A stretch of 64,000 nt of DNA from a virus. How positions within the stretch are numbered: the first letter of the stretch is position 1; the number at the start of each line of letters is the position of its first letter. The notes below the pieces were generated by a model, which was not told the DNA's origin, did no database searches, and saw nothing but the letters and a program-made list of their open reading frames with translations. The stretch is from IMG/VR virus record IMGVR_UViG_3300022700_000069, positions 1 through 64,000 of that record; one strand, 5' to 3'. Shown one piece after another: positions 1 to 64,000 of the stretch. A program made the translations under genes and the position numbers.

Positions 1-97
1 AAATTGGACATATGATTTTTCAATGTCAAATGATAATGAAAAGGAATGGAATGAACATCATCAATCATTAATATATAATGGTATAATTACCCACCAA
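1..97 (+). mobile_element. C-terminal end of an intein in the terminase (ends ...NGIITHQ / T)
   Basis: Translation from base 2 is NWTYDFSM...HQSLIYNGIITHQ-TPNG, matching intein blocks F and G, followed by the +1 Thr of the terminase (S)TPNG motif. Confidence 0.8.
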
Positions 98-1381
98 ACT
101 CCAAATGGCTTAGATCCAGTGTTTTACAAGACTTTTAATAGTGCTAGAAATGATAAAAACCACCCGTTTAAAGCTGTTGAATTATGGTGGTTTAATGATC
201 CAAGATATAATGAAGGTCTTGAATGGGTTAAAAATAAAGGTAAAGACAATGAGATCAGAATGAAAGATGAAAACTGGTCTAAAGAACATAGAATTAAATT
301 AATGGATGATGGATGGGAAGCAACATCACCTTGGTTTGAGGATGAAATTAGAGCAGCTAATGGTAATATGCGTAAAATTGCACAAGAAATTTTATGTTCA
401 TTTCTTGGTTCTGGTGATAATTTCATTGCTGAAAAATATTTAAAAAGAATTGAAGAAGAGGATGTTAATGTACCAATCAGACAAGAATATAGTGATCATA
501 ATTTTTGGATTTGGGAAGATTATATTGATGGTGAAGATTATATTATGGCAATTGATGCATCACCGGGACATGGAGATGATCATTCGACAATTAATATTTT
601 AAAAGTTAATGAATATGTTGAAGAAAAGATCATTGAAAAAAACGGTGTTTCAAAAAAGAAAAAAATAAAAAAACAAAAAACTGAGCAAGTTGCTGAATAT
701 TATAGTAAAATAACACCACAAATGCTTGCTGAAGTTGCATATCAATTTGGTAAAAGATATGGTGATGCACTTGCAATTGTTGATGTTACTGGTGGATATG
801 GTATACAAACAGTTGAAAAATTATTTGAATATGGGTATCCAGAAGATAGTATATACTATACTGAAGTTAAACATAAACCAACTAGAGATATGTTATTTGG
901 TTATATTAAAAAGGGTCAAAAAATATTACCTGATGGTAATTCAATTACCGTTGATTTAGTTCCCGGTTTCTTTATTGGTGATAATCGTGCTTCAGTGTTA
1001 TTAGAAATGCAACGAGCAATTCATATGAATGATGTGATCATTCGCTCAACTCGTTTATTAAATGAATTAAAAACATTTGTTACTGTTCCGGGTAATCGTG
1101 TAGCTGACCATAAAAGATCATTTCATGACGATTCAATTATTGGTTTAGCATGTGGTTTATATGTTTTAGGATTTGATATGGCTAAGTTTAGGCAAAGTAA
1201 AGGTAACACAAAAAAAATGTTAGATGCAATGATAAATGTTAATGATCGTGATAAAATGAAAAAAAGAATAAAAAATGAAAAAAAACCAGATAAAATAATT
1301 CAAAATAATAGATCATCAAATCCTGATTTACAAAAGTATATAGCAAATGATTGGCTATTTAAAGGATTAAATAATAAATAA
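1..1381 (+). CDS. gp17: Terminase large subunit (T4 gp17-like), 5'-truncated by the window edge; begins inside an intein
   Basis: Frame is open from position 2. TPNG coupling motif, FxxEIxxxFLGSG, RNase H-like nuclease motifs (YIMAIDASPGHGDDHS; HDDSIIG). Directly upstream of the portal. Confidence 0.92.
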   Translation, partial: NWTYDFSMSNDNEKEWNEHHQSLIYNGIITHQTPNGLDPVFYKTFNSARNDKNHPFKAVELWWFNDPRYNEGLEWVKNKGKDNEIRMKDENWSKEHRIKLMDDGWEATSPWFEDEIRAANGNMRKIAQEILCSFLGSGDNFIAEKYLKRIEEEDVNVPIRQEYSDHNFWIWEDYIDGEDYIMAIDASPGHGDDHSTINILKVNEYVEEKIIEKNGVSKKKKIKKQKTEQVAEYYSKITPQMLAEVAYQFGKRYGDALAIVDVTGGYGIQTVEKLFEYGYPEDSIYYTEVKHKPTRDMLFGYIKKGQKILPDGNSITVDLVPGFFIGDNRASVLLEMQRAIHMNDVIIRSTRLLNELKTFVTVPGNRVADHKRSFHDDSIIGLACGLYVLGFDMAKFRQSKGNTKKMLDAMINVNDRDKMKKRIKNEKKPDKIIQNNRSSNPDLQKYIANDWLFKGLNNK

Positions 1382-1417
1382 TTGTATTTATTAATATGTT
1401 TTTTTAATAAAAAAAAA

Positions 1418-1425
1418 GTATTTAT
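1418..1425 (+). promoter_or_regulatory. Putative phage late promoter GTATTTAT (representative of about 20 copies)
   Basis: Same motif, in the sense orientation, about 15-50 nt upstream of nearly all structural transcription units; coordinates listed under findings. Confidence 0.8.
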
Positions 1426-1449
1426 AAAAAAGTATAAAAATTTATAAAA

Positions 1450-4400
1450 ATGGCAAATAATAAAGACAAACGAACAGTATATCAAAATTTAAATAGATTT
1501 TTTAATTTAGATGGTTTTGGTTTTGCACCAATTCAACATAATCAAGATAACAATAAAGTTGTTATAAAGGGTAATTCTCCAGAAGATATTAAAAGAAAGG
1601 GACTGGAAATTGAACAACGAAAGAAAATTCAAGATAAATATTTTCGTACAACTGATAGAGGTTTTCAAAAAGCATTGCAATATGAAGCAGCAAGACTTCC
1701 AGCTTATATTGATTATGAAGGAATGGAATATTATCCAATAATTTCATCAGCATTAGATTTATTTATGGAAGAAGCAACTACTATTGGTTCAAATGGTAAA
1801 ATGTTAAATATTTATTCTAATAAAGATAGAATTAAATATTTATTAGAAGAATTTTTTTATGATATTCTAAATGTTAATGTTAATCTACCATTTTGGACAA
1901 GAAATGTTGCCAAATACGGTGATAATTTTGTATTATTATATGGTGAAAGAAAAAAAGGAATTACCCATGTAAAACAAATGGTTAATTATGAAGTAGAAAG
2001 GTTTGAAAGAATACAAAAGGGTAAACCAGTAGTTAAATTTAAAGAAAGAATGACTGGTGATGAATTTAATGTATTTGAAGTAGCACATTTTAGATTATTG
2101 GGTGATGATAAATATCTACCATATGGTTCATCTGTCTTAAATAAAGTTCGTAGAGTATTTCGTCAACTTGTTATGGGTGAAGATGCAATGTTAACATATC
2201 GTATTATACGTGCTGGTGAGAAAAAGGTGTTTAAAATTGATGTTGGTAATATTGATGAAGAAGATATTGAAGATTACATCTATAAGGTTGCAACTAAATT
2301 TAAAAAATCAATGGAAGTATCACCAAATGATGGTCAAATTGATTATAGATTTAATATATTAGGCAATGATGAAGATTATTTTATACCTGTTAGAAATGCT
2401 AATGTTGAAACAGGTATTGATACACTTCCGGGGGCATGTTTATCGCTTGATACAAAAATTAATCTATTAGATGGTAGAAGTTTATCGCTTAATAATATTA
2501 TAAATGAATATGAATCTGGAAAACAATTATGGTCATATTCAATAAATCCTCAATCTGGAAATATTGTACCGGGTAAAATAACATGGGCAGGGGTTACCAG
2601 AAAAAATGCACAAGTATTAAAATTAACTTTAGATAATGGTGAAACTATTACTTGTACCCCTGATCATAAATTTCCAACAAAATATAATGGAATTAAAGAA
2701 GCAAAAGATTTATTAATTGGTGAATCAATGTGGTCATTTAATAAAAAATTTAAAAAAATTAAGGGTCAGGGAAATGATTATGAAATGATATATGACCATT
2801 CTATTAATGATTGGGTTTATACTCATAGAATAGTGAATGATTATATTAATGATAAACCAATAAATAATTTAATTAGACATCATAAAGATTTTAATAGATA
2901 TAATAATAATCCAGAAAATATTGAAAGATTAACAATAAAAGAGTATTTAAAGAAACATAATGAACAAGCACTAGTTGGTGGGTTGGCATTTAAAGAAAAA
3001 TATAACACAAATGAAAAATTTAGAAAAAAAATTAATAATGTGTTAAATGCTGCAAGAACTAAATATCATAATAAATTAAAAATTGATGATAATTTTAGAA
3101 ATAATGTAATAAAAAAACAATCAAAATCAATTAATAATTCAGTAAAATCAAGAGATATAGCAATTGAAACTTTTAATGACAATCCAAATAGAGAATCAAT
3201 TCTTAATGAAAGAGGAAAATCTATATCAAAAACAAAATCATTAAAAGAAAATAGAATAAAACAATCTAAAATTACTAAACAACAATGGAAAAATAGTAAT
3301 TTAAGAGAAATTGTGATAGAAAAGCAATCAATTAAATACTCTAATAAATTACTTGATTTATTAATAAGTTACATTGATGAATATAATAGGATTGATTTAA
3401 TTTTAGAAAATAAAATCAATATCGAAAATTCTGAATGGTTAAATGAATTTAACCGAATTAATGAAAATAATAAACAATTAAAAAAGATGTCTCTTATTAC
3501 TAGAAATAACATTGATAAAATGTTAAAATATTTTGGTTATTCTAATTGGAGAGATTTTAAATCAAAAATTCCCTATTATAATCATAAGATTGTTTCAATC
3601 GAATGGTTAGAAGAAAAACAAGATACAGGTACAATCACTATTGATGGTCAAGAAAATTTACATAATTTTCATAATTTCGCATTAAATTCTGGAATTTTTA
3701 CAAATAATTCTAATCTTGATCAAATACAAGATATTGAATATTTACGTGATAATTTATTTACTGGTCTTGGTATACCAAAACCGTTTTTATCATTTCAAGA
3801 TGCTGCTGGTGGTGGTAAAAATATGGCTCAATATGATATAAGATTTGCTAAAAAGATTAATAGAATTCAACAATCAATGATTCAAGAATTGAATAAAATG
3901 GCAATGATCCATTTATATTTATTGGGTTATGATAAAGAAGATATTGGTAATTTTACTTTAACATTAACCAATCCATCTACACAACAAGAAATGCTTAAAG
4001 CAGAATTGTTTAGAGAAAAATCACAAGTGTATACTGAACTTACACGTGGTGAAAATGGTATCGCTGCTATGTCACATACAAAAGCAAAACGTATTGTTTT
4101 CAATATGAGTGATCGTGAAATTGTTAATGATCTTAAACAACAAAAAATGGAAAAAGTTGTTCAACAAGAACTTGCTGATGCACCAGTTGTTATTAAACAA
4201 TCTGGCATATATTCTGATATTGATAAAAAATATGGTGAACCTGAATTAGCTGGTGCAGCAACTGGTAGTACTGGTAATGAAGAAGGTGAAGGTGGTGGAA
4301 TTCCACCAGAAGGTGGTGCTGCAGAAGGAGGTGAAACTCCTGAAGGTGGTGAAGGGGAAGTACCATTTCAATCACCAACTGATTTACCACCAATCGAAGC

Positions 4401-4701
4401 TGAAGGTGTAAACAGTAAAAAAATTATGAGTAATGATGAATATAATAAACATATTGAAAATATAGTATATGGTGATAATAAAGAATATCAAAAAAATAAA
4501 AATGAAAAGAAATTAATTAAAGAAAATATAGGAAAAAATGATGGTTTAAATAAAAAAGCAAATGAAATGGTAAATGAAATTGATTCAATGTTAGAAGAAT
4601 CGGAAAAACTTAATGAAAATGATTCTGTAAATATTGATAATATTGATCTTGAAAAACTTGATGATATTAATTTAAAAATCGATATTGAAGATACTGAATA
4701 A
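1450..4701 (+). CDS. gp20: Portal protein (T4 gp20-like) containing an intein
   Basis: YGSSVL..RRVFRQL..EDAMLTYRIIRAGEKKVFKIDVGN, EDYFIPVR, IDTLPGA/SNL, DIEYLRDNLFTGLGIPK, DIRFAKKINRIQ are gp20 motifs. Confidence 0.95.
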   Translation: MANNKDKRTVYQNLNRFFNLDGFGFAPIQHNQDNNKVVIKGNSPEDIKRKGLEIEQRKKIQDKYFRTTDRGFQKALQYEAARLPAYIDYEGMEYYPIISSALDLFMEEATTIGSNGKMLNIYSNKDRIKYLLEEFFYDILNVNVNLPFWTRNVAKYGDNFVLLYGERKKGITHVKQMVNYEVERFERIQKGKPVVKFKERMTGDEFNVFEVAHFRLLGDDKYLPYGSSVLNKVRRVFRQLVMGEDAMLTYRIIRAGEKKVFKIDVGNIDEEDIEDYIYKVATKFKKSMEVSPNDGQIDYRFNILGNDEDYFIPVRNANVETGIDTLPGACLSLDTKINLLDGRSLSLNNIINEYESGKQLWSYSINPQSGNIVPGKITWAGVTRKNAQVLKLTLDNGETITCTPDHKFPTKYNGIKEAKDLLIGESMWSFNKKFKKIKGQGNDYEMIYDHSINDWVYTHRIVNDYINDKPINNLIRHHKDFNRYNNNPENIERLTIKEYLKKHNEQALVGGLAFKEKYNTNEKFRKKINNVLNAARTKYHNKLKIDDNFRNNVIKKQSKSINNSVKSRDIAIETFNDNPNRESILNERGKSISKTKSLKENRIKQSKITKQQWKNSNLREIVIEKQSIKYSNKLLDLLISYIDEYNRIDLILENKINIENSEWLNEFNRINENNKQLKKMSLITRNNIDKMLKYFGYSNWRDFKSKIPYYNHKIVSIEWLEEKQDTGTITIDGQENLHNFHNFALNSGIFTNNSNLDQIQDIEYLRDNLFTGLGIPKPFLSFQDAAGGGKNMAQYDIRFAKKINRIQQSMIQELNKMAMIHLYLLGYDKEDIGNFTLTLTNPSTQQEMLKAELFREKSQVYTELTRGENGIAAMSHTKAKRIVFNMSDREIVNDLKQQKMEKVVQQELADAPVVIKQSGIYSDIDKKYGEPELAGAATGSTGNEEGEGGGIPPEGGAAEGGETPEGGEGEVPFQSPTDLPPIEAEGVNSKKIMSNDEYNKHIENIVYGDNKEYQKNKNEKKLIKENIGKNDGLNKKANEMVNEIDSMLEESEKLNENDSVNIDNIDLEKLDDINLKIDIEDTE
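2437..3708 (+). mobile_element. Intein (424 aa) with HNH endonuclease domain in the portal
   Basis: Starts CLSLDTKI, has block B TCTPDHKF, HNH motif IRHHKDFNRYNNNPENIERL, ends HNFALNSGIFTNN / S. Removal restores IDTLPGA-SNL. Confidence 0.92.
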
Positions 4702-4763
4702 AATTAAGGATAGAAGATAATTTCTAATTTTTTATAGTATTTATATTAAATCACATACATTAT

Positions 4764-5546
4764 ATGAAAAATATTAATATTGGTGTTGTTAATTATATGG
4801 TTTCAGAAATGTTAAGGAAAAACTTTTTATCTGAAACTAAATTTGAAAAAAATAAAATTTCAAATACAACAAATAACTTATTAAATATAATAAAAGAATC
4901 ACCTATTCTTCAATTAGAATTTAAAATTTTCAATAATATTGAAAATAAAGAAATTAATGATGATACTTTAGCAATTCGTTATATTGATGATAATATTAAA
5001 TTATTTGAAATATATACATTAAATGAATTTCAAAAAGAACATGAAAAATTAAAAAATTTTATTAATGAAAATAACAATATTATTGAGAATGAAAAAATTA
5101 AATTATATGATGCTATTAACACACTTATTGAAGAATCATTAAAACCAAATGAAAAAACTGATGTTGATATAATACATGAATCATTTAATATTGTTTTAAA
5201 TCATATAAAAAAACCAAAAAAAATTGATAATAAAAATAATTTAAATAATGTTAATGAAGAAGTTATTGAAATTGCGATAAATAAATTTAATGAGAAATAT
5301 AAAAATATGACACTTAATGAAATGTCATTGTTTAAGAAACTTATTAATTCAAATAATGATGAAAAAAAAGAACTTTTTGAGGAATATAAAAAAGATAATA
5401 TAGAAATATTAGAATCATTATTAAAAGAAAATAAAAATGATAAAATTAGTAAATCATTAAAAAAAATAAATGAAATGGATTATAATCCAGAAAAAATTGA
5501 TAATGATATTATTAAACTTTTTGAATTAAAAAAGGGACTAGAATAA
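4764..5546 (+). CDS. Hypothetical late protein (possible prohead core or head component)
   Basis: 260-aa ORF after the portal with GTATTTAT at 4737; several (I/L)xE motifs. Confidence 0.55.
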   Translation: MKNINIGVVNYMVSEMLRKNFLSETKFEKNKISNTTNNLLNIIKESPILQLEFKIFNNIENKEINDDTLAIRYIDDNIKLFEIYTLNEFQKEHEKLKNFINENNNIIENEKIKLYDAINTLIEESLKPNEKTDVDIIHESFNIVLNHIKKPKKIDNKNNLNNVNEEVIEIAINKFNEKYKNMTLNEMSLFKKLINSNNDEKKELFEEYKKDNIEILESLLKENKNDKISKSLKKINEMDYNPEKIDNDIIKLFELKKGLE

Positions 5547-5549
5547 CAT

Positions 5550-7277
5550 TTATTTAGATAAATTTCTTAACATTTGAATTAATTCCGGTTGTGGATGACA
5601 ATCGGATTTATCATTTCTATAACTAACATGTGTCCAAATACCAGATATACCATTTAATGCATTTTTTGAAACACCCCATGCACCATTAATTTTTGATGGT
5701 ATTGATAATCCATTATCATCATAATCAATATCCCACATATCTGTTTTATATGTTAAATCAATATCATTAAATTTATTTTTTAATGATAAAATTAATTCTC
5801 TAACAGCATTAATTTGCGCATTAGTATATTTTTCAAATGCTTTAAAACCTCTAAATCCTTTAGGATATAATTGAACATTCTGTATTGGATTTTCATTATC
5901 TTTTGGTTCTGCTGTTTGTTTATCACCATCTCTATCCATAGTAGTTGGATACCAACCACCATTAGGACCTTGAATTAATCCACCCCATGAATCTATTTCA
6001 ATACCAATACTTCTCTGATCTAAAAACACATTACTTTTAGTTGTTCCTTGTTTATTAATAAAATCAGCCGTTATACCTAAATGACTTGCCCAATAATTTG
6101 TATTAAATAATTGGAAAATATTACCTGTTCTTGAAATAATGAATGCTGTTGCTATTCTTTCACCTTTATCTCTCCACCATTTAACATCACCACCAACACC
6201 TTCATTACCCCCACTAACAGTATGATGTAATACAATTTGTGTTTTTTGCTTTTGTGTTTTAACATATTGATCTTCTGGGAAATAAATAAATTTATATCTA
6301 TCATCAGTAACTATAGATAATTTTTCTAAATCTTCAACACTAAAACCATATTGTTCTGATTCTACAACATTTGCTTTATATGGATTAAAATTATCATTTG
6401 GATAATTATTTAAATCACTTTCATTATTAGTAATAAATAAATTATTATATCCAAAACTATAATATTTTGGTTTATATTTTTTATTAAATGATGCTTTTAT
6501 TAGATTAATAGTATCACCTAAAACACCGAATACTTTTAAAACATAATTTAATCCTTCGGTTAATTCTTGTTGGGTATCATTTTTTTTACTTTTTTCAATT
6601 GCTCTTGAATAAGTATTAGCTAAAAAATTGGTTCCACGATTATAACAAAATAAACTAGTACTAACTAATTTTGCAGAATTATTTGAAAGATATCGCATGT
6701 ATCTAGCTTGCGCTTTAATCATCACATCTGGATTATTAATAATATTTTGATGTAATATTGATCTGTTTAATCGAGCAACATTTTTAGTATTCTTATTTCC
6801 TGATGTTGGCTGATATGATGTTGATGATAATGGAAATTTTAAATTATTTATTATTGATGCTTTTTCCATATCAAACATTTTTGGTTCTACATTACTAAAA
6901 TTATCAACAATAACACTATAAATCATAGACATTGTAAAACCATTAATACCAGATTTTGTTGTTTTTTTATCATACCACCAAAGTTTAAAACCTGATTCAA
7001 CATAACATTGTGCTGCTAATACATTTGGGTCTAAACCATAATCTTCACCCGCATCTTCAAACCATTTAATTAATGCATCTTTAAGATTACTTGTTGTTAA
7101 TTCATTACCATTAAATTTACTATTTACTGTCCATTCAGTATCAATTGATTCTCCATTTCCATCATCACTAAAAGGTAATATTCCATTATTACCTTTTAAT
7201 AATGAATTACCGCCATCATCAATAACTTTATCAATAAATTTTTTTCCTTGATCTGTTATTTTTGTTATTTTTGCCAT
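5550..7277 (-). CDS. Two-domain peptidoglycan hydrolase: lysozyme/SLT-like N-domain plus Amidase_2-type N-acetylmuramoyl-L-alanine amidase
   Basis: YGLDPNVLAAQCYVESGF (SLT catalytic ES) and YNRG; amidase motifs IVLHHT, SIGIEI, YTNAQINAVRELI, THVSYRNDKSDCHP. Confidence 0.8.
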   Translation of the reverse strand: MAKITKITDQGKKFIDKVIDDGGNSLLKGNNGILPFSDDGNGESIDTEWTVNSKFNGNELTTSNLKDALIKWFEDAGEDYGLDPNVLAAQCYVESGFKLWWYDKKTTKSGINGFTMSMIYSVIVDNFSNVEPKMFDMEKASIINNLKFPLSSTSYQPTSGNKNTKNVARLNRSILHQNIINNPDVMIKAQARYMRYLSNNSAKLVSTSLFCYNRGTNFLANTYSRAIEKSKKNDTQQELTEGLNYVLKVFGVLGDTINLIKASFNKKYKPKYYSFGYNNLFITNNESDLNNYPNDNFNPYKANVVESEQYGFSVEDLEKLSIVTDDRYKFIYFPEDQYVKTQKQKTQIVLHHTVSGGNEGVGGDVKWWRDKGERIATAFIISRTGNIFQLFNTNYWASHLGITADFINKQGTTKSNVFLDQRSIGIEIDSWGGLIQGPNGGWYPTTMDRDGDKQTAEPKDNENPIQNVQLYPKGFRGFKAFEKYTNAQINAVRELILSLKNKFNDIDLTYKTDMWDIDYDDNGLSIPSKINGAWGVSKNALNGISGIWTHVSYRNDKSDCHPQPELIQMLRNLSK

Positions 7278-7283
7278 TTTTTA

Positions 7284-10200
7284 TTAAAATTTGAATGTAT
7301 ACATTGAATTATATTTTGCTTGATTTGGATTATCAGCAGTTCCAACACCCAATAAAACTTCATCTATAGATGCTGCATTTGCATTTGTTTTTGTTGTACT
7401 ACCACCATCAAATCCTACTATTGATGCAGGATTTTTTACTCTTGGCATTGGATATTTTAATAATTTTGTGCCCGAAAATTTTGTAGTCATTTTATTTGGC
7501 GTAATATTATGTTCTACCGTTAATATGACATAAGCACCATTAAAAAGTGGCACATTTTCCAATTGAAAATATTGTGTTGGTTGAATCATTGCATTACCAA
7601 ATCCTGTCACTGTTGCTTTATATGCTCTATTTTCATAAATATTATACAAATTTTGTCCTTTAGGTACTGGTGCTTGCTCTTTATTATCACCAGCTAATCT
7701 TGATAATATTTGTATTGATTCATTTGTTTCGGGATATTCTTTACTATCAATACCAAAATCAAAAAACATATTTTGATTTTGTTCACCATATCTTACTCTA
7801 AATGCTCGTACTTCATTTAAAAATTCACCATTATTTGTTAATTCATCTACTTGTTGATCTCTATCAGGATCAGGTTCACATTCACTATTTAAAAAATCTC
7901 TAGTATTTGGGTTTTCTAAATCAACAATGCCATCATCTTCAAATGGACTAAATAAATTAATATTGCTTGGATAACTTGCTGCACCACCGATGTACATACA
8001 AACAAAAACAGGATATTCTTTTTGTACACCACTTGTGTTAATTTCAAATGATTTTTCCCATTCATTTTCAGTAAATTTTAAAAAATTTTGAAGTGGGAAG
8101 AATTCAAATCCATTTAATGATAATAATTGTGATAGAACACTAAATACTGATGTATCTGGACTATTTTTAGCATCAATTAATGCTTTAGGATCAATAATTG
8201 TATCACCAATCGGATTCATTGCTCTATCAACAAAAGCAAATTGACTTATTAATCCTTTTGATCGTTCATTTTTAAATGGATATCCATTTGTTGATTTATT
8301 TAAACCAGAAAGCCATTTATCATTTAAATTTTTAAAAGAATAATATGTTTGTGTTAAAATATCTTCATCACCTGTTGATTTTTTAAATGTTTCTACTTGT
8401 TCCTGTAAATATTCTAATCTTTTATTAATTTTTTTTGATATTTCATTAAAAAATGTACTAAAAAAAATATTATTATATTTTTGTTTAATTGATTCTTGAT
8501 TTTGCTTATTTAATGATGTATATGTTTTATTGTTAATATTTTTAATATATCTAAATGTTATTTCATTAAATATTGCAAATCCAACTCTTTTTACTAATTT
8601 ATCTAATATATCTGAAAATTCTGCATCATTTGTTAATAAATCTTCATAATATTCAAGTTTACATTTACGTATATTATTAGCAGTATCATTGGTAATATTA
8701 TTATAAAATACACCGACCAAATCGTATATAGTAGTTGTTGCCCCAATAGTAATTTCTTCATCATCAAGACATTCTTCTTTAATTAAACCATCACTATTTT
8801 CATCACCATTTACTCTTCTATATAAACTATCAACGCTACTTGCTAAACTATTAAAATCATCATTAAACCATGTTTCATATCTTTGTTTTAATATATCTTT
8901 ATCTTCATTGCTTAAATATTTATTAATATCGTGAATATCAGCAAAAATTAACATTCCACCACTTTCAATAAATATTCCTGAACCACTAGTAAAAAAATCA
9001 TATATTTCATTATAAAATTCATCACCCTTTTCTATACCAACTAAAGCACCCATATATAGTTGTACAAAATATGGTAATTCAACAATTGATGGTATTGAAA
9101 AAAAGTCAACATTTAAATTATATGGATAAGAATTAAATGTACTTAAAGTATATCCAAAATTTGATAAATATATTAATGCTGTTAATTTTGGGTTTTTTAC
9201 ATTTCCATTTTCATATTTTATAATACTATCATATATCATATTATCATTAGTTGATAAAACACCAGTCCATGCATCTAAAATACTTGTACTATTTTTATCT
9301 ACATTTGTTATTTTATTTGTAAATTCTAAATTTATTGATTTAAAATATTTATTTCCATATTTTATTAATTTATTAATAAGCGGATAATATTTAAAGGATG
9401 TGCTACCATCTCTAATTTTTAAAGGATTATAATATTGTCCAAAAATATATTCTTTTTTTATTTCTTCAAGATCATAAAGAAGTAATTCATTTGCACCATC
9501 AGTTAAATAATTTCTTTGATAAATTAATGGTGATGCTATAAATTTAGTTTTTAAAACATCATTACCCTCTGATTCTCTATCTTTTCTAAAGATTACATTT
9601 TCTTTTGAAAAAACAAAATTTTCTTCTGGAGTTTCTTTTTGTCCTCTAAATAATTTATCCCAAAAAGTTGTTTCATTTTCTTCAATAAATTGATCAAAAT
9701 CATCATTACTATCATTACTAATTCTTTCTGATAAATCATAAGAATTAATTATTTTAAATCCACGATATAATTCATCTTCTTTATCTCGATACATATCATA
9801 CCCATTACTAATTGTATAAAATTCACTATCTTCAGAATATAAATCAGTTAAGTATTCATTTATATATGTATAAAATCCATTTAATTGATTATTTAATTTA
9901 CTACTTTTATTATTTTGTAAACTAAACTCTTTTAGTAATTTAGCATACTGTTCATTAGTAACTGAATTAACTAAATTAATTGCTTCAGATTTTGCATATA
10001 ATTTAACATATTCAATAGTACTACTATTATCAGTTTCATAAATATTATTACCATTATTATAAAATGAATATGCTAATGCATTTTGAGATAAAATATAAAA
10101 TCTTTTTAAGAATATTTCAAATATTTGTGTTAGTTTATTAGTTTCTAATAAATTAATTGGTTGTTGAATATCACCACCAGTAGAACTATCAGTACCATAA

Positions 10201-12011
10201 TAAGGACTATTAATATTGGTAGAAACCAATGTACTATCAGCAGGTGTAAATGGTATCCATTTATAATTACCTTCTGCCGATCTTTCATCTTTTAATGTTG
10301 CTTGTTTATATATTCGATTATATTTAATAAATGAATCTATAAATTCTTGAACTAATGTTAATTCAGGAAATGGTTGATCTAGTCTTGCACTTATATCAAT
10401 TGGTGCTGTTCTTACTTCTTTAGTTTGGTTACATACTTTTTCTTGTTTAATTATCAGTGGAAATGAATATATCTTAGGATTATCATTATTATTTTTTTTA
10501 ATATCTTTATATGTACCATCATTAACTATTAATTTTTTAAAAGAATTTTTATTATGATGTTCTTCAGCATCTTTTGATGTATTTCTTAATTTATTAAAAA
10601 AAGTATCAACATCATTTAAAATTATTTCAAATATATTATATATTGTTGGCAACATACCAAGTCTGTTTTGAATCATATTATTAATTTTTTGATTCAAATC
10701 ATTCATGGTATTTCTTTTCCTTTCTTGTAATAATAACCTATTTTTAAAAATTTTAGTATAAAACCTAGTTATATCAATACCAATATATTTTACAAAATAA
10801 TCTGCATCACTAATAGCACCCGTTTCTGATAAAATTTCTTCAGCATCTTTGATATCACCAATAGAAATGTCACTATTTATCATTATTTTTTTTGTTGATG
10901 TTATTAAATTTTTTTTATAATTATTTAAATTTTTCTTAAGTGTATTATTTCTTTGGTTAATTGTATCAATATTATTATTATTTGTTTCAACAAAATAACC
11001 AATAAATAATTTTTTTTGTATATTATTTGGTATATCAACTGTTTGAAATGTTTCTAAAAATTCATTATATGTTACAAATGATTCAATTCTATTTATATTA
11101 CCTGTTGTTGGACTATCAGGTGCTTCATTTCTAGTAAATAAAATTGGTTCACCACTATTTTTTTTTAAGTTTTCTCTATTTTTATAATCATATAATATTT
11201 CAAAAACATCATTAAATGATTCTAATTTTTTTTGAGCATTTTCATATTTAATGCTATCAATATCGGATTTTAATTTATCGGGAATTTCAGAATATAAATT
11301 TTCTAATTTAAGAATTAAATCAAAAGTGTTTTTAGGTGGTTCATTTTTTTTAGATGATAATGTTGGTTCACTTGGGAACATAAGTGGTGCTTGTATTATA
11401 TATCTATATAATATGTCTGTTAATGGTGCATAAGTGATTGCAATAAATTGTGCTTTTATGTGATAATTACCTGTTTCTGCTTTAAATTCAGTATTATATT
11501 TTACTAAATGCATTTGATATGTAAGTCCTTTACCATAATAACCCTTAAATGATAAATAAAAAATTGGGGGTGGGAAATCAAATAATATTCTATATGGTGA
11601 ATCCTTTCTATTAAAAAATGCAAGTCCACGAATATCAATAAATTCAATATCAATTTGGGGTATATATGATGAATTTACAACAACATCAATACTTTTTATA
11701 CCAAAACCTTCATATGTTTTTTCAGTATCACTTTCTTGATCGTAATAATTTGTTGTAAATTTATTAAAATGTGCTGAATTATTTTGATCTTGATTTTGAC
11801 CAAGAAAACTAATTGTTTCACCTTCTTGTGATGCATCTTTGTTTATTTTAGTAATATCTGTATTAATATTTGTTGAAAGAACTGTTCTTTGCCTTTTATA
11901 TGCAGTTAAATCAACAGATATATACATATCTTGGTATTGGGGGATACCATTTGTTATATTATTATTTATGTTACTATTATTAGGATCAATAAGATTTACA
12001 TTACCTGCCAT
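7284..12011 (-). CDS. Large baseplate hub-like protein (gp27/late control D-like C-terminus)
   Basis: 1575 aa; C-terminal YKATVTGFGNAMIQPTQYFQL..NGAYVILTVEHNITPNKMTTKFSG; late motif at 12029-12036 (-). Confidence 0.55.
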   Translation of the reverse strand: MAGNVNLIDPNNSNINNNITNGIPQYQDMYISVDLTAYKRQRTVLSTNINTDITKINKDASQEGETISFLGQNQDQNNSAHFNKFTTNYYDQESDTEKTYEGFGIKSIDVVVNSSYIPQIDIEFIDIRGLAFFNRKDSPYRILFDFPPPIFYLSFKGYYGKGLTYQMHLVKYNTEFKAETGNYHIKAQFIAITYAPLTDILYRYIIQAPLMFPSEPTLSSKKNEPPKNTFDLILKLENLYSEIPDKLKSDIDSIKYENAQKKLESFNDVFEILYDYKNRENLKKNSGEPILFTRNEAPDSPTTGNINRIESFVTYNEFLETFQTVDIPNNIQKKLFIGYFVETNNNNIDTINQRNNTLKKNLNNYKKNLITSTKKIMINSDISIGDIKDAEEILSETGAISDADYFVKYIGIDITRFYTKIFKNRLLLQERKRNTMNDLNQKINNMIQNRLGMLPTIYNIFEIILNDVDTFFNKLRNTSKDAEEHHNKNSFKKLIVNDGTYKDIKKNNNDNPKIYSFPLIIKQEKVCNQTKEVRTAPIDISARLDQPFPELTLVQEFIDSFIKYNRIYKQATLKDERSAEGNYKWIPFTPADSTLVSTNINSPYYGTDSSTGGDIQQPINLLETNKLTQIFEIFLKRFYILSQNALAYSFYNNGNNIYETDNSSTIEYVKLYAKSEAINLVNSVTNEQYAKLLKEFSLQNNKSSKLNNQLNGFYTYINEYLTDLYSEDSEFYTISNGYDMYRDKEDELYRGFKIINSYDLSERISNDSNDDFDQFIEENETTFWDKLFRGQKETPEENFVFSKENVIFRKDRESEGNDVLKTKFIASPLIYQRNYLTDGANELLLYDLEEIKKEYIFGQYYNPLKIRDGSTSFKYYPLINKLIKYGNKYFKSINLEFTNKITNVDKNSTSILDAWTGVLSTNDNMIYDSIIKYENGNVKNPKLTALIYLSNFGYTLSTFNSYPYNLNVDFFSIPSIVELPYFVQLYMGALVGIEKGDEFYNEIYDFFTSGSGIFIESGGMLIFADIHDINKYLSNEDKDILKQRYETWFNDDFNSLASSVDSLYRRVNGDENSDGLIKEECLDDEEITIGATTTIYDLVGVFYNNITNDTANNIRKCKLEYYEDLLTNDAEFSDILDKLVKRVGFAIFNEITFRYIKNINNKTYTSLNKQNQESIKQKYNNIFFSTFFNEISKKINKRLEYLQEQVETFKKSTGDEDILTQTYYSFKNLNDKWLSGLNKSTNGYPFKNERSKGLISQFAFVDRAMNPIGDTIIDPKALIDAKNSPDTSVFSVLSQLLSLNGFEFFPLQNFLKFTENEWEKSFEINTSGVQKEYPVFVCMYIGGAASYPSNINLFSPFEDDGIVDLENPNTRDFLNSECEPDPDRDQQVDELTNNGEFLNEVRAFRVRYGEQNQNMFFDFGIDSKEYPETNESIQILSRLAGDNKEQAPVPKGQNLYNIYENRAYKATVTGFGNAMIQPTQYFQLENVPLFNGAYVILTVEHNITPNKMTTKFSGTKLLKYPMPRVKNPASIVGFDGGSTTKTNANAASIDEVLLGVGTADNPNQAKYNSMYTFKF

Positions 12012-12138
12012 TGTATATAAAATTTATAATAAATAGTTAATACTAAAAAATATAAAATTAATATATTCTAATTGAATATACAAGACTATTTATATATAAA
12101 AATAATAAAAATACTATTTATAGTAAATAATTATAATT

Positions 12139-12843
12139 ATGGCAAAAATCTTACAAGCAGGTGAATCTGGATTTGGTATTTTAATTGAACAAGATGCTGG
12201 ATATATTAGTCCAGATATGAATAAAAATATTATAGCTGAAAATTTTGAAGTTAAACCAAATGAACCTCTACTAATAAATTGTGTATTACAAAAATGGGGG
12301 GTTGAGAATAAAAATGGGAGAATTTATCCTCAAGAAGTATTAGTGCCCCAAGTAAATGAATATGAAAAACATGTGAATAATAATTCTGCTGGATCAGAGG
12401 CTGATCATCCTGATAGTAGTATTATTTCACTTCACAATTTATCACATATGATTACTAAAATGTGGTGGGGAAAAGGCAACCAAGAACACATATTATTTGG
12501 TCAATTAAAATTATTAGTAACAAGAGGTTATATAAAATATGGTATTTGTTCAGTAATTGGTGATAAAATACTGCTTTATTTAGAAAATGGATATAAATTA
12601 GGTATTTCATCACGTGGTGTTGGTAGCTTAGAAGAAGTTAACGGACAAAATATTGTACAATCTGATTTTGAATTAATAGGTTTTGATCTTGTTGCAACAC
12701 CAAGTACTCCCGGTGCATATTTATTTCCGGGTGTTAAAAATGTTGAACAAGCAATTGGTGAAAATTATATAAAAAAGGACGGTATTTATCTAAAAGAAGA
12801 GAGTAGTAAGATTATCAATACATTAGATAAATTTTTAATATAA
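12139..12843 (+). CDS. gp21: Prohead protease (T4 gp21-like)
   Basis: NKNGRIYP, EADHP, GISSRGVGSL, FDLVATPSTPGA motifs; upstream of scaffold and capsid. Confidence 0.93.
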   Translation: MAKILQAGESGFGILIEQDAGYISPDMNKNIIAENFEVKPNEPLLINCVLQKWGVENKNGRIYPQEVLVPQVNEYEKHVNNNSAGSEADHPDSSIISLHNLSHMITKMWWGKGNQEHILFGQLKLLVTRGYIKYGICSVIGDKILLYLENGYKLGISSRGVGSLEEVNGQNIVQSDFELIGFDLVATPSTPGAYLFPGVKNVEQAIGENYIKKDGIYLKEESSKIINTLDKFLI

Positions 12844-12963
12844 AAAAACCTAAAATTTAATAAAAAATAATATAAAAATCAAGAAAATCATAATAGATTT
12901 TAATTAAAATGTTACTTTTTCTTAATAATAATGTATTTATAATAAAGTTAAATTATTTAAACT

Positions 12964-14640
12964 ATGGCAAAAGAGGAAAAAAAATCGATAATTGAAAATG
13001 CTTTAGCCGATTATAAACAAATTCAAGAAGCTGCAGAAAATAATGCTGCTAAAAAATTAGCTAAAGAATTTCCTGAAAAATTTAATGATTTATTAAAAGA
13101 AGAAATAAATAATAAAAATAATAATAATTCAGAAAAAGAGCCATATAAAAAGGTAGAAAATAAAGAATCTAATAATTTAGATGAATCTGAAGATAAAAAC
13201 ACAGAATCAAAAATGAAAAAAGAAAAGAAAAAAGAAACCAAAAAGGTTACTAATGAAGAGCGTGAAAAAAGTTTTATGGCTGATGTTGAAAAAGATACAC
13301 CTAACATGGAAAAAGAAAAAAATGGTGATGGTGTAGCATTTAAAGAAAAAACATCTGGTGATACTGTTGCAAATAAAACTAACGCAAAAAAAGCAGTAAA
13401 AAAAGATAATGAAAATATCAATGAAGAATTTGATATTACTGATCTTGATACTGATAATACTGAAAATGCAATTGATAATGCTGATTCAAATGATGAAATT
13501 GTAACAATGGAAGAAATTGAAAATGAAATTTCTGAAATGGAACAATTAAAAGACAATCTTGAAGATAATGATAATCCAATTGCATCAATGAAAGATAAAC
13601 TTCAAGAAATGTTGAATAGTATTGAACAGATGGAAGAACAAAAACAACAAGGTGGTAAACAAAACTACAAAGGTAGAGAAAATGGTGGTCCAACTGGTAA
13701 AATGATTGATGAATCTAATATGGAGATGTTAAAAAAACAATTAATTGATTTTTATAATCAAGTTAAAAGTGGTGCTGAAGTTCCCAAGAATACTATAATT
13801 AGTCCAGAATTGGTACATAATTCAGAATCATTAAATGATTTTTTAGCAAAATTAGGTGTTTCTCCATCAGAAGAAGATGAAATGTCTGAACAAAAACAAC
13901 AAGGTGGAAAACAAAACTACAAGGGTAGAGAAAATGGTGGTCCAACCACAAAAATGATTGATGAAGAAGAACCTATCACTGATGATGACATTGAAAATGT
14001 ATTAAATGATGATAGTGAAGTTGATGAAGCTATGGGTATTGCACATAGTTCAAGTAAACATGTTGCTGGTGATCATTTACCCGGTGAAGATTCTGCTAAA
14101 CATCGTCATAAAAGATATGGTAGTTTTAATAATCCAACTAATGAATCTGTTAATAAAAAATATTCATCATTACTTAAAGAAAATAAGCAGTTATCTAAGA
14201 AGATTAATGAATCTAAAAAATATAAAGAAACTGTAGATAAGTTACTTGAAAATTATAAAACTGCACTTGAAAAATATCGAACTCAATTAAAAGAAATGGC
14301 TGTGTTTAATACTAATTTAGCACATGTTAACAATATTTTAGTCAATGAATCACTTGCTTTAACTCAAGAAGATAAAATTAATGTTATTAACGATTTTAAA
14401 AAAGTTAATACAATTGGTGAATCTAAAAAGAAATATGATAAAATTCTTTCTGAAATGAAAAAAGAAAAGAAAACAATTTCTGAAAATATTGAAGATAAAG
14501 TAAGTAAAACTGTTGGTAAATCTTCAAAAGAAAAACTTGTTGAAGAAAAAACAGCATATGAAAATGATGAACATATTGGCAAAATGAAAAAAATGATTGA
14601 GCAACTCGAAAAAAATGATAAGAAAAAAATAATAAAATAA
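12964..14640 (+). CDS. Prohead scaffolding/core protein (gp22-like)
   Basis: Acidic, coiled-coil, many (I/L)xE sites; sits between protease and major capsid gene. Confidence 0.75.
   Translation: MAKEEKKSIIENALADYKQIQEAAENNAAKKLAKEFPEKFNDLLKEEINNKNNNNSEKEPYKKVENKESNNLDESEDKNTESKMKKEKKKETKKVTNEEREKSFMADVEKDTPNMEKEKNGDGVAFKEKTSGDTVANKTNAKKAVKKDNENINEEFDITDLDTDNTENAIDNADSNDEIVTMEEIENEISEMEQLKDNLEDNDNPIASMKDKLQEMLNSIEQMEEQKQQGGKQNYKGRENGGPTGKMIDESNMEMLKKQLIDFYNQVKSGAEVPKNTIISPELVHNSESLNDFLAKLGVSPSEEDEMSEQKQQGGKQNYKGRENGGPTTKMIDEEEPITDDDIENVLNDDSEVDEAMGIAHSSSKHVAGDHLPGEDSAKHRHKRYGSFNNPTNESVNKKYSSLLKENKQLSKKINESKKYKETVDKLLENYKTALEKYRTQLKEMAVFNTNLAHVNNILVNESLALTQEDKINVINDFKKVNTIGESKKKYDKILSEMKKEKKTISENIEDKVSKTVGKSSKEKLVEEKTAYENDEHIGKMKKMIEQLEKNDKKKIIK
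13636..13965 (+). repeat. 78-bp in-frame direct repeat (13636-13713 and 13888-13965) in the scaffold gene
   Basis: Both copies encode EQKQQGGKQNYKGRENGGPT(G/T)KMIDE. Confidence 0.95.
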
Positions 14641-14657
14641 AAAAAAAAACAAATAAA

Positions 14658-16322
14658 ATGGGATTTTTAACAGAAAGTGCTGAAGTTGGTAATATTGGTT
14701 TAAAACAACTTCGTGAACAAAGAGAAATTACTTCAAATCGTTGGGAAAAAATCGGTTTATTAGAAGGTCTTGACGGAAACGTTAAAGAAAACGTAGCACA
14801 ATTGATGGAAAATCAGCTTTCATATATGATTAATGAAGCGACTGATTCTGCATCAAGTGGTCAATTCGAAACCGTTGCATTCCCTGTGATTCGAAGAGTA
14901 TTTGCTAAATTATTAGCAAACGATATTGTGTCTGTACAGGCATTGAACCTACCTATAGGTAAATTATATTACATTAATCCAAAAGCTAGTGAAAGAGTTG
15001 ATACTACTGTTGGAGAACATACTTCTCCTGACGGTGCTTATTCAAACTCTGCAACAAAAGCACCATCTGCTAGAACGCAATTTGAAGATCGTTCATTATA
15101 TGATGCATTTTATGCTTCAGAATATGATCAAGAAGGAACTTCATTATTTGATCGTTCAAGAGGTTCTGTTGAAGTTGTAACTGGTGTTACTAATCAACCA
15201 GTATCATATTCTAGTGGTGATAAACAATTGAGAATTCAAATTACTGGATTTTCAATAACTAATGAAGGTCAATTAATCGGTCCTGCTGGTGTTCCAATGG
15301 ATACTGAAACATTCCTTTCATCATTAAATATCACTTCAAATGTTAATTTTGACGCACCTAGTGATTATAATAGTGAATCTAAAGCTGCTGGTTCTGCTCT
15401 TCCATTTAATGTAAGAGTACAAAAATATGGTCAAGCAATTGTTGATAAAGACGGTGTTCTTGAACTATATGTTGATCTTACTTATGCTGGACAAGATGGT
15501 TATCAACCATTATCTGCAGCATCAACACCTGATTTTAATTACTCATATAGAGTATATAGCGATCTTGAGGAAGATTCAAGAATGGCTGAAGTTACTTTCC
15601 AATTAGATGAAGTAACAGTTTCAGTTGAGACACGTAAAATGAGAGCACAATGGACTCCTGAATTAGCACAAGATGTTAGTGCATTCCACAACATTGATGC
15701 TGAAGCAGAATTAACTGCTCTTCTTTCAGAACAAATGGCTGCTGAAATTGATCGTGAAATTCTTCGTGATCTTCGTAGAGGTGCTGCATGGACTGTTCGT
15801 TGGGATTATAATGGTCTTCGTAAACAAAGCAACGCTTATTATGGTACACAAAAAGACTGGAATCAAACATTAATTACTAAGATTAATCAGATTTCTGCTC
15901 AAATCCATAAATCTACTCTTCGTGGTGGTGCTTCATGGGTAGTTGTATCTCCTGAAGTAAGTGCTGTATTTGATGATCTTGAATATTTCCACGTATCAAC
16001 TGCTGCTCCAGAACAAGATAAATATAATATGGGTATTGAAAAAATTGGTTCACTTTCAGGTCGTTATCAAGTATATCGTGACCCATATGCACCTGCAAAT
16101 ACTGTATTAATAGGTCATAAGGGAACTAGTATCTTAGAAACCGGTTATATATATGCGCCCTACGTGCCCATGCAATTAACTCCAGTAATGTATAATCCAT
16201 TTGATTTCACACCGATTCGTGGTATCATGACTCGTTATGCTAAGAAAATGGTATTGAATCGTTACTATGGTAGAATTTACTGTGATGGTTTACAAACATT
16301 TGGAATTGGAGAATTAAGATAA
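14658..16322 (+). CDS. gp23: Major capsid protein (T4 gp23-like)
   Basis: VIRRVFAKLLANDIVSVQAL, TRKMRAQWTPELAQDVSAFHNIDAEAELTALLSEQMAAEIDREI, YAPYVPMQ, FTPIRGIMTRY. Confidence 0.97.
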   Translation: MGFLTESAEVGNIGLKQLREQREITSNRWEKIGLLEGLDGNVKENVAQLMENQLSYMINEATDSASSGQFETVAFPVIRRVFAKLLANDIVSVQALNLPIGKLYYINPKASERVDTTVGEHTSPDGAYSNSATKAPSARTQFEDRSLYDAFYASEYDQEGTSLFDRSRGSVEVVTGVTNQPVSYSSGDKQLRIQITGFSITNEGQLIGPAGVPMDTETFLSSLNITSNVNFDAPSDYNSESKAAGSALPFNVRVQKYGQAIVDKDGVLELYVDLTYAGQDGYQPLSAASTPDFNYSYRVYSDLEEDSRMAEVTFQLDEVTVSVETRKMRAQWTPELAQDVSAFHNIDAEAELTALLSEQMAAEIDREILRDLRRGAAWTVRWDYNGLRKQSNAYYGTQKDWNQTLITKINQISAQIHKSTLRGGASWVVVSPEVSAVFDDLEYFHVSTAAPEQDKYNMGIEKIGSLSGRYQVYRDPYAPANTVLIGHKGTSILETGYIYAPYVPMQLTPVMYNPFDFTPIRGIMTRYAKKMVLNRYYGRIYCDGLQTFGIGELR

Positions 16323-16341
16323 TATTTTTCAAAAATTATTT

Positions 16342-16373
16342 AAAAAGAGTTGGAATTATCCAACTCTTTTTTT
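16342..16373 (+). terminator. Intrinsic terminator after the major capsid gene
   Basis: aaaaagagttgga-atta-tccaactcttttt hairpin with T tract. Confidence 0.9.
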
Positions 16374-16380
16374 ATATTTG
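16373..16380 (+). promoter_or_regulatory. Bacteroidota sigma70-type -7 element TATATTTG (TTG about 20 nt upstream)
   Basis: Matches TAnnTTTG, 28 nt before ORF 16409. Confidence 0.6.
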
Positions 16381-16408
16381 TTGTGCATATTAAAATATAA
16401 CCCATAAC

Positions 16409-16771
16409 ATGAAAAAATTAATTAATGATATTTTAAATTCTTTAGATAATTCGTTATTAAAAAAGGAATTTATTAGTAATAGTTCACAAAATTCATATAG
16501 CAATCACTGTTATATTGCTACTGAAGCATTATATCATTTATTAGATGAAAACACTAGAAAATTATATACACCATCAATATTAAAAGTTAATAATATTACA
16601 CATTGGTTTTTAAAAAATAAAAAAGATGGTAGTATCATTGATATAACAAAAGAACAATTTAACTTTGATTTAGATTATAGTAAATCTCAAAATAAATTCT
16701 TTTTAACACCATATCCATCGAAAAGAGCATTAATTTTAATTAATAGAGTATATGAAAAAAATTGTTGTTAA
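16409..16771 (+). CDS. Small protein with a Cys-His-Asp pattern (papain-like/YunG-like fold suspected)
   Basis: NHCYIATEALYHLL...THWFL...IIDITKEQF...FLTPYPSKRA; overlaps the next gene by 20 nt. Confidence 0.45.
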   Translation: MKKLINDILNSLDNSLLKKEFISNSSQNSYSNHCYIATEALYHLLDENTRKLYTPSILKVNNITHWFLKNKKDGSIIDITKEQFNFDLDYSKSQNKFFLTPYPSKRALILINRVYEKNCC

Positions 16772-18254
16772 TAAAACACTAATACTTTTTTTAAATATCA
16801 ATGATATGATATCATTGGATAAAGGTAATTTAAAAAAAATAAAAGATGAATATTTAAAAATATACGATAATTGTATTATATATAATTATTATAACATATT
16901 AAATCATAAGCAATTAATTAAAGATAAAATAAACAAATTAAAATTTAAAAATCAAAAAAGAATAAATGCAAGAGATTGTATTATAAAAATAATTGAATCA
17001 AAAGAAAAAAATTCGTTCTTAAATGTAAATCACATACAAGGAACTGATAAATCTCAAATTTACTATGGTGCATATCATAACAATGAATTAGTTTCAGTCA
17101 TGACATTTGATAACACTAAAGGTATTAACGGAGGAATGAAGAAGAACGAATATGAATTATCAAGATTTTCAATAAAAATTGGACTTATTATTGTTGGAAT
17201 ATTCAATAAAATACTAAAAAAATTCATAACTAATTATAAACCTAATAGAATAACATCATTTGCAGATTTAAATGTTGTTAATAAATATAATAACATTTAT
17301 TTAAATAATAATTTTAAAGTATCTAAAAATTTATCACTAGATTTTAAATATTTTTTTATTAATGGTGATAATTTATATCATAAATTAACCTATGGTAATA
17401 AGTTTAGAAAAAATCCTAAAATTAATGAAGATAAAAAAAATGAAATTATTGAAAATCTACATAAGTTTTGGGATTGTGGTAAAATTAAATATGAACTTCT
17501 TTTAAATAAAAACGGTACACCTATTTATGGTTTTATTTACATGATAAAAAATAAGATAAATAGTAAAATTTATATTGGACAAACATATAGAAACATTAAT
17601 AAAAGAATATATGAATATAAAGCTGCATGTAAATACAACAAATTCAATAATAAATATTTAGGCAATGCATTCAACAAATATGGGTGGGATAATTTTGAAT
17701 TTTCAATAATTGATACCGCAACATCAATCAATGGATTAAATGATAAAGAAATTTATTACATAAAAAAATATAATTCACACAATAAAAAATATGGTTATAA
17801 TTTACATTTAGGTGGTAGAAATGCAATTCCAAATAGTGAAACACTAAACAAAATGTCAAAAGCACATTTAGGTAAAAAGCAAACTCAAGAATGGGTTAAT
17901 AAAAGAATTGCAAAAGCTGGAACCGAAGATGCAAAAAAATATGGGAAGAAAAAAACTAAAGATGAGAGAGAAGAATTGAGTAAAAAGTCACCTAAATATT
18001 GGTCAGGTAAAAAAAGAAGTGATGAGACTAAAGAAAAAATAAGCAAAACAAAAAAAGAAAAAGGATTATCAGAACAACAAAAAAAGGCAATTTGTAAGAA
18101 AGTTTATAAAAAAAACATTACAACAAATAAAATTGAGGTTTTCAATTCAACTAAACATGCATCAACTAACGAAAATGTTAATCAATCCACAGTTTCAAGA
18201 TGGTGTAAAAATAATAAGATCGTTAATAATTTTCAATGGTTCTATAATAAATAA
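16752..18254 (+). CDS. GNAT/Mom-like domain fused to a GIY-YIG endonuclease with NUMOD3/NUMOD1-type DNA-binding motifs
   Basis: ARDC..FLNVNHIQG..ELVSVMTF..YELSRF..SFAD..WDCGKIKY, then FIYMIKNKINSKIYIGQT, SETLNKMSKAHLGKK, and a C-terminal HTH. Confidence 0.8.
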   Translation: MKKIVVNKTLILFLNINDMISLDKGNLKKIKDEYLKIYDNCIIYNYYNILNHKQLIKDKINKLKFKNQKRINARDCIIKIIESKEKNSFLNVNHIQGTDKSQIYYGAYHNNELVSVMTFDNTKGINGGMKKNEYELSRFSIKIGLIIVGIFNKILKKFITNYKPNRITSFADLNVVNKYNNIYLNNNFKVSKNLSLDFKYFFINGDNLYHKLTYGNKFRKNPKINEDKKNEIIENLHKFWDCGKIKYELLLNKNGTPIYGFIYMIKNKINSKIYIGQTYRNINKRIYEYKAACKYNKFNNKYLGNAFNKYGWDNFEFSIIDTATSINGLNDKEIYYIKKYNSHNKKYGYNLHLGGRNAIPNSETLNKMSKAHLGKKQTQEWVNKRIAKAGTEDAKKYGKKKTKDEREELSKKSPKYWSGKKRSDETKEKISKTKKEKGLSEQQKKAICKKVYKKNITTNKIEVFNSTKHASTNENVNQSTVSRWCKNNKIVNNFQWFYNK

Positions 18255-18337
18255 TAATAAAAAATTTTCAATATTTTTAAAATAATTTCCATTCTTATTA
18301 TCTAAAATAAGTATTTATTAATGTAATTTAATATACC

Positions 18338-18847
18338 ATGAAAAAAATTATATTGATGATATTATTCATCATTTCATTCATCTTTGTTTTTTCACAAAAT
18401 GGTGATATTCACGGTTTTATATTTAAAGACTTTGGTGAATGGTCAATAGATGTTGACAATAATAAAATTTCTGTATCAGCTTTTATTACTATTGAACAAA
18501 AAACAAAAAAATTAACATTTAATGAAATTGAATTAAAAAAACATTTTATAAAAAAAAGAAAATATGATACAATTAATAATTATAATATTATCTATATATA
18601 TAGATTATATTTAAAAAGTAATTCAATTTATAATGGTGAAAAAACAAATACTTGGATATATGGTGGTAGAGTTTATATTAATGGCATTGAAATAACAAAA
18701 GAAAAATTTCCAGAAGGTTTCTTAATTGCTGTTAAAACAACACCAACATTAATATATAAATATGAAACAAAATCAACAAAAAAAATAAATTTTTATATAA
18801 AATGGGATAAAGCCATTTATGAAAATAGAGAAATTAATAAAAATTGA
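18338..18847 (+). CDS. Secreted/periplasmic hypothetical protein
   Basis: Signal peptide MKKIILMILFIISFIFVFSQ; late motif at 18311. Confidence 0.6.
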   Translation: MKKIILMILFIISFIFVFSQNGDIHGFIFKDFGEWSIDVDNNKISVSAFITIEQKTKKLTFNEIELKKHFIKKRKYDTINNYNIIYIYRLYLKSNSIYNGEKTNTWIYGGRVYINGIEITKEKFPEGFLIAVKTTPTLIYKYETKSTKKINFYIKWDKAIYENREINKN

Positions 18848-18856
18848 ATATAAATT

Positions 18857-19261
18857 ATGTCAAATAACATTAATCAAAAAAATAATAAAATACTTGGCGG
18901 AAATACAATAATACAATTCACATTAAGGGGTTTTATAACAACTATATTTACGATTTTAGGTATATTTTTTGGTTTTTATAAATTAGTTATTCAACCAAGT
19001 ATAAATCAAACAGCAAAACATCAAAAAGAATTATATATTGAACAAAAAGAATATATTAATAATGAATTTGAAGAAGTAAAAAATGCAATTCAATTAAATA
19101 CTCAAGCAATAAATGCAGTTAATAATAGATTTAGGGATTTAAATGAATCTGTTAGAAAAATTGAAAATAGTAATGGTTCTTTTGGTTCTTTGACAGAACC
19201 TGAACAGTCATCAATAGATAATAATAATAATGATGATGACTTAGCTGATAAAAATAGTTAA
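18857..19261 (+). CDS. Single-TM coiled-coil protein (possible lysis accessory)
   Basis: GFITTIFTILGIFFGFYKLVI hydrophobic segment followed by heptad-like region. Confidence 0.45.
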   Translation: MSNNINQKNNKILGGNTIIQFTLRGFITTIFTILGIFFGFYKLVIQPSINQTAKHQKELYIEQKEYINNEFEEVKNAIQLNTQAINAVNNRFRDLNESVRKIENSNGSFGSLTEPEQSSIDNNNNDDDLADKNS

Positions 19262-19265
19262 AATA

Positions 19266-19580
19266 TTAATTATTATTTATTTCAATTTCTGTAACTTCAT
19301 GCATAAATGCTTTAATTATATCAAGTAATTCAATTTTTCGTATCATTGTATCATATAAATCTTTTGTTATTTTTTCAAAATTAATGTTATCAGTTTTTTC
19401 ATTCATTTTATAATACATTGTAGTTAATAATCTCCAATTATTTAAATTATTAATTTTAAATTTACAATGACCTTCAAATATTAATTTTTCATTAATAAGA
19501 TCAAATTTAACAACAATTTTCTTATTATTTTCATTATCTTTAATTTTAATATTTGCTATTTCAGCTATTGTATTTTCCAT
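19266..19580 (-). CDS. Hypothetical protein
   Basis: 104-aa ORF tightly packed downstream of the helicase. Confidence 0.6.
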   Translation of the reverse strand: MENTIAEIANIKIKDNENNKKIVVKFDLINEKLIFEGHCKFKINNLNNWRLLTTMYYKMNEKTDNINFEKITKDLYDTMIRKIELLDIIKAFMHEVTEIEINNN

Positions 19581-19590
19581 ATTTTAAATA

Positions 19591-22098
19591 TTATTGTTCT
19601 TCATCATTCCAATTATGATCATATATTAAATCAGTTTTTGCTCTTGTAATTGCAACATATTCAAGATTTTTTTCTTGTTTATATTGCCATTTTTTAGAAT
19701 TTGGAAATGGAATTAAATCTGGTCTTATAATAAAAACACGATTTGCTTCTAATCCCTTTGCCTTATGAATTGTACTTAGTACAATTCCAGTTAATTTATC
19801 AGTAAATATTGTTTTAATATTATGTTTGAGACTTTCAATAGTATCAGAAACTCTTGATAAAAATAATAATGTATTAACTTTATCTTGTAGTGCTACATAT
19901 CCTGTGTGTTCTTGAGGGTTAAGAATACCATTATTGTATAATTCTTTTTTAAATTTTTCAAGTTCATCTTCCCAATAATTAATTAATTGAGAAATTGTTT
20001 CAAAATTTTTTGTTAATTCTATTAATTTAATGCCAATATCACTTCCTTTAATAATGGCTTTTTTTTGTTGTGATAATAATTCAAAAAATAGTTTAATTAA
20101 TGGTGCTGTTGTTCTACAAAGAATAAAATCACCATTTTTAGCTTCATTAAGTACATCACCATCTCTAACAATACCTTCTGGTGCTTCTGGTAATGCTTTA
20201 ATATTTGGTACAATATTTTGAGCATGTTCAATTACTTTTTTTGAACATCTAAAAGAATATGAAAGTGGTAATATTTTGGTATTTTGAAAATTTTTGAACC
20301 AATTAAATGATCTTTCATCCGCACCCGAAAATCCATAAATTGTTTGAAAAAAATCTCCAACTCCAATTAATCTACCTTTATATTTTTTAGTATTTTTATC
20401 TCTTCTAAGCATTTTTTCAATCAATCTAATTTGACACCTATTTAAATCTTGTATTTCATCTACAAAAACATAATTTTGTGGAAATAACCATAATGAATTA
20501 TCCACTGCAGGAAGATATATCATATCAGTATAATCAAAAGTTTTCCTATCTTGAGTCATTGAATCAAGGATTTTTAAAATTCTTTTAATATCTTGGTCTT
20601 TTGTTAATGTAACTTCATATCTTTCAGCAATGAATGGTATATATTTTTTATCAGTTGTTAGCGATAATCTACACAAATTAACCATTTTTTTTATATCTTG
20701 AAAATATCTATATTTTTCTTCTTTGGATTTTAATTCTAAGTCTAAATTCCATTTTTTTGCTTTTTTTTGAATATGTTTATCTGCTTTAAATTCATCAAAT
20801 TGAATTTTATCACCATATTTTCTTTTGATTGCTGACATACCAAGACCATGTGATGTATAACATCTAACATATTCTGGTAATTTAGTTTTTAATTCTTCCT
20901 GAATATGTTTATTAAATGCCATAAACATAATATTTTTATCTTTAGGAATTAATTTAACCGCTTCTACTACAGTCGTGGTATTATGTGTTATGGTAAAATC
21001 ACCTAATAAAAATCTACCATTACCATCTAATGTAAAACCATAATAATTACCAGTACCAATATATTCAACTTTGAAACCAGTTCTTAATACTGATTTTTTT
21101 TGTTTTCTTGGTTTACATTTTTTTCTTGATAATAAAACTGGAACATTCTCAAACGATCCACTAATCGTAATATGCCAATATTTACCAGAAAATTTTAATG
21201 ATTTAATTTTTTTAGTAATTCCCTTTTTATATGCTGAAAATCCTAAACTTCTTGCAAGAAAAAGAATATCATCAGCAAATGATTTATATTTTGTAGCAAT
21301 CTCATAATATTTATGGTATTGATATCCATCTGAATCAATTATACCTGCAAATAATTTTAATCTATTATTATATGAATTAATTTTATATTCATTAGGTATG
21401 ATTAAATCACTATTATTATTAAAACATTTCTTAAATTCATCTCTTATTATATTATTAACCTTACGACCATTAAAATTAGGGGTTGTTAATGATACAGTTA
21501 TCAAATTTTTTTGATATTCGTTGAATTTAGGTGTAATATTATCATATTTAACATTTTTTAAATAATTTAAAATAGGTTTTTCATTAATATTAACCGATAT
21601 TCTAGGACTTCCATTAAATTTTGTACCATCACCTAACCAAAGACCTAATAAATAGGGGTCAATAATTACATCTTTTTTAGGAAAAGAAACCTCTTTTCTT
21701 TGAAGTCTTGCATACCTATAATTACCATTTCTATATTTAGGATAATTTATTTTATTTAATGGTATATCTAATAATTTTTTCTTTTGTTCATGATGATGAG
21801 TTAATATGTGTACATCATTACAAATCCAAGAATCACCCTTAACTGGAATTACTTTATATAACTTACCATTACCAATATTTGTATTTAATACCTTTCTTGG
21901 CATTGAATCATCACCCATAATCAAATCACCAATTTTTATATTTTGTACTTTTTTTATTGTACCATCATACATTAATATTGGTGTGTTTATACCTAAACAT
22001 TTTCCTGCTCCTGCATATGCTTCAATAAGAATATTCTCAGGTCTTTTTTTTATAAATTTAAAAATTTTTTCTTGTTCAGTTGTAGGTTTTAAATTCAT
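19591..22098 (-). CDS. UvrD/Rep-like superfamily 1 helicase with intein
   Basis: AYAGAGK/TTT Walker A, VFVDEIQDLN, VGDFFQTIYGFSGA, SFRCS, STIHKAKGLEA, YVAITRAK. Confidence 0.92.
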   Translation of the reverse strand: MNLKPTTEQEKIFKFIKKRPENILIEAYAGAGKCLGINTPILMYDGTIKKVQNIKIGDLIMGDDSMPRKVLNTNIGNGKLYKVIPVKGDSWICNDVHILTHHHEQKKKLLDIPLNKINYPKYRNGNYRYARLQRKEVSFPKKDVIIDPYLLGLWLGDGTKFNGSPRISVNINEKPILNYLKNVKYDNITPKFNEYQKNLITVSLTTPNFNGRKVNNIIRDEFKKCFNNNSDLIIPNEYKINSYNNRLKLFAGIIDSDGYQYHKYYEIATKYKSFADDILFLARSLGFSAYKKGITKKIKSLKFSGKYWHITISGSFENVPVLLSRKKCKPRKQKKSVLRTGFKVEYIGTGNYYGFTLDGNGRFLLGDFTITHNTTTVVEAVKLIPKDKNIMFMAFNKHIQEELKTKLPEYVRCYTSHGLGMSAIKRKYGDKIQFDEFKADKHIQKKAKKWNLDLELKSKEEKYRYFQDIKKMVNLCRLSLTTDKKYIPFIAERYEVTLTKDQDIKRILKILDSMTQDRKTFDYTDMIYLPAVDNSLWLFPQNYVFVDEIQDLNRCQIRLIEKMLRRDKNTKKYKGRLIGVGDFFQTIYGFSGADERSFNWFKNFQNTKILPLSYSFRCSKKVIEHAQNIVPNIKALPEAPEGIVRDGDVLNEAKNGDFILCRTTAPLIKLFFELLSQQKKAIIKGSDIGIKLIELTKNFETISQLINYWEDELEKFKKELYNNGILNPQEHTGYVALQDKVNTLLFLSRVSDTIESLKHNIKTIFTDKLTGIVLSTIHKAKGLEANRVFIIRPDLIPFPNSKKWQYKQEKNLEYVAITRAKTDLIYDHNWNDEEQ
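20980..21999 (-). mobile_element. Intein (340 aa) with LAGLIDADG endonuclease in the helicase P-loop
   Basis: CLGINTP...CNDVHIL...YLLGLWLGDG...FAGIIDSDG...FLLGDFTITHN / T. Confidence 0.95.
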
Positions 22099-22100
22099 AT

Positions 22101-22352
22101 TTATCCTTTTATTTCAATTTTTGTTTCTTTGGGAATTAATTTACTATCATTACTATGATCCATTTCAGGATATTCAATTGATGTTGTTAAATATTTTCTT
22201 CCATCTAATGATAGTGTTTTAATAAGATCATTAAATGATGTTTTTTCTTTTTCTACAATTTGTTGTACAAATCCATTTATTAATTCAATATATTTTTCTT
22301 GTGAAAGATTGATAAAATTAACTGTTAGTGTTACTTCTACATTGTGTATCAT
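22101..22352 (-). CDS. Hypothetical protein (start probably ATG 22352)
   Basis: ORF packed between 22357-22818 and the helicase. Confidence 0.5.
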   Translation of the reverse strand: MIHNVEVTLTVNFINLSQEKYIELINGFVQQIVEKEKTSFNDLIKTLSLDGRKYLTTSIEYPEMDHSNDSKLIPKETKIEIKG

Positions 22353-22356
22353 ATTA

Positions 22357-22818
22357 TTATTTTTTTTGCCAATTTTCGTTATCAATACCATCAACTAATT
22401 CATAAACATTCATATCTTCAAGTACTAATACTTTAAGACCAACTATTCTTTTAAAAATTTTTCCTTTATGAATAATTCCCTCGTAGTTTAACTTATCACG
22501 ATCTTTTATTGTATCAACAGTTATATGGTAATTTCTATGTATTGTTATTTCAGCTTCACCCATCACTTCCATTTGTTGTTTTAATAAAATAGCTAATTCA
22601 TCTGAAATAACTTCAAGAGTTTCAAATGTTGATTCTAATGCTTTTATTTGATTTTCTGGTAAATCATTTTTTCTTAATTCAATAAGATTATTTATAACAT
22701 ATCGAGATAATTCTAATGCCATAAATTTATCTTCTGGTTTGTCTTCATATGATTCAGGAATATTTATATATGGTCTTCCTTCATCATTTAATTTAATTTC
22801 ATATTCAAATTTCAACAT
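22357..22818 (-). CDS. Hypothetical protein, first gene of the helicase operon
   Basis: 153 aa; TATATTTG host-type element at 22845-22852 (-). Confidence 0.65.
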   Translation of the reverse strand: MLKFEYEIKLNDEGRPYINIPESYEDKPEDKFMALELSRYVINNLIELRKNDLPENQIKALESTFETLEVISDELAILLKQQMEVMGEAEITIHRNYHITVDTIKDRDKLNYEGIIHKGKIFKRIVGLKVLVLEDMNVYELVDGIDNENWQKK

Positions 22819-22859
22819 AATAAAGTATTTATAATAAATAAAGACAAATATAATATATT

Positions 22860-23978
22860 ATGACGTTAATTACAACAGTTGAGAAAAATAAATTATTTAC
22901 AAAAGTAAAACATGAATTAGGTTACCCTTTAAGACCTTTTGAAATTAAGGATGACATGATGATGTCATATCTGGAAATGGTAATTGAAGATTATTCATCA
23001 TTATTGAATAATTGGTTAATACATCAACAATGGGTTAGTGTTGAAGGTTTAAGTAAAGAAAATTCTGATTTTTTATCGGCATTTACAACTAAATCAACCA
23101 ATTATATGGAATCATTTACATATGCATATTCAAAACAAATTGGGTATGGTACAAATGCTCCTGCAAAAAATAATTGGGAATTGAAACGTGATTATATTAT
23201 CACATCTGCTAATACTCAACACTATATTATTCCTGCAAACAGAGAAGTAAATGAAGTTTTATGGGAAACACCACCTGAAATTGATCAGGGTTTAGTTGAT
23301 CCATTTTCATTAAATGCATGGAGTCCCGGTATGCATGGTTGGTCATATTTAGGTCGTCCTGCTATGTACGTTCAACCAACATTTTCAACACTATTAACAG
23401 CACAAGATCGTAGAATGAAACAAAGAGTCTTACAATCATTATTAACATATAGAATTACTGGTCTTGGTGATGGTCGTAAATTATTACATTTATACCCTGT
23501 ACCGGGAAGCAGACAAGAAATAAATAATCGTTGGGGTAAGCATTATGCTGGTAGAAAAGTTTGGTATTGGTATTATGATACAAACAATGTAGGTAGAGAT
23601 AAATGTTTAGAAGAAAATGATGATACTGTTAAATTACCTTCTGATCCACCTGTAAATGTATTAAAATGGGAGAAAATGAATGAATCAGCACGTAGACAAA
23701 TTCGTGATCTTCTTATTGCTAAAGTGAAAATGGTAATTGGTGGAATTCGTGGTTTTTATTCTGGTGAATTAGGTGTTACTGAAAAACAATTATCAATGGA
23801 TTATCGTCATTTACTTGATGAGGGGAAAGATTTAAAAGAAGCAACAGAAAAGGATATTACCGATTTATTAGATAAAATATCACAAGCTAATTTAACTGAA
23901 GAAAGAGCGAAAATTGCTGAAAATGTAAATAATGAACGTAGGTATCAACCACCTATGTTCCCTATAATTGCAATTTAA
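22860..23978 (+). CDS. Neck/head-completion protein (T4 gp13-like)
   Basis: N-terminal KHELGYPLRPFEI; C-terminal IRDLLIAKVKMVIGGIRGFYSG..MDYRHLLDEG..PPMF; late motif at 22825. Confidence 0.75.
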   Translation: MTLITTVEKNKLFTKVKHELGYPLRPFEIKDDMMMSYLEMVIEDYSSLLNNWLIHQQWVSVEGLSKENSDFLSAFTTKSTNYMESFTYAYSKQIGYGTNAPAKNNWELKRDYIITSANTQHYIIPANREVNEVLWETPPEIDQGLVDPFSLNAWSPGMHGWSYLGRPAMYVQPTFSTLLTAQDRRMKQRVLQSLLTYRITGLGDGRKLLHLYPVPGSRQEINNRWGKHYAGRKVWYWYYDTNNVGRDKCLEENDDTVKLPSDPPVNVLKWEKMNESARRQIRDLLIAKVKMVIGGIRGFYSGELGVTEKQLSMDYRHLLDEGKDLKEATEKDITDLLDKISQANLTEERAKIAENVNNERRYQPPMFPIIAI

Positions 23979-25758
23979 GGATAAACTTCATATTACCAGA
24001 ATCATATATTCTATAATACCCCCTCTCGCTCATGATTTGATGTTCTGTTTTTTGAGAATCAAATCCTTCTTTAATTAGAACATCTTTTCTAAATTTAAAT
24101 CGATGATGTAAAATATATTCATGTGGTTTAAAATACCAATAGTTGGGTTTTGTATATTTAACAAAATCAAAACCCAATTTTCTATATAATTCCCCATTTG
24201 AATATCTTCTATCTGCATAAGATATTATAAATTTAGGTTCATATGTTTTTATAAAATGTTTTAATAATTTACTAGCACCACCAATAACTTGTGTATTTAA
24301 TTTATTACAAAATCTAAGCATTTCGTATCCATCGTTAACATTTTTTGATCCTAATGATTTTCTTAAATTCCCGAATGTCATAATGGAAACTAATTCATTA
24401 TTATAGATTAATCCAAGTTTAATTTTAGAGTTAACATTACCCTGAATATGATTTTCATTTAAAAATTTTTTACTTGTTTGGGGATTAATATTAATTATTG
24501 TACATTTTCTTGCATAGATTTTATTTTCAATTATATTTAACTTACTTTTTATTATTGATTTAACAATTTTCTTTTTATTTTTCCATTCATTTTCAAAAAT
24601 ATGTAATAATTGAATATTATTTTTTTCACATAGCTCTGTTTTATTTAAATGATAATTTTTATTAACATTAATAGTAGAATGCCAATATAAACCATTATAT
24701 TCAATACCCACATTATTATTAGTGATAAAAATATCAATTTCTTTATTATTAATTTTTATTTTATTACCCTCATATTGAAGTTCATTTGTAATAAAATTCA
24801 ATATTTCTTTTTCGGATATTGAATTGTTTGATGAAACAGGATTACATATAGTACAAATATCTTTTATACCATACATTAATCTATTTTTTAATACATAATA
24901 ATTAATATCAAATTCATCATGATTATCACAAAAATTTTTTATTTTAAATGTTTTTTTATTTAAATCATATTCAATTTGATTTAAATTAATATTTAATTTT
25001 TTTGTATAATCATTTAATCGTTTTTTTATTATATTATTTTTAAATTCTTGAGATTGTGAAAAATGTTCAACACCATATTTATTAAGTATTGTTTGTTTCC
25101 GTTTATTGTTAATTTTACTAATTTCATCAGGTGTTTTATTATTATATGTTTCATTAACTTTTTTAGAGAAATATGTGGATTTTGAGTATACATCAACACC
25201 ATATTTATTAAGCATTGTTTGTTTTGCTTTTTCCCTATTATTAATATTTTTTTCCCCAAAATTTGTTATACTTGTTTTAATTGCTTTTTTTCTATTATTA
25301 TAATATTCATTCCCATATTTTTCTCTTTTTGTTTTTTTTATTTTATCAATATTAATGAAATTTTCATTATTATATTTTTCCTTTTTAGTTTTTTTCGATT
25401 TTTTTTTAACCTCACTAATTTTCATGGGATTATCAACCCCATATTTTTTAATTAATAATTTTTTATTTTCTTCAATTAAATTTTTATCAGTGTTTCTACA
25501 CTTTATTGAACAATATTGATAATAACCCCTCGAATAGCTAATAAAATTTACTCTATTATTACAATTTTTATTTTTACACATAGGTTTCATATTAAATTCA
25601 TTAATATACCAATACAATTTTTCATACCAATTATCAACTTCTCTAATATTAATTATTTTGTGATAATCATCCGGGTAATGTTTTTTTATATATAATTTTC
25701 TAGTTTTAACACCAGATTTATTATTAGTTTTTAAATTTTTCTCTAATTCTCTTTTCAT
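23962..25758 (-). CDS. Hef-like free-standing endonuclease: KYGV repeats, Vsr/DUF559-like nuclease, GNAT/Mom-like domain
   Basis: EIDIF..GIEYNGLYWHS..YHLNKT..LLHIFENEW; IYARKC..NHIQG..YEMLRFCNKLNTQVIGGASKLL..SYADRRYSNGELYRKLGF..IYDSG. Confidence 0.82.
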   Translation of the reverse strand: MKRELEKNLKTNNKSGVKTRKLYIKKHYPDDYHKIINIREVDNWYEKLYWYINEFNMKPMCKNKNCNNRVNFISYSRGYYQYCSIKCRNTDKNLIEENKKLLIKKYGVDNPMKISEVKKKSKKTKKEKYNNENFINIDKIKKTKREKYGNEYYNNRKKAIKTSITNFGEKNINNREKAKQTMLNKYGVDVYSKSTYFSKKVNETYNNKTPDEISKINNKRKQTILNKYGVEHFSQSQEFKNNIIKKRLNDYTKKLNINLNQIEYDLNKKTFKIKNFCDNHDEFDINYYVLKNRLMYGIKDICTICNPVSSNNSISEKEILNFITNELQYEGNKIKINNKEIDIFITNNNVGIEYNGLYWHSTINVNKNYHLNKTELCEKNNIQLLHIFENEWKNKKKIVKSIIKSKLNIIENKIYARKCTIININPQTSKKFLNENHIQGNVNSKIKLGLIYNNELVSIMTFGNLRKSLGSKNVNDGYEMLRFCNKLNTQVIGGASKLLKHFIKTYEPKFIISYADRRYSNGELYRKLGFDFVKYTKPNYWYFKPHEYILHHRFKFRKDVLIKEGFDSQKTEHQIMSERGYYRIYDSGNMKFILKLQL

Positions 25759-25884
25759 AGATTTTATTTTTATATAAATATACTATTAATTATTATTTAA
25801 TAACACCAAATATACCAAAAAAATATTAAACAATAAAGTATTTATAAATGTAATTCTAATTTAATAAACTGATAGAATTAAAAT

Positions 25885-26439
25885 ATGTCAAAAAATAATA
25901 AAAATATTGATCTTAAAAATGAACGTTATGGTCTTTTTATGACAGAAAATTCATTTGATTTAGATATTGAATATGGTAGAAATTACCTTCAAACAGATAA
26001 TGTTCAAAAAGTTAAAATATATAAAGTTAATTTAACTAAGACTAAATCACATTCATTATATGGTCAAACTAAAACTAATGATAAAATACTTTTTACACCC
26101 ATTGAAATAGATGCAATGGTAACAGTAAATCCTAATGAGCAATCTTTTTATGGTGATGGAAGTGGTGGTATTACACGTGAAGATACTGGTAAATTAGAAT
26201 TTGGTGTTTATTTAAAGGAATTAAAAGAAAAAAAACTTGAAATTAATCGTGGTGATTATGTTGAATATAATTTAAGTGGAACAAAATATAGATATTACGA
26301 AATAGAAAATGCTGAAAATGTTATTGACACAACAGATAAAACAATTGGTGGATTTAAACCATATTGGAAAAAAATTACTGCAGTTCCTGTAAAAGAAGAT
26401 GTTATTCAATTATTTGACAGTAACACTAAAGGTAAATAA
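25885..26439 (+). CDS. Neck/head-closure protein (gp14-like)
   Basis: SLYGQ..K..PIEIDAMV, LEINRGDYVEY..YYEI; late motif at 25838; syntenic with the gp13-like gene. Confidence 0.6.
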   Translation: MSKNNKNIDLKNERYGLFMTENSFDLDIEYGRNYLQTDNVQKVKIYKVNLTKTKSHSLYGQTKTNDKILFTPIEIDAMVTVNPNEQSFYGDGSGGITREDTGKLEFGVYLKELKEKKLEINRGDYVEYNLSGTKYRYYEIENAENVIDTTDKTIGGFKPYWKKITAVPVKEDVIQLFDSNTKGK

Positions 26440-26454
26440 AAAATTTAAATATAA

Positions 26455-26955
26455 ATGAAAAAAATAAGACTAATTGAAGTAATGGAAAAAGTAAACCCTG
26501 ATATGAAAATATCACATGAAGATATGCATGATTTAATGATGAGGGATACTAAATATATAAAAAAATATTATGATAGAATAAATGAATTAAATGCTGATGA
26601 AGTATATGATATATTAAGATACAATCCCGAATCATATGATTTATTAAAGGATTATGCTAAAAAAATATTAAGTGGTGATCAACTTGCTAATATTAAAGCA
26701 TATGTACCTGAATTGTCTGAAAAATTCACAGATTTAAACCACATAATCGACCCAATGCATATTGAAAATATCATAAAACATGATTTAAATAAAATAACAG
26801 CATTTTCTGATATATTAAATGATGATGAGTGGTTAAAAGAAAAATTTAAAGGATTAAAAACTATACTGGAAAAATATCCTAAATTAAAAAATCATTCAAT
26901 TTTTAATAGAGCAAAAATTTTAAATCGAAAAGGAATGATAGATTTAAATTTATAA
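26455..26955 (+). CDS. Hypothetical helical-repeat protein
   Basis: 166 aa with loosely repeated IL/IxxxP units. Confidence 0.55.
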   Translation: MKKIRLIEVMEKVNPDMKISHEDMHDLMMRDTKYIKKYYDRINELNADEVYDILRYNPESYDLLKDYAKKILSGDQLANIKAYVPELSEKFTDLNHIIDPMHIENIIKHDLNKITAFSDILNDDEWLKEKFKGLKTILEKYPKLKNHSIFNRAKILNRKGMIDLNL

Positions 26956-26963
26956 GAATTAAT

Positions 26964-27617
26964 TTAATATAGATATGAATATTTTTCCCATTTTTTTATA
27001 AATTCTTCTCTTTCTTTTTCATCATTAAAAGGTATTTTTTCACTGGCTTCATATAATAAATTATTAAATTTTAATTCAAGATTATTATAGTTAAGTATTA
27101 TTTTCTTTATATCTTTTCCAAATCCTTTTAATCTTTTTTTATCTATGGTTTTAATACCATATGATGTGTTACTTAAATCATATCTTTTTTGTTGATATAT
27201 TCTACCATTTGAAAATGCTAATGCCATTAACATTTGTTCCATGTATTTGATTTCACGTTTTTTTGGTGCTTTAATAGTATGCCAACCATTTTTACTAAAT
27301 TTAATGAGTCCAACACCTTCAGGAATTTCATCTTTAGTTGCAATTCCATCTAATATTGCAAAATATAATCTATTACAATAAGGGAGATATTTTTTATATT
27401 TACCTTTTTTTATGTCACTAAGAAAATCAGAACGTGTTACCTTAACTTCAAATATGTCAAGGTTAAAACGAGTATATGATGGTTTAACTGTTATTACATC
27501 TGCTTGTCCTGAAGTTCTATTAAACCATACTTGACCTAATGGAACTTCAATAAATTTTGTTCCCTTGGCTTCTGCAAGACTAAAACATGCTTCTCTATGA
27601 GTTAATTTAATTTCCAT
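26964..27617 (-). CDS. MmcB-like PD-(D/E)xK nuclease
   Basis: ADVI...IFEVKVTRSDFLSDIKKGKYKKYLPYCNRLYFA...EIPEGVGLI. Confidence 0.7.
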   Translation of the reverse strand: MEIKLTHREACFSLAEAKGTKFIEVPLGQVWFNRTSGQADVITVKPSYTRFNLDIFEVKVTRSDFLSDIKKGKYKKYLPYCNRLYFAILDGIATKDEIPEGVGLIKFSKNGWHTIKAPKKREIKYMEQMLMALAFSNGRIYQQKRYDLSNTSYGIKTIDKKRLKGFGKDIKKIILNYNNLELKFNNLLYEASEKIPFNDEKEREEFIKKWEKYSYLY

Positions 27618-27640
27618 TATTTTAACTTTAATTAAATTCT

Positions 27641-27841
27641 TTAGTAACTTTTATATAAATTATCTTTATTTTCAAAAAGTTTTGTTAATAATGAATCTAT
27701 GGTAGTACTAAGTTTAATCATTTTATTTTCTTTGGAAAATTCACAATTATAATCTTTAAAATTAATTTGTCCTAAATTAAATACATCTAAATCATTTTCA
27801 GGAATAAACTCAATATTATCACTATTATTAATTACTTTCAT
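27641..27841 (-). CDS. Hypothetical protein
   Basis: 66-aa ORF in a tightly packed minus-strand run. Confidence 0.5.
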   Translation of the reverse strand: MKVINNSDNIEFIPENDLDVFNLGQINFKDYNCEFSKENKMIKLSTTIDSLLTKLFENKDNLYKSY

Positions 27842-27843
27842 AT

Positions 27844-28098
27844 TTATATCATTAAATCATCAACCCAAATAGGGGTTTTATTACCAACATATGCACCACT
27901 AACATTAAAAATGAAATATTCATATGCATCTTCTTTTGTCATTTTATCTCTACTAATTAGAATATCGAGACATTTTGTTACTGAATAAACTAATTTTTTA
28001 TCGTCATAAACCCCTATTATTGCATCATCAAAACCATCAGCAATTAAAAAATCTTGTTCGGGGTATAGATTAACTATTTTATCTATTTTGAATATAAT
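27844..28098 (-). CDS. Phage hypothetical protein lacking a canonical start (not in ORF track)
   Basis: Frame open 27844-28116: ..YPEQDFLIADGFDDAIIGVYDDKKLVYSVTKCLDILISRDKMTKEDAYEYFIFNVSGAYVGNKTPIWVDDLMI. Only ATT/ATA codons are available near the 5' end. Confidence 0.7.
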   Translation of the reverse strand: MIFKIDKIVNLYPEQDFLIADGFDDAIIGVYDDKKLVYSVTKCLDILISRDKMTKEDAYEYFIFNVSGAYVGNKTPIWVDDLMI

Positions 28099-28231
28099 TT
28101 TTAAAAAATTCTTTAATTATTAAATGTTTTTTATTATATAATTCTGTTCCACATTGTAAATTTAAAATTTCTTGTGGTAGATGTTCTTCAATATTATCAT
28201 ATACTTGTAATATCTTTCTTACTGTAATCAT
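28079..28231 (-). CDS. Small hypothetical protein, 50 aa (not in ORF track)
   Basis: MITVRKILQVYDNIEEHLPQEILNLQCGTELYNKKHLIIKEFFKNYIQNR; starts 5 nt after the upstream stop. Confidence 0.5.
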   Translation of the reverse strand: MITVRKILQVYDNIEEHLPQEILNLQCGTELYNKKHLIIKEFFKNYIQNR

Positions 28232-28236
28232 TTTTT

Positions 28237-28488
28237 TTACCCCTCTTTTTGTTTAAAATATTTATTTCTAATTTTTGTTAGTTGCTCAACAATTTTCTCA
28301 TGTTGTTTAGGTGAATGAATATCTAAATCTTTAGCATATTGAATATACATTTCAATTGTGAAATCAATAAATTCCTTATCTTTATCGGGAATGAATGTAC
28401 TTTTTTTTATATATAATAAAAAAGCAATTGCAATTACTACAATTGCCACACATAGTAATAAAAGTGCAATTATTAAATAAATATCCAT
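28237..28488 (-). CDS. Small membrane protein
   Basis: Long N-terminal hydrophobic helix. Confidence 0.6.
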   Translation of the reverse strand: MDIYLIIALLLLCVAIVVIAIAFLLYIKKSTFIPDKDKEFIDFTIEMYIQYAKDLDIHSPKQHEKIVEQLTKIRNKYFKQKEG

Positions 28489-28501
28489 TCACAATAACTC
28501 C

Positions 28502-28786
28502 CTATCTTATTTTTTTTTTATTTGCTTTTTCTCTTACAAAAGCAATATGTGCTTCGCCAATAACTTTAGTCCAAGGAATTGGTTCACCCCATTCTTTATA
28601 TTGCTCAAAATACTCTTTCATTTTTTCAATCCAACGTGTCTCTTGATCATTACCATTATATACCAAACCACGCTCTTTCCATGTGTCACCCCAACGTTTT
28701 TCATCTTCAATTAATTGATTTTTCACATCAGTAAAGGTCGCATCAAGTTCATTAATTAAATTTATGTTTCTAAGTTTTTCATTCAT
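28502..28786 (-). CDS. Hypothetical protein (possible all-alpha NTP pyrophosphatase-like)
   Basis: EKRWGDTWK motif; directly downstream of thyA. Confidence 0.4.
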   Translation of the reverse strand: MNEKLRNINLINELDATFTDVKNQLIEDEKRWGDTWKERGLVYNGNDQETRWIEKMKEYFEQYKEWGEPIPWTKVIGEAHIAFVREKANKKKIR

Positions 28787-28800
28787 AATTAATTGTTATT

Positions 28801-29631
28801 TTAAATTGCTAATTCTAATACAGAATTTATTTTTTTTATTTCATCAACATTTTCAATATCAAAATCATTAACACTAAAATCATAAAAATTTCTATTATTT
28901 TTTAATTTAATTAGTGGTTGGATATATAACGGTGTTCTATTTAAAATTTCATTCATGGCATTTTCATGTCTGTCATAAACATGTAAATTTTGAATAAAAT
29001 GACAAAATACACCTACTTTATAATTTAAATGAGATGCAATCATCATTTGAAGTGCAACATATTGTATTTTATTAATATATCCAGCCATGATATAATCATT
29101 ACTTCTTTGTATTAATGTTAAATCTAAATAAATTTCATTATTAATTTTTCTCACCGACCAGATTGTTTCATATGCACAAGGAAATAAGCCATCACTTTTA
29201 AATAAATCATGTTCTTGATATAAATTCATTATATGTCTTCTTGAATATGGGTTATTTTTTAAAGAATTTAATAAATTATCAACCATATTGTATTTATTCA
29301 CGGTTGCACCATATCTTATACCTATAGTACCATCACCAATATCCCAATCATCCCACCATTTAATACCCATATTATGTGCAATATCTAAATTTGATGTTTG
29401 TTTTTGATATATCCATAAAATTTCCTTAATTCCTGTTTTTATTGCAGTATTTCTTAAAGTGGTTATTGGAAATTCATTTTTTGATATATCGTAATGTTCA
29501 ACAACTTGAGTAATAAATTTAGTATATGCAGGAGTTCCATCTTTATATTTCGGTCTTGGGTTTTTATCCCAAAAACCCTCATTAATAATCTTTTTTAAAT
29601 TATTAATATAATATTTATCTGCTTTTATCAT
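28801..29631 (-). CDS. thyA: Thymidylate synthase (start ATG 29631, MIKADKYY)
   Basis: FPITTLR, EILW, NPYSRR, PC catalytic Cys, QRSND, conserved Asn in INKIQY, NLHVYDRH. Confidence 0.93.
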   Translation of the reverse strand: MIKADKYYINNLKKIINEGFWDKNPRPKYKDGTPAYTKFITQVVEHYDISKNEFPITTLRNTAIKTGIKEILWIYQKQTSNLDIAHNMGIKWWDDWDIGDGTIGIRYGATVNKYNMVDNLLNSLKNNPYSRRHIMNLYQEHDLFKSDGLFPCAYETIWSVRKINNEIYLDLTLIQRSNDYIMAGYINKIQYVALQMMIASHLNYKVGVFCHFIQNLHVYDRHENAMNEILNRTPLYIQPLIKLKNNRNFYDFSVNDFDIENVDEIKKINSVLELAI

Positions 29632-30322
29632 AATATTTATTTTTATATTCCCATTTATACCCAAATGCTGTTTTATTTCTTTTTCGTAAACATTGCATAA
29701 TTCCAGAACGACCAACATTAAGCATTTTTGATGCATTAGAAATTGATTCAAATTCAGAAATTATGTTCCCATTTAAATCAAGTTGTAATATCGCTTTTTT
29801 ATTTACAACATTTCTACGCATATTTACATAATCAATTTTCCTTTTTTTTATGGATTCTTTCCACTTATCCCAATCAGTATTTTCTCTAATTTTTCTTAAT
29901 CTTTCTGGATCATAATAATCAATTTTTGAAGTACGTTTAGCTATATTTCTTTTTTTATCTTCTTCAGAATTAAATGTATTTAAATGTTTTGCTCTACTTT
30001 GTTGATGAAAATTAGGTTTTGTATAATCAATAAAATTTGAGGTATCACCACCATCACTATTTTCTATTCGTAAATTTGCCCATTCATTTGATTTAACAAC
30101 ATTATATTTTATGCTTAATTCATTTCCAATTTTAATTAATTCTGATACATCATTAGTTTCAAAAACAATTTCTGTTTTTATATCAATATAGGATAAATTA
30201 TATTTTTTTAAATGTCTTTTCCATATTTTTCCGCTACCATTATAAATGTAAGGATTTTTTGTTGTTTTACCTAAATATTTCAAACCAAATGGACTTGTTT
30301 TTATATATAGATAGTATTTCAT
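29615..30322 (-). CDS. Seg-like GIY-YIG homing endonuclease with C-terminal NUMOD1-type HTH
   Basis: YLYIKT..GLKYLGKT..YNGSGKIWKRHL; FESISNASKML..IMQCL..TAFGYKWEY; overlaps the thyA start. Confidence 0.8.
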   Translation of the reverse strand: MKYYLYIKTSPFGLKYLGKTTKNPYIYNGSGKIWKRHLKKYNLSYIDIKTEIVFETNDVSELIKIGNELSIKYNVVKSNEWANLRIENSDGGDTSNFIDYTKPNFHQQSRAKHLNTFNSEEDKKRNIAKRTSKIDYYDPERLRKIRENTDWDKWKESIKKRKIDYVNMRRNVVNKKAILQLDLNGNIISEFESISNASKMLNVGRSGIMQCLRKRNKTAFGYKWEYKNKYYDKSR

Positions 30323-30326
30323 TTTA

Positions 30327-30542
30327 TTAAATTTTATTACTAAATGCTATAATATCCTTAATATCTAATGTATCGAAAATATTTTTAATAAAAACATCAT
30401 CTAATTCAAGATCAATATTATCTTTACTATTATATATAAAATCTTTATATACATGAATTACTACACCATTTTCTTTTAAATGTTTACCTTCTAAAGTGTC
30501 ATCAGTATATAAATTGCCTTTAATATAAATATTACCTTCCAT
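30327..30542 (-). CDS. Hypothetical protein
   Basis: 71-aa ORF in the operon. Confidence 0.5.
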   Translation of the reverse strand: MEGNIYIKGNLYTDDTLEGKHLKENGVVIHVYKDFIYNSKDNIDLELDDVFIKNIFDTLDIKDIIAFSNKI

Positions 30543-30547
30543 ATTAT

Positions 30548-31045
30548 CTACTTTTTTCCTGATGCCCCATAACCATCAATGCCTCTTTCAGTATTTGATA
30601 ATTCTTTTACTTGTTTAAGATTAATTTTAGGAATTTCCATAAATACAATTTGACCACATCTATCACCAATTTCATAATAATCTAAATGTCTGTTTATTAA
30701 ATTTAAATCAATTTTTTCATTTATCATATAATCATCATATTGTACATATTGTTGTACAAGATCATGTACAGCATTAATATATCTAAATCTAATTTCTCCT
30801 CTATATGAAGCATCGACAACACCTACAGCATTTTTTAACATTAAATCTTCTTTAGTAACAGAACTTCTTGGAAAAAGAAATCCTGCATATCCCTCTGGTA
30901 TTTCAAATGCTAAACCAGTACCATATTCAATATATTTATTTGTTTTATTTATTGATGTTGCATATAAATCAAACCCAGCATCAATATCATATTTTTTATA
31001 TGGTTCTTTTGCTTTATCATTTAATTTTTTATATTTTATTTCCAT
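30548..31045 (-). CDS. dut: Trimeric dUTPase
   Basis: AGFDL, PRSS, GVVDASYRGEI, GDRCGQ, RGIDGYGASG. Confidence 0.95.
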   Translation of the reverse strand: MEIKYKKLNDKAKEPYKKYDIDAGFDLYATSINKTNKYIEYGTGLAFEIPEGYAGFLFPRSSVTKEDLMLKNAVGVVDASYRGEIRFRYINAVHDLVQQYVQYDDYMINEKIDLNLINRHLDYYEIGDRCGQIVFMEIPKINLKQVKELSNTERGIDGYGASGKK

Positions 31046-31335
31046 TTATTCAAATTTTTTAATTTGTTTAATATTTTATTAGTTTGATCATTAACATTCA
31101 AATCAGTTTGCTCATTATTTACATATTTTTCATAATCATTTTCAAATGATTTATTAGATTTTTCTAAATCATTTATAATTTTAAGAATATTTCTAGCATA
31201 TTCACCTTTATCCTTAAAAATCTTAATAATTGATTCTTTTTCTGATTCTGACTGTGTATAAGTGTTTTCATCACCATAAAACTCTAATGTCTGTTTTAAT
31301 AGTGCAATTATGTTTTCATAATGTTCTTTTTCCAT
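31036..31335 (-). CDS. Hypothetical protein
   Basis: 99-aa ORF overlapping both neighbours. Confidence 0.6.
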   Translation of the reverse strand: MEKEHYENIIALLKQTLEFYGDENTYTQSESEKESIIKIFKDKGEYARNILKIINDLEKSNKSFENDYEKYVNNEQTDLNVNDQTNKILNKLKNLNKWK

Positions 31336-31688
31336 TATTCTTGATTTTCATTATCGTTTAATAAATTCTTTTTTTCATCTCTTTTTTCTTTTAAAATCTT
31401 TATTTCATCTGGATATAGAGTAAATTCTTTTCTATAGGGATGTTCATCTGATTTATTTTTTATTTCATGTATAAAATATTTTCCTTGACTTTCAGCATTT
31501 TTAAAATCTTCATATATTTTTTCAGTAATATTATTATATGAATAAACACCACCACGATTGAACGATATATATAATCTATTTTGTTTAGGAAAATAAGTGG
31601 TTTTTAAAATATTAGATGAATCATAAATCGTTTCATAATAACCAAGACTACCATCTTCTTCAAAATGTTTCTTTTCTGTAACTAACAT
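31335..31688 (-). CDS. KTSC domain protein
   Basis: SSNILKTTY..LYISFNRGGVYSYNNI..YEDFKNAESQGKYF; host-type TATATTTG at 31708-31715 (-). Confidence 0.8.
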   Translation of the reverse strand: MLVTEKKHFEEDGSLGYYETIYDSSNILKTTYFPKQNRLYISFNRGGVYSYNNITEKIYEDFKNAESQGKYFIHEIKNKSDEHPYRKEFTLYPDEIKILKEKRDEKKNLLNDNENQE

Positions 31689-31763
31689 AGTTTATTAATT
31701 TTAATGACAAATATATAACAATTCCAAACAAATTACAAGAGTATTTATATATAAAACTAAAAT

Positions 31764-32537
31764 ATGTCATTACCAAAGAAAAAGCAGGTAAAATATTCAA
31801 TGGATGTTAATCCACCAAAAATTGGTACAAAATATTTAAAATATGGTATGGATCGTATTGAAGAATTAATGAATAAAACAGATGAAAAAACAAAATATCT
31901 TCCACGAACAATTAATTTTGAAGATATGGATCAAGCTGTTTATAATTATATTAATGAGGGTGATATGAAATTATATCTTGATGGTAAAGAAGTACCAACA
32001 TTTTATTTAGATAATGATCGTTGGGGAGAATTTTCAAAAACATGGAAATTCATGGATGATGATAAAAATGTTCCAACACCATATATAACAGTAAGGAGAA
32101 TTGATAAGAAACCGGGTACTCGTATTGGTAATAAAGCACGAATACCACAACCAAGAAAATTTAGATATATGGATGTACCAATACTTGATGAAGGTGAAAT
32201 AATATATTTACGATTTAAAATGCCAGAACCAACAAATGTAGATATGGTATATGAAATTTCATTATTTACAAAATATCGTGTTGATGTTAATTTATATGAT
32301 GAAATTGTTTTAAAAAATTTTGCATCTAAACAAGACTATGTTTTTACTAATGGCACACCCTTTCCATTAGAATTAGATGGTATTGAAGAAGCAAATTCTA
32401 TTGAAAATGTTGATGGTGATAGATTTTTTGTTTCTAAATATACTTTAAAACTTAAGGGATTTATTCAAAATGAAGATGAATTTGAAATAACAAAAACATT
32501 TAGAAAAACAAAATTGGGTTTTACTGTTGAACGTTAA
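31764..32537 (+). CDS. Tail completion/terminator protein (gp15-like)
   Basis: Late motif at 31741; DRW...PYITVRR...PTNVDMVYEISL...YTLKLKGFI pattern. Confidence 0.55.
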   Translation: MSLPKKKQVKYSMDVNPPKIGTKYLKYGMDRIEELMNKTDEKTKYLPRTINFEDMDQAVYNYINEGDMKLYLDGKEVPTFYLDNDRWGEFSKTWKFMDDDKNVPTPYITVRRIDKKPGTRIGNKARIPQPRKFRYMDVPILDEGEIIYLRFKMPEPTNVDMVYEISLFTKYRVDVNLYDEIVLKNFASKQDYVFTNGTPFPLELDGIEEANSIENVDGDRFFVSKYTLKLKGFIQNEDEFEITKTFRKTKLGFTVER

Positions 32538-33367
32538 CTGGTTGTTTCATATTTACCAGTTTCAAAATTAAAAGTATTTCCATCAGGATAATTTTGTTGT
32601 AAATTATTAAAATTTTCAAAAGTATTATTATATCTTTCAAGATAATTATCAGAATTTACTAATTCTTTTGCATATAATGTTGATATATTATCATCTAAAA
32701 AAGATGGTGTTAAAAATTTCCATGTTTTATTAACTAAATCAATTTCAGTTTTAAAGTGTAATTTTTCGGCAGTTGTGATATCTTCATTATCTTCATTATA
32801 AAAAACAACAGTATTACCAGATTTTGCATTATAAAAACTAATTCTAGTATATCCAGTATATTTATCAACATTTGATTTAGTTCCTAAATAATTAATTGGT
32901 ATATATTGATTATATAATTGAAATTGTGGATCAAATTTATATTTACTACTTGGTAGTGGTCCATCATCAATATTAAATGATTTTAAATTGGTTAAATATG
33001 TTGAAAATATTTTTATCTGATTTGCTGGTTCATATGAATCAAAAAAATCAAAAATAAAAAAGCTATTTAAAAATTTTAAATCTGTAGGAATTTCATTTGA
33101 AGCAAATCCAGCATATATAAAATTTGATTGCCAAATTTGATCATTAAATGAATAAAATTTAATAGCTAAATATTTAGTAATATTATTATCATTTAATTTA
33201 AATTTAAATACTTCACCATCAGTAGCATCATTAATTGAATCTGCTGATTTAATATTTGTATATTCTTCAATTTCTTGTTGATAACCACTAAATTCACTAT
33301 CATTACTAAGTGGAATTTGAATATTTATATTATTACCAGTATATTTTATATTTTTTTTAATTAGCAT
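32534..33367 (-). CDS. Hypothetical structural protein
   Basis: Overlaps the upstream late gene. Confidence 0.55.
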   Translation of the reverse strand: MLIKKNIKYTGNNINIQIPLSNDSEFSGYQQEIEEYTNIKSADSINDATDGEVFKFKLNDNNITKYLAIKFYSFNDQIWQSNFIYAGFASNEIPTDLKFLNSFFIFDFFDSYEPANQIKIFSTYLTNLKSFNIDDGPLPSSKYKFDPQFQLYNQYIPINYLGTKSNVDKYTGYTRISFYNAKSGNTVVFYNEDNEDITTAEKLHFKTEIDLVNKTWKFLTPSFLDDNISTLYAKELVNSDNYLERYNNTFENFNNLQQNYPDGNTFNFETGKYETTS

Positions 33368-34578
33368 GGTCTACCTATTTTATTGAGATCGTCTGATGGA
33401 TTATAATTTAATGATGTTGGTTTACCAAATTTAATTTCATTAAATACTTCTGCTGTATTTGGATGATCCATATTAGGTGTAACATTTAATAAAACATTTG
33501 AAAATAAATATCTCCTTTTATTTACAAAAGGATAATCAACACCATCACCAGTAAGAGGATCAATATATCCTTGTTCTAATATATCTCTCCAAATCATATT
33601 ACCATCTCCTAAATCTGTTGCATAATATGGGATATCTGATATTTCATCATATGCTGTTCCACCCGTATTTGCTCTACTTATTTGATTACTAAAATATCTC
33701 AATTTAAATGGAATAAATGGATTATATTTCCATTGTAATTCTTTTTTTTCTGAATCTTGCGATTGTGAACCTTGTGTTGATATTGGGTTAGTTATGTATG
33801 GTGTTGATATATAATATATTTGTGGTTTAATATTTGTTTGTAAAAATTCATTTTTTTGATAACTAATTTTATTACCATAAATAATATCACCAATATTATA
33901 ATTTGTAGGTGAAAAAGGAATAATATTTGTATCACCACTAATTGACCATGTTGTAGCACTCATTGTTTCAATAAATGGATCAAAATTTTCAATATTTATT
34001 AAATGATTTGATCTATTATATACTGGATAAAGATATAAATCAGTTATTGGAAAACCAAAATCATCAATCCAATCAGTAATATCAAAATCTTTATTAAAAA
34101 TAAAACTATATGTTGGTTCATTAAATATATTTAATGAATATCCTGCATTAAATAATTCAAAATCATTCGGTGTTGCAATAACTTCATATTTTGTTACATA
34201 TTCATTTTCGGTTTCTGTTAACTTTTCATGTTCAATGGGTTTTACCAAATAAAATTTAAATGAATTTATTACATTTTTATAATCATTGGTATTTACTAAT
34301 TCTTCATATCTTGGTTTTCTAAAAAAATCTTTTAAATATACATATTCTTTATATAAACCATTTAATGTAGATAAATAATTTAGACTACCATATATTCTAT
34401 ATATTTGTGTATTTTGTCTTTCTGCTTCAAAAACTTCAGTAGTACTTAAAACATTTCTAATGTTATATTCTAATATTTCATTACGTTGATTATTTAATAT
34501 AATTTTATCATATGTATCAACATTTGTAGAATTAACATTTTTTTCACTACCTAATTGTATTTGTATGTTCTTATCCAC
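33361..34578 (-). CDS. Hypothetical structural protein (probable GTG start at 34578)
   Basis: Late motif GTATTTAT at 34595-34602 (-) lies inside the longer ORF call, so the start is moved downstream. Confidence 0.55.
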   Translation of the reverse strand: MDKNIQIQLGSEKNVNSTNVDTYDKIILNNQRNEILEYNIRNVLSTTEVFEAERQNTQIYRIYGSLNYLSTLNGLYKEYVYLKDFFRKPRYEELVNTNDYKNVINSFKFYLVKPIEHEKLTETENEYVTKYEVIATPNDFELFNAGYSLNIFNEPTYSFIFNKDFDITDWIDDFGFPITDLYLYPVYNRSNHLINIENFDPFIETMSATTWSISGDTNIIPFSPTNYNIGDIIYGNKISYQKNEFLQTNIKPQIYYISTPYITNPISTQGSQSQDSEKKELQWKYNPFIPFKLRYFSNQISRANTGGTAYDEISDIPYYATDLGDGNMIWRDILEQGYIDPLTGDGVDYPFVNKRRYLFSNVLLNVTPNMDHPNTAEVFNEIKFGKPTSLNYNPSDDLNKIGRPC

Positions 34579-34625
34579 TTTCCTATATTTTATTATAAAT
34601 ACCAAAAAAAATATTTGTAAATATT

Positions 34626-34651
34626 TGTAACAAAATTTATAAAATATCGTA
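34626..34651 (+). promoter_or_regulatory. ECF-sigma-type promoter TGTAAC-N16-CGTA
   Basis: TGTAAC at 34626-34631, 16-nt spacer, CGTA at 34648-34651, 36 nt before the lipoprotein ATG. Confidence 0.5.
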
Positions 34652-34687
34652 TTATTAATTAATTATAAACTATAAAATAAAAAAATT

Positions 34688-35167
34688 ATGAAAAATTTAG
34701 TATTATTATTTGGACTTTTATTAATGTTAATTATTTCTTCATGTGATGAAAGTATTGTTCCATCCCCTGAAGAAGACAACAACAATGAAGAAACAGAAAA
34801 CAAAATTAAACCAGAGGATTTAGTTGGTAATTGGGATTTTATTTCTCTTCTGTTTAATGGAATTACTACTTATAGTTGTGGTAATTATTTGACTGATGAT
34901 TATAATCTTGTTACACTTGATCTTCATAATGTAACCGAATCAGAAATGACACTTCATGACAAATGTGAAAATGGGGATAATACTTTTGAATATACTATTG
35001 AAGAAGATTTAATTATAAATTATGATTCATTTGGTGATGAATATGTTGAATTTCAAATTATGAATTATGACTCATTTGAGGGAGATACTTTAAAATTAAA
35101 ACTTATAGAACCTTCAGATTATGATATACTCCCTATAGGTGGTATATATACAGTGGCAAAACAGTAA
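34688..35167 (+). CDS. Lipoprotein, lipocalin-like domain
   Basis: Lipobox IISSC followed by acidic residues (DES..EED); LVGNW motif; ends GGIYTVAKQ. Confidence 0.75.
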   Translation: MKNLVLLFGLLLMLIISSCDESIVPSPEEDNNNEETENKIKPEDLVGNWDFISLLFNGITTYSCGNYLTDDYNLVTLDLHNVTESEMTLHDKCENGDNTFEYTIEEDLIINYDSFGDEYVEFQIMNYDSFEGDTLKLKLIEPSDYDILPIGGIYTVAKQ

Positions 35168-35175
35168 TAAAACAT

Positions 35176-35204
35176 AAACCCATCGAATTCGATGGGTTTT
35201 TTTT
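35176..35204. terminator. Terminator between convergent genes
   Basis: Perfect palindrome aaacccatcgaattcgatgggttt plus T tract. Confidence 0.88.
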
Positions 35205-37311
35205 ATTGTTCTATAAGACCCAATTCAAAAAGATATGAAATACAATCAGAATCATCAAATCCTTTATAAAAATAGTATTTTGTATCAACTTCTGAACTAT
35301 TGGGGTCACCATCTTCTTTCCCTCCATTATATGGGCATGGTTTATCTAATCCCCAATCTAGTGGGATTTTTTCAGGGTCTCCATTGCGATAATAATTATT
35401 TTGTATGCCTTCTAATGTATTACCCCAAATTTCATTATTTGTAAATCCCTTTTCATTTATATCAAACATTTCCCTAATATCATTCTCAGGGACTTCAATA
35501 ATATCTGTCCAGTGAAGATCATTACGAGCAAAATATATTGTATTTTTTTTATTATCTGCAATTATTTGTTCATTATCTCTTAAATAATAATAATTTTCTT
35601 GGGGTTTATCATTTTCTTGATTATGAAAAAAATCAGTTGTAAAAATATTATTTAATATGGTTGTCTGAATATGTGTTAATTGTGGAAAATGGATACTTAA
35701 ATTCATCCAATTTGCTCCAAATAGTTTTGTGCCACCATTTGTTTCACTATTTGATGGAAAATCATACTGTTCATTACCAGTAACTTCAAACCCATTATTA
35801 GTGTAATTATTAGTTGCAATTACACCAACATTATTATACGGTGATTGATTTAATGGATCATTAATTATATCTTCACTAAAAAATCCATTACCATTTTGAT
35901 CTACAATTGTACCACTATTATCATTATAGACAGTACCGTGAAATTTAGAAACACTATAAAATTTACCAGCTTCAAATATTTTATGTTGTTTTCTCCAAAT
36001 TCTATTTTGAGTACCACGATTAAGACTAAAATATTTACCATCATCCCCATATTGAGGAAATTTTAATCTAACTCTGTATGGTTTATTATAGCCAATATTA
36101 GTATAATAATTTCTTGGTGGTAAGGGTGCTTCATTATTTGTTATTTCTAATGTAATAAACCCTCTAAATGTTGTAAAAGCACCAGTAAATTCATTTCCAA
36201 ATTCATCTGTTGTTATTCTTCCTCTATTACATTTTATAATAAAAACAAAATCACCACCTCTTTTATATGAAATATATTCTGATGGATCAAGTAATTTCAT
36301 ATTTTTCTCTAAAAAATCTTCATCATTTGGGTCAGCATTTTCAATTTCCTCATCTGTAATTTCGGGTGGGTAATAATATATTCTTTCTTTAACGTTTCCT
36401 GCTCTTTTAGAATACATTCCTAATATTTCATCATTACCCGTATAAAAATCTTTAATTCCATTAATAGCACTATCTCTCCCCCATGTAGTTGCTTCACTAT
36501 CAGTAAAAACACTTCCAAAAACATAAAATACATTTTCAAGTGCTGCTCTAATTCTAAAATCAACTTTTGTTATACCAATATCAAAGTTTTCATTATCCCC
36601 CCAAAAAGGTATAACATCAACAGATATATCTTGTGTTTCAATATGAGGAAGATCATCCAAATCATCACTTTCTTTAATTCTTGAATTATTATTGATAAAT
36701 AAATTAGGTGAATAACCTAAATCATTAACCATTGCTTCTGGTGTCATTGAATTTTTACCAATATCAGTAATATCAACACTCATATGTACTGTTTGTGTAC
36801 CAACCGGAACACCAAATATCATATAATCACCAGCACTATTAGTAACAGTAGTATATTTATAATATTTTTCAAAAACTTCAAGATATGTTGGATTTGTTAT
36901 AATTTCTTCTTTTGTTGGAAATGAACCAAATGGTTGTTTGGGTTTGATATCGTTGGCTATTGGGTTAAATTCACCAACTCTTGGAAGTAAATTATATCTT
37001 TTACCTTCATTATTTTTATCACTTGGTTTTTTAAATGGGTAAATACTAATAATATCATCATTATTTTCATCTTCTTCATTTAATGGTATAAAAATGGAAA
37101 TTTTAGCATTGGGAACACTAATACCATTATTTGCATTGACTCTACCAACTAAAACACCATAATTTGCATTAAAATCTTGATATGCATCCTTTGTATTAAT
37201 ATTTAATGACATTATTTCAAGAGTATCTACATCTTGTTCTAATTTAACATATAAATATTTATCATCTTTTAATGTTTCTGGACTTATTCTAATTTTTTGT
37301 GATTTATTCAT
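35203..37311 (-). CDS. Structural protein (baseplate/tail-associated; Ig-like N-domain)
   Basis: Late motif at 37330-37337 (-); GVLVGRV..VPNAKISIF..TNSAGDYMIFGVPVGTQTV. Confidence 0.5.
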   Translation of the reverse strand: MNKSQKIRISPETLKDDKYLYVKLEQDVDTLEIMSLNINTKDAYQDFNANYGVLVGRVNANNGISVPNAKISIFIPLNEEDENNDDIISIYPFKKPSDKNNEGKRYNLLPRVGEFNPIANDIKPKQPFGSFPTKEEIITNPTYLEVFEKYYKYTTVTNSAGDYMIFGVPVGTQTVHMSVDITDIGKNSMTPEAMVNDLGYSPNLFINNNSRIKESDDLDDLPHIETQDISVDVIPFWGDNENFDIGITKVDFRIRAALENVFYVFGSVFTDSEATTWGRDSAINGIKDFYTGNDEILGMYSKRAGNVKERIYYYPPEITDEEIENADPNDEDFLEKNMKLLDPSEYISYKRGGDFVFIIKCNRGRITTDEFGNEFTGAFTTFRGFITLEITNNEAPLPPRNYYTNIGYNKPYRVRLKFPQYGDDGKYFSLNRGTQNRIWRKQHKIFEAGKFYSVSKFHGTVYNDNSGTIVDQNGNGFFSEDIINDPLNQSPYNNVGVIATNNYTNNGFEVTGNEQYDFPSNSETNGGTKLFGANWMNLSIHFPQLTHIQTTILNNIFTTDFFHNQENDKPQENYYYLRDNEQIIADNKKNTIYFARNDLHWTDIIEVPENDIREMFDINEKGFTNNEIWGNTLEGIQNNYYRNGDPEKIPLDWGLDKPCPYNGGKEDGDPNSSEVDTKYYFYKGFDDSDCISYLFELGLIEQ

Positions 37312-37557
37312 TTTAATGAATTTTTTTTTATAAATACTAAAATAAAGAAAATCATAAATTTATCAAAAAAATATAAAAAATGAAATTTTTTTAGAAAAAA
37401 AATAAAAATTTTAAATAAAAAAATTTAAAAAATATGAAATTCCAAAAAATTATACTAATGTTATAATAATTACGATAAAACACCTTTTCGATTATTTTTT
37501 AGTATTTATTAAAAAATGTAATAAAAAAATAAATTAAATAAATAAACATTAATTAAC

Positions 37558-40332
37558 ATGGCAGAATTTGTATTTACTTCACCCGGAGTGAAATTTAAAG
37601 AACGTGATTTAACATTCGTAACACGTAATGTGGGTATAACAACATTAGGTCTTGTAGGTGAAACTATAAAAGGACCTGCATTTGAACCTGTTTTTATACA
37701 AGATGCAGGACAATTCAGAGATAGATTTGGCACTCAAAGAATAAAAAAGTTTCCAAATGGAAAACTTAAATATGAATTACCTTATGTAGCTAATGCATAT
37801 TTAGAAGAATCTAGTCAATTATGGGTAACTAGAGTATTAGGTCTTTCTGGATATGATGCTGGTAAAGCATGGGCAATAACATTGAGTGCTGGTGTCGATC
37901 CATCTACAACTGGTGAAACTACTTCAACAACAGGCACAACTGGATTTACTAATAATGTATTTTTAGGTAATACTATATATGAAACTGGTGATACTGGTTC
38001 AACATTTACTGGATTCACAAAAATAAATGATACTGAATTTGAAGGTGATTTAATTGAATTTACAGCAACCACATACAGTGCTAGTACTGGTAGTGGTACT
38101 GTCTTAACTAGAACAACTACATTAACAGGTACTTCATATTCTGATTATGAAGGAATGGTATTAGCTAAAATAAGAAGTAGAGGATATGTACAAGATATTG
38201 TAAATGAATCATCAGATACAATATTTGACACTGATCTTTTAACAATATCTGGTAATACTACTAATTCAGGTGTGGGTAATTTATTTGGTAAATTTACATT
38301 AAATGCATCTAAACCAACCGATCCTGATGATATTTCTGAAAATTATTTAGTAACATTAGACCCAAATGCTAGTTCATTTATATCGAATGTTGTTGGTGAT
38401 GAACCAAAAGATAAAAATACTAAAATCTGGATAGAAGCAATTTTTCCTGATTTAATTAAAAAATTAGATGCTGATGGAATTGGTTATGGTATTAATACTG
38501 AATTAATTGAAGCAACATCTAATATATATACTGATTATAAAACTGGTTTTAAAACACCTGAAACACCTTGGGTTGTATCACAACTTATGGGTAGTGAAAT
38601 TAACAGATTATTTAAATTTATATCAATATCTGATGGTGACTCAGCTAATGAAGAAATTAAAATAAGTATAACTAATATTAGACCAGATACATTAGAATTT
38701 GATGTAATTATTCGAGATTTTTATGATACTGATTCAGAACAAACAATACTTGAATCATTTTCAAGATGTTCATTAATTGAGGGTAGAACTAATTTTATTG
38801 GACAAAGAATTGGTACATCAGATGGTGAATATGATTTACAAAGTAATTATATAATGATTGAATTAGCTGATGAAATACCACAAACAGCATTTCCTGCTGG
38901 TTTTGAAGGATATCATTTAAATAAATGGTCATCTAATATCACAGGTGATGAAAGTAATGAAGGTGTTACTCCTAAATTATTTTATAAAACACAATATAAT
39001 CAAAATGAAAGATTAAATAGAGTATATTTAGGTATTTCAGAAAATGGTTATGACGGTGATGGTCTTGTTGGAAATGGTATAAATCAAAATATTTTTAATT
39101 TTAATGGTTGGGAAAATGGCGGTGATAATGTTATTAGTGCTTATACTAAAACTAAAGGTTTCCATATGGATTCTGGTGCAACTGGTAATTATAAAGATGG
39201 TAATACTATTATTGGTGAATTTGAAACTGGTGCTGGTCCATTTGGTAATATAAATGATGTTATTGATCCAACTGATACATATAATGACATACAATCAAGA
39301 AAATTTACATTAGCACCTTCAGGTGGTTTTGATGGATGGGATGTTAATAGAAATACAAGATCAAATATTGATGGATTTCAACAAACAGGTATTTTTGATG
39401 GTGTTGATCCTAATATCACACCTAAAAATGATCTTCAAGCATGGGAAACTGCTGTTAATACTTTTGCAAATCCTGAAGAAGTAACTATTAACTTATTTGC
39501 AACACCGGGACTAAATTGGAGTGATAATAATATATTAGTTCAAAATACATTAAATATGATTGAAAATGAAAGAACTGATACATTATATATTATTGATACT
39601 CCTGATGTTGATATTCCAAGAACAATTGGTGAAACTAAAAAAGATGTTCTTGCAGCAGAAGATATTACTGATCTTATTAATGTTGCTGCACTTGATTCAA
39701 GTTATGGTGCAACATATTTTCCATATATTCAAATTAGGGATACTGAAAATAATGTTAATGTATATCTTCCACCAACAGGTGAAGTTGTAAAAGCAATGGC
39801 ATATACTGATAACGTTAAATTTCCTTGGTTTGCACCTGCTGGTTTACAACGTGGTGTTACTGATGCAAGAAAATCAAAATATAAATTATCTCTTGATGCC
39901 CGTGATATCTTATATGAAGGTAGAATTAATCCAATGGCTGATTTTGCTGATTCTGGTACTGCAATATTTGGTCAAAAGACACTTCAAGTAAGAGAAAGTG
40001 CACTTGATAGAATTAATGTTCGTAGATTATTACTTCAAATTAAAGTATTAATTTCTAATATTGCAACAAGACTTGTTTTTGAACAAAATGATCAGGCAAC
40101 TATTGATCAGTTTTTATCAAAAGCAACACCAGTTCTTGATACAATTAAAAGAGAACGTGGTTTACAAGAATTTAGAATTAAAATGGATGATAGTAATAAT
40201 ACACCTGAAACAAGGGATAGAAATGAACTTTATGGTGAAATATTCCTTAAACCTACTCGTGCTGTAGAGTTTATCGGCATTACCTTTACCATTACACCGT
40301 CAGGTGCATCTTTTGATGAGGCTGGTGCGTAA
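37558..40332 (+). CDS. gp18: Tail sheath protein (gp18-like)
   Basis: SPGVKFKERD, GETIKGPAFEP, PWFAPAGLQRG, LYEGRINP, GQKTLQ, LDRINVRRLL, FEQND, LKPTRAVEFI. Confidence 0.96.
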   Translation: MAEFVFTSPGVKFKERDLTFVTRNVGITTLGLVGETIKGPAFEPVFIQDAGQFRDRFGTQRIKKFPNGKLKYELPYVANAYLEESSQLWVTRVLGLSGYDAGKAWAITLSAGVDPSTTGETTSTTGTTGFTNNVFLGNTIYETGDTGSTFTGFTKINDTEFEGDLIEFTATTYSASTGSGTVLTRTTTLTGTSYSDYEGMVLAKIRSRGYVQDIVNESSDTIFDTDLLTISGNTTNSGVGNLFGKFTLNASKPTDPDDISENYLVTLDPNASSFISNVVGDEPKDKNTKIWIEAIFPDLIKKLDADGIGYGINTELIEATSNIYTDYKTGFKTPETPWVVSQLMGSEINRLFKFISISDGDSANEEIKISITNIRPDTLEFDVIIRDFYDTDSEQTILESFSRCSLIEGRTNFIGQRIGTSDGEYDLQSNYIMIELADEIPQTAFPAGFEGYHLNKWSSNITGDESNEGVTPKLFYKTQYNQNERLNRVYLGISENGYDGDGLVGNGINQNIFNFNGWENGGDNVISAYTKTKGFHMDSGATGNYKDGNTIIGEFETGAGPFGNINDVIDPTDTYNDIQSRKFTLAPSGGFDGWDVNRNTRSNIDGFQQTGIFDGVDPNITPKNDLQAWETAVNTFANPEEVTINLFATPGLNWSDNNILVQNTLNMIENERTDTLYIIDTPDVDIPRTIGETKKDVLAAEDITDLINVAALDSSYGATYFPYIQIRDTENNVNVYLPPTGEVVKAMAYTDNVKFPWFAPAGLQRGVTDARKSKYKLSLDARDILYEGRINPMADFADSGTAIFGQKTLQVRESALDRINVRRLLLQIKVLISNIATRLVFEQNDQATIDQFLSKATPVLDTIKRERGLQEFRIKMDDSNNTPETRDRNELYGEIFLKPTRAVEFIGITFTITPSGASFDEAGA

Positions 40333-40340
40333 AAATAAAT

Positions 40341-40372
40341 AAAAAAAGGGGTCGATATCGACCCCTTTTTTT
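40341..40372. terminator. Bidirectional intrinsic terminator
   Basis: a7-ggggtcgatatcgacccc-t7 perfect palindrome between convergent genes. Confidence 0.92.
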
Positions 40373-40373
40373 A

Positions 40374-42011
40374 TTATGGTATTAATTCATATTTCTTCAA
40401 TCCACAATCATATATTCTAGGCAGATTATTATCTAACATTTCTTTATGTTCTGTTTTATTTGTAATACCCAATTTATTTTTTCTAAAATTAAATTTATGA
40501 TATTTTGTTATATTTCTATAATCGCAATACCAATAACTTGGTTTAATATCACCCTTAAACTCAAACCCAATTTTTTGATATAAATTACCATTACTATATC
40601 TTCTATCTGCAAATGTTATGATTTTTAATGGTTTATATTTTTTAATAAAAAAATTCAAAAGTTTACTAGCACCACCAATAACATTAGTATTTTTTTTATT
40701 TGAAAATCTATTTAATGTATAATTATTTTTATATTTTTTAAACCCCATAACTGAAACCAATGTATTATTATAATATAGTCCAATTTTTACACTACTATTA
40801 GTTTCACCAAGAATGTGATTTTCATTTAAAAACGACTTATATTCATTAACATTAATTTTATAAATTTTACACTTTCTACCATATATTTTATTTGGCGTTA
40901 AATTTAATTTATTCAATAATATCGATTTTACAATCTCATTTTTGTATACCCATTCATCTTCAAATATTTGAATTAATTGAATACCCTGTTTATTACAAAA
41001 ATTCAATTTATTTAAATGATATTTATTATCCTTAAAATATTCAGAATGCCAATATAAACCATTAAATTCAATAGCAATTTTATAATCTGGTAAATAAAAA
41101 TCTAATTCATAGGGTTTTATTATTTTTTTATCGTTTCTCTGATATTTAATATTTTGTTCATCTAAAAATTTTGATATCTCTAATTCATAATTAGAAATAT
41201 TTGGTGAATATGGTAAATATTTAACTGATAATTCTCTATTTTCGTTTAATCTTATAATTAATAATGATCTTGGAATATCAAATATATGACCATCCGGATG
41301 TTTTATTGTTAATACATTATCATGGTTAATACTAATTAATTCATATTTCTTTTTTTCTAATCTATTTTTTAATTTATCATTTAATGTATCATAGAATTTA
41401 ATTCTATTATTATAATTCTCGTCTTTATAAATTTCTTTTTTTGTTTGTTTTATTTTATTATAGTTATTATAATTTTCATTATTATATTTTTCTTTTTTTG
41501 TCTTTTTAACTTTATTATTAATAATTTCCCAATTATTCCAATATTTATTATTTCTATTTTCCTGTATTTTTTTTTGAAAATTTGTTAATTTAAATAGGCT
41601 ATCAACACCATATTTATTCTTTAATACTTTTTTACTTTTATTAATTCGTTTTTCTTTATTTTCTGGTCTACTATTCCATTTTTTTCTACATTTTTCAGAA
41701 CAAAAATTACGTTTATATTTTTTACGTTCTTCAAATTCATTACCACATTCTAAACAATATCTTTTTTCTATTGCTTTTTTATGTTTAGCATTTGCAGAAC
41801 ACTTATATGAACAATATTTTTTATTTTCTTTAATTTTTGAAGTAAATTCATTACCACAATTTTCACATGGTTTAGTAATATAATATTTCAAGTCTTGTTT
41901 TTTTCTTAATTCCCGTTTACAATCAGATGAACAAGTCTTTTTTTCTTTACCCTTTCTTACTTCAAATTCATTACCACAATTTTTACATATTAATTTTATA
42001 AATGTTGCCAT
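40374..42011 (-). CDS. Hef-like endonuclease: three Zn-ribbon repeats, Vsr/DUF559-like nuclease, GNAT/Mom-like domain
   Basis: CxxCGNEF..CSxxC three times; YELDFY..AIEFNGLYWHS..IFEDEW; VIGGASKLL..TFADRRYSNGNLYQKIGF..IYDCG. Confidence 0.82.
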   Translation of the reverse strand: MATFIKLICKNCGNEFEVRKGKEKKTCSSDCKRELRKKQDLKYYITKPCENCGNEFTSKIKENKKYCSYKCSANAKHKKAIEKRYCLECGNEFEERKKYKRNFCSEKCRKKWNSRPENKEKRINKSKKVLKNKYGVDSLFKLTNFQKKIQENRNNKYWNNWEIINNKVKKTKKEKYNNENYNNYNKIKQTKKEIYKDENYNNRIKFYDTLNDKLKNRLEKKKYELISINHDNVLTIKHPDGHIFDIPRSLLIIRLNENRELSVKYLPYSPNISNYELEISKFLDEQNIKYQRNDKKIIKPYELDFYLPDYKIAIEFNGLYWHSEYFKDNKYHLNKLNFCNKQGIQLIQIFEDEWVYKNEIVKSILLNKLNLTPNKIYGRKCKIYKINVNEYKSFLNENHILGETNSSVKIGLYYNNTLVSVMGFKKYKNNYTLNRFSNKKNTNVIGGASKLLNFFIKKYKPLKIITFADRRYSNGNLYQKIGFEFKGDIKPSYWYCDYRNITKYHKFNFRKNKLGITNKTEHKEMLDNNLPRIYDCGLKKYELIP

Positions 42012-42121
42012 AATACTGAAATTTAATTGAAACCAACTAATAATAAATACAAATATAATAGAAAAAATAAAAAAATCAAGTATTTATAAAAAAATAATAA
42101 AATTAATTAAAATTCAATATT

Positions 42122-42427
42122 ATGGCGAAAAAAAAGAAAAAAGATATTCTTGATCAAAATTATAACACTAACGAAGATAGTTTTAGAAATGAAGAAATTA
42201 TTGAAAACCCAATTAATGAAGAAAATTTTTCAATAACTTCTAATAATATCAATGAAGAAAAAAAGATTGAAAATGAAGAAAAACCAAAAGAGAAAATAGT
42301 AGAAAAAGAAAAAAATTTAAAAGAGAAGACAGTTAAAAAAAAGGAAAAACCAAAAGAAAAAACAATTAATGATTTAAGCAAAGATGAATTAAGAAAATAT
42401 CAACGTACTGGTAGATTACCAAAATAA
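42122..42427 (+). CDS. Highly charged low-complexity late protein
   Basis: K/E-rich; own late motif at 42080. Confidence 0.55.
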   Translation: MAKKKKKDILDQNYNTNEDSFRNEEIIENPINEENFSITSNNINEEKKIENEEKPKEKIVEKEKNLKEKTVKKKEKPKEKTINDLSKDELRKYQRTGRLPK

Positions 42428-42495
42428 TATTTAATATATTTTAATATAACAAGTATTTATAATAAAATAAATGAATATAATAAATAATATATAAT

Positions 42496-42984
42496 ATGGC
42501 AGAACTAATTAGAGGAATACCTTTTGAATATGAACCGAAACGAACTAATAGATTCTTTGCAGAATTTTCAGATGAATTAGGTATTGAAGTTTGGAAGGTA
42601 CAAAAATTTAAAAGACCAACAATGAAAATAAATTCAATTGAAATTCCATTTGTCAACCAACAAAATTATGTTGCTGGTAGATATACTTGGGATACAATGG
42701 ATATTACATTTCTTGATCCAATAGGTCCTTCAACATCTCAACAATTAATGGAATGGGTTCGATTACATGCAGAATCTCTTACTGGTAGAATGGGATATGC
42801 TGCTGGATATAAGAAAAATATTCTACTTAAAGCATTAGACCCAACCGGAATTGAAGTTGAAAAATGGTTTATTGAACAAGCAATGATTACAAATATTGAC
42901 TTTGGTGATAATGATTATACTACTGATGATTTAACGAATATTACATTAACAATACAACCTTGGAGATGTATACTCAATCTCTAA
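42496..42984 (+). CDS. gp19: Tail tube protein (gp19-like)
   Basis: YEPKRTNRF, YVAGRYTWDTMDITFLDPI, LDPTGIEVEKW; near the sheath gene; late motif at 42453. Confidence 0.88.
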   Translation: MAELIRGIPFEYEPKRTNRFFAEFSDELGIEVWKVQKFKRPTMKINSIEIPFVNQQNYVAGRYTWDTMDITFLDPIGPSTSQQLMEWVRLHAESLTGRMGYAAGYKKNILLKALDPTGIEVEKWFIEQAMITNIDFGDNDYTTDDLTNITLTIQPWRCILNL

Positions 42985-43010
42985 TAATTGTAATTTTAAA
43001 TTAAAATATA

Positions 43011-43040
43011 ATAAGCCATTCATTTATTTGAATGGCTTAT
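43011..43040. terminator. Hairpin terminator between convergent genes
   Basis: ataagccattca-tttatt-tgaatggcttat. Confidence 0.8.
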
Positions 43041-43241
43041 TTATTTAAATTTACAACCATCTTGAGTTATAATAAAATCAATATTAATTTTTTTGATTGT
43101 TTTTTGGGGTATAATAGTTTTATCAATTATTAATTTACGATCATTAATATTAATTTCAAAATCATCAATAATTTTTAGTTTTTTTAAATTTAATAATCTA
43201 TTATTTAAATTAATGTAAAAATTTGCATCATCATTTGTCAT
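43041..43241 (-). CDS. 66-aa stand-alone paralog of the tail-sheath C-terminal domain
   Basis: Aligns by eye to the last approximately 75 aa of the sheath; TAATG-coupled to the upstream nuclease. Confidence 0.62.
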   Translation of the reverse strand: MTNDDANFYINLNNRLLNLKKLKIIDDFEININDRKLIIDKTIIPQKTIKKINIDFIITQDGCKFK

Positions 43242-44020
43242 TAGTTTAAAGTATTTATTCTTTCCCTAATAATTTGTTCAACAAAAAATTTTCTATCCTG
43301 TCCTTCAATAATTTTAAAATTATCATTATTGTGTGACACCCAAATTAAATATGATTTACCTAATTTTAATGAAGTATTTTTTTCAATTATATATTTATAC
43401 ATATCCATTTGAAGTGAATATAATTCTAAATCACAATCCTCTAACATATTAAGATTTCCCAATAAATTTTGATGAGGATTATTTTTATAAAATGCTTTAT
43501 TTGTTTTCCAATCCCAAATTTGAAATTCGTTTTCTTTTACATTATAAAAGAGAAGATCAACCATTCCAGCAATTTTTGATTCTTTATCATATATAACAAG
43601 TTCTGTTTTAACCGGAATTAATTTATCTTTTGATATTTGTAAAAATTTATCAACGTGTTTTTTTGTTTTTAAATATTCAAAATATATAGGATCAAATCCA
43701 AATTCATTATAAATTTCTTGTTGTGGATATTCAAAAACTTTATTTAATAACGCATTTTCAGCATAATCATGTATTATTGATCCTTTCATTGTACCCTTTT
43801 TATTAATGAAATCCCATGCTCTTTTTATTTTCCATTGTGGTACATTAAATTCATTTGCTTTATAATCAGACCAATAATTTTTATCAAATTCTTCTTGATA
43901 TTTATGAATTAATGTTGTAACTGAAATATATTCATTGCCATCTAAATAATATTTATGAGGTTCATCATAATATTTTATATCATTAAATTTTTGAAAAATT
44001 TCAAATGGTATGTTATTCAT
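43241..44020 (-). CDS. PD-(D/E)xK exonuclease
   Basis: HKYYL..SVTTLI, GSIIHDYAE, AGMVDLL, IWDWKTN, YSLQMDMY; TAATTTTG at 44025-44032 (-). Confidence 0.82.
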   Translation of the reverse strand: MNNIPFEIFQKFNDIKYYDEPHKYYLDGNEYISVTTLIHKYQEEFDKNYWSDYKANEFNVPQWKIKRAWDFINKKGTMKGSIIHDYAENALLNKVFEYPQQEIYNEFGFDPIYFEYLKTKKHVDKFLQISKDKLIPVKTELVIYDKESKIAGMVDLLFYNVKENEFQIWDWKTNKAFYKNNPHQNLLGNLNMLEDCDLELYSLQMDMYKYIIEKNTSLKLGKSYLIWVSHNNDNFKIIEGQDRKFFVEQIIRERINTLN

Positions 44021-44040
44021 ATAGCAAAATTAATAAAAAA

Positions 44041-44934
44041 TTAATTAATTACAATATTATTTTGAACAATATTTTCAAGATTAATATTTTCTAAATCATT
44101 AATAATTGAATTTTTATCAGCAGAAATACCTGAATATCCATGAATATGAGCGATAATTGCTTCTCTAAATATATTTAATGCTTCAATTAAAACATCTGCT
44201 CTTGCTAAAGGATGTCCATCATCAAAAATTCGAGTACGATCATCTATATTTAATCTTGCTGCTTTAAATTTTGGGTTACCGGAGTGTGATATTAATGCAA
44301 TTTTATCACTTAATACAACAGTATTACTATAATATTCATCTTCGTCTTCTTTTTGATCAAATGATAAAGTAATAGCTGCTGGATTTTTAATATTTAATTT
44401 AAGAGGGTTATCATTTTCATGTTTACCAGCACGAAATTCAAGTTGATTATTTCTTAAAATTACATCAGTATTTACTCGACCAACAATACCAATTTCATCT
44501 TTTTGAGGAAATACACCTTGGGCATCAGGATATGTAGACGGTGCTGTTTCAGGTGCTGTTAAACCCATATTAGTTGTTGAAAGTGCTGTATATATTGAAT
44601 CATATTCAACCTTATGTGGTTGTGAAATAATACTACCCATCCAAAATCGACTTCTTTGTGGATATTTAATATCTTCTATAAAAATTCTAACCATTTCACC
44701 AACTTTGGGAAATACATGAAAAAATTTGGGTAATAGGGGGTAACAATATGGTAAATCATTTACATCAGTTATTTTATTATCAAAACCTAATATTTTTACT
44801 TTTATTCTACCACCATCTGTTGGGTCATCAATTGACAACACTTCACCATAATAAATATTACGTGTATTAGTAACATCATCAGTAGTTTTTTCATATAATT
44901 TACTTGTTTGTAAATATTTTTTATTTAATGACAT
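44041..44934 (-). CDS. Baseplate central spike (gp5/gpV-like OB fold)
   Basis: GEVLSIDDPTDGGRIKVKI..PKVGEMVRI; C-terminal HIH metal-binding tip motif. Confidence 0.8.
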   Translation of the reverse strand: MSLNKKYLQTSKLYEKTTDDVTNTRNIYYGEVLSIDDPTDGGRIKVKILGFDNKITDVNDLPYCYPLLPKFFHVFPKVGEMVRIFIEDIKYPQRSRFWMGSIISQPHKVEYDSIYTALSTTNMGLTAPETAPSTYPDAQGVFPQKDEIGIVGRVNTDVILRNNQLEFRAGKHENDNPLKLNIKNPAAITLSFDQKEDEDEYYSNTVVLSDKIALISHSGNPKFKAARLNIDDRTRIFDDGHPLARADVLIEALNIFREAIIAHIHGYSGISADKNSIINDLENINLENIVQNNIVIN

Positions 44935-44936
44935 TT

Positions 44937-45146
44937 TTATTGTCTTTTATCGATTTCTTCAACTATATTGACATATTTTTTTTCAAGTTCTTCTAATTTC
45001 AAAAGATTTTTATTAATTTTATCTTTTAATTTATCAGCTTCATGTGTATCATCAATAATAGTTTTTTTTATTTTTTCATGCTCTGATTTAATATCATTAG
45101 CAATTTTTAATAAATCAGTTGGTGTATATTTGCTATAATATTCCAT
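44937..45146 (-). CDS. Small coiled-coil protein
   Basis: 69-aa ORF in a late operon. Confidence 0.55.
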   Translation of the reverse strand: MEYYSKYTPTDLLKIANDIKSEHEKIKKTIIDDTHEADKLKDKINKNLLKLEELEKKYVNIVEEIDKRQ

Positions 45147-45150
45147 AATA

Positions 45151-45558
45151 TTATTGTATTACTCCATATCCTTTAAATGGTAATATTGATGAACCAACAA
45201 CAGTAACTGGTCCACTTGGACCAATACCACTTGCTTGAACTGTTATTCCCGGTGGTAAACCAACAGTAATAACAGCATCTTGTTGTAATGCGTTTATAAT
45301 TTCTTCAATTCTAATTCTTTCCATTATTTCATCAGGATTCACACTACCAGAAGGTAATGCACCAACAGGTAAACCAGCTTCTGATTTTCTAGCAATAATT
45401 TTTGATGCAATTTTAGTTGGTGATAATCCAATTCTACGTGGTACACCCACTAAAATAAGTGGTGTTGGTATTGTTGGTGGACCACCAATACTTGATAAAT
45501 TTAGTACTTTATCAAAACCTTGTATTACTGAATCAATATTTGTATAATCTATTGCCAT
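45151..45558 (-). CDS. Hypothetical Pro/Gly-rich structural protein near the spike gene
   Basis: 135 aa in a late operon. Confidence 0.55.
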   Translation of the reverse strand: MAIDYTNIDSVIQGFDKVLNLSSIGGPPTIPTPLILVGVPRRIGLSPTKIASKIIARKSEAGLPVGALPSGSVNPDEIMERIRIEEIINALQQDAVITVGLPPGITVQASGIGPSGPVTVVGSSILPFKGYGVIQ

Positions 45559-45564
45559 TAATTA

Positions 45565-45735
45565 TTATTTTTTTAGTTTTTTTAATGAAACCCATTTCCA
45601 TCCCAAAAATAAAAATATAAATATTTTTCTAAAAAAATTTGGTTTTTTTGTTGTTCCTAATTGTGTGCCATTTAGTTTTCCATCAATTAAATAAACACCC
45701 ACAATATTTTTATTTACTTTTTGATCTGTTATCAT
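45565..45735 (-). CDS. 56-aa protein with hydrophobic/basic C-terminus (not in ORF track)
   Basis: MITDQKVNKNIVGVYLIDGKLNGTQLGTTKKPNFFRKIFIFLFLGWKWVSLKKLKK; ATGA overlap with the upstream stop. Confidence 0.6.
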   Translation of the reverse strand: MITDQKVNKNIVGVYLIDGKLNGTQLGTTKKPNFFRKIFIFLFLGWKWVSLKKLKK

Positions 45736-47048
45736 ATCTCTGAACTAATTAAACTTTTTATTATATTAATAAATTGGTTTATTTTTTCTTGTATTATATC
45801 TTTAATTATTGGTGTTATTAATTTAACCAAAAAAGCAACTATTAAATTAAAAATAAATTCATATAATAATGATAATGCTTCCTTAATTAAACATTTAATA
45901 TATGTTTTAAATCTTTCTAAGTCTTTTTTGGGATTACCAATTTGTGGTATACCACCATTTTGAAATGAACTAGAAAGAGCCAATAACATTCTACTTTGTG
46001 GAGAAAATGCTAATAATTTCCCTAATTGAAGTTTAATAAAATTAATAATTCTAGCAAAAAAACCATTTTTTACACTTTCCATATTTTCAGCACCAACATT
46101 TTCATTATCAGTCTCATCAAAACTTTTGCTAATACTATCACTAATTTTATTACCAACATTATTGGGGTCTGAAGAACCCGATATATTTGAAATTAAATTA
46201 TCAAAATCATCAATTGGTAATTTAGTTTGCACTAAACCACAACCCATATCATAATTTACAACACCATCTTTTAATTCTTGTGCTTTTTTTATTATATCTT
46301 GAAATTCATCTTCGGGTATAACAAATGTATCATCACCATCAATTACTTGTTGTATTAATCTATTTAATTCCTCTTCTTCTGTTATTTCTTCAATTGATTT
46401 ATCTTGGTTTGATGTTGCACTACCGAATACATTATCTAATGTTTTTGTTGTAAATTCTTTTTTATTTATAAATTCTGTATTATCAACAAAACCATTCATA
46501 AAATCACCAATATTTTGGTTTTCAGAACCACTACTTGGTTTAAAATTAAATGAATCAGAATTAGAATCATAATTAATTAACACATTATTATATTGTATAT
46601 CAGTACCTTCATTTGTTATAGCTTCACGAGCTTTTTGATCAAAATTTGGTTTACTATTATCATATAATAACTTACCACTTGCTGAATTTGGATTAGTTTT
46701 TAATTTTCCAGACACATCAATATCTTTAGCTGAAACAGATGTACCATTTTTAAAACTTTCTGGTAATGGATCACCAGAATTAAAATTTGTTAATTGTTTT
46801 TTTGTTGCTTCTTTTAATTTAGGTTCAGCAGATTCTGCAAAATTAGTAAAAAGTTCACCAGTTAAATTTTGAAGTGCTGTTGTACCAACTGTAACACCTA
46901 ATACATCAATTAAAAAACCACCAACATCATTTTTATTATTAACTGAATCTAATGTATTATTTGTTTCGGGCAAATTAGGTTCTTCATTCATTGAAGTATA
47001 TGCACCAATTGTATTAAATACATTTTTTTTATCGTCAGCCAAACTCAT
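45732..47048 (-). CDS. Hypothetical late protein
   Basis: 438 aa with hydrophobic C-terminal helix. Confidence 0.55.
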   Translation of the reverse strand: MSLADDKKNVFNTIGAYTSMNEEPNLPETNNTLDSVNNKNDVGGFLIDVLGVTVGTTALQNLTGELFTNFAESAEPKLKEATKKQLTNFNSGDPLPESFKNGTSVSAKDIDVSGKLKTNPNSASGKLLYDNSKPNFDQKAREAITNEGTDIQYNNVLINYDSNSDSFNFKPSSGSENQNIGDFMNGFVDNTEFINKKEFTTKTLDNVFGSATSNQDKSIEEITEEEELNRLIQQVIDGDDTFVIPEDEFQDIIKKAQELKDGVVNYDMGCGLVQTKLPIDDFDNLISNISGSSDPNNVGNKISDSISKSFDETDNENVGAENMESVKNGFFARIINFIKLQLGKLLAFSPQSRMLLALSSSFQNGGIPQIGNPKKDLERFKTYIKCLIKEALSLLYEFIFNLIVAFLVKLITPIIKDIIQEKINQFINIIKSLISSEI

Positions 47049-47057
47049 TATTAATCA

Positions 47058-47432
47058 TTATTTTTTTATATTTTTATCATTTTTTAATGTATGTTGATGA
47101 ACCATTTCAATTAGTTGATTTCTATCTTCAGTTGAAACTTCTTTTTCATTCTCTTTAGAATTATTTGTATTTTCTTTATTAAATACAACTTCTTTTAAAT
47201 ATTTAAGAAGCATTATTTTTTGATCTTGATTTTTAGCTTCAGCACTAATTAATTTAACAATTTGATCACCAATTGCTGCTATTTCACCACCTTCTTTGGC
47301 ATTTTTTTCCCATTTTGTAAATAAACGAGTAATTTTTGCCTTAATATTGTGGCTTTCGTTATAAATTTCTTGAAGAAGGTCATTAACACTTTCTTCATTA
47401 AATTTTATTTTTTTTCTTTTTGGTCGTGCCAT
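47058..47432 (-). CDS. Hypothetical late protein
   Basis: Late motif at 47451-47458 (-). Confidence 0.6.
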   Translation of the reverse strand: MARPKRKKIKFNEESVNDLLQEIYNESHNIKAKITRLFTKWEKNAKEGGEIAAIGDQIVKLISAEAKNQDQKIMLLKYLKEVVFNKENTNNSKENEKEVSTEDRNQLIEMVHQHTLKNDKNIKK

Positions 47433-47470
47433 AATTATATTTATTTTATAATAAATACATTTGACATTAA

Positions 47471-48352
47471 TTATTCATCCATGTATTTTATTTTTTCCAA
47501 AAAATATAATTCTTTAAATGGTTTAAGTGCGGTTCTTATTTCTTTAGTTGACAAATCTGTTTGTTCTTTTAAATATAATAATATTTTATTTTTTGCAAAT
47601 TTATTTGTTACTTTTTTATCATATTTTCCACTTGGACTATCTTCTAAAAAGAGATATTCCCAATTTTTTAATATATTAATAACAGCTTCACCTACAATTA
47701 TTTCATTTTTTTTCATTCCCTGTGTATCAACAATCATTTGTTGAATTTTTACTACAACATCATTTATTAATTTATCTAATAAATAATAATCTTTTTCTTC
47801 TATTTCATATTGATATTCATTTTTTTCATTAATTTCTTCTAAATAATCATCATATGATAAATTAATTTTTTTATCCCCATAACTTTTTTTACTATGATCT
47901 ATAAAATAATTACGAACAATTGTTTGACAATAACTATATGCTTTTGAACAGAATAATCTATAATGATATTCATCATCATTTTTATTTAATGATTCTAATT
48001 TTTTATTAGCATCATCAATATTCATAAATCTTCCTCTATCACCCAATTTATACCATTTTCTTTTTTCATTACCAGCATGAATTATTTTTCTACGTTCAAT
48101 AATAAATGGTTTATATTTAATCATATGTTCAATTAAATGAGTTAAAGCATTTTGTTCAATTTCTTCTATTTCATAATTACCAATATGAATAGGATATTTT
48201 CTAAGTATTGATTGAATCATTTTTTTAAATGGTTCTTTTAATACTTTATTATAAATTAAATTTTTTTCTTCACGTGAATTTGATTTAATATAATCAAGTA
48301 CTGCTTGTTCTTCTTTTTCTGCAAAGTAATAGTCTTTTTCTTTTTTTTTCAT
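47471..48352 (-). CDS. Putative late-transcription sigma factor (gp55-like)
   Basis: N-terminal YYF..EQAVLDY, PFKKMIQSIL, and region-2-like KAYSYCQTIVRNYFI. Confidence 0.6.
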   Translation of the reverse strand: MKKKEKDYYFAEKEEQAVLDYIKSNSREEKNLIYNKVLKEPFKKMIQSILRKYPIHIGNYEIEEIEQNALTHLIEHMIKYKPFIIERRKIIHAGNEKRKWYKLGDRGRFMNIDDANKKLESLNKNDDEYHYRLFCSKAYSYCQTIVRNYFIDHSKKSYGDKKINLSYDDYLEEINEKNEYQYEIEEKDYYLLDKLINDVVVKIQQMIVDTQGMKKNEIIVGEAVINILKNWEYLFLEDSPSGKYDKKVTNKFAKNKILLYLKEQTDLSTKEIRTALKPFKELYFLEKIKYMDE

Positions 48353-48392
48353 TAATAATATTCATTAATATATATTTCCTCCAATATTATTT

Positions 48393-49214
48393 TTATTCAA
48401 CATTTTTTTGATTTAAATTTGATGTATCAATAATTCTATCATTTGTAAAATTAGATTCTTTATTAGCCGTTTCAAACCAAAATTTTCTCTCTTCCATTGA
48501 CATTGTTTTACTATATTTGTCAAATAAACTATCTTTTCTAGTTATAAGGTGTTTATAACCAATTTTAGGGATTGTATATATTTTACATGCATTATTAAGA
48601 GCACGAAGTAAAAATTCATAATTAAATGTTAATTTAATATTCTTTTTTAATCCACCAAGATTTTCAAATTCCTCTTTATTAATAACAGCACCGGAAATTT
48701 TAAAATCAGTATTTTGTTTAATTGCATTTAAATTTAAAAAACCCATTTCACCATTTTCACCAACAAATTGTTGTGCCCAAACAATTTCATTAGTAATTTT
48801 CATAGCTTGATCTTTTTCATTAACTTCAATTATCATTGAAAGAAAAATATCAATATTAGGATATGATTTAATATATTTTTCAACATTATAAAAATATGTT
48901 GTACTATATTCATCATCTAATTCAAGAATTGAAAAATAATCAGTATCAACTTTTGAAACACCTAAATTAACCTGCGATTGAAAATCTGTTTCACCATTAT
49001 TAATAACACATTCTATTTCAGGTTTATATTCATTTTCATTGGGAGATTTTAAAAATTCTTCAATTTCATTTTTTATTGATTTAGCATATACCAAATAAAT
49101 TTTTGGTAACTTATTAATTTTTTCTTGTTTAGATATTGAATAAATTGCATTTTTTAAATATTTTTCAATGCTTTCATTATATTCATGTATTGGTATAATT
49201 ACACTTGTATTCAT
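48393..49214 (-). CDS. Glycosyltransferase family 2 (GT-A)
   Basis: SVIIPIHE, QVNLGVSKVDTDYFSILELDDEY, YEFLLR. Confidence 0.8.
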   Translation of the reverse strand: MNTSVIIPIHEYNESIEKYLKNAIYSISKQEKINKLPKIYLVYAKSIKNEIEEFLKSPNENEYKPEIECVINNGETDFQSQVNLGVSKVDTDYFSILELDDEYSTTYFYNVEKYIKSYPNIDIFLSMIIEVNEKDQAMKITNEIVWAQQFVGENGEMGFLNLNAIKQNTDFKISGAVINKEEFENLGGLKKNIKLTFNYEFLLRALNNACKIYTIPKIGYKHLITRKDSLFDKYSKTMSMEERKFWFETANKESNFTNDRIIDTSNLNQKNVE

Positions 49215-49235
49215 TATTTTATATTTTTTTATTTA

Positions 49236-50396
49236 TTATTTATTTTTTTCTGTATTATTTTTTGATGGTTCAATTGCTGAATTAAAAACTTTTTTTCTTT
49301 CATTAATTAAATTATTATACACACTAACTATTTGTTCTTCTGATTTTTCTGGTGTATAATTTAAAGCAATGTTTTCCATATTTTTATAAAGATCATCACC
49401 AATACTATCATCAAGAAATTTAATTAATGCTTCCCCTAAAAATGTTGGAAGGTCATAAAAATTATTACTCCAAATACCAACATTTTCTTTCATTTTACTA
49501 ATTTCACCATTTTCATCTCTTTCTAAAAGATATTCAGGTGTTATATCTGGAATTAAACCAACTGGAATAACACCACTTTTCATACACTCTAATGGAAATG
49601 TACCCCATGATGCAATTCTATCAATCCAAACAGCAGCAAAATTACCTTTCAATCTTTCAGCAAAGTCTTTTCTTCTCATTGATTTTGCTGGTTTACTTTT
49701 TGTAAGCATTGGATCAAAGGTAACCCAACTATATTGTGGATATTTTGAATAAAATAATTTTACAAATTTTGAAATTTCATTAGGGTTTCTACCAATTACT
49801 GAAATAACAGGTTTTTGTGGTTTATCATTTTTTTCAAAATAGTTTGGAATACTTGGATTATATATAGAAACATTGAATTTGTTTTTACCATAAAATGTTT
49901 CAATAAAATCTTTTAATGTTTGAGAAGTTGTTATAATATTTTTAATACCAAATGCTGACCAATCAGTACCCGGTACTAATGCATTTAACATATAATCAAC
50001 TGATTGTAATAATCCTACTCTCATACATGGAAGATTTTTTGTTTGTTCCATTACATTTGAAAATACTTCTGGTATAATCATAATATCTTCAGGTCCAACA
50101 TTTAATTTATTATTGGACATTGGTACATGTTCATGATCTAATAATTCATTTTCAATCCATTTGGGTTTTTCATAATTTTCTTTTTCAGTTAAAATAATTA
50201 CATTATAACCCATTTTTTTTGCAACAGTTGCATGAAAATATACTTCATATACCGAAGCAGATGGATTTTCTGTTTCAGGAATGGTATAAATAAATTTTAA
50301 ATCTTTATTTTCTATTTTTTTTAAAGATTCTTTTACTTTGTTAATCTTTTCTAATTCAGCATTTTGTGCTTCATTATTTAATTTTTCTTCACTCAT
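49236..50396 (-). CDS. GT-B-fold glycosyltransferase-like protein
   Basis: DIMIIPEV, SWGTFPLECMKSGVIPVG (resembles the E-x-FG-x-P-LEAM-G motif). Confidence 0.65.
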   Translation of the reverse strand: MSEEKLNNEAQNAELEKINKVKESLKKIENKDLKFIYTIPETENPSASVYEVYFHATVAKKMGYNVIILTEKENYEKPKWIENELLDHEHVPMSNNKLNVGPEDIMIIPEVFSNVMEQTKNLPCMRVGLLQSVDYMLNALVPGTDWSAFGIKNIITTSQTLKDFIETFYGKNKFNVSIYNPSIPNYFEKNDKPQKPVISVIGRNPNEISKFVKLFYSKYPQYSWVTFDPMLTKSKPAKSMRRKDFAERLKGNFAAVWIDRIASWGTFPLECMKSGVIPVGLIPDITPEYLLERDENGEISKMKENVGIWSNNFYDLPTFLGEALIKFLDDSIGDDLYKNMENIALNYTPEKSEEQIVSVYNNLINERKKVFNSAIEPSKNNTEKNK

Positions 50397-51159
50397 CTTT
50401 TTCTTTTTTTAATTTATAATTAATTATTTTTTCAAATTTTTTATTACCGTTTAAATCGTTTATTTGAAGAATCTTATCATCAATTTCACCTGTTTTACCA
50501 TTTTTATTATAAGGTCTTTCAAGTTTAATTAATTTTTTTCCTTCAGGAATATCATTATTAATTATATCTGGATCAGTGGTTATTAAAATATCTATATCAT
50601 CCCACATTTCCTTATTATTTAAAACAAAATGATATTTTTTAAATCTACTAAATATTTTACTTAAGAAAAATAGTGTCGGTGGTACACTAAACCAATTTTC
50701 TTTTGATTTTAAAATAAAATCAACATGTTCTGAATATTTTAAATAAAATTTTTCAACATGTAAATCCATTTGTTTATACATAATTGGTGCTGAACCATGT
50801 ATTTCAAATACATAGTCTTCATACATAAATCTATTATATGTTTCTTTTGCAGTTAATTTTTCTTTTTCTTTTTTAAAAGCAAGATGATCAACAGGTGCTT
50901 CACCCGTTTTTTCATCAATTTGATAATCAAGTGGATTTATATCATCAGGGAGGTCTTCTTTAAGATATTTTATTTCTTCTACTTTATCTTCCCATTTATA
51001 TCCCTTAAAAAAATCATAAACATATGGTTCTTTTTCAGGTACACCATCTTCACCAAATTCTTCTACATAAAATTTATCAAATTGAAGCCATCTTGCTCTT
51101 AAAATTTCATTGATGTCTATACCAATTTTAAGTTTTTTATTTTTTTTCTGTTGTTTCAT
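50389..51159 (-). CDS. HAD-fold 5'(3')-nucleotidase-like protein with degenerate motif I
   Basis: KIGIDINEILR, TLFFLSK, DILIT, IKLERPYN. Confidence 0.55.
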   Translation of the reverse strand: MKQQKKNKKLKIGIDINEILRARWLQFDKFYVEEFGEDGVPEKEPYVYDFFKGYKWEDKVEEIKYLKEDLPDDINPLDYQIDEKTGEAPVDHLAFKKEKEKLTAKETYNRFMYEDYVFEIHGSAPIMYKQMDLHVEKFYLKYSEHVDFILKSKENWFSVPPTLFFLSKIFSRFKKYHFVLNNKEMWDDIDILITTDPDIINNDIPEGKKLIKLERPYNKNGKTGEIDDKILQINDLNGNKKFEKIINYKLKKEKDE

Positions 51160-51439
51160 TATTTTCCTTTATTTGTTTTATTTGATGTTCTAATTCTATA
51201 TGTAATTCGTTCATTAATTTAGTATGTTGTTTTATTAATTTATCATTTGTAATATATTTGGGGTTAATACATTCAATACGAGTATCATATGAATTAACTG
51301 GAATTGTAATAATTTCACTTTCAATTGTTAATGGTGATATTTGATTTGTAATTTTATGTACATAATCAGCAATATCTTCTGATCTAATACCAGCAACTCC
51401 GATATAAATTACTAATAATTTACTTTTCGTTTGACTCAT
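51137..51439 (-). CDS. Hypothetical protein
   Basis: Overlaps both neighbours. Confidence 0.6.
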   Translation of the reverse strand: MSQTKSKLLVIYIGVAGIRSEDIADYVHKITNQISPLTIESEIITIPVNSYDTRIECINPKYITNDKLIKQHTKLMNELHIELEHQIKQIKENNETTEKK

Positions 51440-52199
51440 AATATTCTAAAAATTTTTCTTCAATCATTGATACTAATGGGTTTCTAACATTAGTGTCTTC
51501 CATATTCATGTTAATAACACCAATTTTAGTTTCATTTTGAAATATATTTAATAATTTTTCAAGAGAACTTTCTTCTTTATTTTTCATATCAATTTGATTA
51601 ATATCACCAAGTAATATTAATTTACTATTATTTCCAATACGTGTAAGTAATGTTCGAGCATTATCCATAGTAATATTTTGTGTTTCATCAGCTATGATAA
51701 TACTATTATCTAAACTTACACCTCTCATATATGCAAGTGGAAATGGTTTTATAATATCAGTCTCAAGTAATTGATTTATTAAATTCTTTTTTATAATTTT
51801 TTCCATGTTAATAAAATAACTCCACATAAAAGGTTCCATCTTTTCTTTTAAATCACCCCTCAAAAATCCAAGTTCTTCACCTTTTAATGTTGTTACTGAT
51901 TTAACTAAATAAATTTTACTAAATTTATTTTTTAATTTTCTTAAAAGTGCTAATGCATATGCAACAGAAACAAAAGTTTTTCCAGTTCCAGCCGGACCAG
52001 CACATATTGTTATTTCATTATTACGAATTGAATTTATTAATTTTATTTGTTTATCATTTTTAGCTTTTACTGTTATATTATTAGGTATTATTTTTTCTAT
52101 TTCTTTTTTTATTGATTGAATATTTAAATCATTATTATATGATAAAATATTGTTAAAATCTTTTTCTTCAGTAAATTTTTTATTTTTATTTTTTCCCAT
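51420..52199 (-). CDS. phoH: PhoH family ATPase
   Basis: GPAGTGKT, LGFLRGDLKEKMEPF, PLAYMRG, IIADETQN, LLTRIG, GDINQID, VRNPLV. Confidence 0.95.
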   Translation of the reverse strand: MGKNKNKKFTEEKDFNNILSYNNDLNIQSIKKEIEKIIPNNITVKAKNDKQIKLINSIRNNEITICAGPAGTGKTFVSVAYALALLRKLKNKFSKIYLVKSVTTLKGEELGFLRGDLKEKMEPFMWSYFINMEKIIKKNLINQLLETDIIKPFPLAYMRGVSLDNSIIIADETQNITMDNARTLLTRIGNNSKLILLGDINQIDMKNKEESSLEKLLNIFQNETKIGVINMNMEDTNVRNPLVSMIEEKFLEYYESNEK

Positions 52200-52295
52200 A
52201 TTAAATAATTAATTAACTATTTACTTATACGATTTTTAAATAAAAATCTTGAATAAAAAATAAATTTTAAGTATTTATTATAAAAAATTATAATT

Positions 52296-53225
52296 ATGGA
52301 AAATAATGAAAATACAAATCAACCACAAAAAAAATCAATAAATGATGTGGTTAATGAATATAAACAAAATTCTAATAATAATAGTAGTAATACTGAAGAT
52401 AAAAACACTGCTAAATCAACATCAATACCAGATGCTGGATCATATAATCCAAATAATTATCAATCAGCAATGGAAAAAGAAACTGATCCGGATTTAATTA
52501 CAACACATGAAATTGTCCCACTTCCATCAAAAGGTTTATTATATGAACATAAAATTGATAAAGTTGAAGTTGAATATATGACAGCTAAAGATGAAGATTT
52601 ATTAACAACACCTTCATTAATTGAAAATGGGACTGTTTTAGATATTTTATTAAAAAGAAAAATAAAAACTAAAGGTATTAAAGTTAAAGAACTTTTACCC
52701 GGTGATAAAAATGCAATATTACTTTTTTTAAGAACATCATCATATGGTCTTGAATATCCTGTTGAAGTGCCTGATCCAAGAACTGGTACACCATTTAAAA
52801 CAACTGCTGATTTAAGTAAATTAAAATATAAAGAAATAAGTGAAAGTCCTGATGAAAATGGTCATTTTAATGTTTATATTCCAATGAGGAAAAAGAATGT
52901 TAAATTTAGATTATTAAGTTCGGGAGAAGATATTGAAATATTCAATAAAGCAGAAGAAATTAAAAAAGCATATAATAGAGAATTTAGTGAATATAATACA
53001 ATGAAATTAAAAGCATCAATAATTTCTATTGATGGTAATAGTGATAGAAATTATATTGAACGATTTATTAATGCTATACCAGCTAGAGATTCATTAACAA
53101 TTAGAAGAAAAATAAAAGATGTTTCACCTGATATTGATATGTCATATCCATTTATTGCTAAAGATGGTTTTAAATTTGAAGCTAATTTAACAATTGGTAT
53201 AGATTTTTTTTTCCCCGAAAGTTAG
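52296..53225 (+). CDS. Baseplate hub/tail assembly chaperone (T4 gp26-like)
   Basis: VPLPSKGLLY, YMTAKDEDLL, GDKNAILLFLRTSSYG, C-terminal IDFFFP; upstream of the tape measure. Confidence 0.72.
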   Translation: MENNENTNQPQKKSINDVVNEYKQNSNNNSSNTEDKNTAKSTSIPDAGSYNPNNYQSAMEKETDPDLITTHEIVPLPSKGLLYEHKIDKVEVEYMTAKDEDLLTTPSLIENGTVLDILLKRKIKTKGIKVKELLPGDKNAILLFLRTSSYGLEYPVEVPDPRTGTPFKTTADLSKLKYKEISESPDENGHFNVYIPMRKKNVKFRLLSSGEDIEIFNKAEEIKKAYNREFSEYNTMKLKASIISIDGNSDRNYIERFINAIPARDSLTIRRKIKDVSPDIDMSYPFIAKDGFKFEANLTIGIDFFFPES

Positions 53226-53431
53226 CGGGTGATTACAAAAAAATGGTTGATGAAGAAATTTATTATTTAACAAGACACGGTAAATTTGAAGCAACATATA
53301 TTGAAATAATTCCAATTTATAAAAGAAGATATTATTTACATTTATTAGAGAAAGAAGCCGAAAAACTAGAAGAAGAAGCAAATAAAAACAATAGTAATAC
53401 ATCAACACAACCATATAATATTCCACAATAA
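53204..53431 (+). CDS. gp51-like small chaperone; probable -1 frameshift extension of the upstream ORF (own ATG at 53243)
   Basis: -1 frame open from 53186 across a T9 run; EEIYYL..IEIIPIYKRRYYLHLL. Confidence 0.6.
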   Translation, partial: FFFPRKLAGDYKKMVDEEIYYLTRHGKFEATYIEIIPIYKRRYYLHLLEKEAEKLEEEANKNNSNTSTQPYNIPQ

Positions 53432-53453
53432 CCAAGATAAAATCTTGGTTATT
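53427..53453 (+). terminator. Hairpin after the chaperone genes, immediately followed by a late motif (53455)
   Basis: aataaccaagat-aaa-atcttggttatt. Confidence 0.7.
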
Positions 53454-53480
53454 TGTATTTATATAAAAGATTAAAATAAA

Positions 53481-56039
53481 ATGGCTGAAGATAGAAGAAA
53501 AAAAATTAAAGATATTAATGATTTAAACTCTGAAAGAATTGAAGAACTAAGAGAAATTAGTGCTCAATTAGAAAGAGAAATAAATAGTGGTGAAGCATTA
53601 TTTGATATTAGATTAAAAACATTAAAACAAGAAAAATATCTTCAAAAACAATATGAACTTCTTCAAGCATATCAAGAAGAAATTAATAATTTAAAACAAG
53701 AAGGTTATGAAGTAGATGAAAGTATCACCAATGATATTGAAAAACGAAATAAAATTTATAGTGATATTAATAGAAAACAAAATATATTTAATAAATCATT
53801 AAAAACATTAGATCGTTCAGTAAAAGAGGTTGCTGGTGGATTTGAATTGATTTGGGATTATTTAATGGAATCTGATAAAGCAATTCGTAATACTATTTTA
53901 AATCTTGGTTTAAGTGGTCAAAAAGCTGAATTAATGAGAGCATCTTTTGAAGGTTCTGCTCAATATGTGGCACGTTTAGGTGGTAATTTAGGTGATGTAC
54001 AAACAATAATGGAAACATATGCAAATGAAACTGGTCGTGCACGTATATTATCAGCAGAAATGGTTGAAGATGTATATAAAATTGGAAAGGGAACTGGTTT
54101 AGGTGTTGAACAAGGTGCTAAATTAGCTGCACAATTTGAATTTATGGGATTAAATGCTAAAGCAGCAATGGATTATACACAAGGAGTTGTTGAAACATCA
54201 GAATTGATGGGTGTAAATACAACAAAAGTAATGAATAACATTACTGATAATTTTAAAAGATTACAAACATATACATTTAAATCTGGTGTTAAAGGATTTG
54301 CAAAAATGGCTCAATATGCTGAAAAATTTAGAATTGATATGGGTTCAGCATTAGATGTTGCTGAAAGAGCAAGAAATCTTGAAAATGTTGTTGACATGAC
54401 TGCCCAATTACAAGTTATGGGAGGTGAATTTGCAAAAACAGACCCATTTCAAATGTTATATCAAGCACGTAATGCGCCAGAAGAATTTAGTAAAAATATT
54501 GCTAATATGACTAAAGGTCTTATTCAATTTAGAGAAACATCTGATGGTACATTTCAAAAATTTATATCACCAGCAGATCGTGATCGTGTTGCTCAAGTTG
54601 CTAAATCATTAGGTATGTCAACAGAAGAATTAACAGAACAAGCATATCGTATGGCTGATTTACAAAAAATGCGCCAACAAATGATTGGAATGGGATTATC
54701 TGATGCTGAAAAGGATTTAATAGAAGGAATGGCAGAATTTAATACACAAACAGGTAAATTTACAGTTCATATAGGAAATGCAACAAAAGATATAAATAAA
54801 TTAACAAAAAATGAATTAGAAATATTAAAAACAGAAAAATCATCATTAGATAAGAGAGCAAAACAAGCACAAACATTTGATGATGTATATAAAGCAACTA
54901 TTCAAGAATTTAAAGCAATATTATTACCAATGTTAAGAGGTGTAAATGATGTTCTTAAAACAATCAGACCATTTATTACTAAATTAGGTGATGTTATTAA
55001 AGAATGGGATATGAGTAGTTTTTTAAAAGGTGCTGGAATATTAGCGAGTAGTGCTTTATTATGGAAAGGAGTAAGTGCTGGTTTAAATCGTGCATCACAA
55101 GGTTTAATAAATGCTGGTAAAAATATTTTTGGTAAAAAAGGTGGTGGTGTTGGATCAACTGCTACCCAAACACTAGCTAAAGGTAAAGCTGCTGGTGCAC
55201 GTGCTGCAGGTAGAGGTACGGGTATGCTTAAGGGTGGTGTTGGTGTTGGTGCTGCTGGTCTTGGTATCGGTGCTGGTGTTGGGCTTGCTGCAGAAGGAAT
55301 TAGTTCACTTGCTGATGCTATGAGTAAACTAACTCCCGAACAAGGAGAAACATTAAAAAAAATTGTAAATTCATTAATGATATTTTCAGGTATTGCTGTT
55401 GCTTTAAGTGTTGGTGTAGCTGCTTTAGGTAGTACAGCAACTGCTGCAGCACCCGGTTTATTAGCATTTGGTGGTGCTGCTTTAATGGTTGGTGGTGCTG
55501 TTAATTTAGCAGCAAGAGGTATTGGAAAAATGGCAGAAGGTACTGGAAAAATGGCAGAAGGTTTTGCTACATTAATTGGTAGTGCTAAAGGTGCTGGTGA
55601 TTCATTATTTAAAATTGCTGGTGGTATTTCTGCAATTGCTGGTTCTGTTGCTTTAATGGGTGCTGGTGGTGTATTTGGATTACCAATGTTTGCAGCAACA
55701 CTTGGATTAATAACAAAAAAATCTGATGATCTTGAAAGAATTGGTGCTGCTTTTGGTAATATTAATGCTGTACTTAGAGGTAGTAAAGAAGATTTTGAAA
55801 GTGTAAAAAATGCTATAACAACAATATCAAAAGCTGATTTATCAAATTTAAAACAATTTAAAAATTTAAATAAAGTATTAAGTGGACCAATTAAAGTAGA
55901 ATTTGCTGATAAAGAAGTTGCATTAGTTAGTAATATTACATTAAATATGGACGGATATGAAATGACTCAAAGAATAGCAGAAAGAGTACCAATTGTACAA
56001 AAAGAAATGGCTAATGGTAAAGAATCTGGTAGATATTAA
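53481..56039 (+). CDS. Tape-measure-like protein
   Basis: 852 aa, helical, Gly/Ala-rich hydrophobic C-half; follows the chaperone pair. Confidence 0.75.
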   Translation: MAEDRRKKIKDINDLNSERIEELREISAQLEREINSGEALFDIRLKTLKQEKYLQKQYELLQAYQEEINNLKQEGYEVDESITNDIEKRNKIYSDINRKQNIFNKSLKTLDRSVKEVAGGFELIWDYLMESDKAIRNTILNLGLSGQKAELMRASFEGSAQYVARLGGNLGDVQTIMETYANETGRARILSAEMVEDVYKIGKGTGLGVEQGAKLAAQFEFMGLNAKAAMDYTQGVVETSELMGVNTTKVMNNITDNFKRLQTYTFKSGVKGFAKMAQYAEKFRIDMGSALDVAERARNLENVVDMTAQLQVMGGEFAKTDPFQMLYQARNAPEEFSKNIANMTKGLIQFRETSDGTFQKFISPADRDRVAQVAKSLGMSTEELTEQAYRMADLQKMRQQMIGMGLSDAEKDLIEGMAEFNTQTGKFTVHIGNATKDINKLTKNELEILKTEKSSLDKRAKQAQTFDDVYKATIQEFKAILLPMLRGVNDVLKTIRPFITKLGDVIKEWDMSSFLKGAGILASSALLWKGVSAGLNRASQGLINAGKNIFGKKGGGVGSTATQTLAKGKAAGARAAGRGTGMLKGGVGVGAAGLGIGAGVGLAAEGISSLADAMSKLTPEQGETLKKIVNSLMIFSGIAVALSVGVAALGSTATAAAPGLLAFGGAALMVGGAVNLAARGIGKMAEGTGKMAEGFATLIGSAKGAGDSLFKIAGGISAIAGSVALMGAGGVFGLPMFAATLGLITKKSDDLERIGAAFGNINAVLRGSKEDFESVKNAITTISKADLSNLKQFKNLNKVLSGPIKVEFADKEVALVSNITLNMDGYEMTQRIAERVPIVQKEMANGKESGRY

Positions 56040-56068
56040 AAAAAACAATTATTTTTTTTAAAAAAATA

Positions 56069-56120
56069 TTGATATTCTAAAAAATTTTTTGTAACTTTGC
56101 ACACAGCAATTTTAGCTTTG
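56069..56120 (+). promoter_or_regulatory. Tandem Bacteroidota-type promoters with no adjacent ORF
   Basis: TTG(56069)-N20-TAACTTTG(56092-56099) and TTTG(56088)-N21-TAGCTTTG(56113-56120). Confidence 0.55.
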
Positions 56121-56488
56121 CATAAAACAAAGTAAATATATATAAAAAAAAGTTTTTTTAAAAAAAAAGTTTTTTCAATTGCAAAAATTCCTGTTTTTTT
56201 ATCATTCTGATAAAAATCAAAGTCACAAATAATTTGTATTTAACTTGTACCAATTTAAATAAAATCATTTGATATTAAAGGGGCATATTATATCTAATTT
56301 TTTCTCCAAAAAAATTTTATACAAAAATAAAAATTTTTTAATGATTATTATTAATTTAAAATAATTTACCTTCAACAAGAATGATATGATATTTTTTTTT
56401 ATTCCCCCGTTAAAATTAAGACAGTTTATCCCAATGTAAAAGTACAATATTTAAAATTAATGTGCAAGTATTTATATAAAAAATATAA

Positions 56489-59400
56489 ATGGGAAGATTA
56501 AAAGATGCATTAAAACCGAGTAATATTTGGTCTGGAACTCAATTTTCAGGATTAAATGAAGATTTAAATGAAAATGATACACCACCTTCTCGTTTACTTA
56601 ATAATTCAAATGAATTAAGAAATTCATTAAAATCAAGAAATTTATATACTGAATTTACTCAATATCCATTACAACCTAATGATAGAGAAAGAATTGTAAA
56701 TGCTGTATCTGGAATTTTAAATGGTATTACACCATTTAATAGTACAAATTTAAATAATACTGCAATTGGTAGATTAATATCAACACCAACAACACCGTTA
56801 ACAGATATTGGTTTGCTCATGTTAGGTAAACAATTTACGCAAAATTTTAAATCAAATGCATTACAGCAACTTATTCCCAATATTAATTTAAAAAATGCAT
56901 TTGATGGAAATTCAGATACAAAATTATTTCAAGAAAATATAAATTTTAGTATAACAGAAAGAGAAGATGCTGGAAATTTTCAAAATTTTCTTGAAGATTT
57001 TTTTGGTTATAATCCAAATAGAGAAAACCCATTTAGAAAAAATGCATCAAATGCAGAATATATATTAAATACAGGTGTTGGTCAATTAGACTTTCTTTTT
57101 GGAAATAGTGCTAAAGATGATAGTGGTGGTTTAAATAAAAATATTTATAAACCATATAAAATAGAATATTTTAATGGTGCAGAACGTAGTGGAAATAATA
57201 TAGGAAGTAGAGAAAGTTCATTATCTGGTAAAGAATGGTTTAATTTTACTAATTATGATTTTTATAAATATTTACCAATAAATGTTGATTTTAATTCTGA
57301 ATCTCGTGCTAATTCAGAAATGAAAGATGGATATATTACAAGTACACCTGCTGAAGTTGAAGATTTAAGAAATCAAGAATATGCACCAGATTTAGATTAT
57401 ATTAATTCATATTTTGGGAGAACAAAAAATGCAAGATTATTTAATTTAGTTAATGATTTAGAAGAAAGACCTGAAACAGAATTTGATGATAATATAAAAA
57501 ATAGACTTGTTTGGGGTCGTGATGGTATATCAGCTAAAGCAAATGAAAGAATATCAAAATTAAGAGGTGTAAATGTCCCATCATTTGATTTACAAGATAC
57601 TAAATTTAATTATAATATATATACTGGTTTATTAGAATATACACGTAATTTATTAAATGTAAGTGAAGGTCAATTAGTTGATCAAACTAAAAAAATATAT
57701 AAAAATGGTGATAGTATTGATAGTGCTAATGGGTCTAAATTATGGAAAGCACCTGAATCATCATTAAATCGATTTGCAGGTAAGAAGGGTATTAGACAAC
57801 ATTCAATTTTAGATCAATATGATAGATTTGCAAAAGCAATTAGATTTGATGGTAATGAAGTATATGGTGGTAATGAAAATTCTGTTATACATAAATCAGT
57901 TTTACCTAAAATTCATCCAATATTAGATAATGAAGGTAATGTTGATAACACAAATTTGATGTTTTCACTTGAGAATCTTGCTGTTGTTGCAATTGATGGT
58001 GATGGTGAGTATGGTATTATTGATGATGAATATGGTACTCAAATACCAAGTTGTGAGGTCGGTCCGTTTAATGGTCGTATGATGTGGTTTCCACCATATG
58101 CAATTTCATTAAATGAAACAGCAAGTGCTAATTTTGAATCAACTGTAATGGTAGGTCGTAATGAACCAATATATACATATATGCATTCTGAAAGATCAGC
58201 AGTATTAACATTTACCATGCTTGCTGATTATCCAGAACAATTAAAAAATTATATAAAAAATGGTGAATATAAAGATATTGGTGAATTTTTTGCATTTGGT
58301 GGTCCTGAATTTGAACAACCAACATTTTTAAATAATTCAGAAGAAAAACAAAGAAAAAATGAAGAAGAAATAACAAAAATAGAAGGACCAAATAAGAAAA
58401 AGAAAACACCATTAAATTTAACATCATTTAATATATCATTTCCTAATGATATACCAGCAAAAAATAATATTAATTCTAGTGTTATTGATAAGTTATATCT
58501 TGATTATAGATATGAAATTATAGAAGATTTAAATAGTACTATTGGTACTTCAAATGGTTTAAATAGTGATATTTACATATTAAAAGGTGTTGATTTAGCT
58601 TCTGTACCACTAACATTTAATCCACCTGAAGGGTTTAGTCAATCAAACGCTGAATATGATGAAACAGAGAGACCCTTAGATGATACATTAAAAGATGCAT
58701 TTAGTGATCCTGAAAATGTTAATTTTTATGAAATTGATATTGTTGGAAGTGCAACAGCATTATATACACCAAGTATAAAAGATGATGAAGATGATGCTGA
58801 AGCATATAATAAATCAATTGGTTTAAGAAGAGCAAAAGTTGCAGAATCATTTATTAAAGCAAGAATAAAGAAAATATTTCCAGATACTGCTAGTGAAATA
58901 TTAGATGGTTTAAATTTTAATTTAAGATCAGAAGGTGCACCTAATCAAGAATATAATACTGTTGAATCCAAAAATGATTTGGGTGCAAAATTACAAAGAT
59001 CAGCAAAAATAGAAATTGTTGAACGTGAAACAACACCTGATCCTAAACAACAAAATACAACGTCAGATGAACAAAGAGACATAAATGAATTAAAAAAGGA
59101 AAATCAAGGGTTACAAAATGCAAAAAATGTTCAGGGAAAAAATTCAAAATCTGATTGCATAATGAATGAAAGAGAATCAAGTGATATTTCTGATAATGAT
59201 GATGGAATTATGGGGAATGGTAGATCACTATTAAAAAATAAATTTTATCCGGCATTTCATTCACAAACACCTGAAGATTTACATAAAAGATTAACATTTT
59301 TACAACAATGTGTGAGACAAGGTTCTGCTATTAGATCAACACCGGAAGTTGATGAAAATGGTATAAGACGTGTAAAAAATTCAGCATTTGGTCGTCAACC

Positions 59401-59818
59401 AGTTTGTATTTTAAGAATTGCAGATTTTTTTAATACAAAAGTGATTATTGAATCAGTTAATATTGATTATGATGATACTGTTTGGGATACAAATCCAGAA
59501 GGTTTTGGTATGCAACCGATGATTGCATATGTAACATTAAATATGAAAATTTTAGGTGGTCAATCACTTAAAGGACCAATTGATGCACTTCAGAATGCTG
59601 TATCATTTAATTATTATGCAAATTCAACATATACAAAGAATGGTTTATATAAAACACCAACAAAAGAAGCAGAAAAACAAGAAACATATATAAATGGTGT
59701 TTTAGATAAAAAATCACAAGATGCACAAGATGAATTTAATAATAAAACAACAGAGAGCTTTCTTGAAGATAAAACAAATAGAAATATATATAATTATAAT
59801 GAAGATGATAGATTTTAA
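56489..59818 (+). CDS. Baseplate tube-initiator-like protein (gp48/gp54-like) with inserted OmpA-like domain
   Basis: WFPPY..GRNEPIYTY..ERSAVLTF and PVCILRIADFFNTKVIIESVNIDYD..W..PMIAYVTL flank EIDIVGSAT..YNKSIGLRRAKVAESFI..QRSAKIEI. Confidence 0.6.
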   Translation: MGRLKDALKPSNIWSGTQFSGLNEDLNENDTPPSRLLNNSNELRNSLKSRNLYTEFTQYPLQPNDRERIVNAVSGILNGITPFNSTNLNNTAIGRLISTPTTPLTDIGLLMLGKQFTQNFKSNALQQLIPNINLKNAFDGNSDTKLFQENINFSITEREDAGNFQNFLEDFFGYNPNRENPFRKNASNAEYILNTGVGQLDFLFGNSAKDDSGGLNKNIYKPYKIEYFNGAERSGNNIGSRESSLSGKEWFNFTNYDFYKYLPINVDFNSESRANSEMKDGYITSTPAEVEDLRNQEYAPDLDYINSYFGRTKNARLFNLVNDLEERPETEFDDNIKNRLVWGRDGISAKANERISKLRGVNVPSFDLQDTKFNYNIYTGLLEYTRNLLNVSEGQLVDQTKKIYKNGDSIDSANGSKLWKAPESSLNRFAGKKGIRQHSILDQYDRFAKAIRFDGNEVYGGNENSVIHKSVLPKIHPILDNEGNVDNTNLMFSLENLAVVAIDGDGEYGIIDDEYGTQIPSCEVGPFNGRMMWFPPYAISLNETASANFESTVMVGRNEPIYTYMHSERSAVLTFTMLADYPEQLKNYIKNGEYKDIGEFFAFGGPEFEQPTFLNNSEEKQRKNEEEITKIEGPNKKKKTPLNLTSFNISFPNDIPAKNNINSSVIDKLYLDYRYEIIEDLNSTIGTSNGLNSDIYILKGVDLASVPLTFNPPEGFSQSNAEYDETERPLDDTLKDAFSDPENVNFYEIDIVGSATALYTPSIKDDEDDAEAYNKSIGLRRAKVAESFIKARIKKIFPDTASEILDGLNFNLRSEGAPNQEYNTVESKNDLGAKLQRSAKIEIVERETTPDPKQQNTTSDEQRDINELKKENQGLQNAKNVQGKNSKSDCIMNERESSDISDNDDGIMGNGRSLLKNKFYPAFHSQTPEDLHKRLTFLQQCVRQGSAIRSTPEVDENGIRRVKNSAFGRQPVCILRIADFFNTKVIIESVNIDYDDTVWDTNPEGFGMQPMIAYVTLNMKILGGQSLKGPIDALQNAVSFNYYANSTYTKNGLYKTPTKEAEKQETYINGVLDKKSQDAQDEFNNKTTESFLEDKTNRNIYNYNEDDRF

Positions 59819-59820
59819 TT

Positions 59821-60135
59821 ATGCCAAGAGAAGATTATAATAGATATGCAATATTAGAAAATGATGATGGTTCAGTGGATAGAATGCCATTTGTTAATAT
59901 TTCTGAGCGTGCTAGTGATAAATATGAATATTGGAATATAACTTTTAGTCGTATGGATAAATTAGCACAAAAATATTATGGAAATCCTTTTTATGATTTT
60001 ATTATATTATATGCAAATCCTGAATTTATTTCACAATTTGATATACCTGATGGTTCATTAATAAGAATACCATTCCCTCTTTCACAAGTAAAATCAGAGT
60101 ACGAGGCGAAATTGGAACAAATAAAAAATCAATAA
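59821..60135 (+). CDS. LysM-like baseplate wedge protein (gp53/gpX-like)
   Basis: RMDKLAQKYYGNP..IILYANP..IPDGSLIRIP. Confidence 0.8.
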   Translation: MPREDYNRYAILENDDGSVDRMPFVNISERASDKYEYWNITFSRMDKLAQKYYGNPFYDFIILYANPEFISQFDIPDGSLIRIPFPLSQVKSEYEAKLEQIKNQ

Positions 60136-60194
60136 TATTATTGTTTTTTTCAAAAATTTAGTATTTATTTGTAGTTCACAATTAATGTTTTATT

Positions 60195-62075
60195 ATGGAA
60201 AAAGCAATAAAAAAAATATTAAATAATAAGAAATATATTGAATCACATATAAAAAAAACATATCCAGAATTATATAATAAAATTATTTTATTTAACAAAA
60301 ATTTGGATATATCATGGTTAAATAAATTATATAATTATATATATAAAATTAAAAGTAAAAATTGTGAATATTGTGGTAAATCATTAAAATTTAAAGAAAA
60401 TTTTTCTATTGGTTATGGAAAATACTGTTCAAAAAAATGCACTTCTAGGGCAACAAGAGATAAAGTAAAACAAACTAATTTAAATAAATATGGGGTTGAA
60501 TTTCCATTACAAAATGAAAAAATATTAAATAAAGTAAAACAAACTAATTTAAATAAATATGGGGTTGAATCAACATTATTAAATAAAAACGTAAAAAATA
60601 AAATAAAACAAACTAATATAGAAAAATACGGTGTTGAAAATCCATTTCAATCAAAATTAATAAGAAATAAAATAAAACAAACTAATTTAAATAAGTATGG
60701 GGTTGAAAATATATTTGAAAATGAAGAAGTGAGAAAAAAAATTAATGTAAAGTATTGGAATAAAACAAATGACGAAAGAAAAAAAATTGTTCAAAAAGCA
60801 AAACAAACTAATATAAATAAATATGGTGTTTCAACAGTTTTATTATTGGAAGAAAATAGAAATAAACAAAAAAAGATTATTAAAAAAAAGTATGGAGTTG
60901 AATTTGCATTACAAAATCCTGAAATTTATAAAAAGAGTCGAGAAAAAATAAGAAAAAAATATGAAGTAGATAATATATCACAATCTTTAATAATTAAAAA
61001 AAATAAAAAAAATAAATTTTTAATTAATTGGGCAAAAAAATTAAATATTTCCATAAATAATATAAAATATGATAATGGGATTTTCATTATTAAACAATAT
61101 TGTAAAAATCATAATAGTTTTAAAATTAATTATGATGATTTATATAATAGGTTTAATATGGGGGTTATTAATATTTGTACTAAATGTAATCCCATTAATA
61201 AACAATCGAAAATTAAGGAAAGGGAAATTGCTGATTTCATTGATAATGATTTAAATTTGAAATATGATAGAAATAATCGAAAAATATTAAATGGAAAAGA
61301 AATTGATTTTTATTTTCCTGAATATAAATTAGGTATTGAATTTAATGGTTTATATTATCACTCAAATAAATTCATTACAAAAAAATATCATCTGAATAAA
61401 ACAGAGTTTGCTGAAAAACAAAATATACAATTATTACATATTTTTGAAGATGAGTGGATATTTAAAAAAGATTTAATTAAATCAATAATTAAAAGTAAAT
61501 TAAATATTTTTGATAAAAAAATATATGCTCGTAAATGTGAAATTAGAGAAATTAATGATAATCAATTGGTTCGTGAATTTCTTGAAAGAAATCATTTACA
61601 GGGGTTTGTTGGTTCTAAATATAAAATTGGATTATTTCATAATGATGAATTAATTTCATTAATGATTTTTAGTAGAAAAAGAATTGCTTTGGGAAGTAAA
61701 AATAATAACAATAATGAATTTGAATTATTACGTTTTTGTAATAAATTAAATACACAGGTAATTGGTGGAGCAAGTAAATTATTAAATTATTTTGTAAAAA
61801 TTTATAAACCAAAATCAATTTTAACTTTTGCTGATAGAAGATATAGTAATGGTAAATTATATCAAAGATTAGGGTTTAAATTCATAAAAAAAACTAAACC
61901 AAATTATTGGTATTTTAAGAAAAATAAATTGATCAGATATCATAGATTTAATTTTAGGAAAGATATTCTTGTTAAAAAGGGGTATGATTCTAACAAAACC
62001 GAAAAACAAATAATGACTGAAAATGGATATTATTACATATATGATTGTGGTAATAAAAAATATGTGTTAAATTAA
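60195..62075 (+). CDS. Hef-like endonuclease: 23-aa KQTNLxKYGVE repeats, Vsr/DUF559-like nuclease, GNAT/Mom-like domain
   Basis: EIDFY..GIEFNGLYYHS..IFEDEW; FELLRFCNKLNTQVIGGASKLL..TFADRRYSNGKLYQRLGF..IYDCG. Confidence 0.82.
   Translation: MEKAIKKILNNKKYIESHIKKTYPELYNKIILFNKNLDISWLNKLYNYIYKIKSKNCEYCGKSLKFKENFSIGYGKYCSKKCTSRATRDKVKQTNLNKYGVEFPLQNEKILNKVKQTNLNKYGVESTLLNKNVKNKIKQTNIEKYGVENPFQSKLIRNKIKQTNLNKYGVENIFENEEVRKKINVKYWNKTNDERKKIVQKAKQTNINKYGVSTVLLLEENRNKQKKIIKKKYGVEFALQNPEIYKKSREKIRKKYEVDNISQSLIIKKNKKNKFLINWAKKLNISINNIKYDNGIFIIKQYCKNHNSFKINYDDLYNRFNMGVINICTKCNPINKQSKIKEREIADFIDNDLNLKYDRNNRKILNGKEIDFYFPEYKLGIEFNGLYYHSNKFITKKYHLNKTEFAEKQNIQLLHIFEDEWIFKKDLIKSIIKSKLNIFDKKIYARKCEIREINDNQLVREFLERNHLQGFVGSKYKIGLFHNDELISLMIFSRKRIALGSKNNNNNEFELLRFCNKLNTQVIGGASKLLNYFVKIYKPKSILTFADRRYSNGKLYQRLGFKFIKKTKPNYWYFKKNKLIRYHRFNFRKDILVKKGYDSNKTEKQIMTENGYYYIYDCGNKKYVLN
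60460..60980 (+). repeat. 69-bp-period coding tandem repeats
   Basis: 42-bp identical copies at 60460-60501 and 60529-60570, with degenerate copies following. Confidence 0.85.
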
Positions 62076-62133
62076 TAAAGTCTTGATATTAATTATTTTT
62101 TTATATAAGTTTGTAAAAAAATTTATATTTTTT

Positions 62134-62835
62134 ATGAAAAAAAATAAAATTATTGTAGTGTATTCTACACATTTAAGTGAACAAGAAAATATAGAATTTA
62201 ATCATCATATTGAAGATACAATAGGTGATGTTGATTTTAGTATTTTAGTGTATCCAAATTTTAATCAATACTCTCTCCCCCAAATATATAATCAGGCATT
62301 AAAGGACTATTATGATGATAATTTAATATTTGTGTTTTGTCATAATGATATTATTTTTAAAACTAAAGATTGGGGAAAAATATTACTTGCCAGATTTAAT
62401 GCTAATAATAATTTTGATATTATTGGTGTTGCTGGATCAACATATTTACCAGAATCTGGAAGATGGTGGGAAGACCCATCAAAAATGGTGGGAATTGTTG
62501 AACATACTAATAGTCTTAGAACTTGGGTAAGTAATTATTCTGAAAAATTTTATGGAATTAGAGAAACTGTTTTAATTGACGGTCTGTTTATGGCAGTTAA
62601 TCCAACAACAATTGAACATCAATTTGATGAAGATTTTAAGGGTTTTCATTTTTATGACCTAAGTTTTTGTTTACCAAATTATTTAGATGGTAATAATATT
62701 GGTGTTTTAACAGATATTAGAATTTTACATAAATCAATTGGAATGACAAATCAACAATGGGAAGAAAATAGACAAAAATTTATAAATAAATATAAAGATG
62801 ATTTACCAATAAAATTAGAACCACATGCCAATTAA
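62134..62835 (+). CDS. Glycosyltransferase family 2-like (start probably ATG 62134)
   Basis: SLPQIYNQAL, FCHNDI, IIGVAG, IDGLFMA, FHFYDLSFC; TTG-N20-TAAGTTTG (62106-62113) upstream. Confidence 0.8.
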   Translation: MKKNKIIVVYSTHLSEQENIEFNHHIEDTIGDVDFSILVYPNFNQYSLPQIYNQALKDYYDDNLIFVFCHNDIIFKTKDWGKILLARFNANNNFDIIGVAGSTYLPESGRWWEDPSKMVGIVEHTNSLRTWVSNYSEKFYGIRETVLIDGLFMAVNPTTIEHQFDEDFKGFHFYDLSFCLPNYLDGNNIGVLTDIRILHKSIGMTNQQWEENRQKFINKYKDDLPIKLEPHAN

Positions 62836-63478
62836 AATAGATCAAATTGATGATGGATTACCAATATCGGTTATTGTACCATTAGATAAAAAAAGAAAAA
62901 ATTTTTTTGAAAATTTTGTTCTACCACTTATTGAAGCAAATGAGCCAAATGAAATCATAATTAATGATAATATTGGTTCTGCACCTAAAAAAAGAAATGC
63001 TGGATTTAAAAAATCAACACAACCATATGTATTTTTTTGTGATGATGATATTATACTTCCAGCAAATTATTTACAGACTTTATATAAAACTTTAAAGAAA
63101 AATGAATCATTAAAAAATATAAAAATTGGATATACATATACTGGATATCATGGTATTGTATTACATCCACAATCACATCCAATGAGAGGTAATTTTCAAA
63201 TACCTTCAATACCTTTTAATGGTAATCAGCTTCTTAAAAGTAATTTTATTTCAACAATGACATTGATTAATAGAAAATATTTTCCAATGTTTGATGAAAA
63301 TTTAAAAAGATTTCAGGATTGGGATATTTTCTTAACAATGTATCGAAATGGAATTCAAGGAGTATTTATTAATAACTTAAAGTTTTTTGCATATTATCTT
63401 GATGAGGGAATTACAGCAAATGGAAACAATCAGCATGAAGCGTATACAATTGTTGCTAGAAAACATGGTCTATTATAA
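62825..63478 (+). CDS. Glycosyltransferase family 2
   Basis: ISVIVP, KRNAGF, FFCDDDI, FDENLKRFQDWDIFL. Confidence 0.87.
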   Translation: MPIKIDQIDDGLPISVIVPLDKKRKNFFENFVLPLIEANEPNEIIINDNIGSAPKKRNAGFKKSTQPYVFFCDDDIILPANYLQTLYKTLKKNESLKNIKIGYTYTGYHGIVLHPQSHPMRGNFQIPSIPFNGNQLLKSNFISTMTLINRKYFPMFDENLKRFQDWDIFLTMYRNGIQGVFINNLKFFAYYLDEGITANGNNQHEAYTIVARKHGLL

Positions 63479-64000
63479 TGAAAAGAGTAAGAAAGAATAT
63501 AAAAAAAACAATTAAAAAGAAAATTGAATTTACTAATAGGGATTTAAATAATAGACAATTAAGAAAAAATAATGGAGTAGTTTTAAATAATGTGATTGTG
63601 GGATTACCAAAACCGAAAAATGAAAAAGGAAATTTAAAAACTGTTGAACAAATAAGAAAAAGTGAATCATATACTGATGAAAGATTAAATAAAAGAATTG
63701 GTAATCAAAAAAAAACTAATAAAAAACATTTAATAGATAATAAAAATAAAATAGAATATAATTTTTTTAATGAAAAATATAAAAAAAGAGAATATGTTGA
63801 TTATGATTGTATTATAATCATTTCATCATATCAAAGATATAATAAATTATATTCAATATTAAATCAATTATATACACAAAGAACTGAATATACGTTTAAG
63901 GTTATTGTTATAAATGATGGATCAGATGATAGAAGATATAAATTATTAATAAATTTGTTTAATAATATTGATTATTTTGAAAATGATATAAATAATGGTA
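63478..64000 (+). CDS. Glycosyltransferase family 2 with basic N-terminal extension, 3'-truncated (not in ORF track)
   Basis: TAATG-coupled; CIIIISSYQRYNKLYSILNQL..KVIVINDGSDD; open to the window end. Confidence 0.75.
   Translation, partial: MKRVRKNIKKTIKKKIEFTNRDLNNRQLRKNNGVVLNNVIVGLPKPKNEKGNLKTVEQIRKSESYTDERLNKRIGNQKKTNKKHLIDNKNKIEYNFFNEKYKKREYVDYDCIIIISSYQRYNKLYSILNQLYTQRTEYTFKVIVINDGSDDRRYKLLINLFNNIDYFENDINNG

Follow-up and report, generated by a model that had tools for sequence, protein, structure and literature searches.

Hef-like endonucleases (PHROGs 3339 and 559), among them Hef of the T-even phage U5, combine a DNA-reading N-terminus, a Vsr-like nuclease and a C-terminal Mom-related domain, and their genes tend to stand free, in several copies, next to genes for virion and replication functions. 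Hef is described as cutting in nrdB, close to its own locus (PMC3322345, PMC2988022), and enzymes of this type have been assigned to the EDxHD family of I-Bth0305I (PMC3239194). In the Dickeya phage LIMEstone1, Hef-like genes adjoin the baseplate wedge and tail tube genes (PMC3296691). I-Bth0305I, the prototype of the EDxHD (Vsr-like) homing endonucleases (3r3p), has a nuclease domain homologous to that of the Hef type, but it is intron-encoded, binds DNA through NUMOD and HTH elements and has no Mom-related domain. The SegA-G enzymes of T4 and I-TevI have a GIY-YIG nuclease domain and a basic C-terminal tail.

The Mom protein of phage Mu (PF25680; 8bv8) modifies the N6 of adenine in duplex DNA by a reaction that depends on Gly-tRNA(Gly) (PMC13219725). 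Mom stands alone, whereas Mom-nuclease fusions of jumbo phages, together with the idea that they protect self and cut others, are in print (Iyer et al., 2021; PMC7824862). The literature yielded no test of the function of the Mom-like part of such genes.

Here we describe four genes, hef1 to hef4, of an uncultured T4-like jumbo phage. They lie in a window of 64,000 nucleotides, positions 1 to 64,000 of the IMG/VR record IMGVR_UViG_3300022700_000069. The gene type and the cut-and-protect idea are thus already published, and Hef endonucleases are known; compared with the described Hef-like genes, these sequences are new, with at most 55% identity of the Mom-related domain to any phage record, and they come from a lineage in which the capsid protein reaches only ~33% identity with that of any record in the phage collection.

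Anatomy of the Four Genes

A preliminary description of the window had reported four open reading frames, and all were found exactly where it placed them: hef1 at 16752-18254 (plus strand, 500 aa), hef2 at 23962-25758 (minus strand, 598 aa), hef3 at 40374-42011 (minus strand, 545 aa) and hef4 at 60195-62075 (plus strand, 626 aa). When the hef4 domain was used as a query, exactly four places were matched in the whole 102-kb record (E 3.9e-133, 1.8e-82, 4.2e-52 and 3.1e-19), and the common domain, put at about 190 aa in that description, aligns over ~200 residues with 45 invariant columns. The weakest of these matches (E 3.1e-19) is that of hef1, which is therefore the diverged copy, as had been proposed.

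The genes hef2 to hef4 are of the Hef type, in which a DNA-reading array is followed by a Vsr-like EDxHD nuclease and then by the Mom-related GNAT domain. The array differs from gene to gene, as anticipated; the motif counts that follow come from regular expressions and from reading of the translations. In hef2, an array of ~5 KYGV-type repeats (about nt 24931-25581) precedes the nuclease (nt 24550-24813) and the Mom-like domain (nt 23971-24570). In hef3, three zinc-ribbon-type CxxC...CxxxC motifs (nt 41688-41987) are accompanied by ~3 KYGV-type repeats, and the nuclease and Mom-like domains are found at nt 40905-41189 and 40383-40937, respectively. The N-terminus of hef4 has a single CxxC...CxxxC motif and ~7 KYGV-type repeats (about nt 60357-60989), with the nuclease at nt 61290-61481 and the Mom-like domain at nt 61470-62069. 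Pfam DUF7487 matches hef2 and hef4. Repeats and zinc ribbons had been assigned to the N-termini in general, which holds for these three copies but not for hef1, whose architecture differs.

In hef1, a degenerate Mom-related domain (residues 55-250, nt 16914-17501) is N-terminal to a GIY-YIG nuclease (residues 260-345, nt 17529-17786), and the C-terminal tail is basic, with a NUMOD3 match only below threshold. The GIY-YIG match (PF01541) reaches 36 bits against a cut-off of 22.6 (Pfam E 9e-9), there is no Vsr-like core, and the protein also matches PHROGs 314, 7168 and 5123, all annotated ‘homing endonuclease’. The use of a GIY-YIG nuclease sets this copy apart from the Hef-like endonucleases. 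With its intact-looking GIY-YIG domain and basic tail, hef1 resembles SegA-G and I-TevI, and like the Seg-type genes it is free-standing; it lies after the capsid gene. It differs from them in the additional degenerate Mom-related domain and in the small YunG-like gene that is often found upstream. No record in a collection of 50,697 phage records covers this architecture to 80%.

Membership in the Hef-like endonuclease family, also claimed beforehand, is upheld by several lines of evidence. The ‘homing endonuclease’ family phrog_3339 matches hef2, hef3 and hef4 with E-values of 1.9e-124, 1.6e-110 and 2.9e-138, and hef1 with 1e-35 over the common domain only. By profile and BLAST the genes belong with Hef of U5, and DNA and protein matches include annotated Hef-like genes of Campylobacter phages, of Bacillus phages AR9/PBS1, of Pseudomonas phage PA5oct, and of Acinetobacter and Dickeya phages, the LIMEstone1 relatives being F-LimIII, VII, VIII and X. 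Phages of the Campylobacter CP81/NCTC12673 type match the common domain at 9-12 places per genome. The domain is present in 403 phage records; representative clusters with a match number 17,686, and in most of them it lies C-terminally in proteins of 450-650 aa.

The family profile also matches the nuclease domain of I-Bth0305I (3r3p; E 3.9e-5). In hef3 and hef4 the nuclease core reads ExD...ExNG.YxH...FEDEW, with counterparts of the E, D, H and D catalytic positions, whereas hef2 and three orthologues have FENEW, so that N replaces the last acidic residue of I-Bth0305I. Since the D of FEDEW was otherwise found in 101/101 matched representatives, the cutting activity of hef2 may be altered.

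Neighboring Genes and Promoter Motifs

The four genes occupy intergenic slots next to conserved genes and have promoter-like motifs of their own, in line with the preliminary description. Of the virion genes that it named as neighbors, two were verified by family matches, the major head protein to phrog_138 (E 4e-67) and the tail sheath to phrog_23 (E 6e-64), but the ‘wedge’ ORF at 59821-60135 has only a weak match (phrog_7145, E 2.4e-7), and the ‘neck’ gene at 22860-23978 has no Pfam or PHROG family match. The final 17 nt of hef2 overlap the 3' end of this convergent ‘neck’ gene.

The hef1 cassette begins directly behind a two-way terminator hairpin that follows the capsid gene (16342-16371; a 13-pair stem with a T run, on both strands). 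The motif TATATTTG at 16373-16380 (plus strand), part of a sigma-70-like match TTGGAA-17-TATATT, is located 28 nt upstream of the start of o16409 (16409-16771, plus strand), which encodes a YunG-like protein of 120 aa and overlaps hef1 by 20 nt; a homologue of o16409 directly precedes a hef1-type gene in 11 related loci. A spacer that came with hef2 (25759-25884) holds TATATTTG at 25807-25814 (minus strand) and, pointing outward, GTATTTAT at 25838-25845 (plus strand), 39 nt before o25885. Between the sheath gene and hef3 lies a palindromic hairpin with a 17-pair stem (40338-40375), which the terminator scan reported on the minus strand, after hef3; we infer that the convergent sheath gene uses it as well. 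The start of hef3 is preceded by GTATTTAT at 42043-42050 and TATATTTG at 42050-42057 (both minus strand; 31 and 38 nt upstream, respectively), and GTATTTAT at 60161-60168 (plus strand) lies 26 nt upstream of hef4.

The motifs ascribed to these genes in the preliminary description are thus in place, with the reservation that the late motif, (G/C)TATTTAT, is exact at 42043 and 60161 but is represented in the hef2 spacer only by a near match (given as 25774; 25773-25780, minus strand). TATATTTG is not over-represented (15 occurrences against 17.8 expected), but its placement is enriched, in that five of the 15 lie within 60 nt upstream of a same-strand ORF start, where only 2.6% of positions qualify, and three of those five belong to the genes described here. 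(G/C)TATTTAT occurs 33 times against 22.8 expected, 21 of these being just upstream of ORF starts. Both motifs, which sit 26-48 nt upstream here, are strongly position-specific in this phage; a generic sigma-70 scan yielded no excess of promoter-like sites.

Presence and Absence in Related Phages

At all four sites, slots that are empty or differently filled were found in relatives. This patchy presence shows that these are not fixed core genes, and all four are mobile. At the second site, the nearest relative, with core proteins 95-99% identical, has no gene there and its flanking genes are coupled (TAATATG), whereas the window has a 1.9-kb hef2 insert whose boundaries are the stop and start codons of the flanking genes. 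Of 80 relatives, roughly 60 show no detectable Hef homologue in the gap between the sheath and tube genes; in the rest, Hef genes occur there on one strand or the other, or as a pair. The slot after the capsid gene is empty in relatives or filled by other endonuclease genes, and hef4 is missing from all seven relatives that possess both of its flanking genes. Taken on their sequences, hef1 to hef4 are very probably free-standing homing endonuclease genes, selfish and mobile.

Fold and Mom Active-Site Counterparts of the Mom-Related Domain

The GNAT fold and the relationship to Mom had been proposed from a motif pattern, and structural comparison agrees with both. The domain model (pLDDT 93.9) has a GNAT fold, and a Foldseek search of the PDB returned 94 matches at E<=1e-3, led by Mom (8bv8, E 5e-8) and followed by GNATs. 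With VIA-align, GNATs were matched with Z scores of 13-14 over ~130 residues, the closest cores being those of protein N-acetyltransferases such as RimI and Naa (Z ~14). An hhalign comparison with the Mom family gave a probability of 90.7% (E 1.3e-6, ~23% identity over 128 columns). Pfam Mom has a gathering threshold of 27.1 bits, which the hef2 domain passes with 32.0 bits and the hef3 domain narrowly misses with 26.3 bits; the same search reported no match for those of hef4 and hef1.

Mom and the hef domains both have an insertion before the last strands; in the domain model it precedes the last two strands and has conserved basic residues (R156, R159, R163 and K164). The hhalign alignment ends at about Mom residue 181, and neither the HTH-like insertion of Mom (residues about 175-209) nor its C-terminal tail aligns with the hef-type domain. 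At the position of N-S-E in Mom, a G-G-A loop is found in the hef-type domain; this loop resembles the CoA-binding motif A of ordinary GNATs and has no counterpart in Mom, so that the donor could differ.

Superposition and mutagenesis have highlighted six residues as the active site of Mom: R111, S124, D149 and R151, which its activity requires, and also H58 and Y159. No activity could be detected for the mutants S124A and R151A (PMC13219725). Counterparts of all six are kept in hef2, hef3 and hef4. In hef1 there is an N at both the S124 and the R151 positions, and among hef1-type ORFs the N at R151 is found in 18/18 and that at S124 in 11/18, so that hef1 and 17 related ORFs have lost at least one of these two counterparts and are conserved all the same. 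The full set is present in 62 of 151 representative domains sampled globally (41%) and incomplete in 59%. Taken singly, R151 is retained by 58% of the domains and S124 and D149 by 81% each; 84% have a basic residue at 150 or 151, and counterparts of H58, R111 and Y159 are found in 99%.

Possible Roles of the Mom-Related Domain

We lean, at slightly less than even confidence, toward a domain that mainly engages DNA, by holding the target or by flipping or reading a base, and this would not require real Mom-type modification. The leading reading draws on the near-universal H58/R111/Y159 pocket residues and on the conserved, basic insertion between the last strands. A non-catalytic role is suggested by the residue losses in the hef1 lineage, by the minority of domains with full sets and by the inactivity of the Mom S124A and R151A mutants. 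The full residue set in copies 2-4 and the prevalence of a basic residue at 150/151 fit a pocket that is still selected for chemistry, and every one of these proteins already possesses an array for reading DNA, so that there is no obvious need for a further domain that only binds DNA.

The preliminary description had proposed a single-gene cut-and-protect system. Its fusion of a Mom-like GNAT domain to a nuclease stands, but a marking or protection of self DNA is not supported by the sequences. The S124 and R151 counterparts are missing from copy 1, full sets occur in only 41% of the sampled domains, and the idea itself was already published. In a version limited to copies 2-4, which we regard as doubtful, an active acyl- or aminoacyl-transferase would modify adenine at or near its own recognition site, so that modified resident genomes would be spared and unmodified incoming relatives cut, by Type IIG restriction-modification logic at one site. 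The complete residue sets of these copies, the hef2 score above the threshold of Pfam Mom itself and the 84% with a basic residue at 150 or 151 speak for it, as does the prediction by Iyer et al. (2021; PMC7824862). Fusions of Mom-family domains involve either of two nuclease folds that are unrelated to each other, the Vsr-like fold seen here and GIY-YIG; in relatives such as L085, the partner of GIY-YIG is a full-length Pfam Mom domain of 87 bits. This argues for a functional link between the domain family and DNA cutting. Free-standing endonuclease genes, moreover, insert next to, and not within, their target, which makes self-cutting a real cost. On the other hand, the hef1 lineage keeps the domain despite losing R151 throughout and S124 in 11 of 18 ORFs, and a modifier-nuclease fusion of one specificity cannot separate self from rival in a simultaneous mixed infection. 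Hef of phage U5 is reported to cleave the DNA of its own phage as well (Sandegren et al., 2005), which argues against built-in immunity. The HTH-like insertion, essential in Mom, and the dimer contact W48 are left unaligned by hhalign, and the G-G-A loop leaves room for another donor. With the hef1-type losses and only 62/151 full sets, strictly Mom-like self-protection appears possible but is not favored.

It is improbable that the domain acts on a target other than DNA, such as aminoacyl-tRNA or a protein, or serves only to bring two chains together, whose two Vsr-like domains would then make a double-strand break. Pairing would accord with Mom, which is dimeric and inactive as a monomer (W48A; PMC13219725), and with I-Bth0305I, in which dimerization is tied to cutting. 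The proximity of the RimI and Naa cores and the fact that charged tRNA is the target of GNAT toxins would suit a non-DNA substrate. In hef1, however, the Mom-related domain is joined to a nuclease of the GIY-YIG type, and homing endonucleases of that type, I-TevI among them, are known as monomeric enzymes.

Least probable is a restriction-like weapon, in which the nucleases would hit host DNA or unrelated superinfecting phages and Mom-type modification would mark the whole phage genome: the wording of the published jumbo-phage prediction (PMC7824862) and the several copies with different arrays favor it, but the genes behave as site-specific insertions in single intergenic slots beside conserved genes, are present or absent between near-identical relatives with different occupants in the same slot, have a prototype, Hef, described as cutting near its own locus, and bear long arrays that suggest long, rare targets.

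Probable Homing at Virion Genes

The systems of Iyer et al., in which Mom is fused to a REase-fold endoDNase, have by description the same domain pairing, the same kind of phage and the same protect-self/cut-others reading. They were presented as restriction-like conflict systems (PMC7824862), whereas patchy site-specific insertion and Hef membership point here to homing endonucleases. Family membership, domain anatomy, intergenic insertion with promoter-like motifs of their own and presence/absence polymorphism among relatives are established for the four genes. In a mixed infection, the array would place the nuclease on the gene-less allele of a related phage, where it would cut at or near the neighboring conserved virion gene; repair of the break from the gene-carrying genome would then copy the endonuclease gene, its promoter and flanking markers into that phage.

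Organization of the Four Genes

The four open reading frames (ORFs) of the preliminary description, namely hef1 (16752-18254, +), hef2 (23962-25758, -), hef3 (40374-42011, -) and hef4 (60195-62075, +), were found at exactly the coordinates claimed for them. They have in common a domain of ~200 residues, with 45 invariant columns in the alignment, and a search of the whole 102-kb record with the hef4 domain located it in four places only (E-values of 3.9e-133, 1.8e-82, 4.2e-52, and 3.1e-19). In hef2, hef3, and hef4, a DNA-reading array is followed by a Vsr-like nuclease core and then by the shared domain at the C terminus; the array is made of KYGV-type repeats (Pfam DUF7487) in hef2 and hef4, and of three CxxC...CxxxC zinc-ribbon-type motifs in hef3. 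The layout of hef1 differs: the shared domain is N-terminal (residues 55-250) and precedes a GIY-YIG nuclease (Pfam, 36 bits vs. a cut-off of 22.6) and a basic tail, with a match to NUMOD3 that is only sub-threshold. Each of the four frames is open, with no truncation relative to other family members, and decay to pseudogenes was rejected on that basis.

Hef and Hef-like endonucleases are established. The four genes all match PHROG 3339, “homing endonuclease,” and their DNA-level matches are only to Hef-like genes, of Campylobacter and Bacillus phages. The shared domain is contained in 403 phage records, where the annotation is nearly always Hef-like or homing endonuclease, and the representative clusters that it matches number 17,686. 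Hef-like genes are carried by cultured phages such as Bacillus AR9, Pseudomonas PA5oct, and Acinetobacter KARL-1. Searching PDB chains with the hef4 sequence returned nothing useful; the family profile matches the nuclease domain of I-Bth0305I (3r3p) with an E-value of 3.9e-5, and the EDxHD family already includes Hef-type enzymes (PMC3239194). In hef2 (24550-24813, -) and in three same-site orthologues (L177, L179, and L241), FENEW replaces the FEDEW nuclease motif, the D of which is present in 101/101 other matched representatives. Diverged orthologues have kept the replacement, which is therefore probably tolerated, and the enzyme may be a nickase or may use metal in an altered manner.

Mobility Among Relatives

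The IMG/VR record that holds the window, which makes up its first 64 kb, has a CheckV completeness of 34%, and the G+C content of the window is ~24%. Since the related contigs are of 320-365 kb, the record is ascribed to an uncultured jumbo phage. Its capsid and sheath are T4-like, and the capsid protein is at best ~33% identical to any record in the phage collection.

Relatives were collected around the four flanking genes, and the contents of each slot were recorded. The four genes are mobile; they are not fixed core genes, since their slots are empty or differently occupied in relatives. At the sheath site, which holds hef3, the tube gene begins ~100-800 nt (typically ~500) past the sheath gene, with no detectable Hef homologue between them, in roughly 60 of 80 relatives. 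The remaining ones have Hef genes there, which may face either way and sometimes number two. The nearest relative, contig IMGVR_UViG_3300038954_000192, has core proteins 95-99% identical to those of the window phage. Its second site lacks hef2 and the flanking genes are coupled (TAATATG); in the window, a 1.9-kb insert begins just past the stop codon and ends immediately ahead of the ATG that follows. The hef2 insert has split a translationally coupled gene pair, the empty allele TAATATG lying at L162:6100-6125, and the hef2 frame reaches its stop 17 nt inside the 3' end of its convergent neighbour (23962-23978).

The capsid slot, occupied by hef1 in the window, contains in the nearest relative a different endonuclease gene, whose product has the shared domain with matches to a ROS/MucR-type zinc finger and an HTH, without GIY-YIG. 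This occupant (L082:6824-8470, +; ROS/MucR Pfam E-value of 3e-7) combines a further DNA-reading head with the shared chassis. Elsewhere among the relatives, the slot is empty or harbors either a gene of the hef1 type or one that joins a true Pfam Mom domain to GIY-YIG. At the fourth site, none of the seven relatives possessing both flanking genes has a Hef gene (0/7). The hef3 orthologue of the nearest relative (L003:8828-10459) encodes a protein only 78% identical to that of hef3, the flanking sheath and tube proteins being 95 and 100% identical, respectively; this points either to much faster evolution of the endonuclease gene than of its flanks or to its replacement by a related copy. Directly 3' of hef4, in a region of baseplate and tail genes, lies a glycosyltransferase-family gene (62083-62835, +; Pfam Glyco_tranf_2_5, E-value of 2e-26).

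Relation of the Shared Domain to Mom

The proposal that the shared domain adopts a Mom-like GNAT fold proved right, as indicated by structure, family and profile matches to Mom and by the alignment of its residues. A model of the domain built with 50 sequences (pLDDT of 93.9) has phage Mu Mom (8bv8) as its best Foldseek match in the PDB (E-value of 5e-8 over 193 columns), followed by many GNAT acetyltransferases, and VIA-align superimposes it on GNATs with Z values of 13-14 over ~130 residues. Pfam scans of the full-length proteins missed the Mom family entirely; it appears only when the domains are scanned alone, with 32 bits for hef2, above the threshold of 27.1, and 26.3 bits for hef3, just short of it. 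The family profile matches the Mom-family profile with a probability of 90.7% (E-value of 1.3e-6), and in that alignment Mom H58, R111, S124, D149, R151, and Y159 fall on the NHIQG, ELxRF, GGAS, ADRR, and LY motifs. These six are the residues emphasized in a 2026 study of Mom, in which S124A was catalytically dead and the activity of R151A was undetectable (PMC13219725). A homodimer prediction with two copies of the domain gave no answer, with a score of 0.01 vs. a mark of 0.42, and bears neither way.

The hef1 Cassette

hef1 is preceded by an ORF for a 120-aa YunG-like protein (o16409, 16409-16771, +; Atlas feature score of 0.97, structure TM of 0.84, weak Pfam YunG match with an E-value of 0.018). 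Such a gene lies directly upstream of a hef1-type gene in 11 related loci (L092, L116, L127, L129, L140, L142-L145, L156, and L114), and in L114 the whole cassette is inverted and located elsewhere. That o16409 and hef1 are one gene split by a frameshift was rejected, given the two-ORF layout in 11 diverged loci and the occurrence of hef1-type genes also without o16409. In other Atlas clusters, YunG domains are fused to UDG-like, Ada zinc-binding, and FRG domains, partners that hint at a function involving DNA bases that are damaged or modified.

No record of the phage collection covers to 80% the hef1 architecture, a degenerate Mom-like domain with GIY-YIG, and dozens of metagenome clusters align with hef1 over its full length. 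The capsid-downstream slot of relatives can contain another fusion, in which GIY-YIG follows a Pfam Mom domain of full length (87 bits) that takes in the C-terminal part of Mom; it is seen at L085:6770-8227 (+) and in ~40 protein clusters (P0353-P0393). Its GIY-YIG domain is ~60% identical to that of hef1, and in the L085 Mom domain the counterpart of H58 is E and that of R151 is A.

Promoter Motifs

By raw count, neither TATATTTG (15 vs. 17.8 expected) nor the T4 late box TATAAATA (34 vs. 34.9 expected) was in excess, and the promoter-like motifs described at these genes looked at first like chance occurrences. This reading was overturned for TATATTTG and for (G/C)TATTTAT (33 found, 22.8 expected) by a positional test, in which a match had to lie on the same strand as an ORF start and no more than 60 nt upstream of it, with only 2.6% of positions eligible. 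Start-proximal matches amounted to 21/33 for (G/C)TATTTAT and 5/15 for TATATTTG, three of these five being at the hef1 cassette, hef2, and hef3, while (G/C)TATTTAT is found 31 nt upstream of the hef3 start and 26 nt upstream of that of hef4. The positional enrichment of both motifs upholds the claim that these genes have promoter-like motifs of their own. Forward-strand TATAAATA is not start-proximal in the window phage (3/34), and a generic sigma-70 scan gave promoter-like sites without excess.

Window-wide, (G/C)TATTTAT is located 13-58 nt upstream of 21 same-strand ORF starts (on the + strand, for example, at 1418, 4737, 12114, 12933, 18311, 22825, 31741, 37502, 42453, 52271, 53455, and 56468), and it closely resembles the T4 late box in reverse complement. 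We regard this motif as a strong candidate main promoter element of the phage, probably acting late. In the spacer of the hef2 insert (25759-25884), an outward-facing GTATTTAT lies 39 nt before the displaced downstream gene, the expression of which it may restore.

Possible Roles of the Mom-Related Domain

The observation in the preliminary description was confirmed, and its overall interpretation is supported in part. Its central cut-and-protect idea is already in print as a prediction, since Iyer et al. have read a jumbo-phage Mom-nuclease fusion as one in which momylation shields the phage and the nuclease is directed at host DNA or at superinfecting DNA (PMC7824862). A literature search found no experimental test of this prediction and no report on the function of the Mom-related domain within phage selfish nucleases.

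A mainly DNA-engaging role of the domain is our leading, if tentative, reading, with a little less than an even chance of being correct. Counterparts of H58, R111, and Y159 are present in 99% of all 228 aligned domains. Real site-directed modification is possible but rather unlikely. It is favored by the retention of all six Mom residues in copies 2-4, by the basic character of position 150 or 151 in 84% of sampled domains, and by the pairing of Mom-family domains with two unrelated nuclease folds in the phage group of the window. Several observations speak against strictly Mom-like chemistry. The full six-residue set occurs in only 62/151 global representative domains, and hef1 carries N in place of both S124 and R151; among hef1-type ORFs, N replaces R151 in 18/18 and S124 as well in 11/18, and yet the lineage is conserved. 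In the S124-bearing loop, the N-S-E-S of Mom gives way to G-G-A-S, which resembles the CoA-binding motif A of ordinary GNATs and leaves an acyl-CoA donor conceivable instead of the Gly-tRNA of Mom. Hef reportedly cuts the DNA of its own phage too. Moreover, in a simultaneous mixed infection a modifier-nuclease fusion of single specificity would be unable to tell self from rival. Other roles make up what remains beside DNA engagement and modification.

In terms of sequence the finding is ordinary, Hef-type endonucleases being widespread and the Mom-nuclease fusion previously described. The window adds four family members, clean empty-site alleles, the conserved FENEW variant of hef2, and a GIY-YIG nuclease that bears a degenerate Mom-like domain and whose gene often follows a small YunG-like one. 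The general question is the job of a Mom-related domain in one of the commonest phage selfish nucleases, and the chemistry of Mom, with Gly-tRNA as the donor and duplex DNA as the target, was established only in 2026 (PMC13219725). One genome here offers a natural contrast between three copies with the complete set and one degenerate copy on a different nuclease, and the mapped empty-site alleles of close relatives, exemplified by L162 for hef2, L014 for hef3, and L244 for hef4, are possible cleavage substrates. There is a modest chance that the Mom-related domain of copies 2-4 is an active transferase, aimed by the array of the same protein at a single site; these genes would then be one-chain, one-site restriction-modification units that mark the resident target and cut unmarked copies in later-arriving relatives. 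If true, this would join immunity and homing in one polypeptide.

Follow-up and report, generated by a model that had tools for sequence, protein, structure and literature searches.

Myophage tails, tailocins, eCIS and T6SS all polymerize their sheaths through an exchange of strands. Strands of the sheath form four-stranded "handshake" sheets that lock the rings together; a gp25-type initiator imitates the inner domain of the sheath for the first ring, and at the last ring the site left open is occupied by the C-terminal strand or hairpin of a terminator (PMC10457771, PMC13450770). In T4 gp18, domain IV comprises residues 1-24 and 510-659 (PMC3004832). A first-pass annotation of the viral DNA described here had ascribed this polymerization role, and a likeness to gp25, to the sheath region of which it thought a 66-codon ORF to be a copy, and the literature bears it out on both points (PMC10457771, PMC13450770). 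Here we follow up that ORF, which we call the mini-gene, and its product, the mini-protein. The natural proteins known to us to plug the handshake or to seed it are gp25/TssE and the terminators. In the literature that we searched, which covers part of the journals, we found no description of stand-alone sheath-handshake mini-proteins.

The mini-gene lies in a 102-kb viral record, estimated to be 34% complete, whose source is an uncultured T4-like giant phage. The window, by which we mean the whole 64,000-nucleotide stretch of this record that was analyzed, has a G+C content of about 24% and a tail module of T4-like type. The features of the locus are collected in the table below. The mini-gene is packed tightly against its neighbors on both sides: its ATG overlaps the stop codon of the exonuclease gene as TAATG, in keeping with the suggested translational coupling, and the terminator stem ends at the first base of its own stop codon. 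The exonuclease gene itself sits inside a late baseplate operon, an unusual place for a nuclease, and this position is kept in all of the approximately 75 fetched relatives whose locus reaches that far (56-89% identity).

Features of the mini-gene locus, with coordinates in the window
Feature	Coordinates	Strand	Evidence and remarks
Mini-gene (ORF66)	43041..43241	(-)	66 codons plus TAA stop; final gene of the leftward operon
Predicted helix, mini-protein residues 3-21	43179..43235	(-)	AF2; lines up with the final sheath helix, no significant sequence match
Sheath-like part, mini-protein residues 21-66	43044..43181	(-)	hhalign; four beta-strands, including the counterpart of the sheath C-terminal arm
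PD-(D/E)XK exonuclease gene	43241..44020	(-)	phrog_298 at 6e-21; PF12705
Baseplate-hub-like gene	44041-44934	(-)	
Presumed late-promoter motif GTATTTATWWWAAA	47445..47458	(-)	Nearest upstream copy on the mini-gene strand
Bidirectional terminator hairpin	43010..43041	.	13 bp stem; common to the tube gene and the mini-gene operon
Tail tube gene	42496..42984	(+)	phrog_4542 at 1.8e-25; convergent with the mini-gene
101-aa ORF			Listed between the homing-endonuclease gene and the tube gene
Homing-endonuclease gene	40374-42011	(-)	545 aa; phrog_3339, Vsr-like; between the sheath and tube genes
Tail sheath gene, T4 gp18 type	37558..40332	(+)	924 aa; phrog_23 at 5.6e-64; PF17482 at residues 814-913
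Sheath residues 866-921, homologous to the mini-protein	40153..40320	(+)	hhalign, HMM

The ORF at 43041-43241(-) is a real gene. A tblastn search of 89 related loci detected a 67-aa homologue with 49% identity, directly after the exonuclease gene of L015, and following this match an HMM found a 60-aa homologue in L065. L090-92 and L094 added two more genomic contexts. P0003, P0005 and P0006 came from a search of 1.84 billion protein representatives and P0007 from a profile search, with six clusters in all among 5.8 billion proteins. Together these searches yielded six further distinct homologues of 60-85 aa (P0003, P0005, P0006, P0007, P0008 and L091:4001-4189), and thus seven distinct sequences. 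Synteny is identical in all five lineages for which surrounding DNA is available (the window, L015, L065, L090-92 and L094): the mini-gene follows a PD-(D/E)XK exonuclease gene and faces the tail-tube gene. Its frame is open in each of the five even though nucleotide identity has fallen to 44-61%, and no disrupted copy was seen in any lineage, protein identity to the ORF of the window being 18-49%. Comparison of the window with L015 gave a dN/dS of 0.42/1.87, or about 0.23; because dS is saturated in every other pair, this is a weak measure of selection. Among the homologues, conservation peaks in the last 25 residues, which form the arm-like strands.

The family is otherwise hard to see. No homologue was found by tblastn in 50,697 phage records, neither Pfam nor PHROGs holds a family for the mini-protein or its homologues, and the related-loci search found no relatives of P0005 on viral contigs. 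A profile search detected no fused or longer forms, although this is weak evidence. One additional match from the search of representatives, P0004 (1863 aa, E=3e-8), was judged to be spurious: the match is made up of seven repeated segments aligned to the first half of the window protein, which is rich in N and I, the composition of P0004 is unrelated (rich in V, T and G), and the mini-protein profile found no long relatives. The JGI name of P0003, "DNA-binding Lrp family transcriptional regulator," was also set aside, as it has no support in Pfam.

The first-pass annotation had aligned the mini-protein to the C terminus of the sheath encoded by the same phage, with a gap of about 10 residues. 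When the two proteins were compared by BLASTP, this alignment was not reported, and the best segment fell at the N terminus of the sheath (E=0.044). By Smith-Waterman, the best alignment was exactly the proposed one, gap included (score 43), and shuffling gave p = 0.047 against the whole sheath and p = 0.007 against its last 110 aa. Judged pairwise, the similarity of the mini-protein to its own sheath is therefore marginal. Profile methods were much more decisive. An HMM built without the window sequence picked out sheath residues ~887-920 at E=1.5e-6 among the 427 ORFs of the window, where its next-best match scored about 4 bits. A profile of the homologues aligned by hhalign to sheath C-ends with 94.5% probability (P=8e-8), and to a 16-sequence sheath alignment that included a GC-rich outgroup with 96.3% probability (E=1.9e-9). 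The register, in which mini-protein residues 21-66 correspond to sheath residues 866-921 around a 10-residue gap, confirms the homology as first proposed.

The specificity of the profile points the same way. Across the 102-kb record it matches only the mini-protein itself and the sheath at 40216-40314 (E=4e-6), and when about 90 related loci were translated in all six frames, its matches were confined to true homologues and to the sheath C-ends, all of which it found, without a false positive. In the PDB, T4-type gp18 C-ends account for four of the five best matches (E 0.013-0.037), with profile positions 32-65 falling on residues 617-651 of the 659-residue gp18 chains. The sheath of a GC-rich phage (L097) terminates with the IDFVITPTG motif that the mini-protein homologues themselves carry, and several homologues resemble the sheath end more closely than does the window's own AT-biased copy. 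From these sequence comparisons we conclude that the mini-gene derives from a tail-sheath gene of T4 type, namely from its 3' end. For the first of the two blocks originally aligned, the helix, there is no sequence support before residue 21, although the order of secondary-structure elements agrees. That the resemblance is fortuitous, or that the ORF is not a gene, might be argued from the marginal pairwise scores and from the silence of Pfam and PHROGs; set against the homologues with conserved synteny, a profile specific to sheath C-ends and the independent match to T4 gp18, we regard the chance of this as close to negligible.

A separate similarity was seen at the other end of the sheath. 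The sheath N terminus (EFVFTSPGVKFK, 37558-37600) resembles both the sheath's own C-terminal arm and the end of the mini-protein (DFIITQDGCKFK, 43044-43080(-)), the latter being the BLASTP match at E=0.044. The pattern F-x-[FI]-T-x-x-G-x-x-F seems to be common to both of the arms that pair in the handshake.

To see which part of the sheath is retained, we compared AF2 models of the mini-protein, run on a six-sequence alignment, and of the last 160 residues of the sheath. The mini-protein was predicted (pLDDT 82) to form a helix at residues 3-21 followed by strands at 27-31, 36-40, 56-59 and 62-65; in the sheath segment, a helix at 82-102 is followed by strands at 105-111, 127-135, 142-149 and 152-155. 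The order of these elements is the same in the hhalign register. This comparison with sheath C-terminal domains, which the first-pass annotation had called for, thus agrees in strand order as well as in profile (hhalign 96.3%). Foldseek returned nothing for the mini-protein model against the PDB at E<=0.001. VIA-align against 48,161 chains placed contractile-sheath C-ends in 12 of the 28 best rows, with Z scores of only 2.9-4.3, low values that are expected because the mini-protein has only 66 residues. These sheaths came from P1, phiCD508, KP1, Sf14, pyocin, AFP, PVC, diffocin and the Anabaena and Algoriphagus CIS, and model residues 1-50 aligned with their C-ends. The structural neighbors of P0003 in the ESM Atlas are 84-aa viral clusters with PF17482 or TssC and a gp25/IraD-like cluster; small viral proteins with sheath C-terminal domains therefore exist.

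The original description of the ORF as a copy of the C-terminal domain nevertheless went too far. The ORF represents no more than the final 56-76 sheath residues (866-921, or 846-921 if the helix is counted), and the mini-protein falls short of a complete domain, taken as about 104 PF17482 model positions plus the N-terminal arm. Of sheath domain IV it retains the final helix plus the four beta-strands at the terminus; missing are the N-terminal arm, the remainder of the tube-contacting domain and every outer domain. PF17482 matches only the sheath in the whole record and does not match the mini-protein or any homologue, even at E<=10. Since this model is silent and a counterpart of the N-terminal arm is absent, the mini-protein is a fragment rather than a whole domain. 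Judging from where the alignments end and from the published descriptions, the strands that are kept would correspond to the two-stranded part of the inner domain together with the C-terminal arm.

The distribution check that had been suggested was also run. On a tree of the exonuclease that comprises 57 distinct lineages, 4 carry the mini-gene and about 93% do not. Three of the carriers fall in a single clade of ten, and the window's three nearest relatives do not have it; the nearest of all (L001/L010) has a tube that is 100% identical and a sheath end that is 99% identical. This implies that the mini-gene is an accessory, dispensable gene that is easily gained and lost, or moved. Its absence from the nearest relatives means that any role in tail assembly is non-essential, and its dispensability and repeated loss or movement argue against an essential initiator or cap. 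The earlier proposal of a sheath cap or initiator is accordingly unlikely if an essential component is meant.

The slot between the tube and exonuclease genes is itself variable. In roughly half of about 80 relatives the gap is approximately 60 bp; the others contain 700-1660 bp of cargo which, where tested, consists of homing endonucleases of GIY-YIG/NUMOD3, LAGLIDADG or large Vsr/DUF559-like type. Endonuclease-bearing slots were found at L061:3020-3691, L062:3278-3697, L053:3019-3729, L080:3102-3905, L046:3067-3732, L042:3050-4561, L045:3459-4646 and L016:3025-4599. In L016, an enzyme similar to the product of 40374-42011 occupies this slot instead, and L091 and L094 have no endonuclease insert between sheath and tube. 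L087 carries other genes there, one of 76 aa with Cys pairs (3021-3251(-)) and one of 136 aa (3251-3661(-)), as does L089; these small genes have no Pfam match and appear to be further accessory cargo.

Selfish or hitch-hiking cargo would fit such a homing-endonuclease landing slot equally well. The mini-gene could then be a partial duplication of the sheath gene, carried along by endonuclease-driven recombination and having little or no function of its own. The frequency of GIY-YIG, LAGLIDADG or Vsr/DUF559-type genes in the slot of many relatives fits this idea, as do the lack of the mini-gene in the window's three nearest relatives and its great rarity (6 clusters among 5.8 billion proteins). 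Against this, we found no decayed copies in relatives with tube-exonuclease gaps of about 100-210 bp. The ORF has stayed intact in every lineage despite divergence to 18-49% protein identity, dN is below dS, and conservation is focused on the sheath-like strands. We therefore consider that a mere relic is an unlikely explanation.

We then asked when the mini-protein might be made. The motif GTATTTATWWWAAA is enriched in the window, with 24 matches against 8.35 expected, and it lies 30-45 nt ahead of the starts of the sheath, the tube and many other structural genes; positions include 1418, 4737, 12933, 22825, 34589(-), 37324(-), 37502, 42080, 42453, 47445(-), 52271, 53455 and 56468. It is probably the late promoter of the clade. 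The late motif noted near 47451 by the first-pass annotation is the copy at 47445-47458(-), and it heads a tightly packed operon that runs from 47432 to 43041 and ends at the terminator. Because the mini-gene is the last gene of this operon, which also includes the baseplate-hub gene, the mini-protein is probably produced late and together with the tail proteins. By contrast, the "host-type promoter" that had been assigned to the exonuclease gene found no support: the number of sigma-70-like sites is what chance would give (60 found, 59.7 expected), and the one TAnnTTTG box located 4 nt upstream of the exonuclease ATG is uninformative, since that motif occurs 102 times in the window.

Two other features of expression in this region may be mentioned. 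The homing-endonuclease gene at 40374-42011(-) has a GTATTTAT core about 30 nt upstream of its start, lacking the A-rich tail of the late motif. Shine-Dalgarno-like purine runs are absent before the starts at 37558, 42122, 42496, 44020, 47432 and others; taken with the low G+C content, this may point to a host in which translation does not depend on SD pairing, Bacteroidota being a candidate.

The probable timing bears on another earlier suggestion, that the mini-protein is a decoy, mimicking the sheath end and soaking up a host immune sensor of tail-sheath protein. What speaks for this is no more than that mimicry is a plausible strategy in general and that the gene is accessory in its distribution. 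Late expression would come too late for most abortive-infection sensors, and the locus has no linked anti-defense context, so that a decoy seems to us very unlikely.

Our preferred explanation, to which we give about an even chance of being right, is that the mini-protein docks on sheath handshake sites by strand mimicry late in infection. Its anatomy argues against an ability to polymerize, since it has neither the N-terminal arm nor the remaining parts of the tube-contacting domain nor any outer domain. It would instead dock by beta-sheet augmentation at a free handshake site, and could do so in either of two ways. In one, resembling the tail terminators, its C-terminal strand would be donated to the open platform of a sheath subunit; in the other, resembling gp25, its hairpin would receive free sheath arms. 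Sheath ends might thereby be modulated or stabilized, or unassembled sheath protein might be kept from misassembling.

The same anatomy would also suit a weapon, the remaining use that had been envisaged for the protein. A fragment that has the donor strand and cannot accept the next ring would be a dominant-negative subunit, capping the growing sheaths of co-infecting phages, tailocins or the host T6SS. The retention of arm and hairpin without N-terminal arm and body fits such a cap, and conflict genes typically show just such a patchy, accessory presence within a variable slot. However, sheath C-ends are nearly invariant across the clade, including in the carriers, and so the phage's own sheath would be poisoned too, with no visible discrimination between self and non-self; moreover, the operon layout indicates that the mini-gene shares a transcript with late tail genes of the phage itself. 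An interference function is, in our estimate, improbable.

A natural 66-residue fragment that consists of little more than the handshake strands would offer a ready probe of sheath assembly, and possibly a natural regulator or inhibitor of it. More broadly, the mini-protein and its homologues illustrate that sheath-handshake fragments can hide below the reach of Pfam. We suggest, tentatively and with the expectation that it may well prove wrong, that free-standing sheath-handshake fragments are an undescribed but recurrent class of small phage proteins that would act on sheath assembly by strand mimicry, either capping or chaperoning their own sheath or sabotaging rival phages, tailocins and T6SS, and that the mini-protein and its homologues, at 60-68 aa, are the most minimal, Pfam-invisible form.

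Among described systems, the end of T4 gp18 domain IV (residues about 585-651; PF17482, Phage_sheath_1C) is homologous in sequence and presents its helix and four strands in an identical order, and T4-type sheath ends share with the mini-protein a terminal motif of the type F-x-I-T-P-[ST]-G-x-x-F. Relative to the PF17482 domain, the mini-protein comprises the last third to half, without N-terminal arm, tube-contact helices or outer domains; unlike the sheath domain, it is free-standing, accessory and below detection by the Pfam model. The 84-aa viral clusters of the ESM Atlas (PF17482 or PF17541) are likewise small proteins with the sheath C-terminal region, but the mini-protein is shorter and invisible to Pfam. 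gp25, TssE and Afp9 (PF04965, GPW_gp25) are also small and free-standing, with a fold like that of the sheath inner domain that takes part in handshake sheets. The mini-protein is half their size, is not universal in its clade, and keeps a sheath-type C-terminal arm, which we did not find described for gp25. PF04965 matches neither the mini-protein nor its homologues at E<=10, and nothing in the 102-kb record; as only 34% of the genome is estimated to be covered by this record, the phage may encode its actual gp25 outside it. Outside contractile machines, E. coli IraD has a gp25-like domain (PF04965), in which a handshake-type fold is reused as a small protein-binding module. IraD is a bacterial regulator, and "IraD/Gp25-like" is the name of the ESM Atlas cluster among the neighbors of P0003. 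Finally, the tail terminators (T4 gp15 type, XM1 gp5 and phi92 gp129) fill the open handshake site with a strand that does not come from the sheath, which is the action that we propose for the mini-protein; they are, however, essential, hexameric ring proteins with a fold of their own, whereas the mini-gene is absent from 53 of the 57 lineages and its product is a sheath-like fragment.
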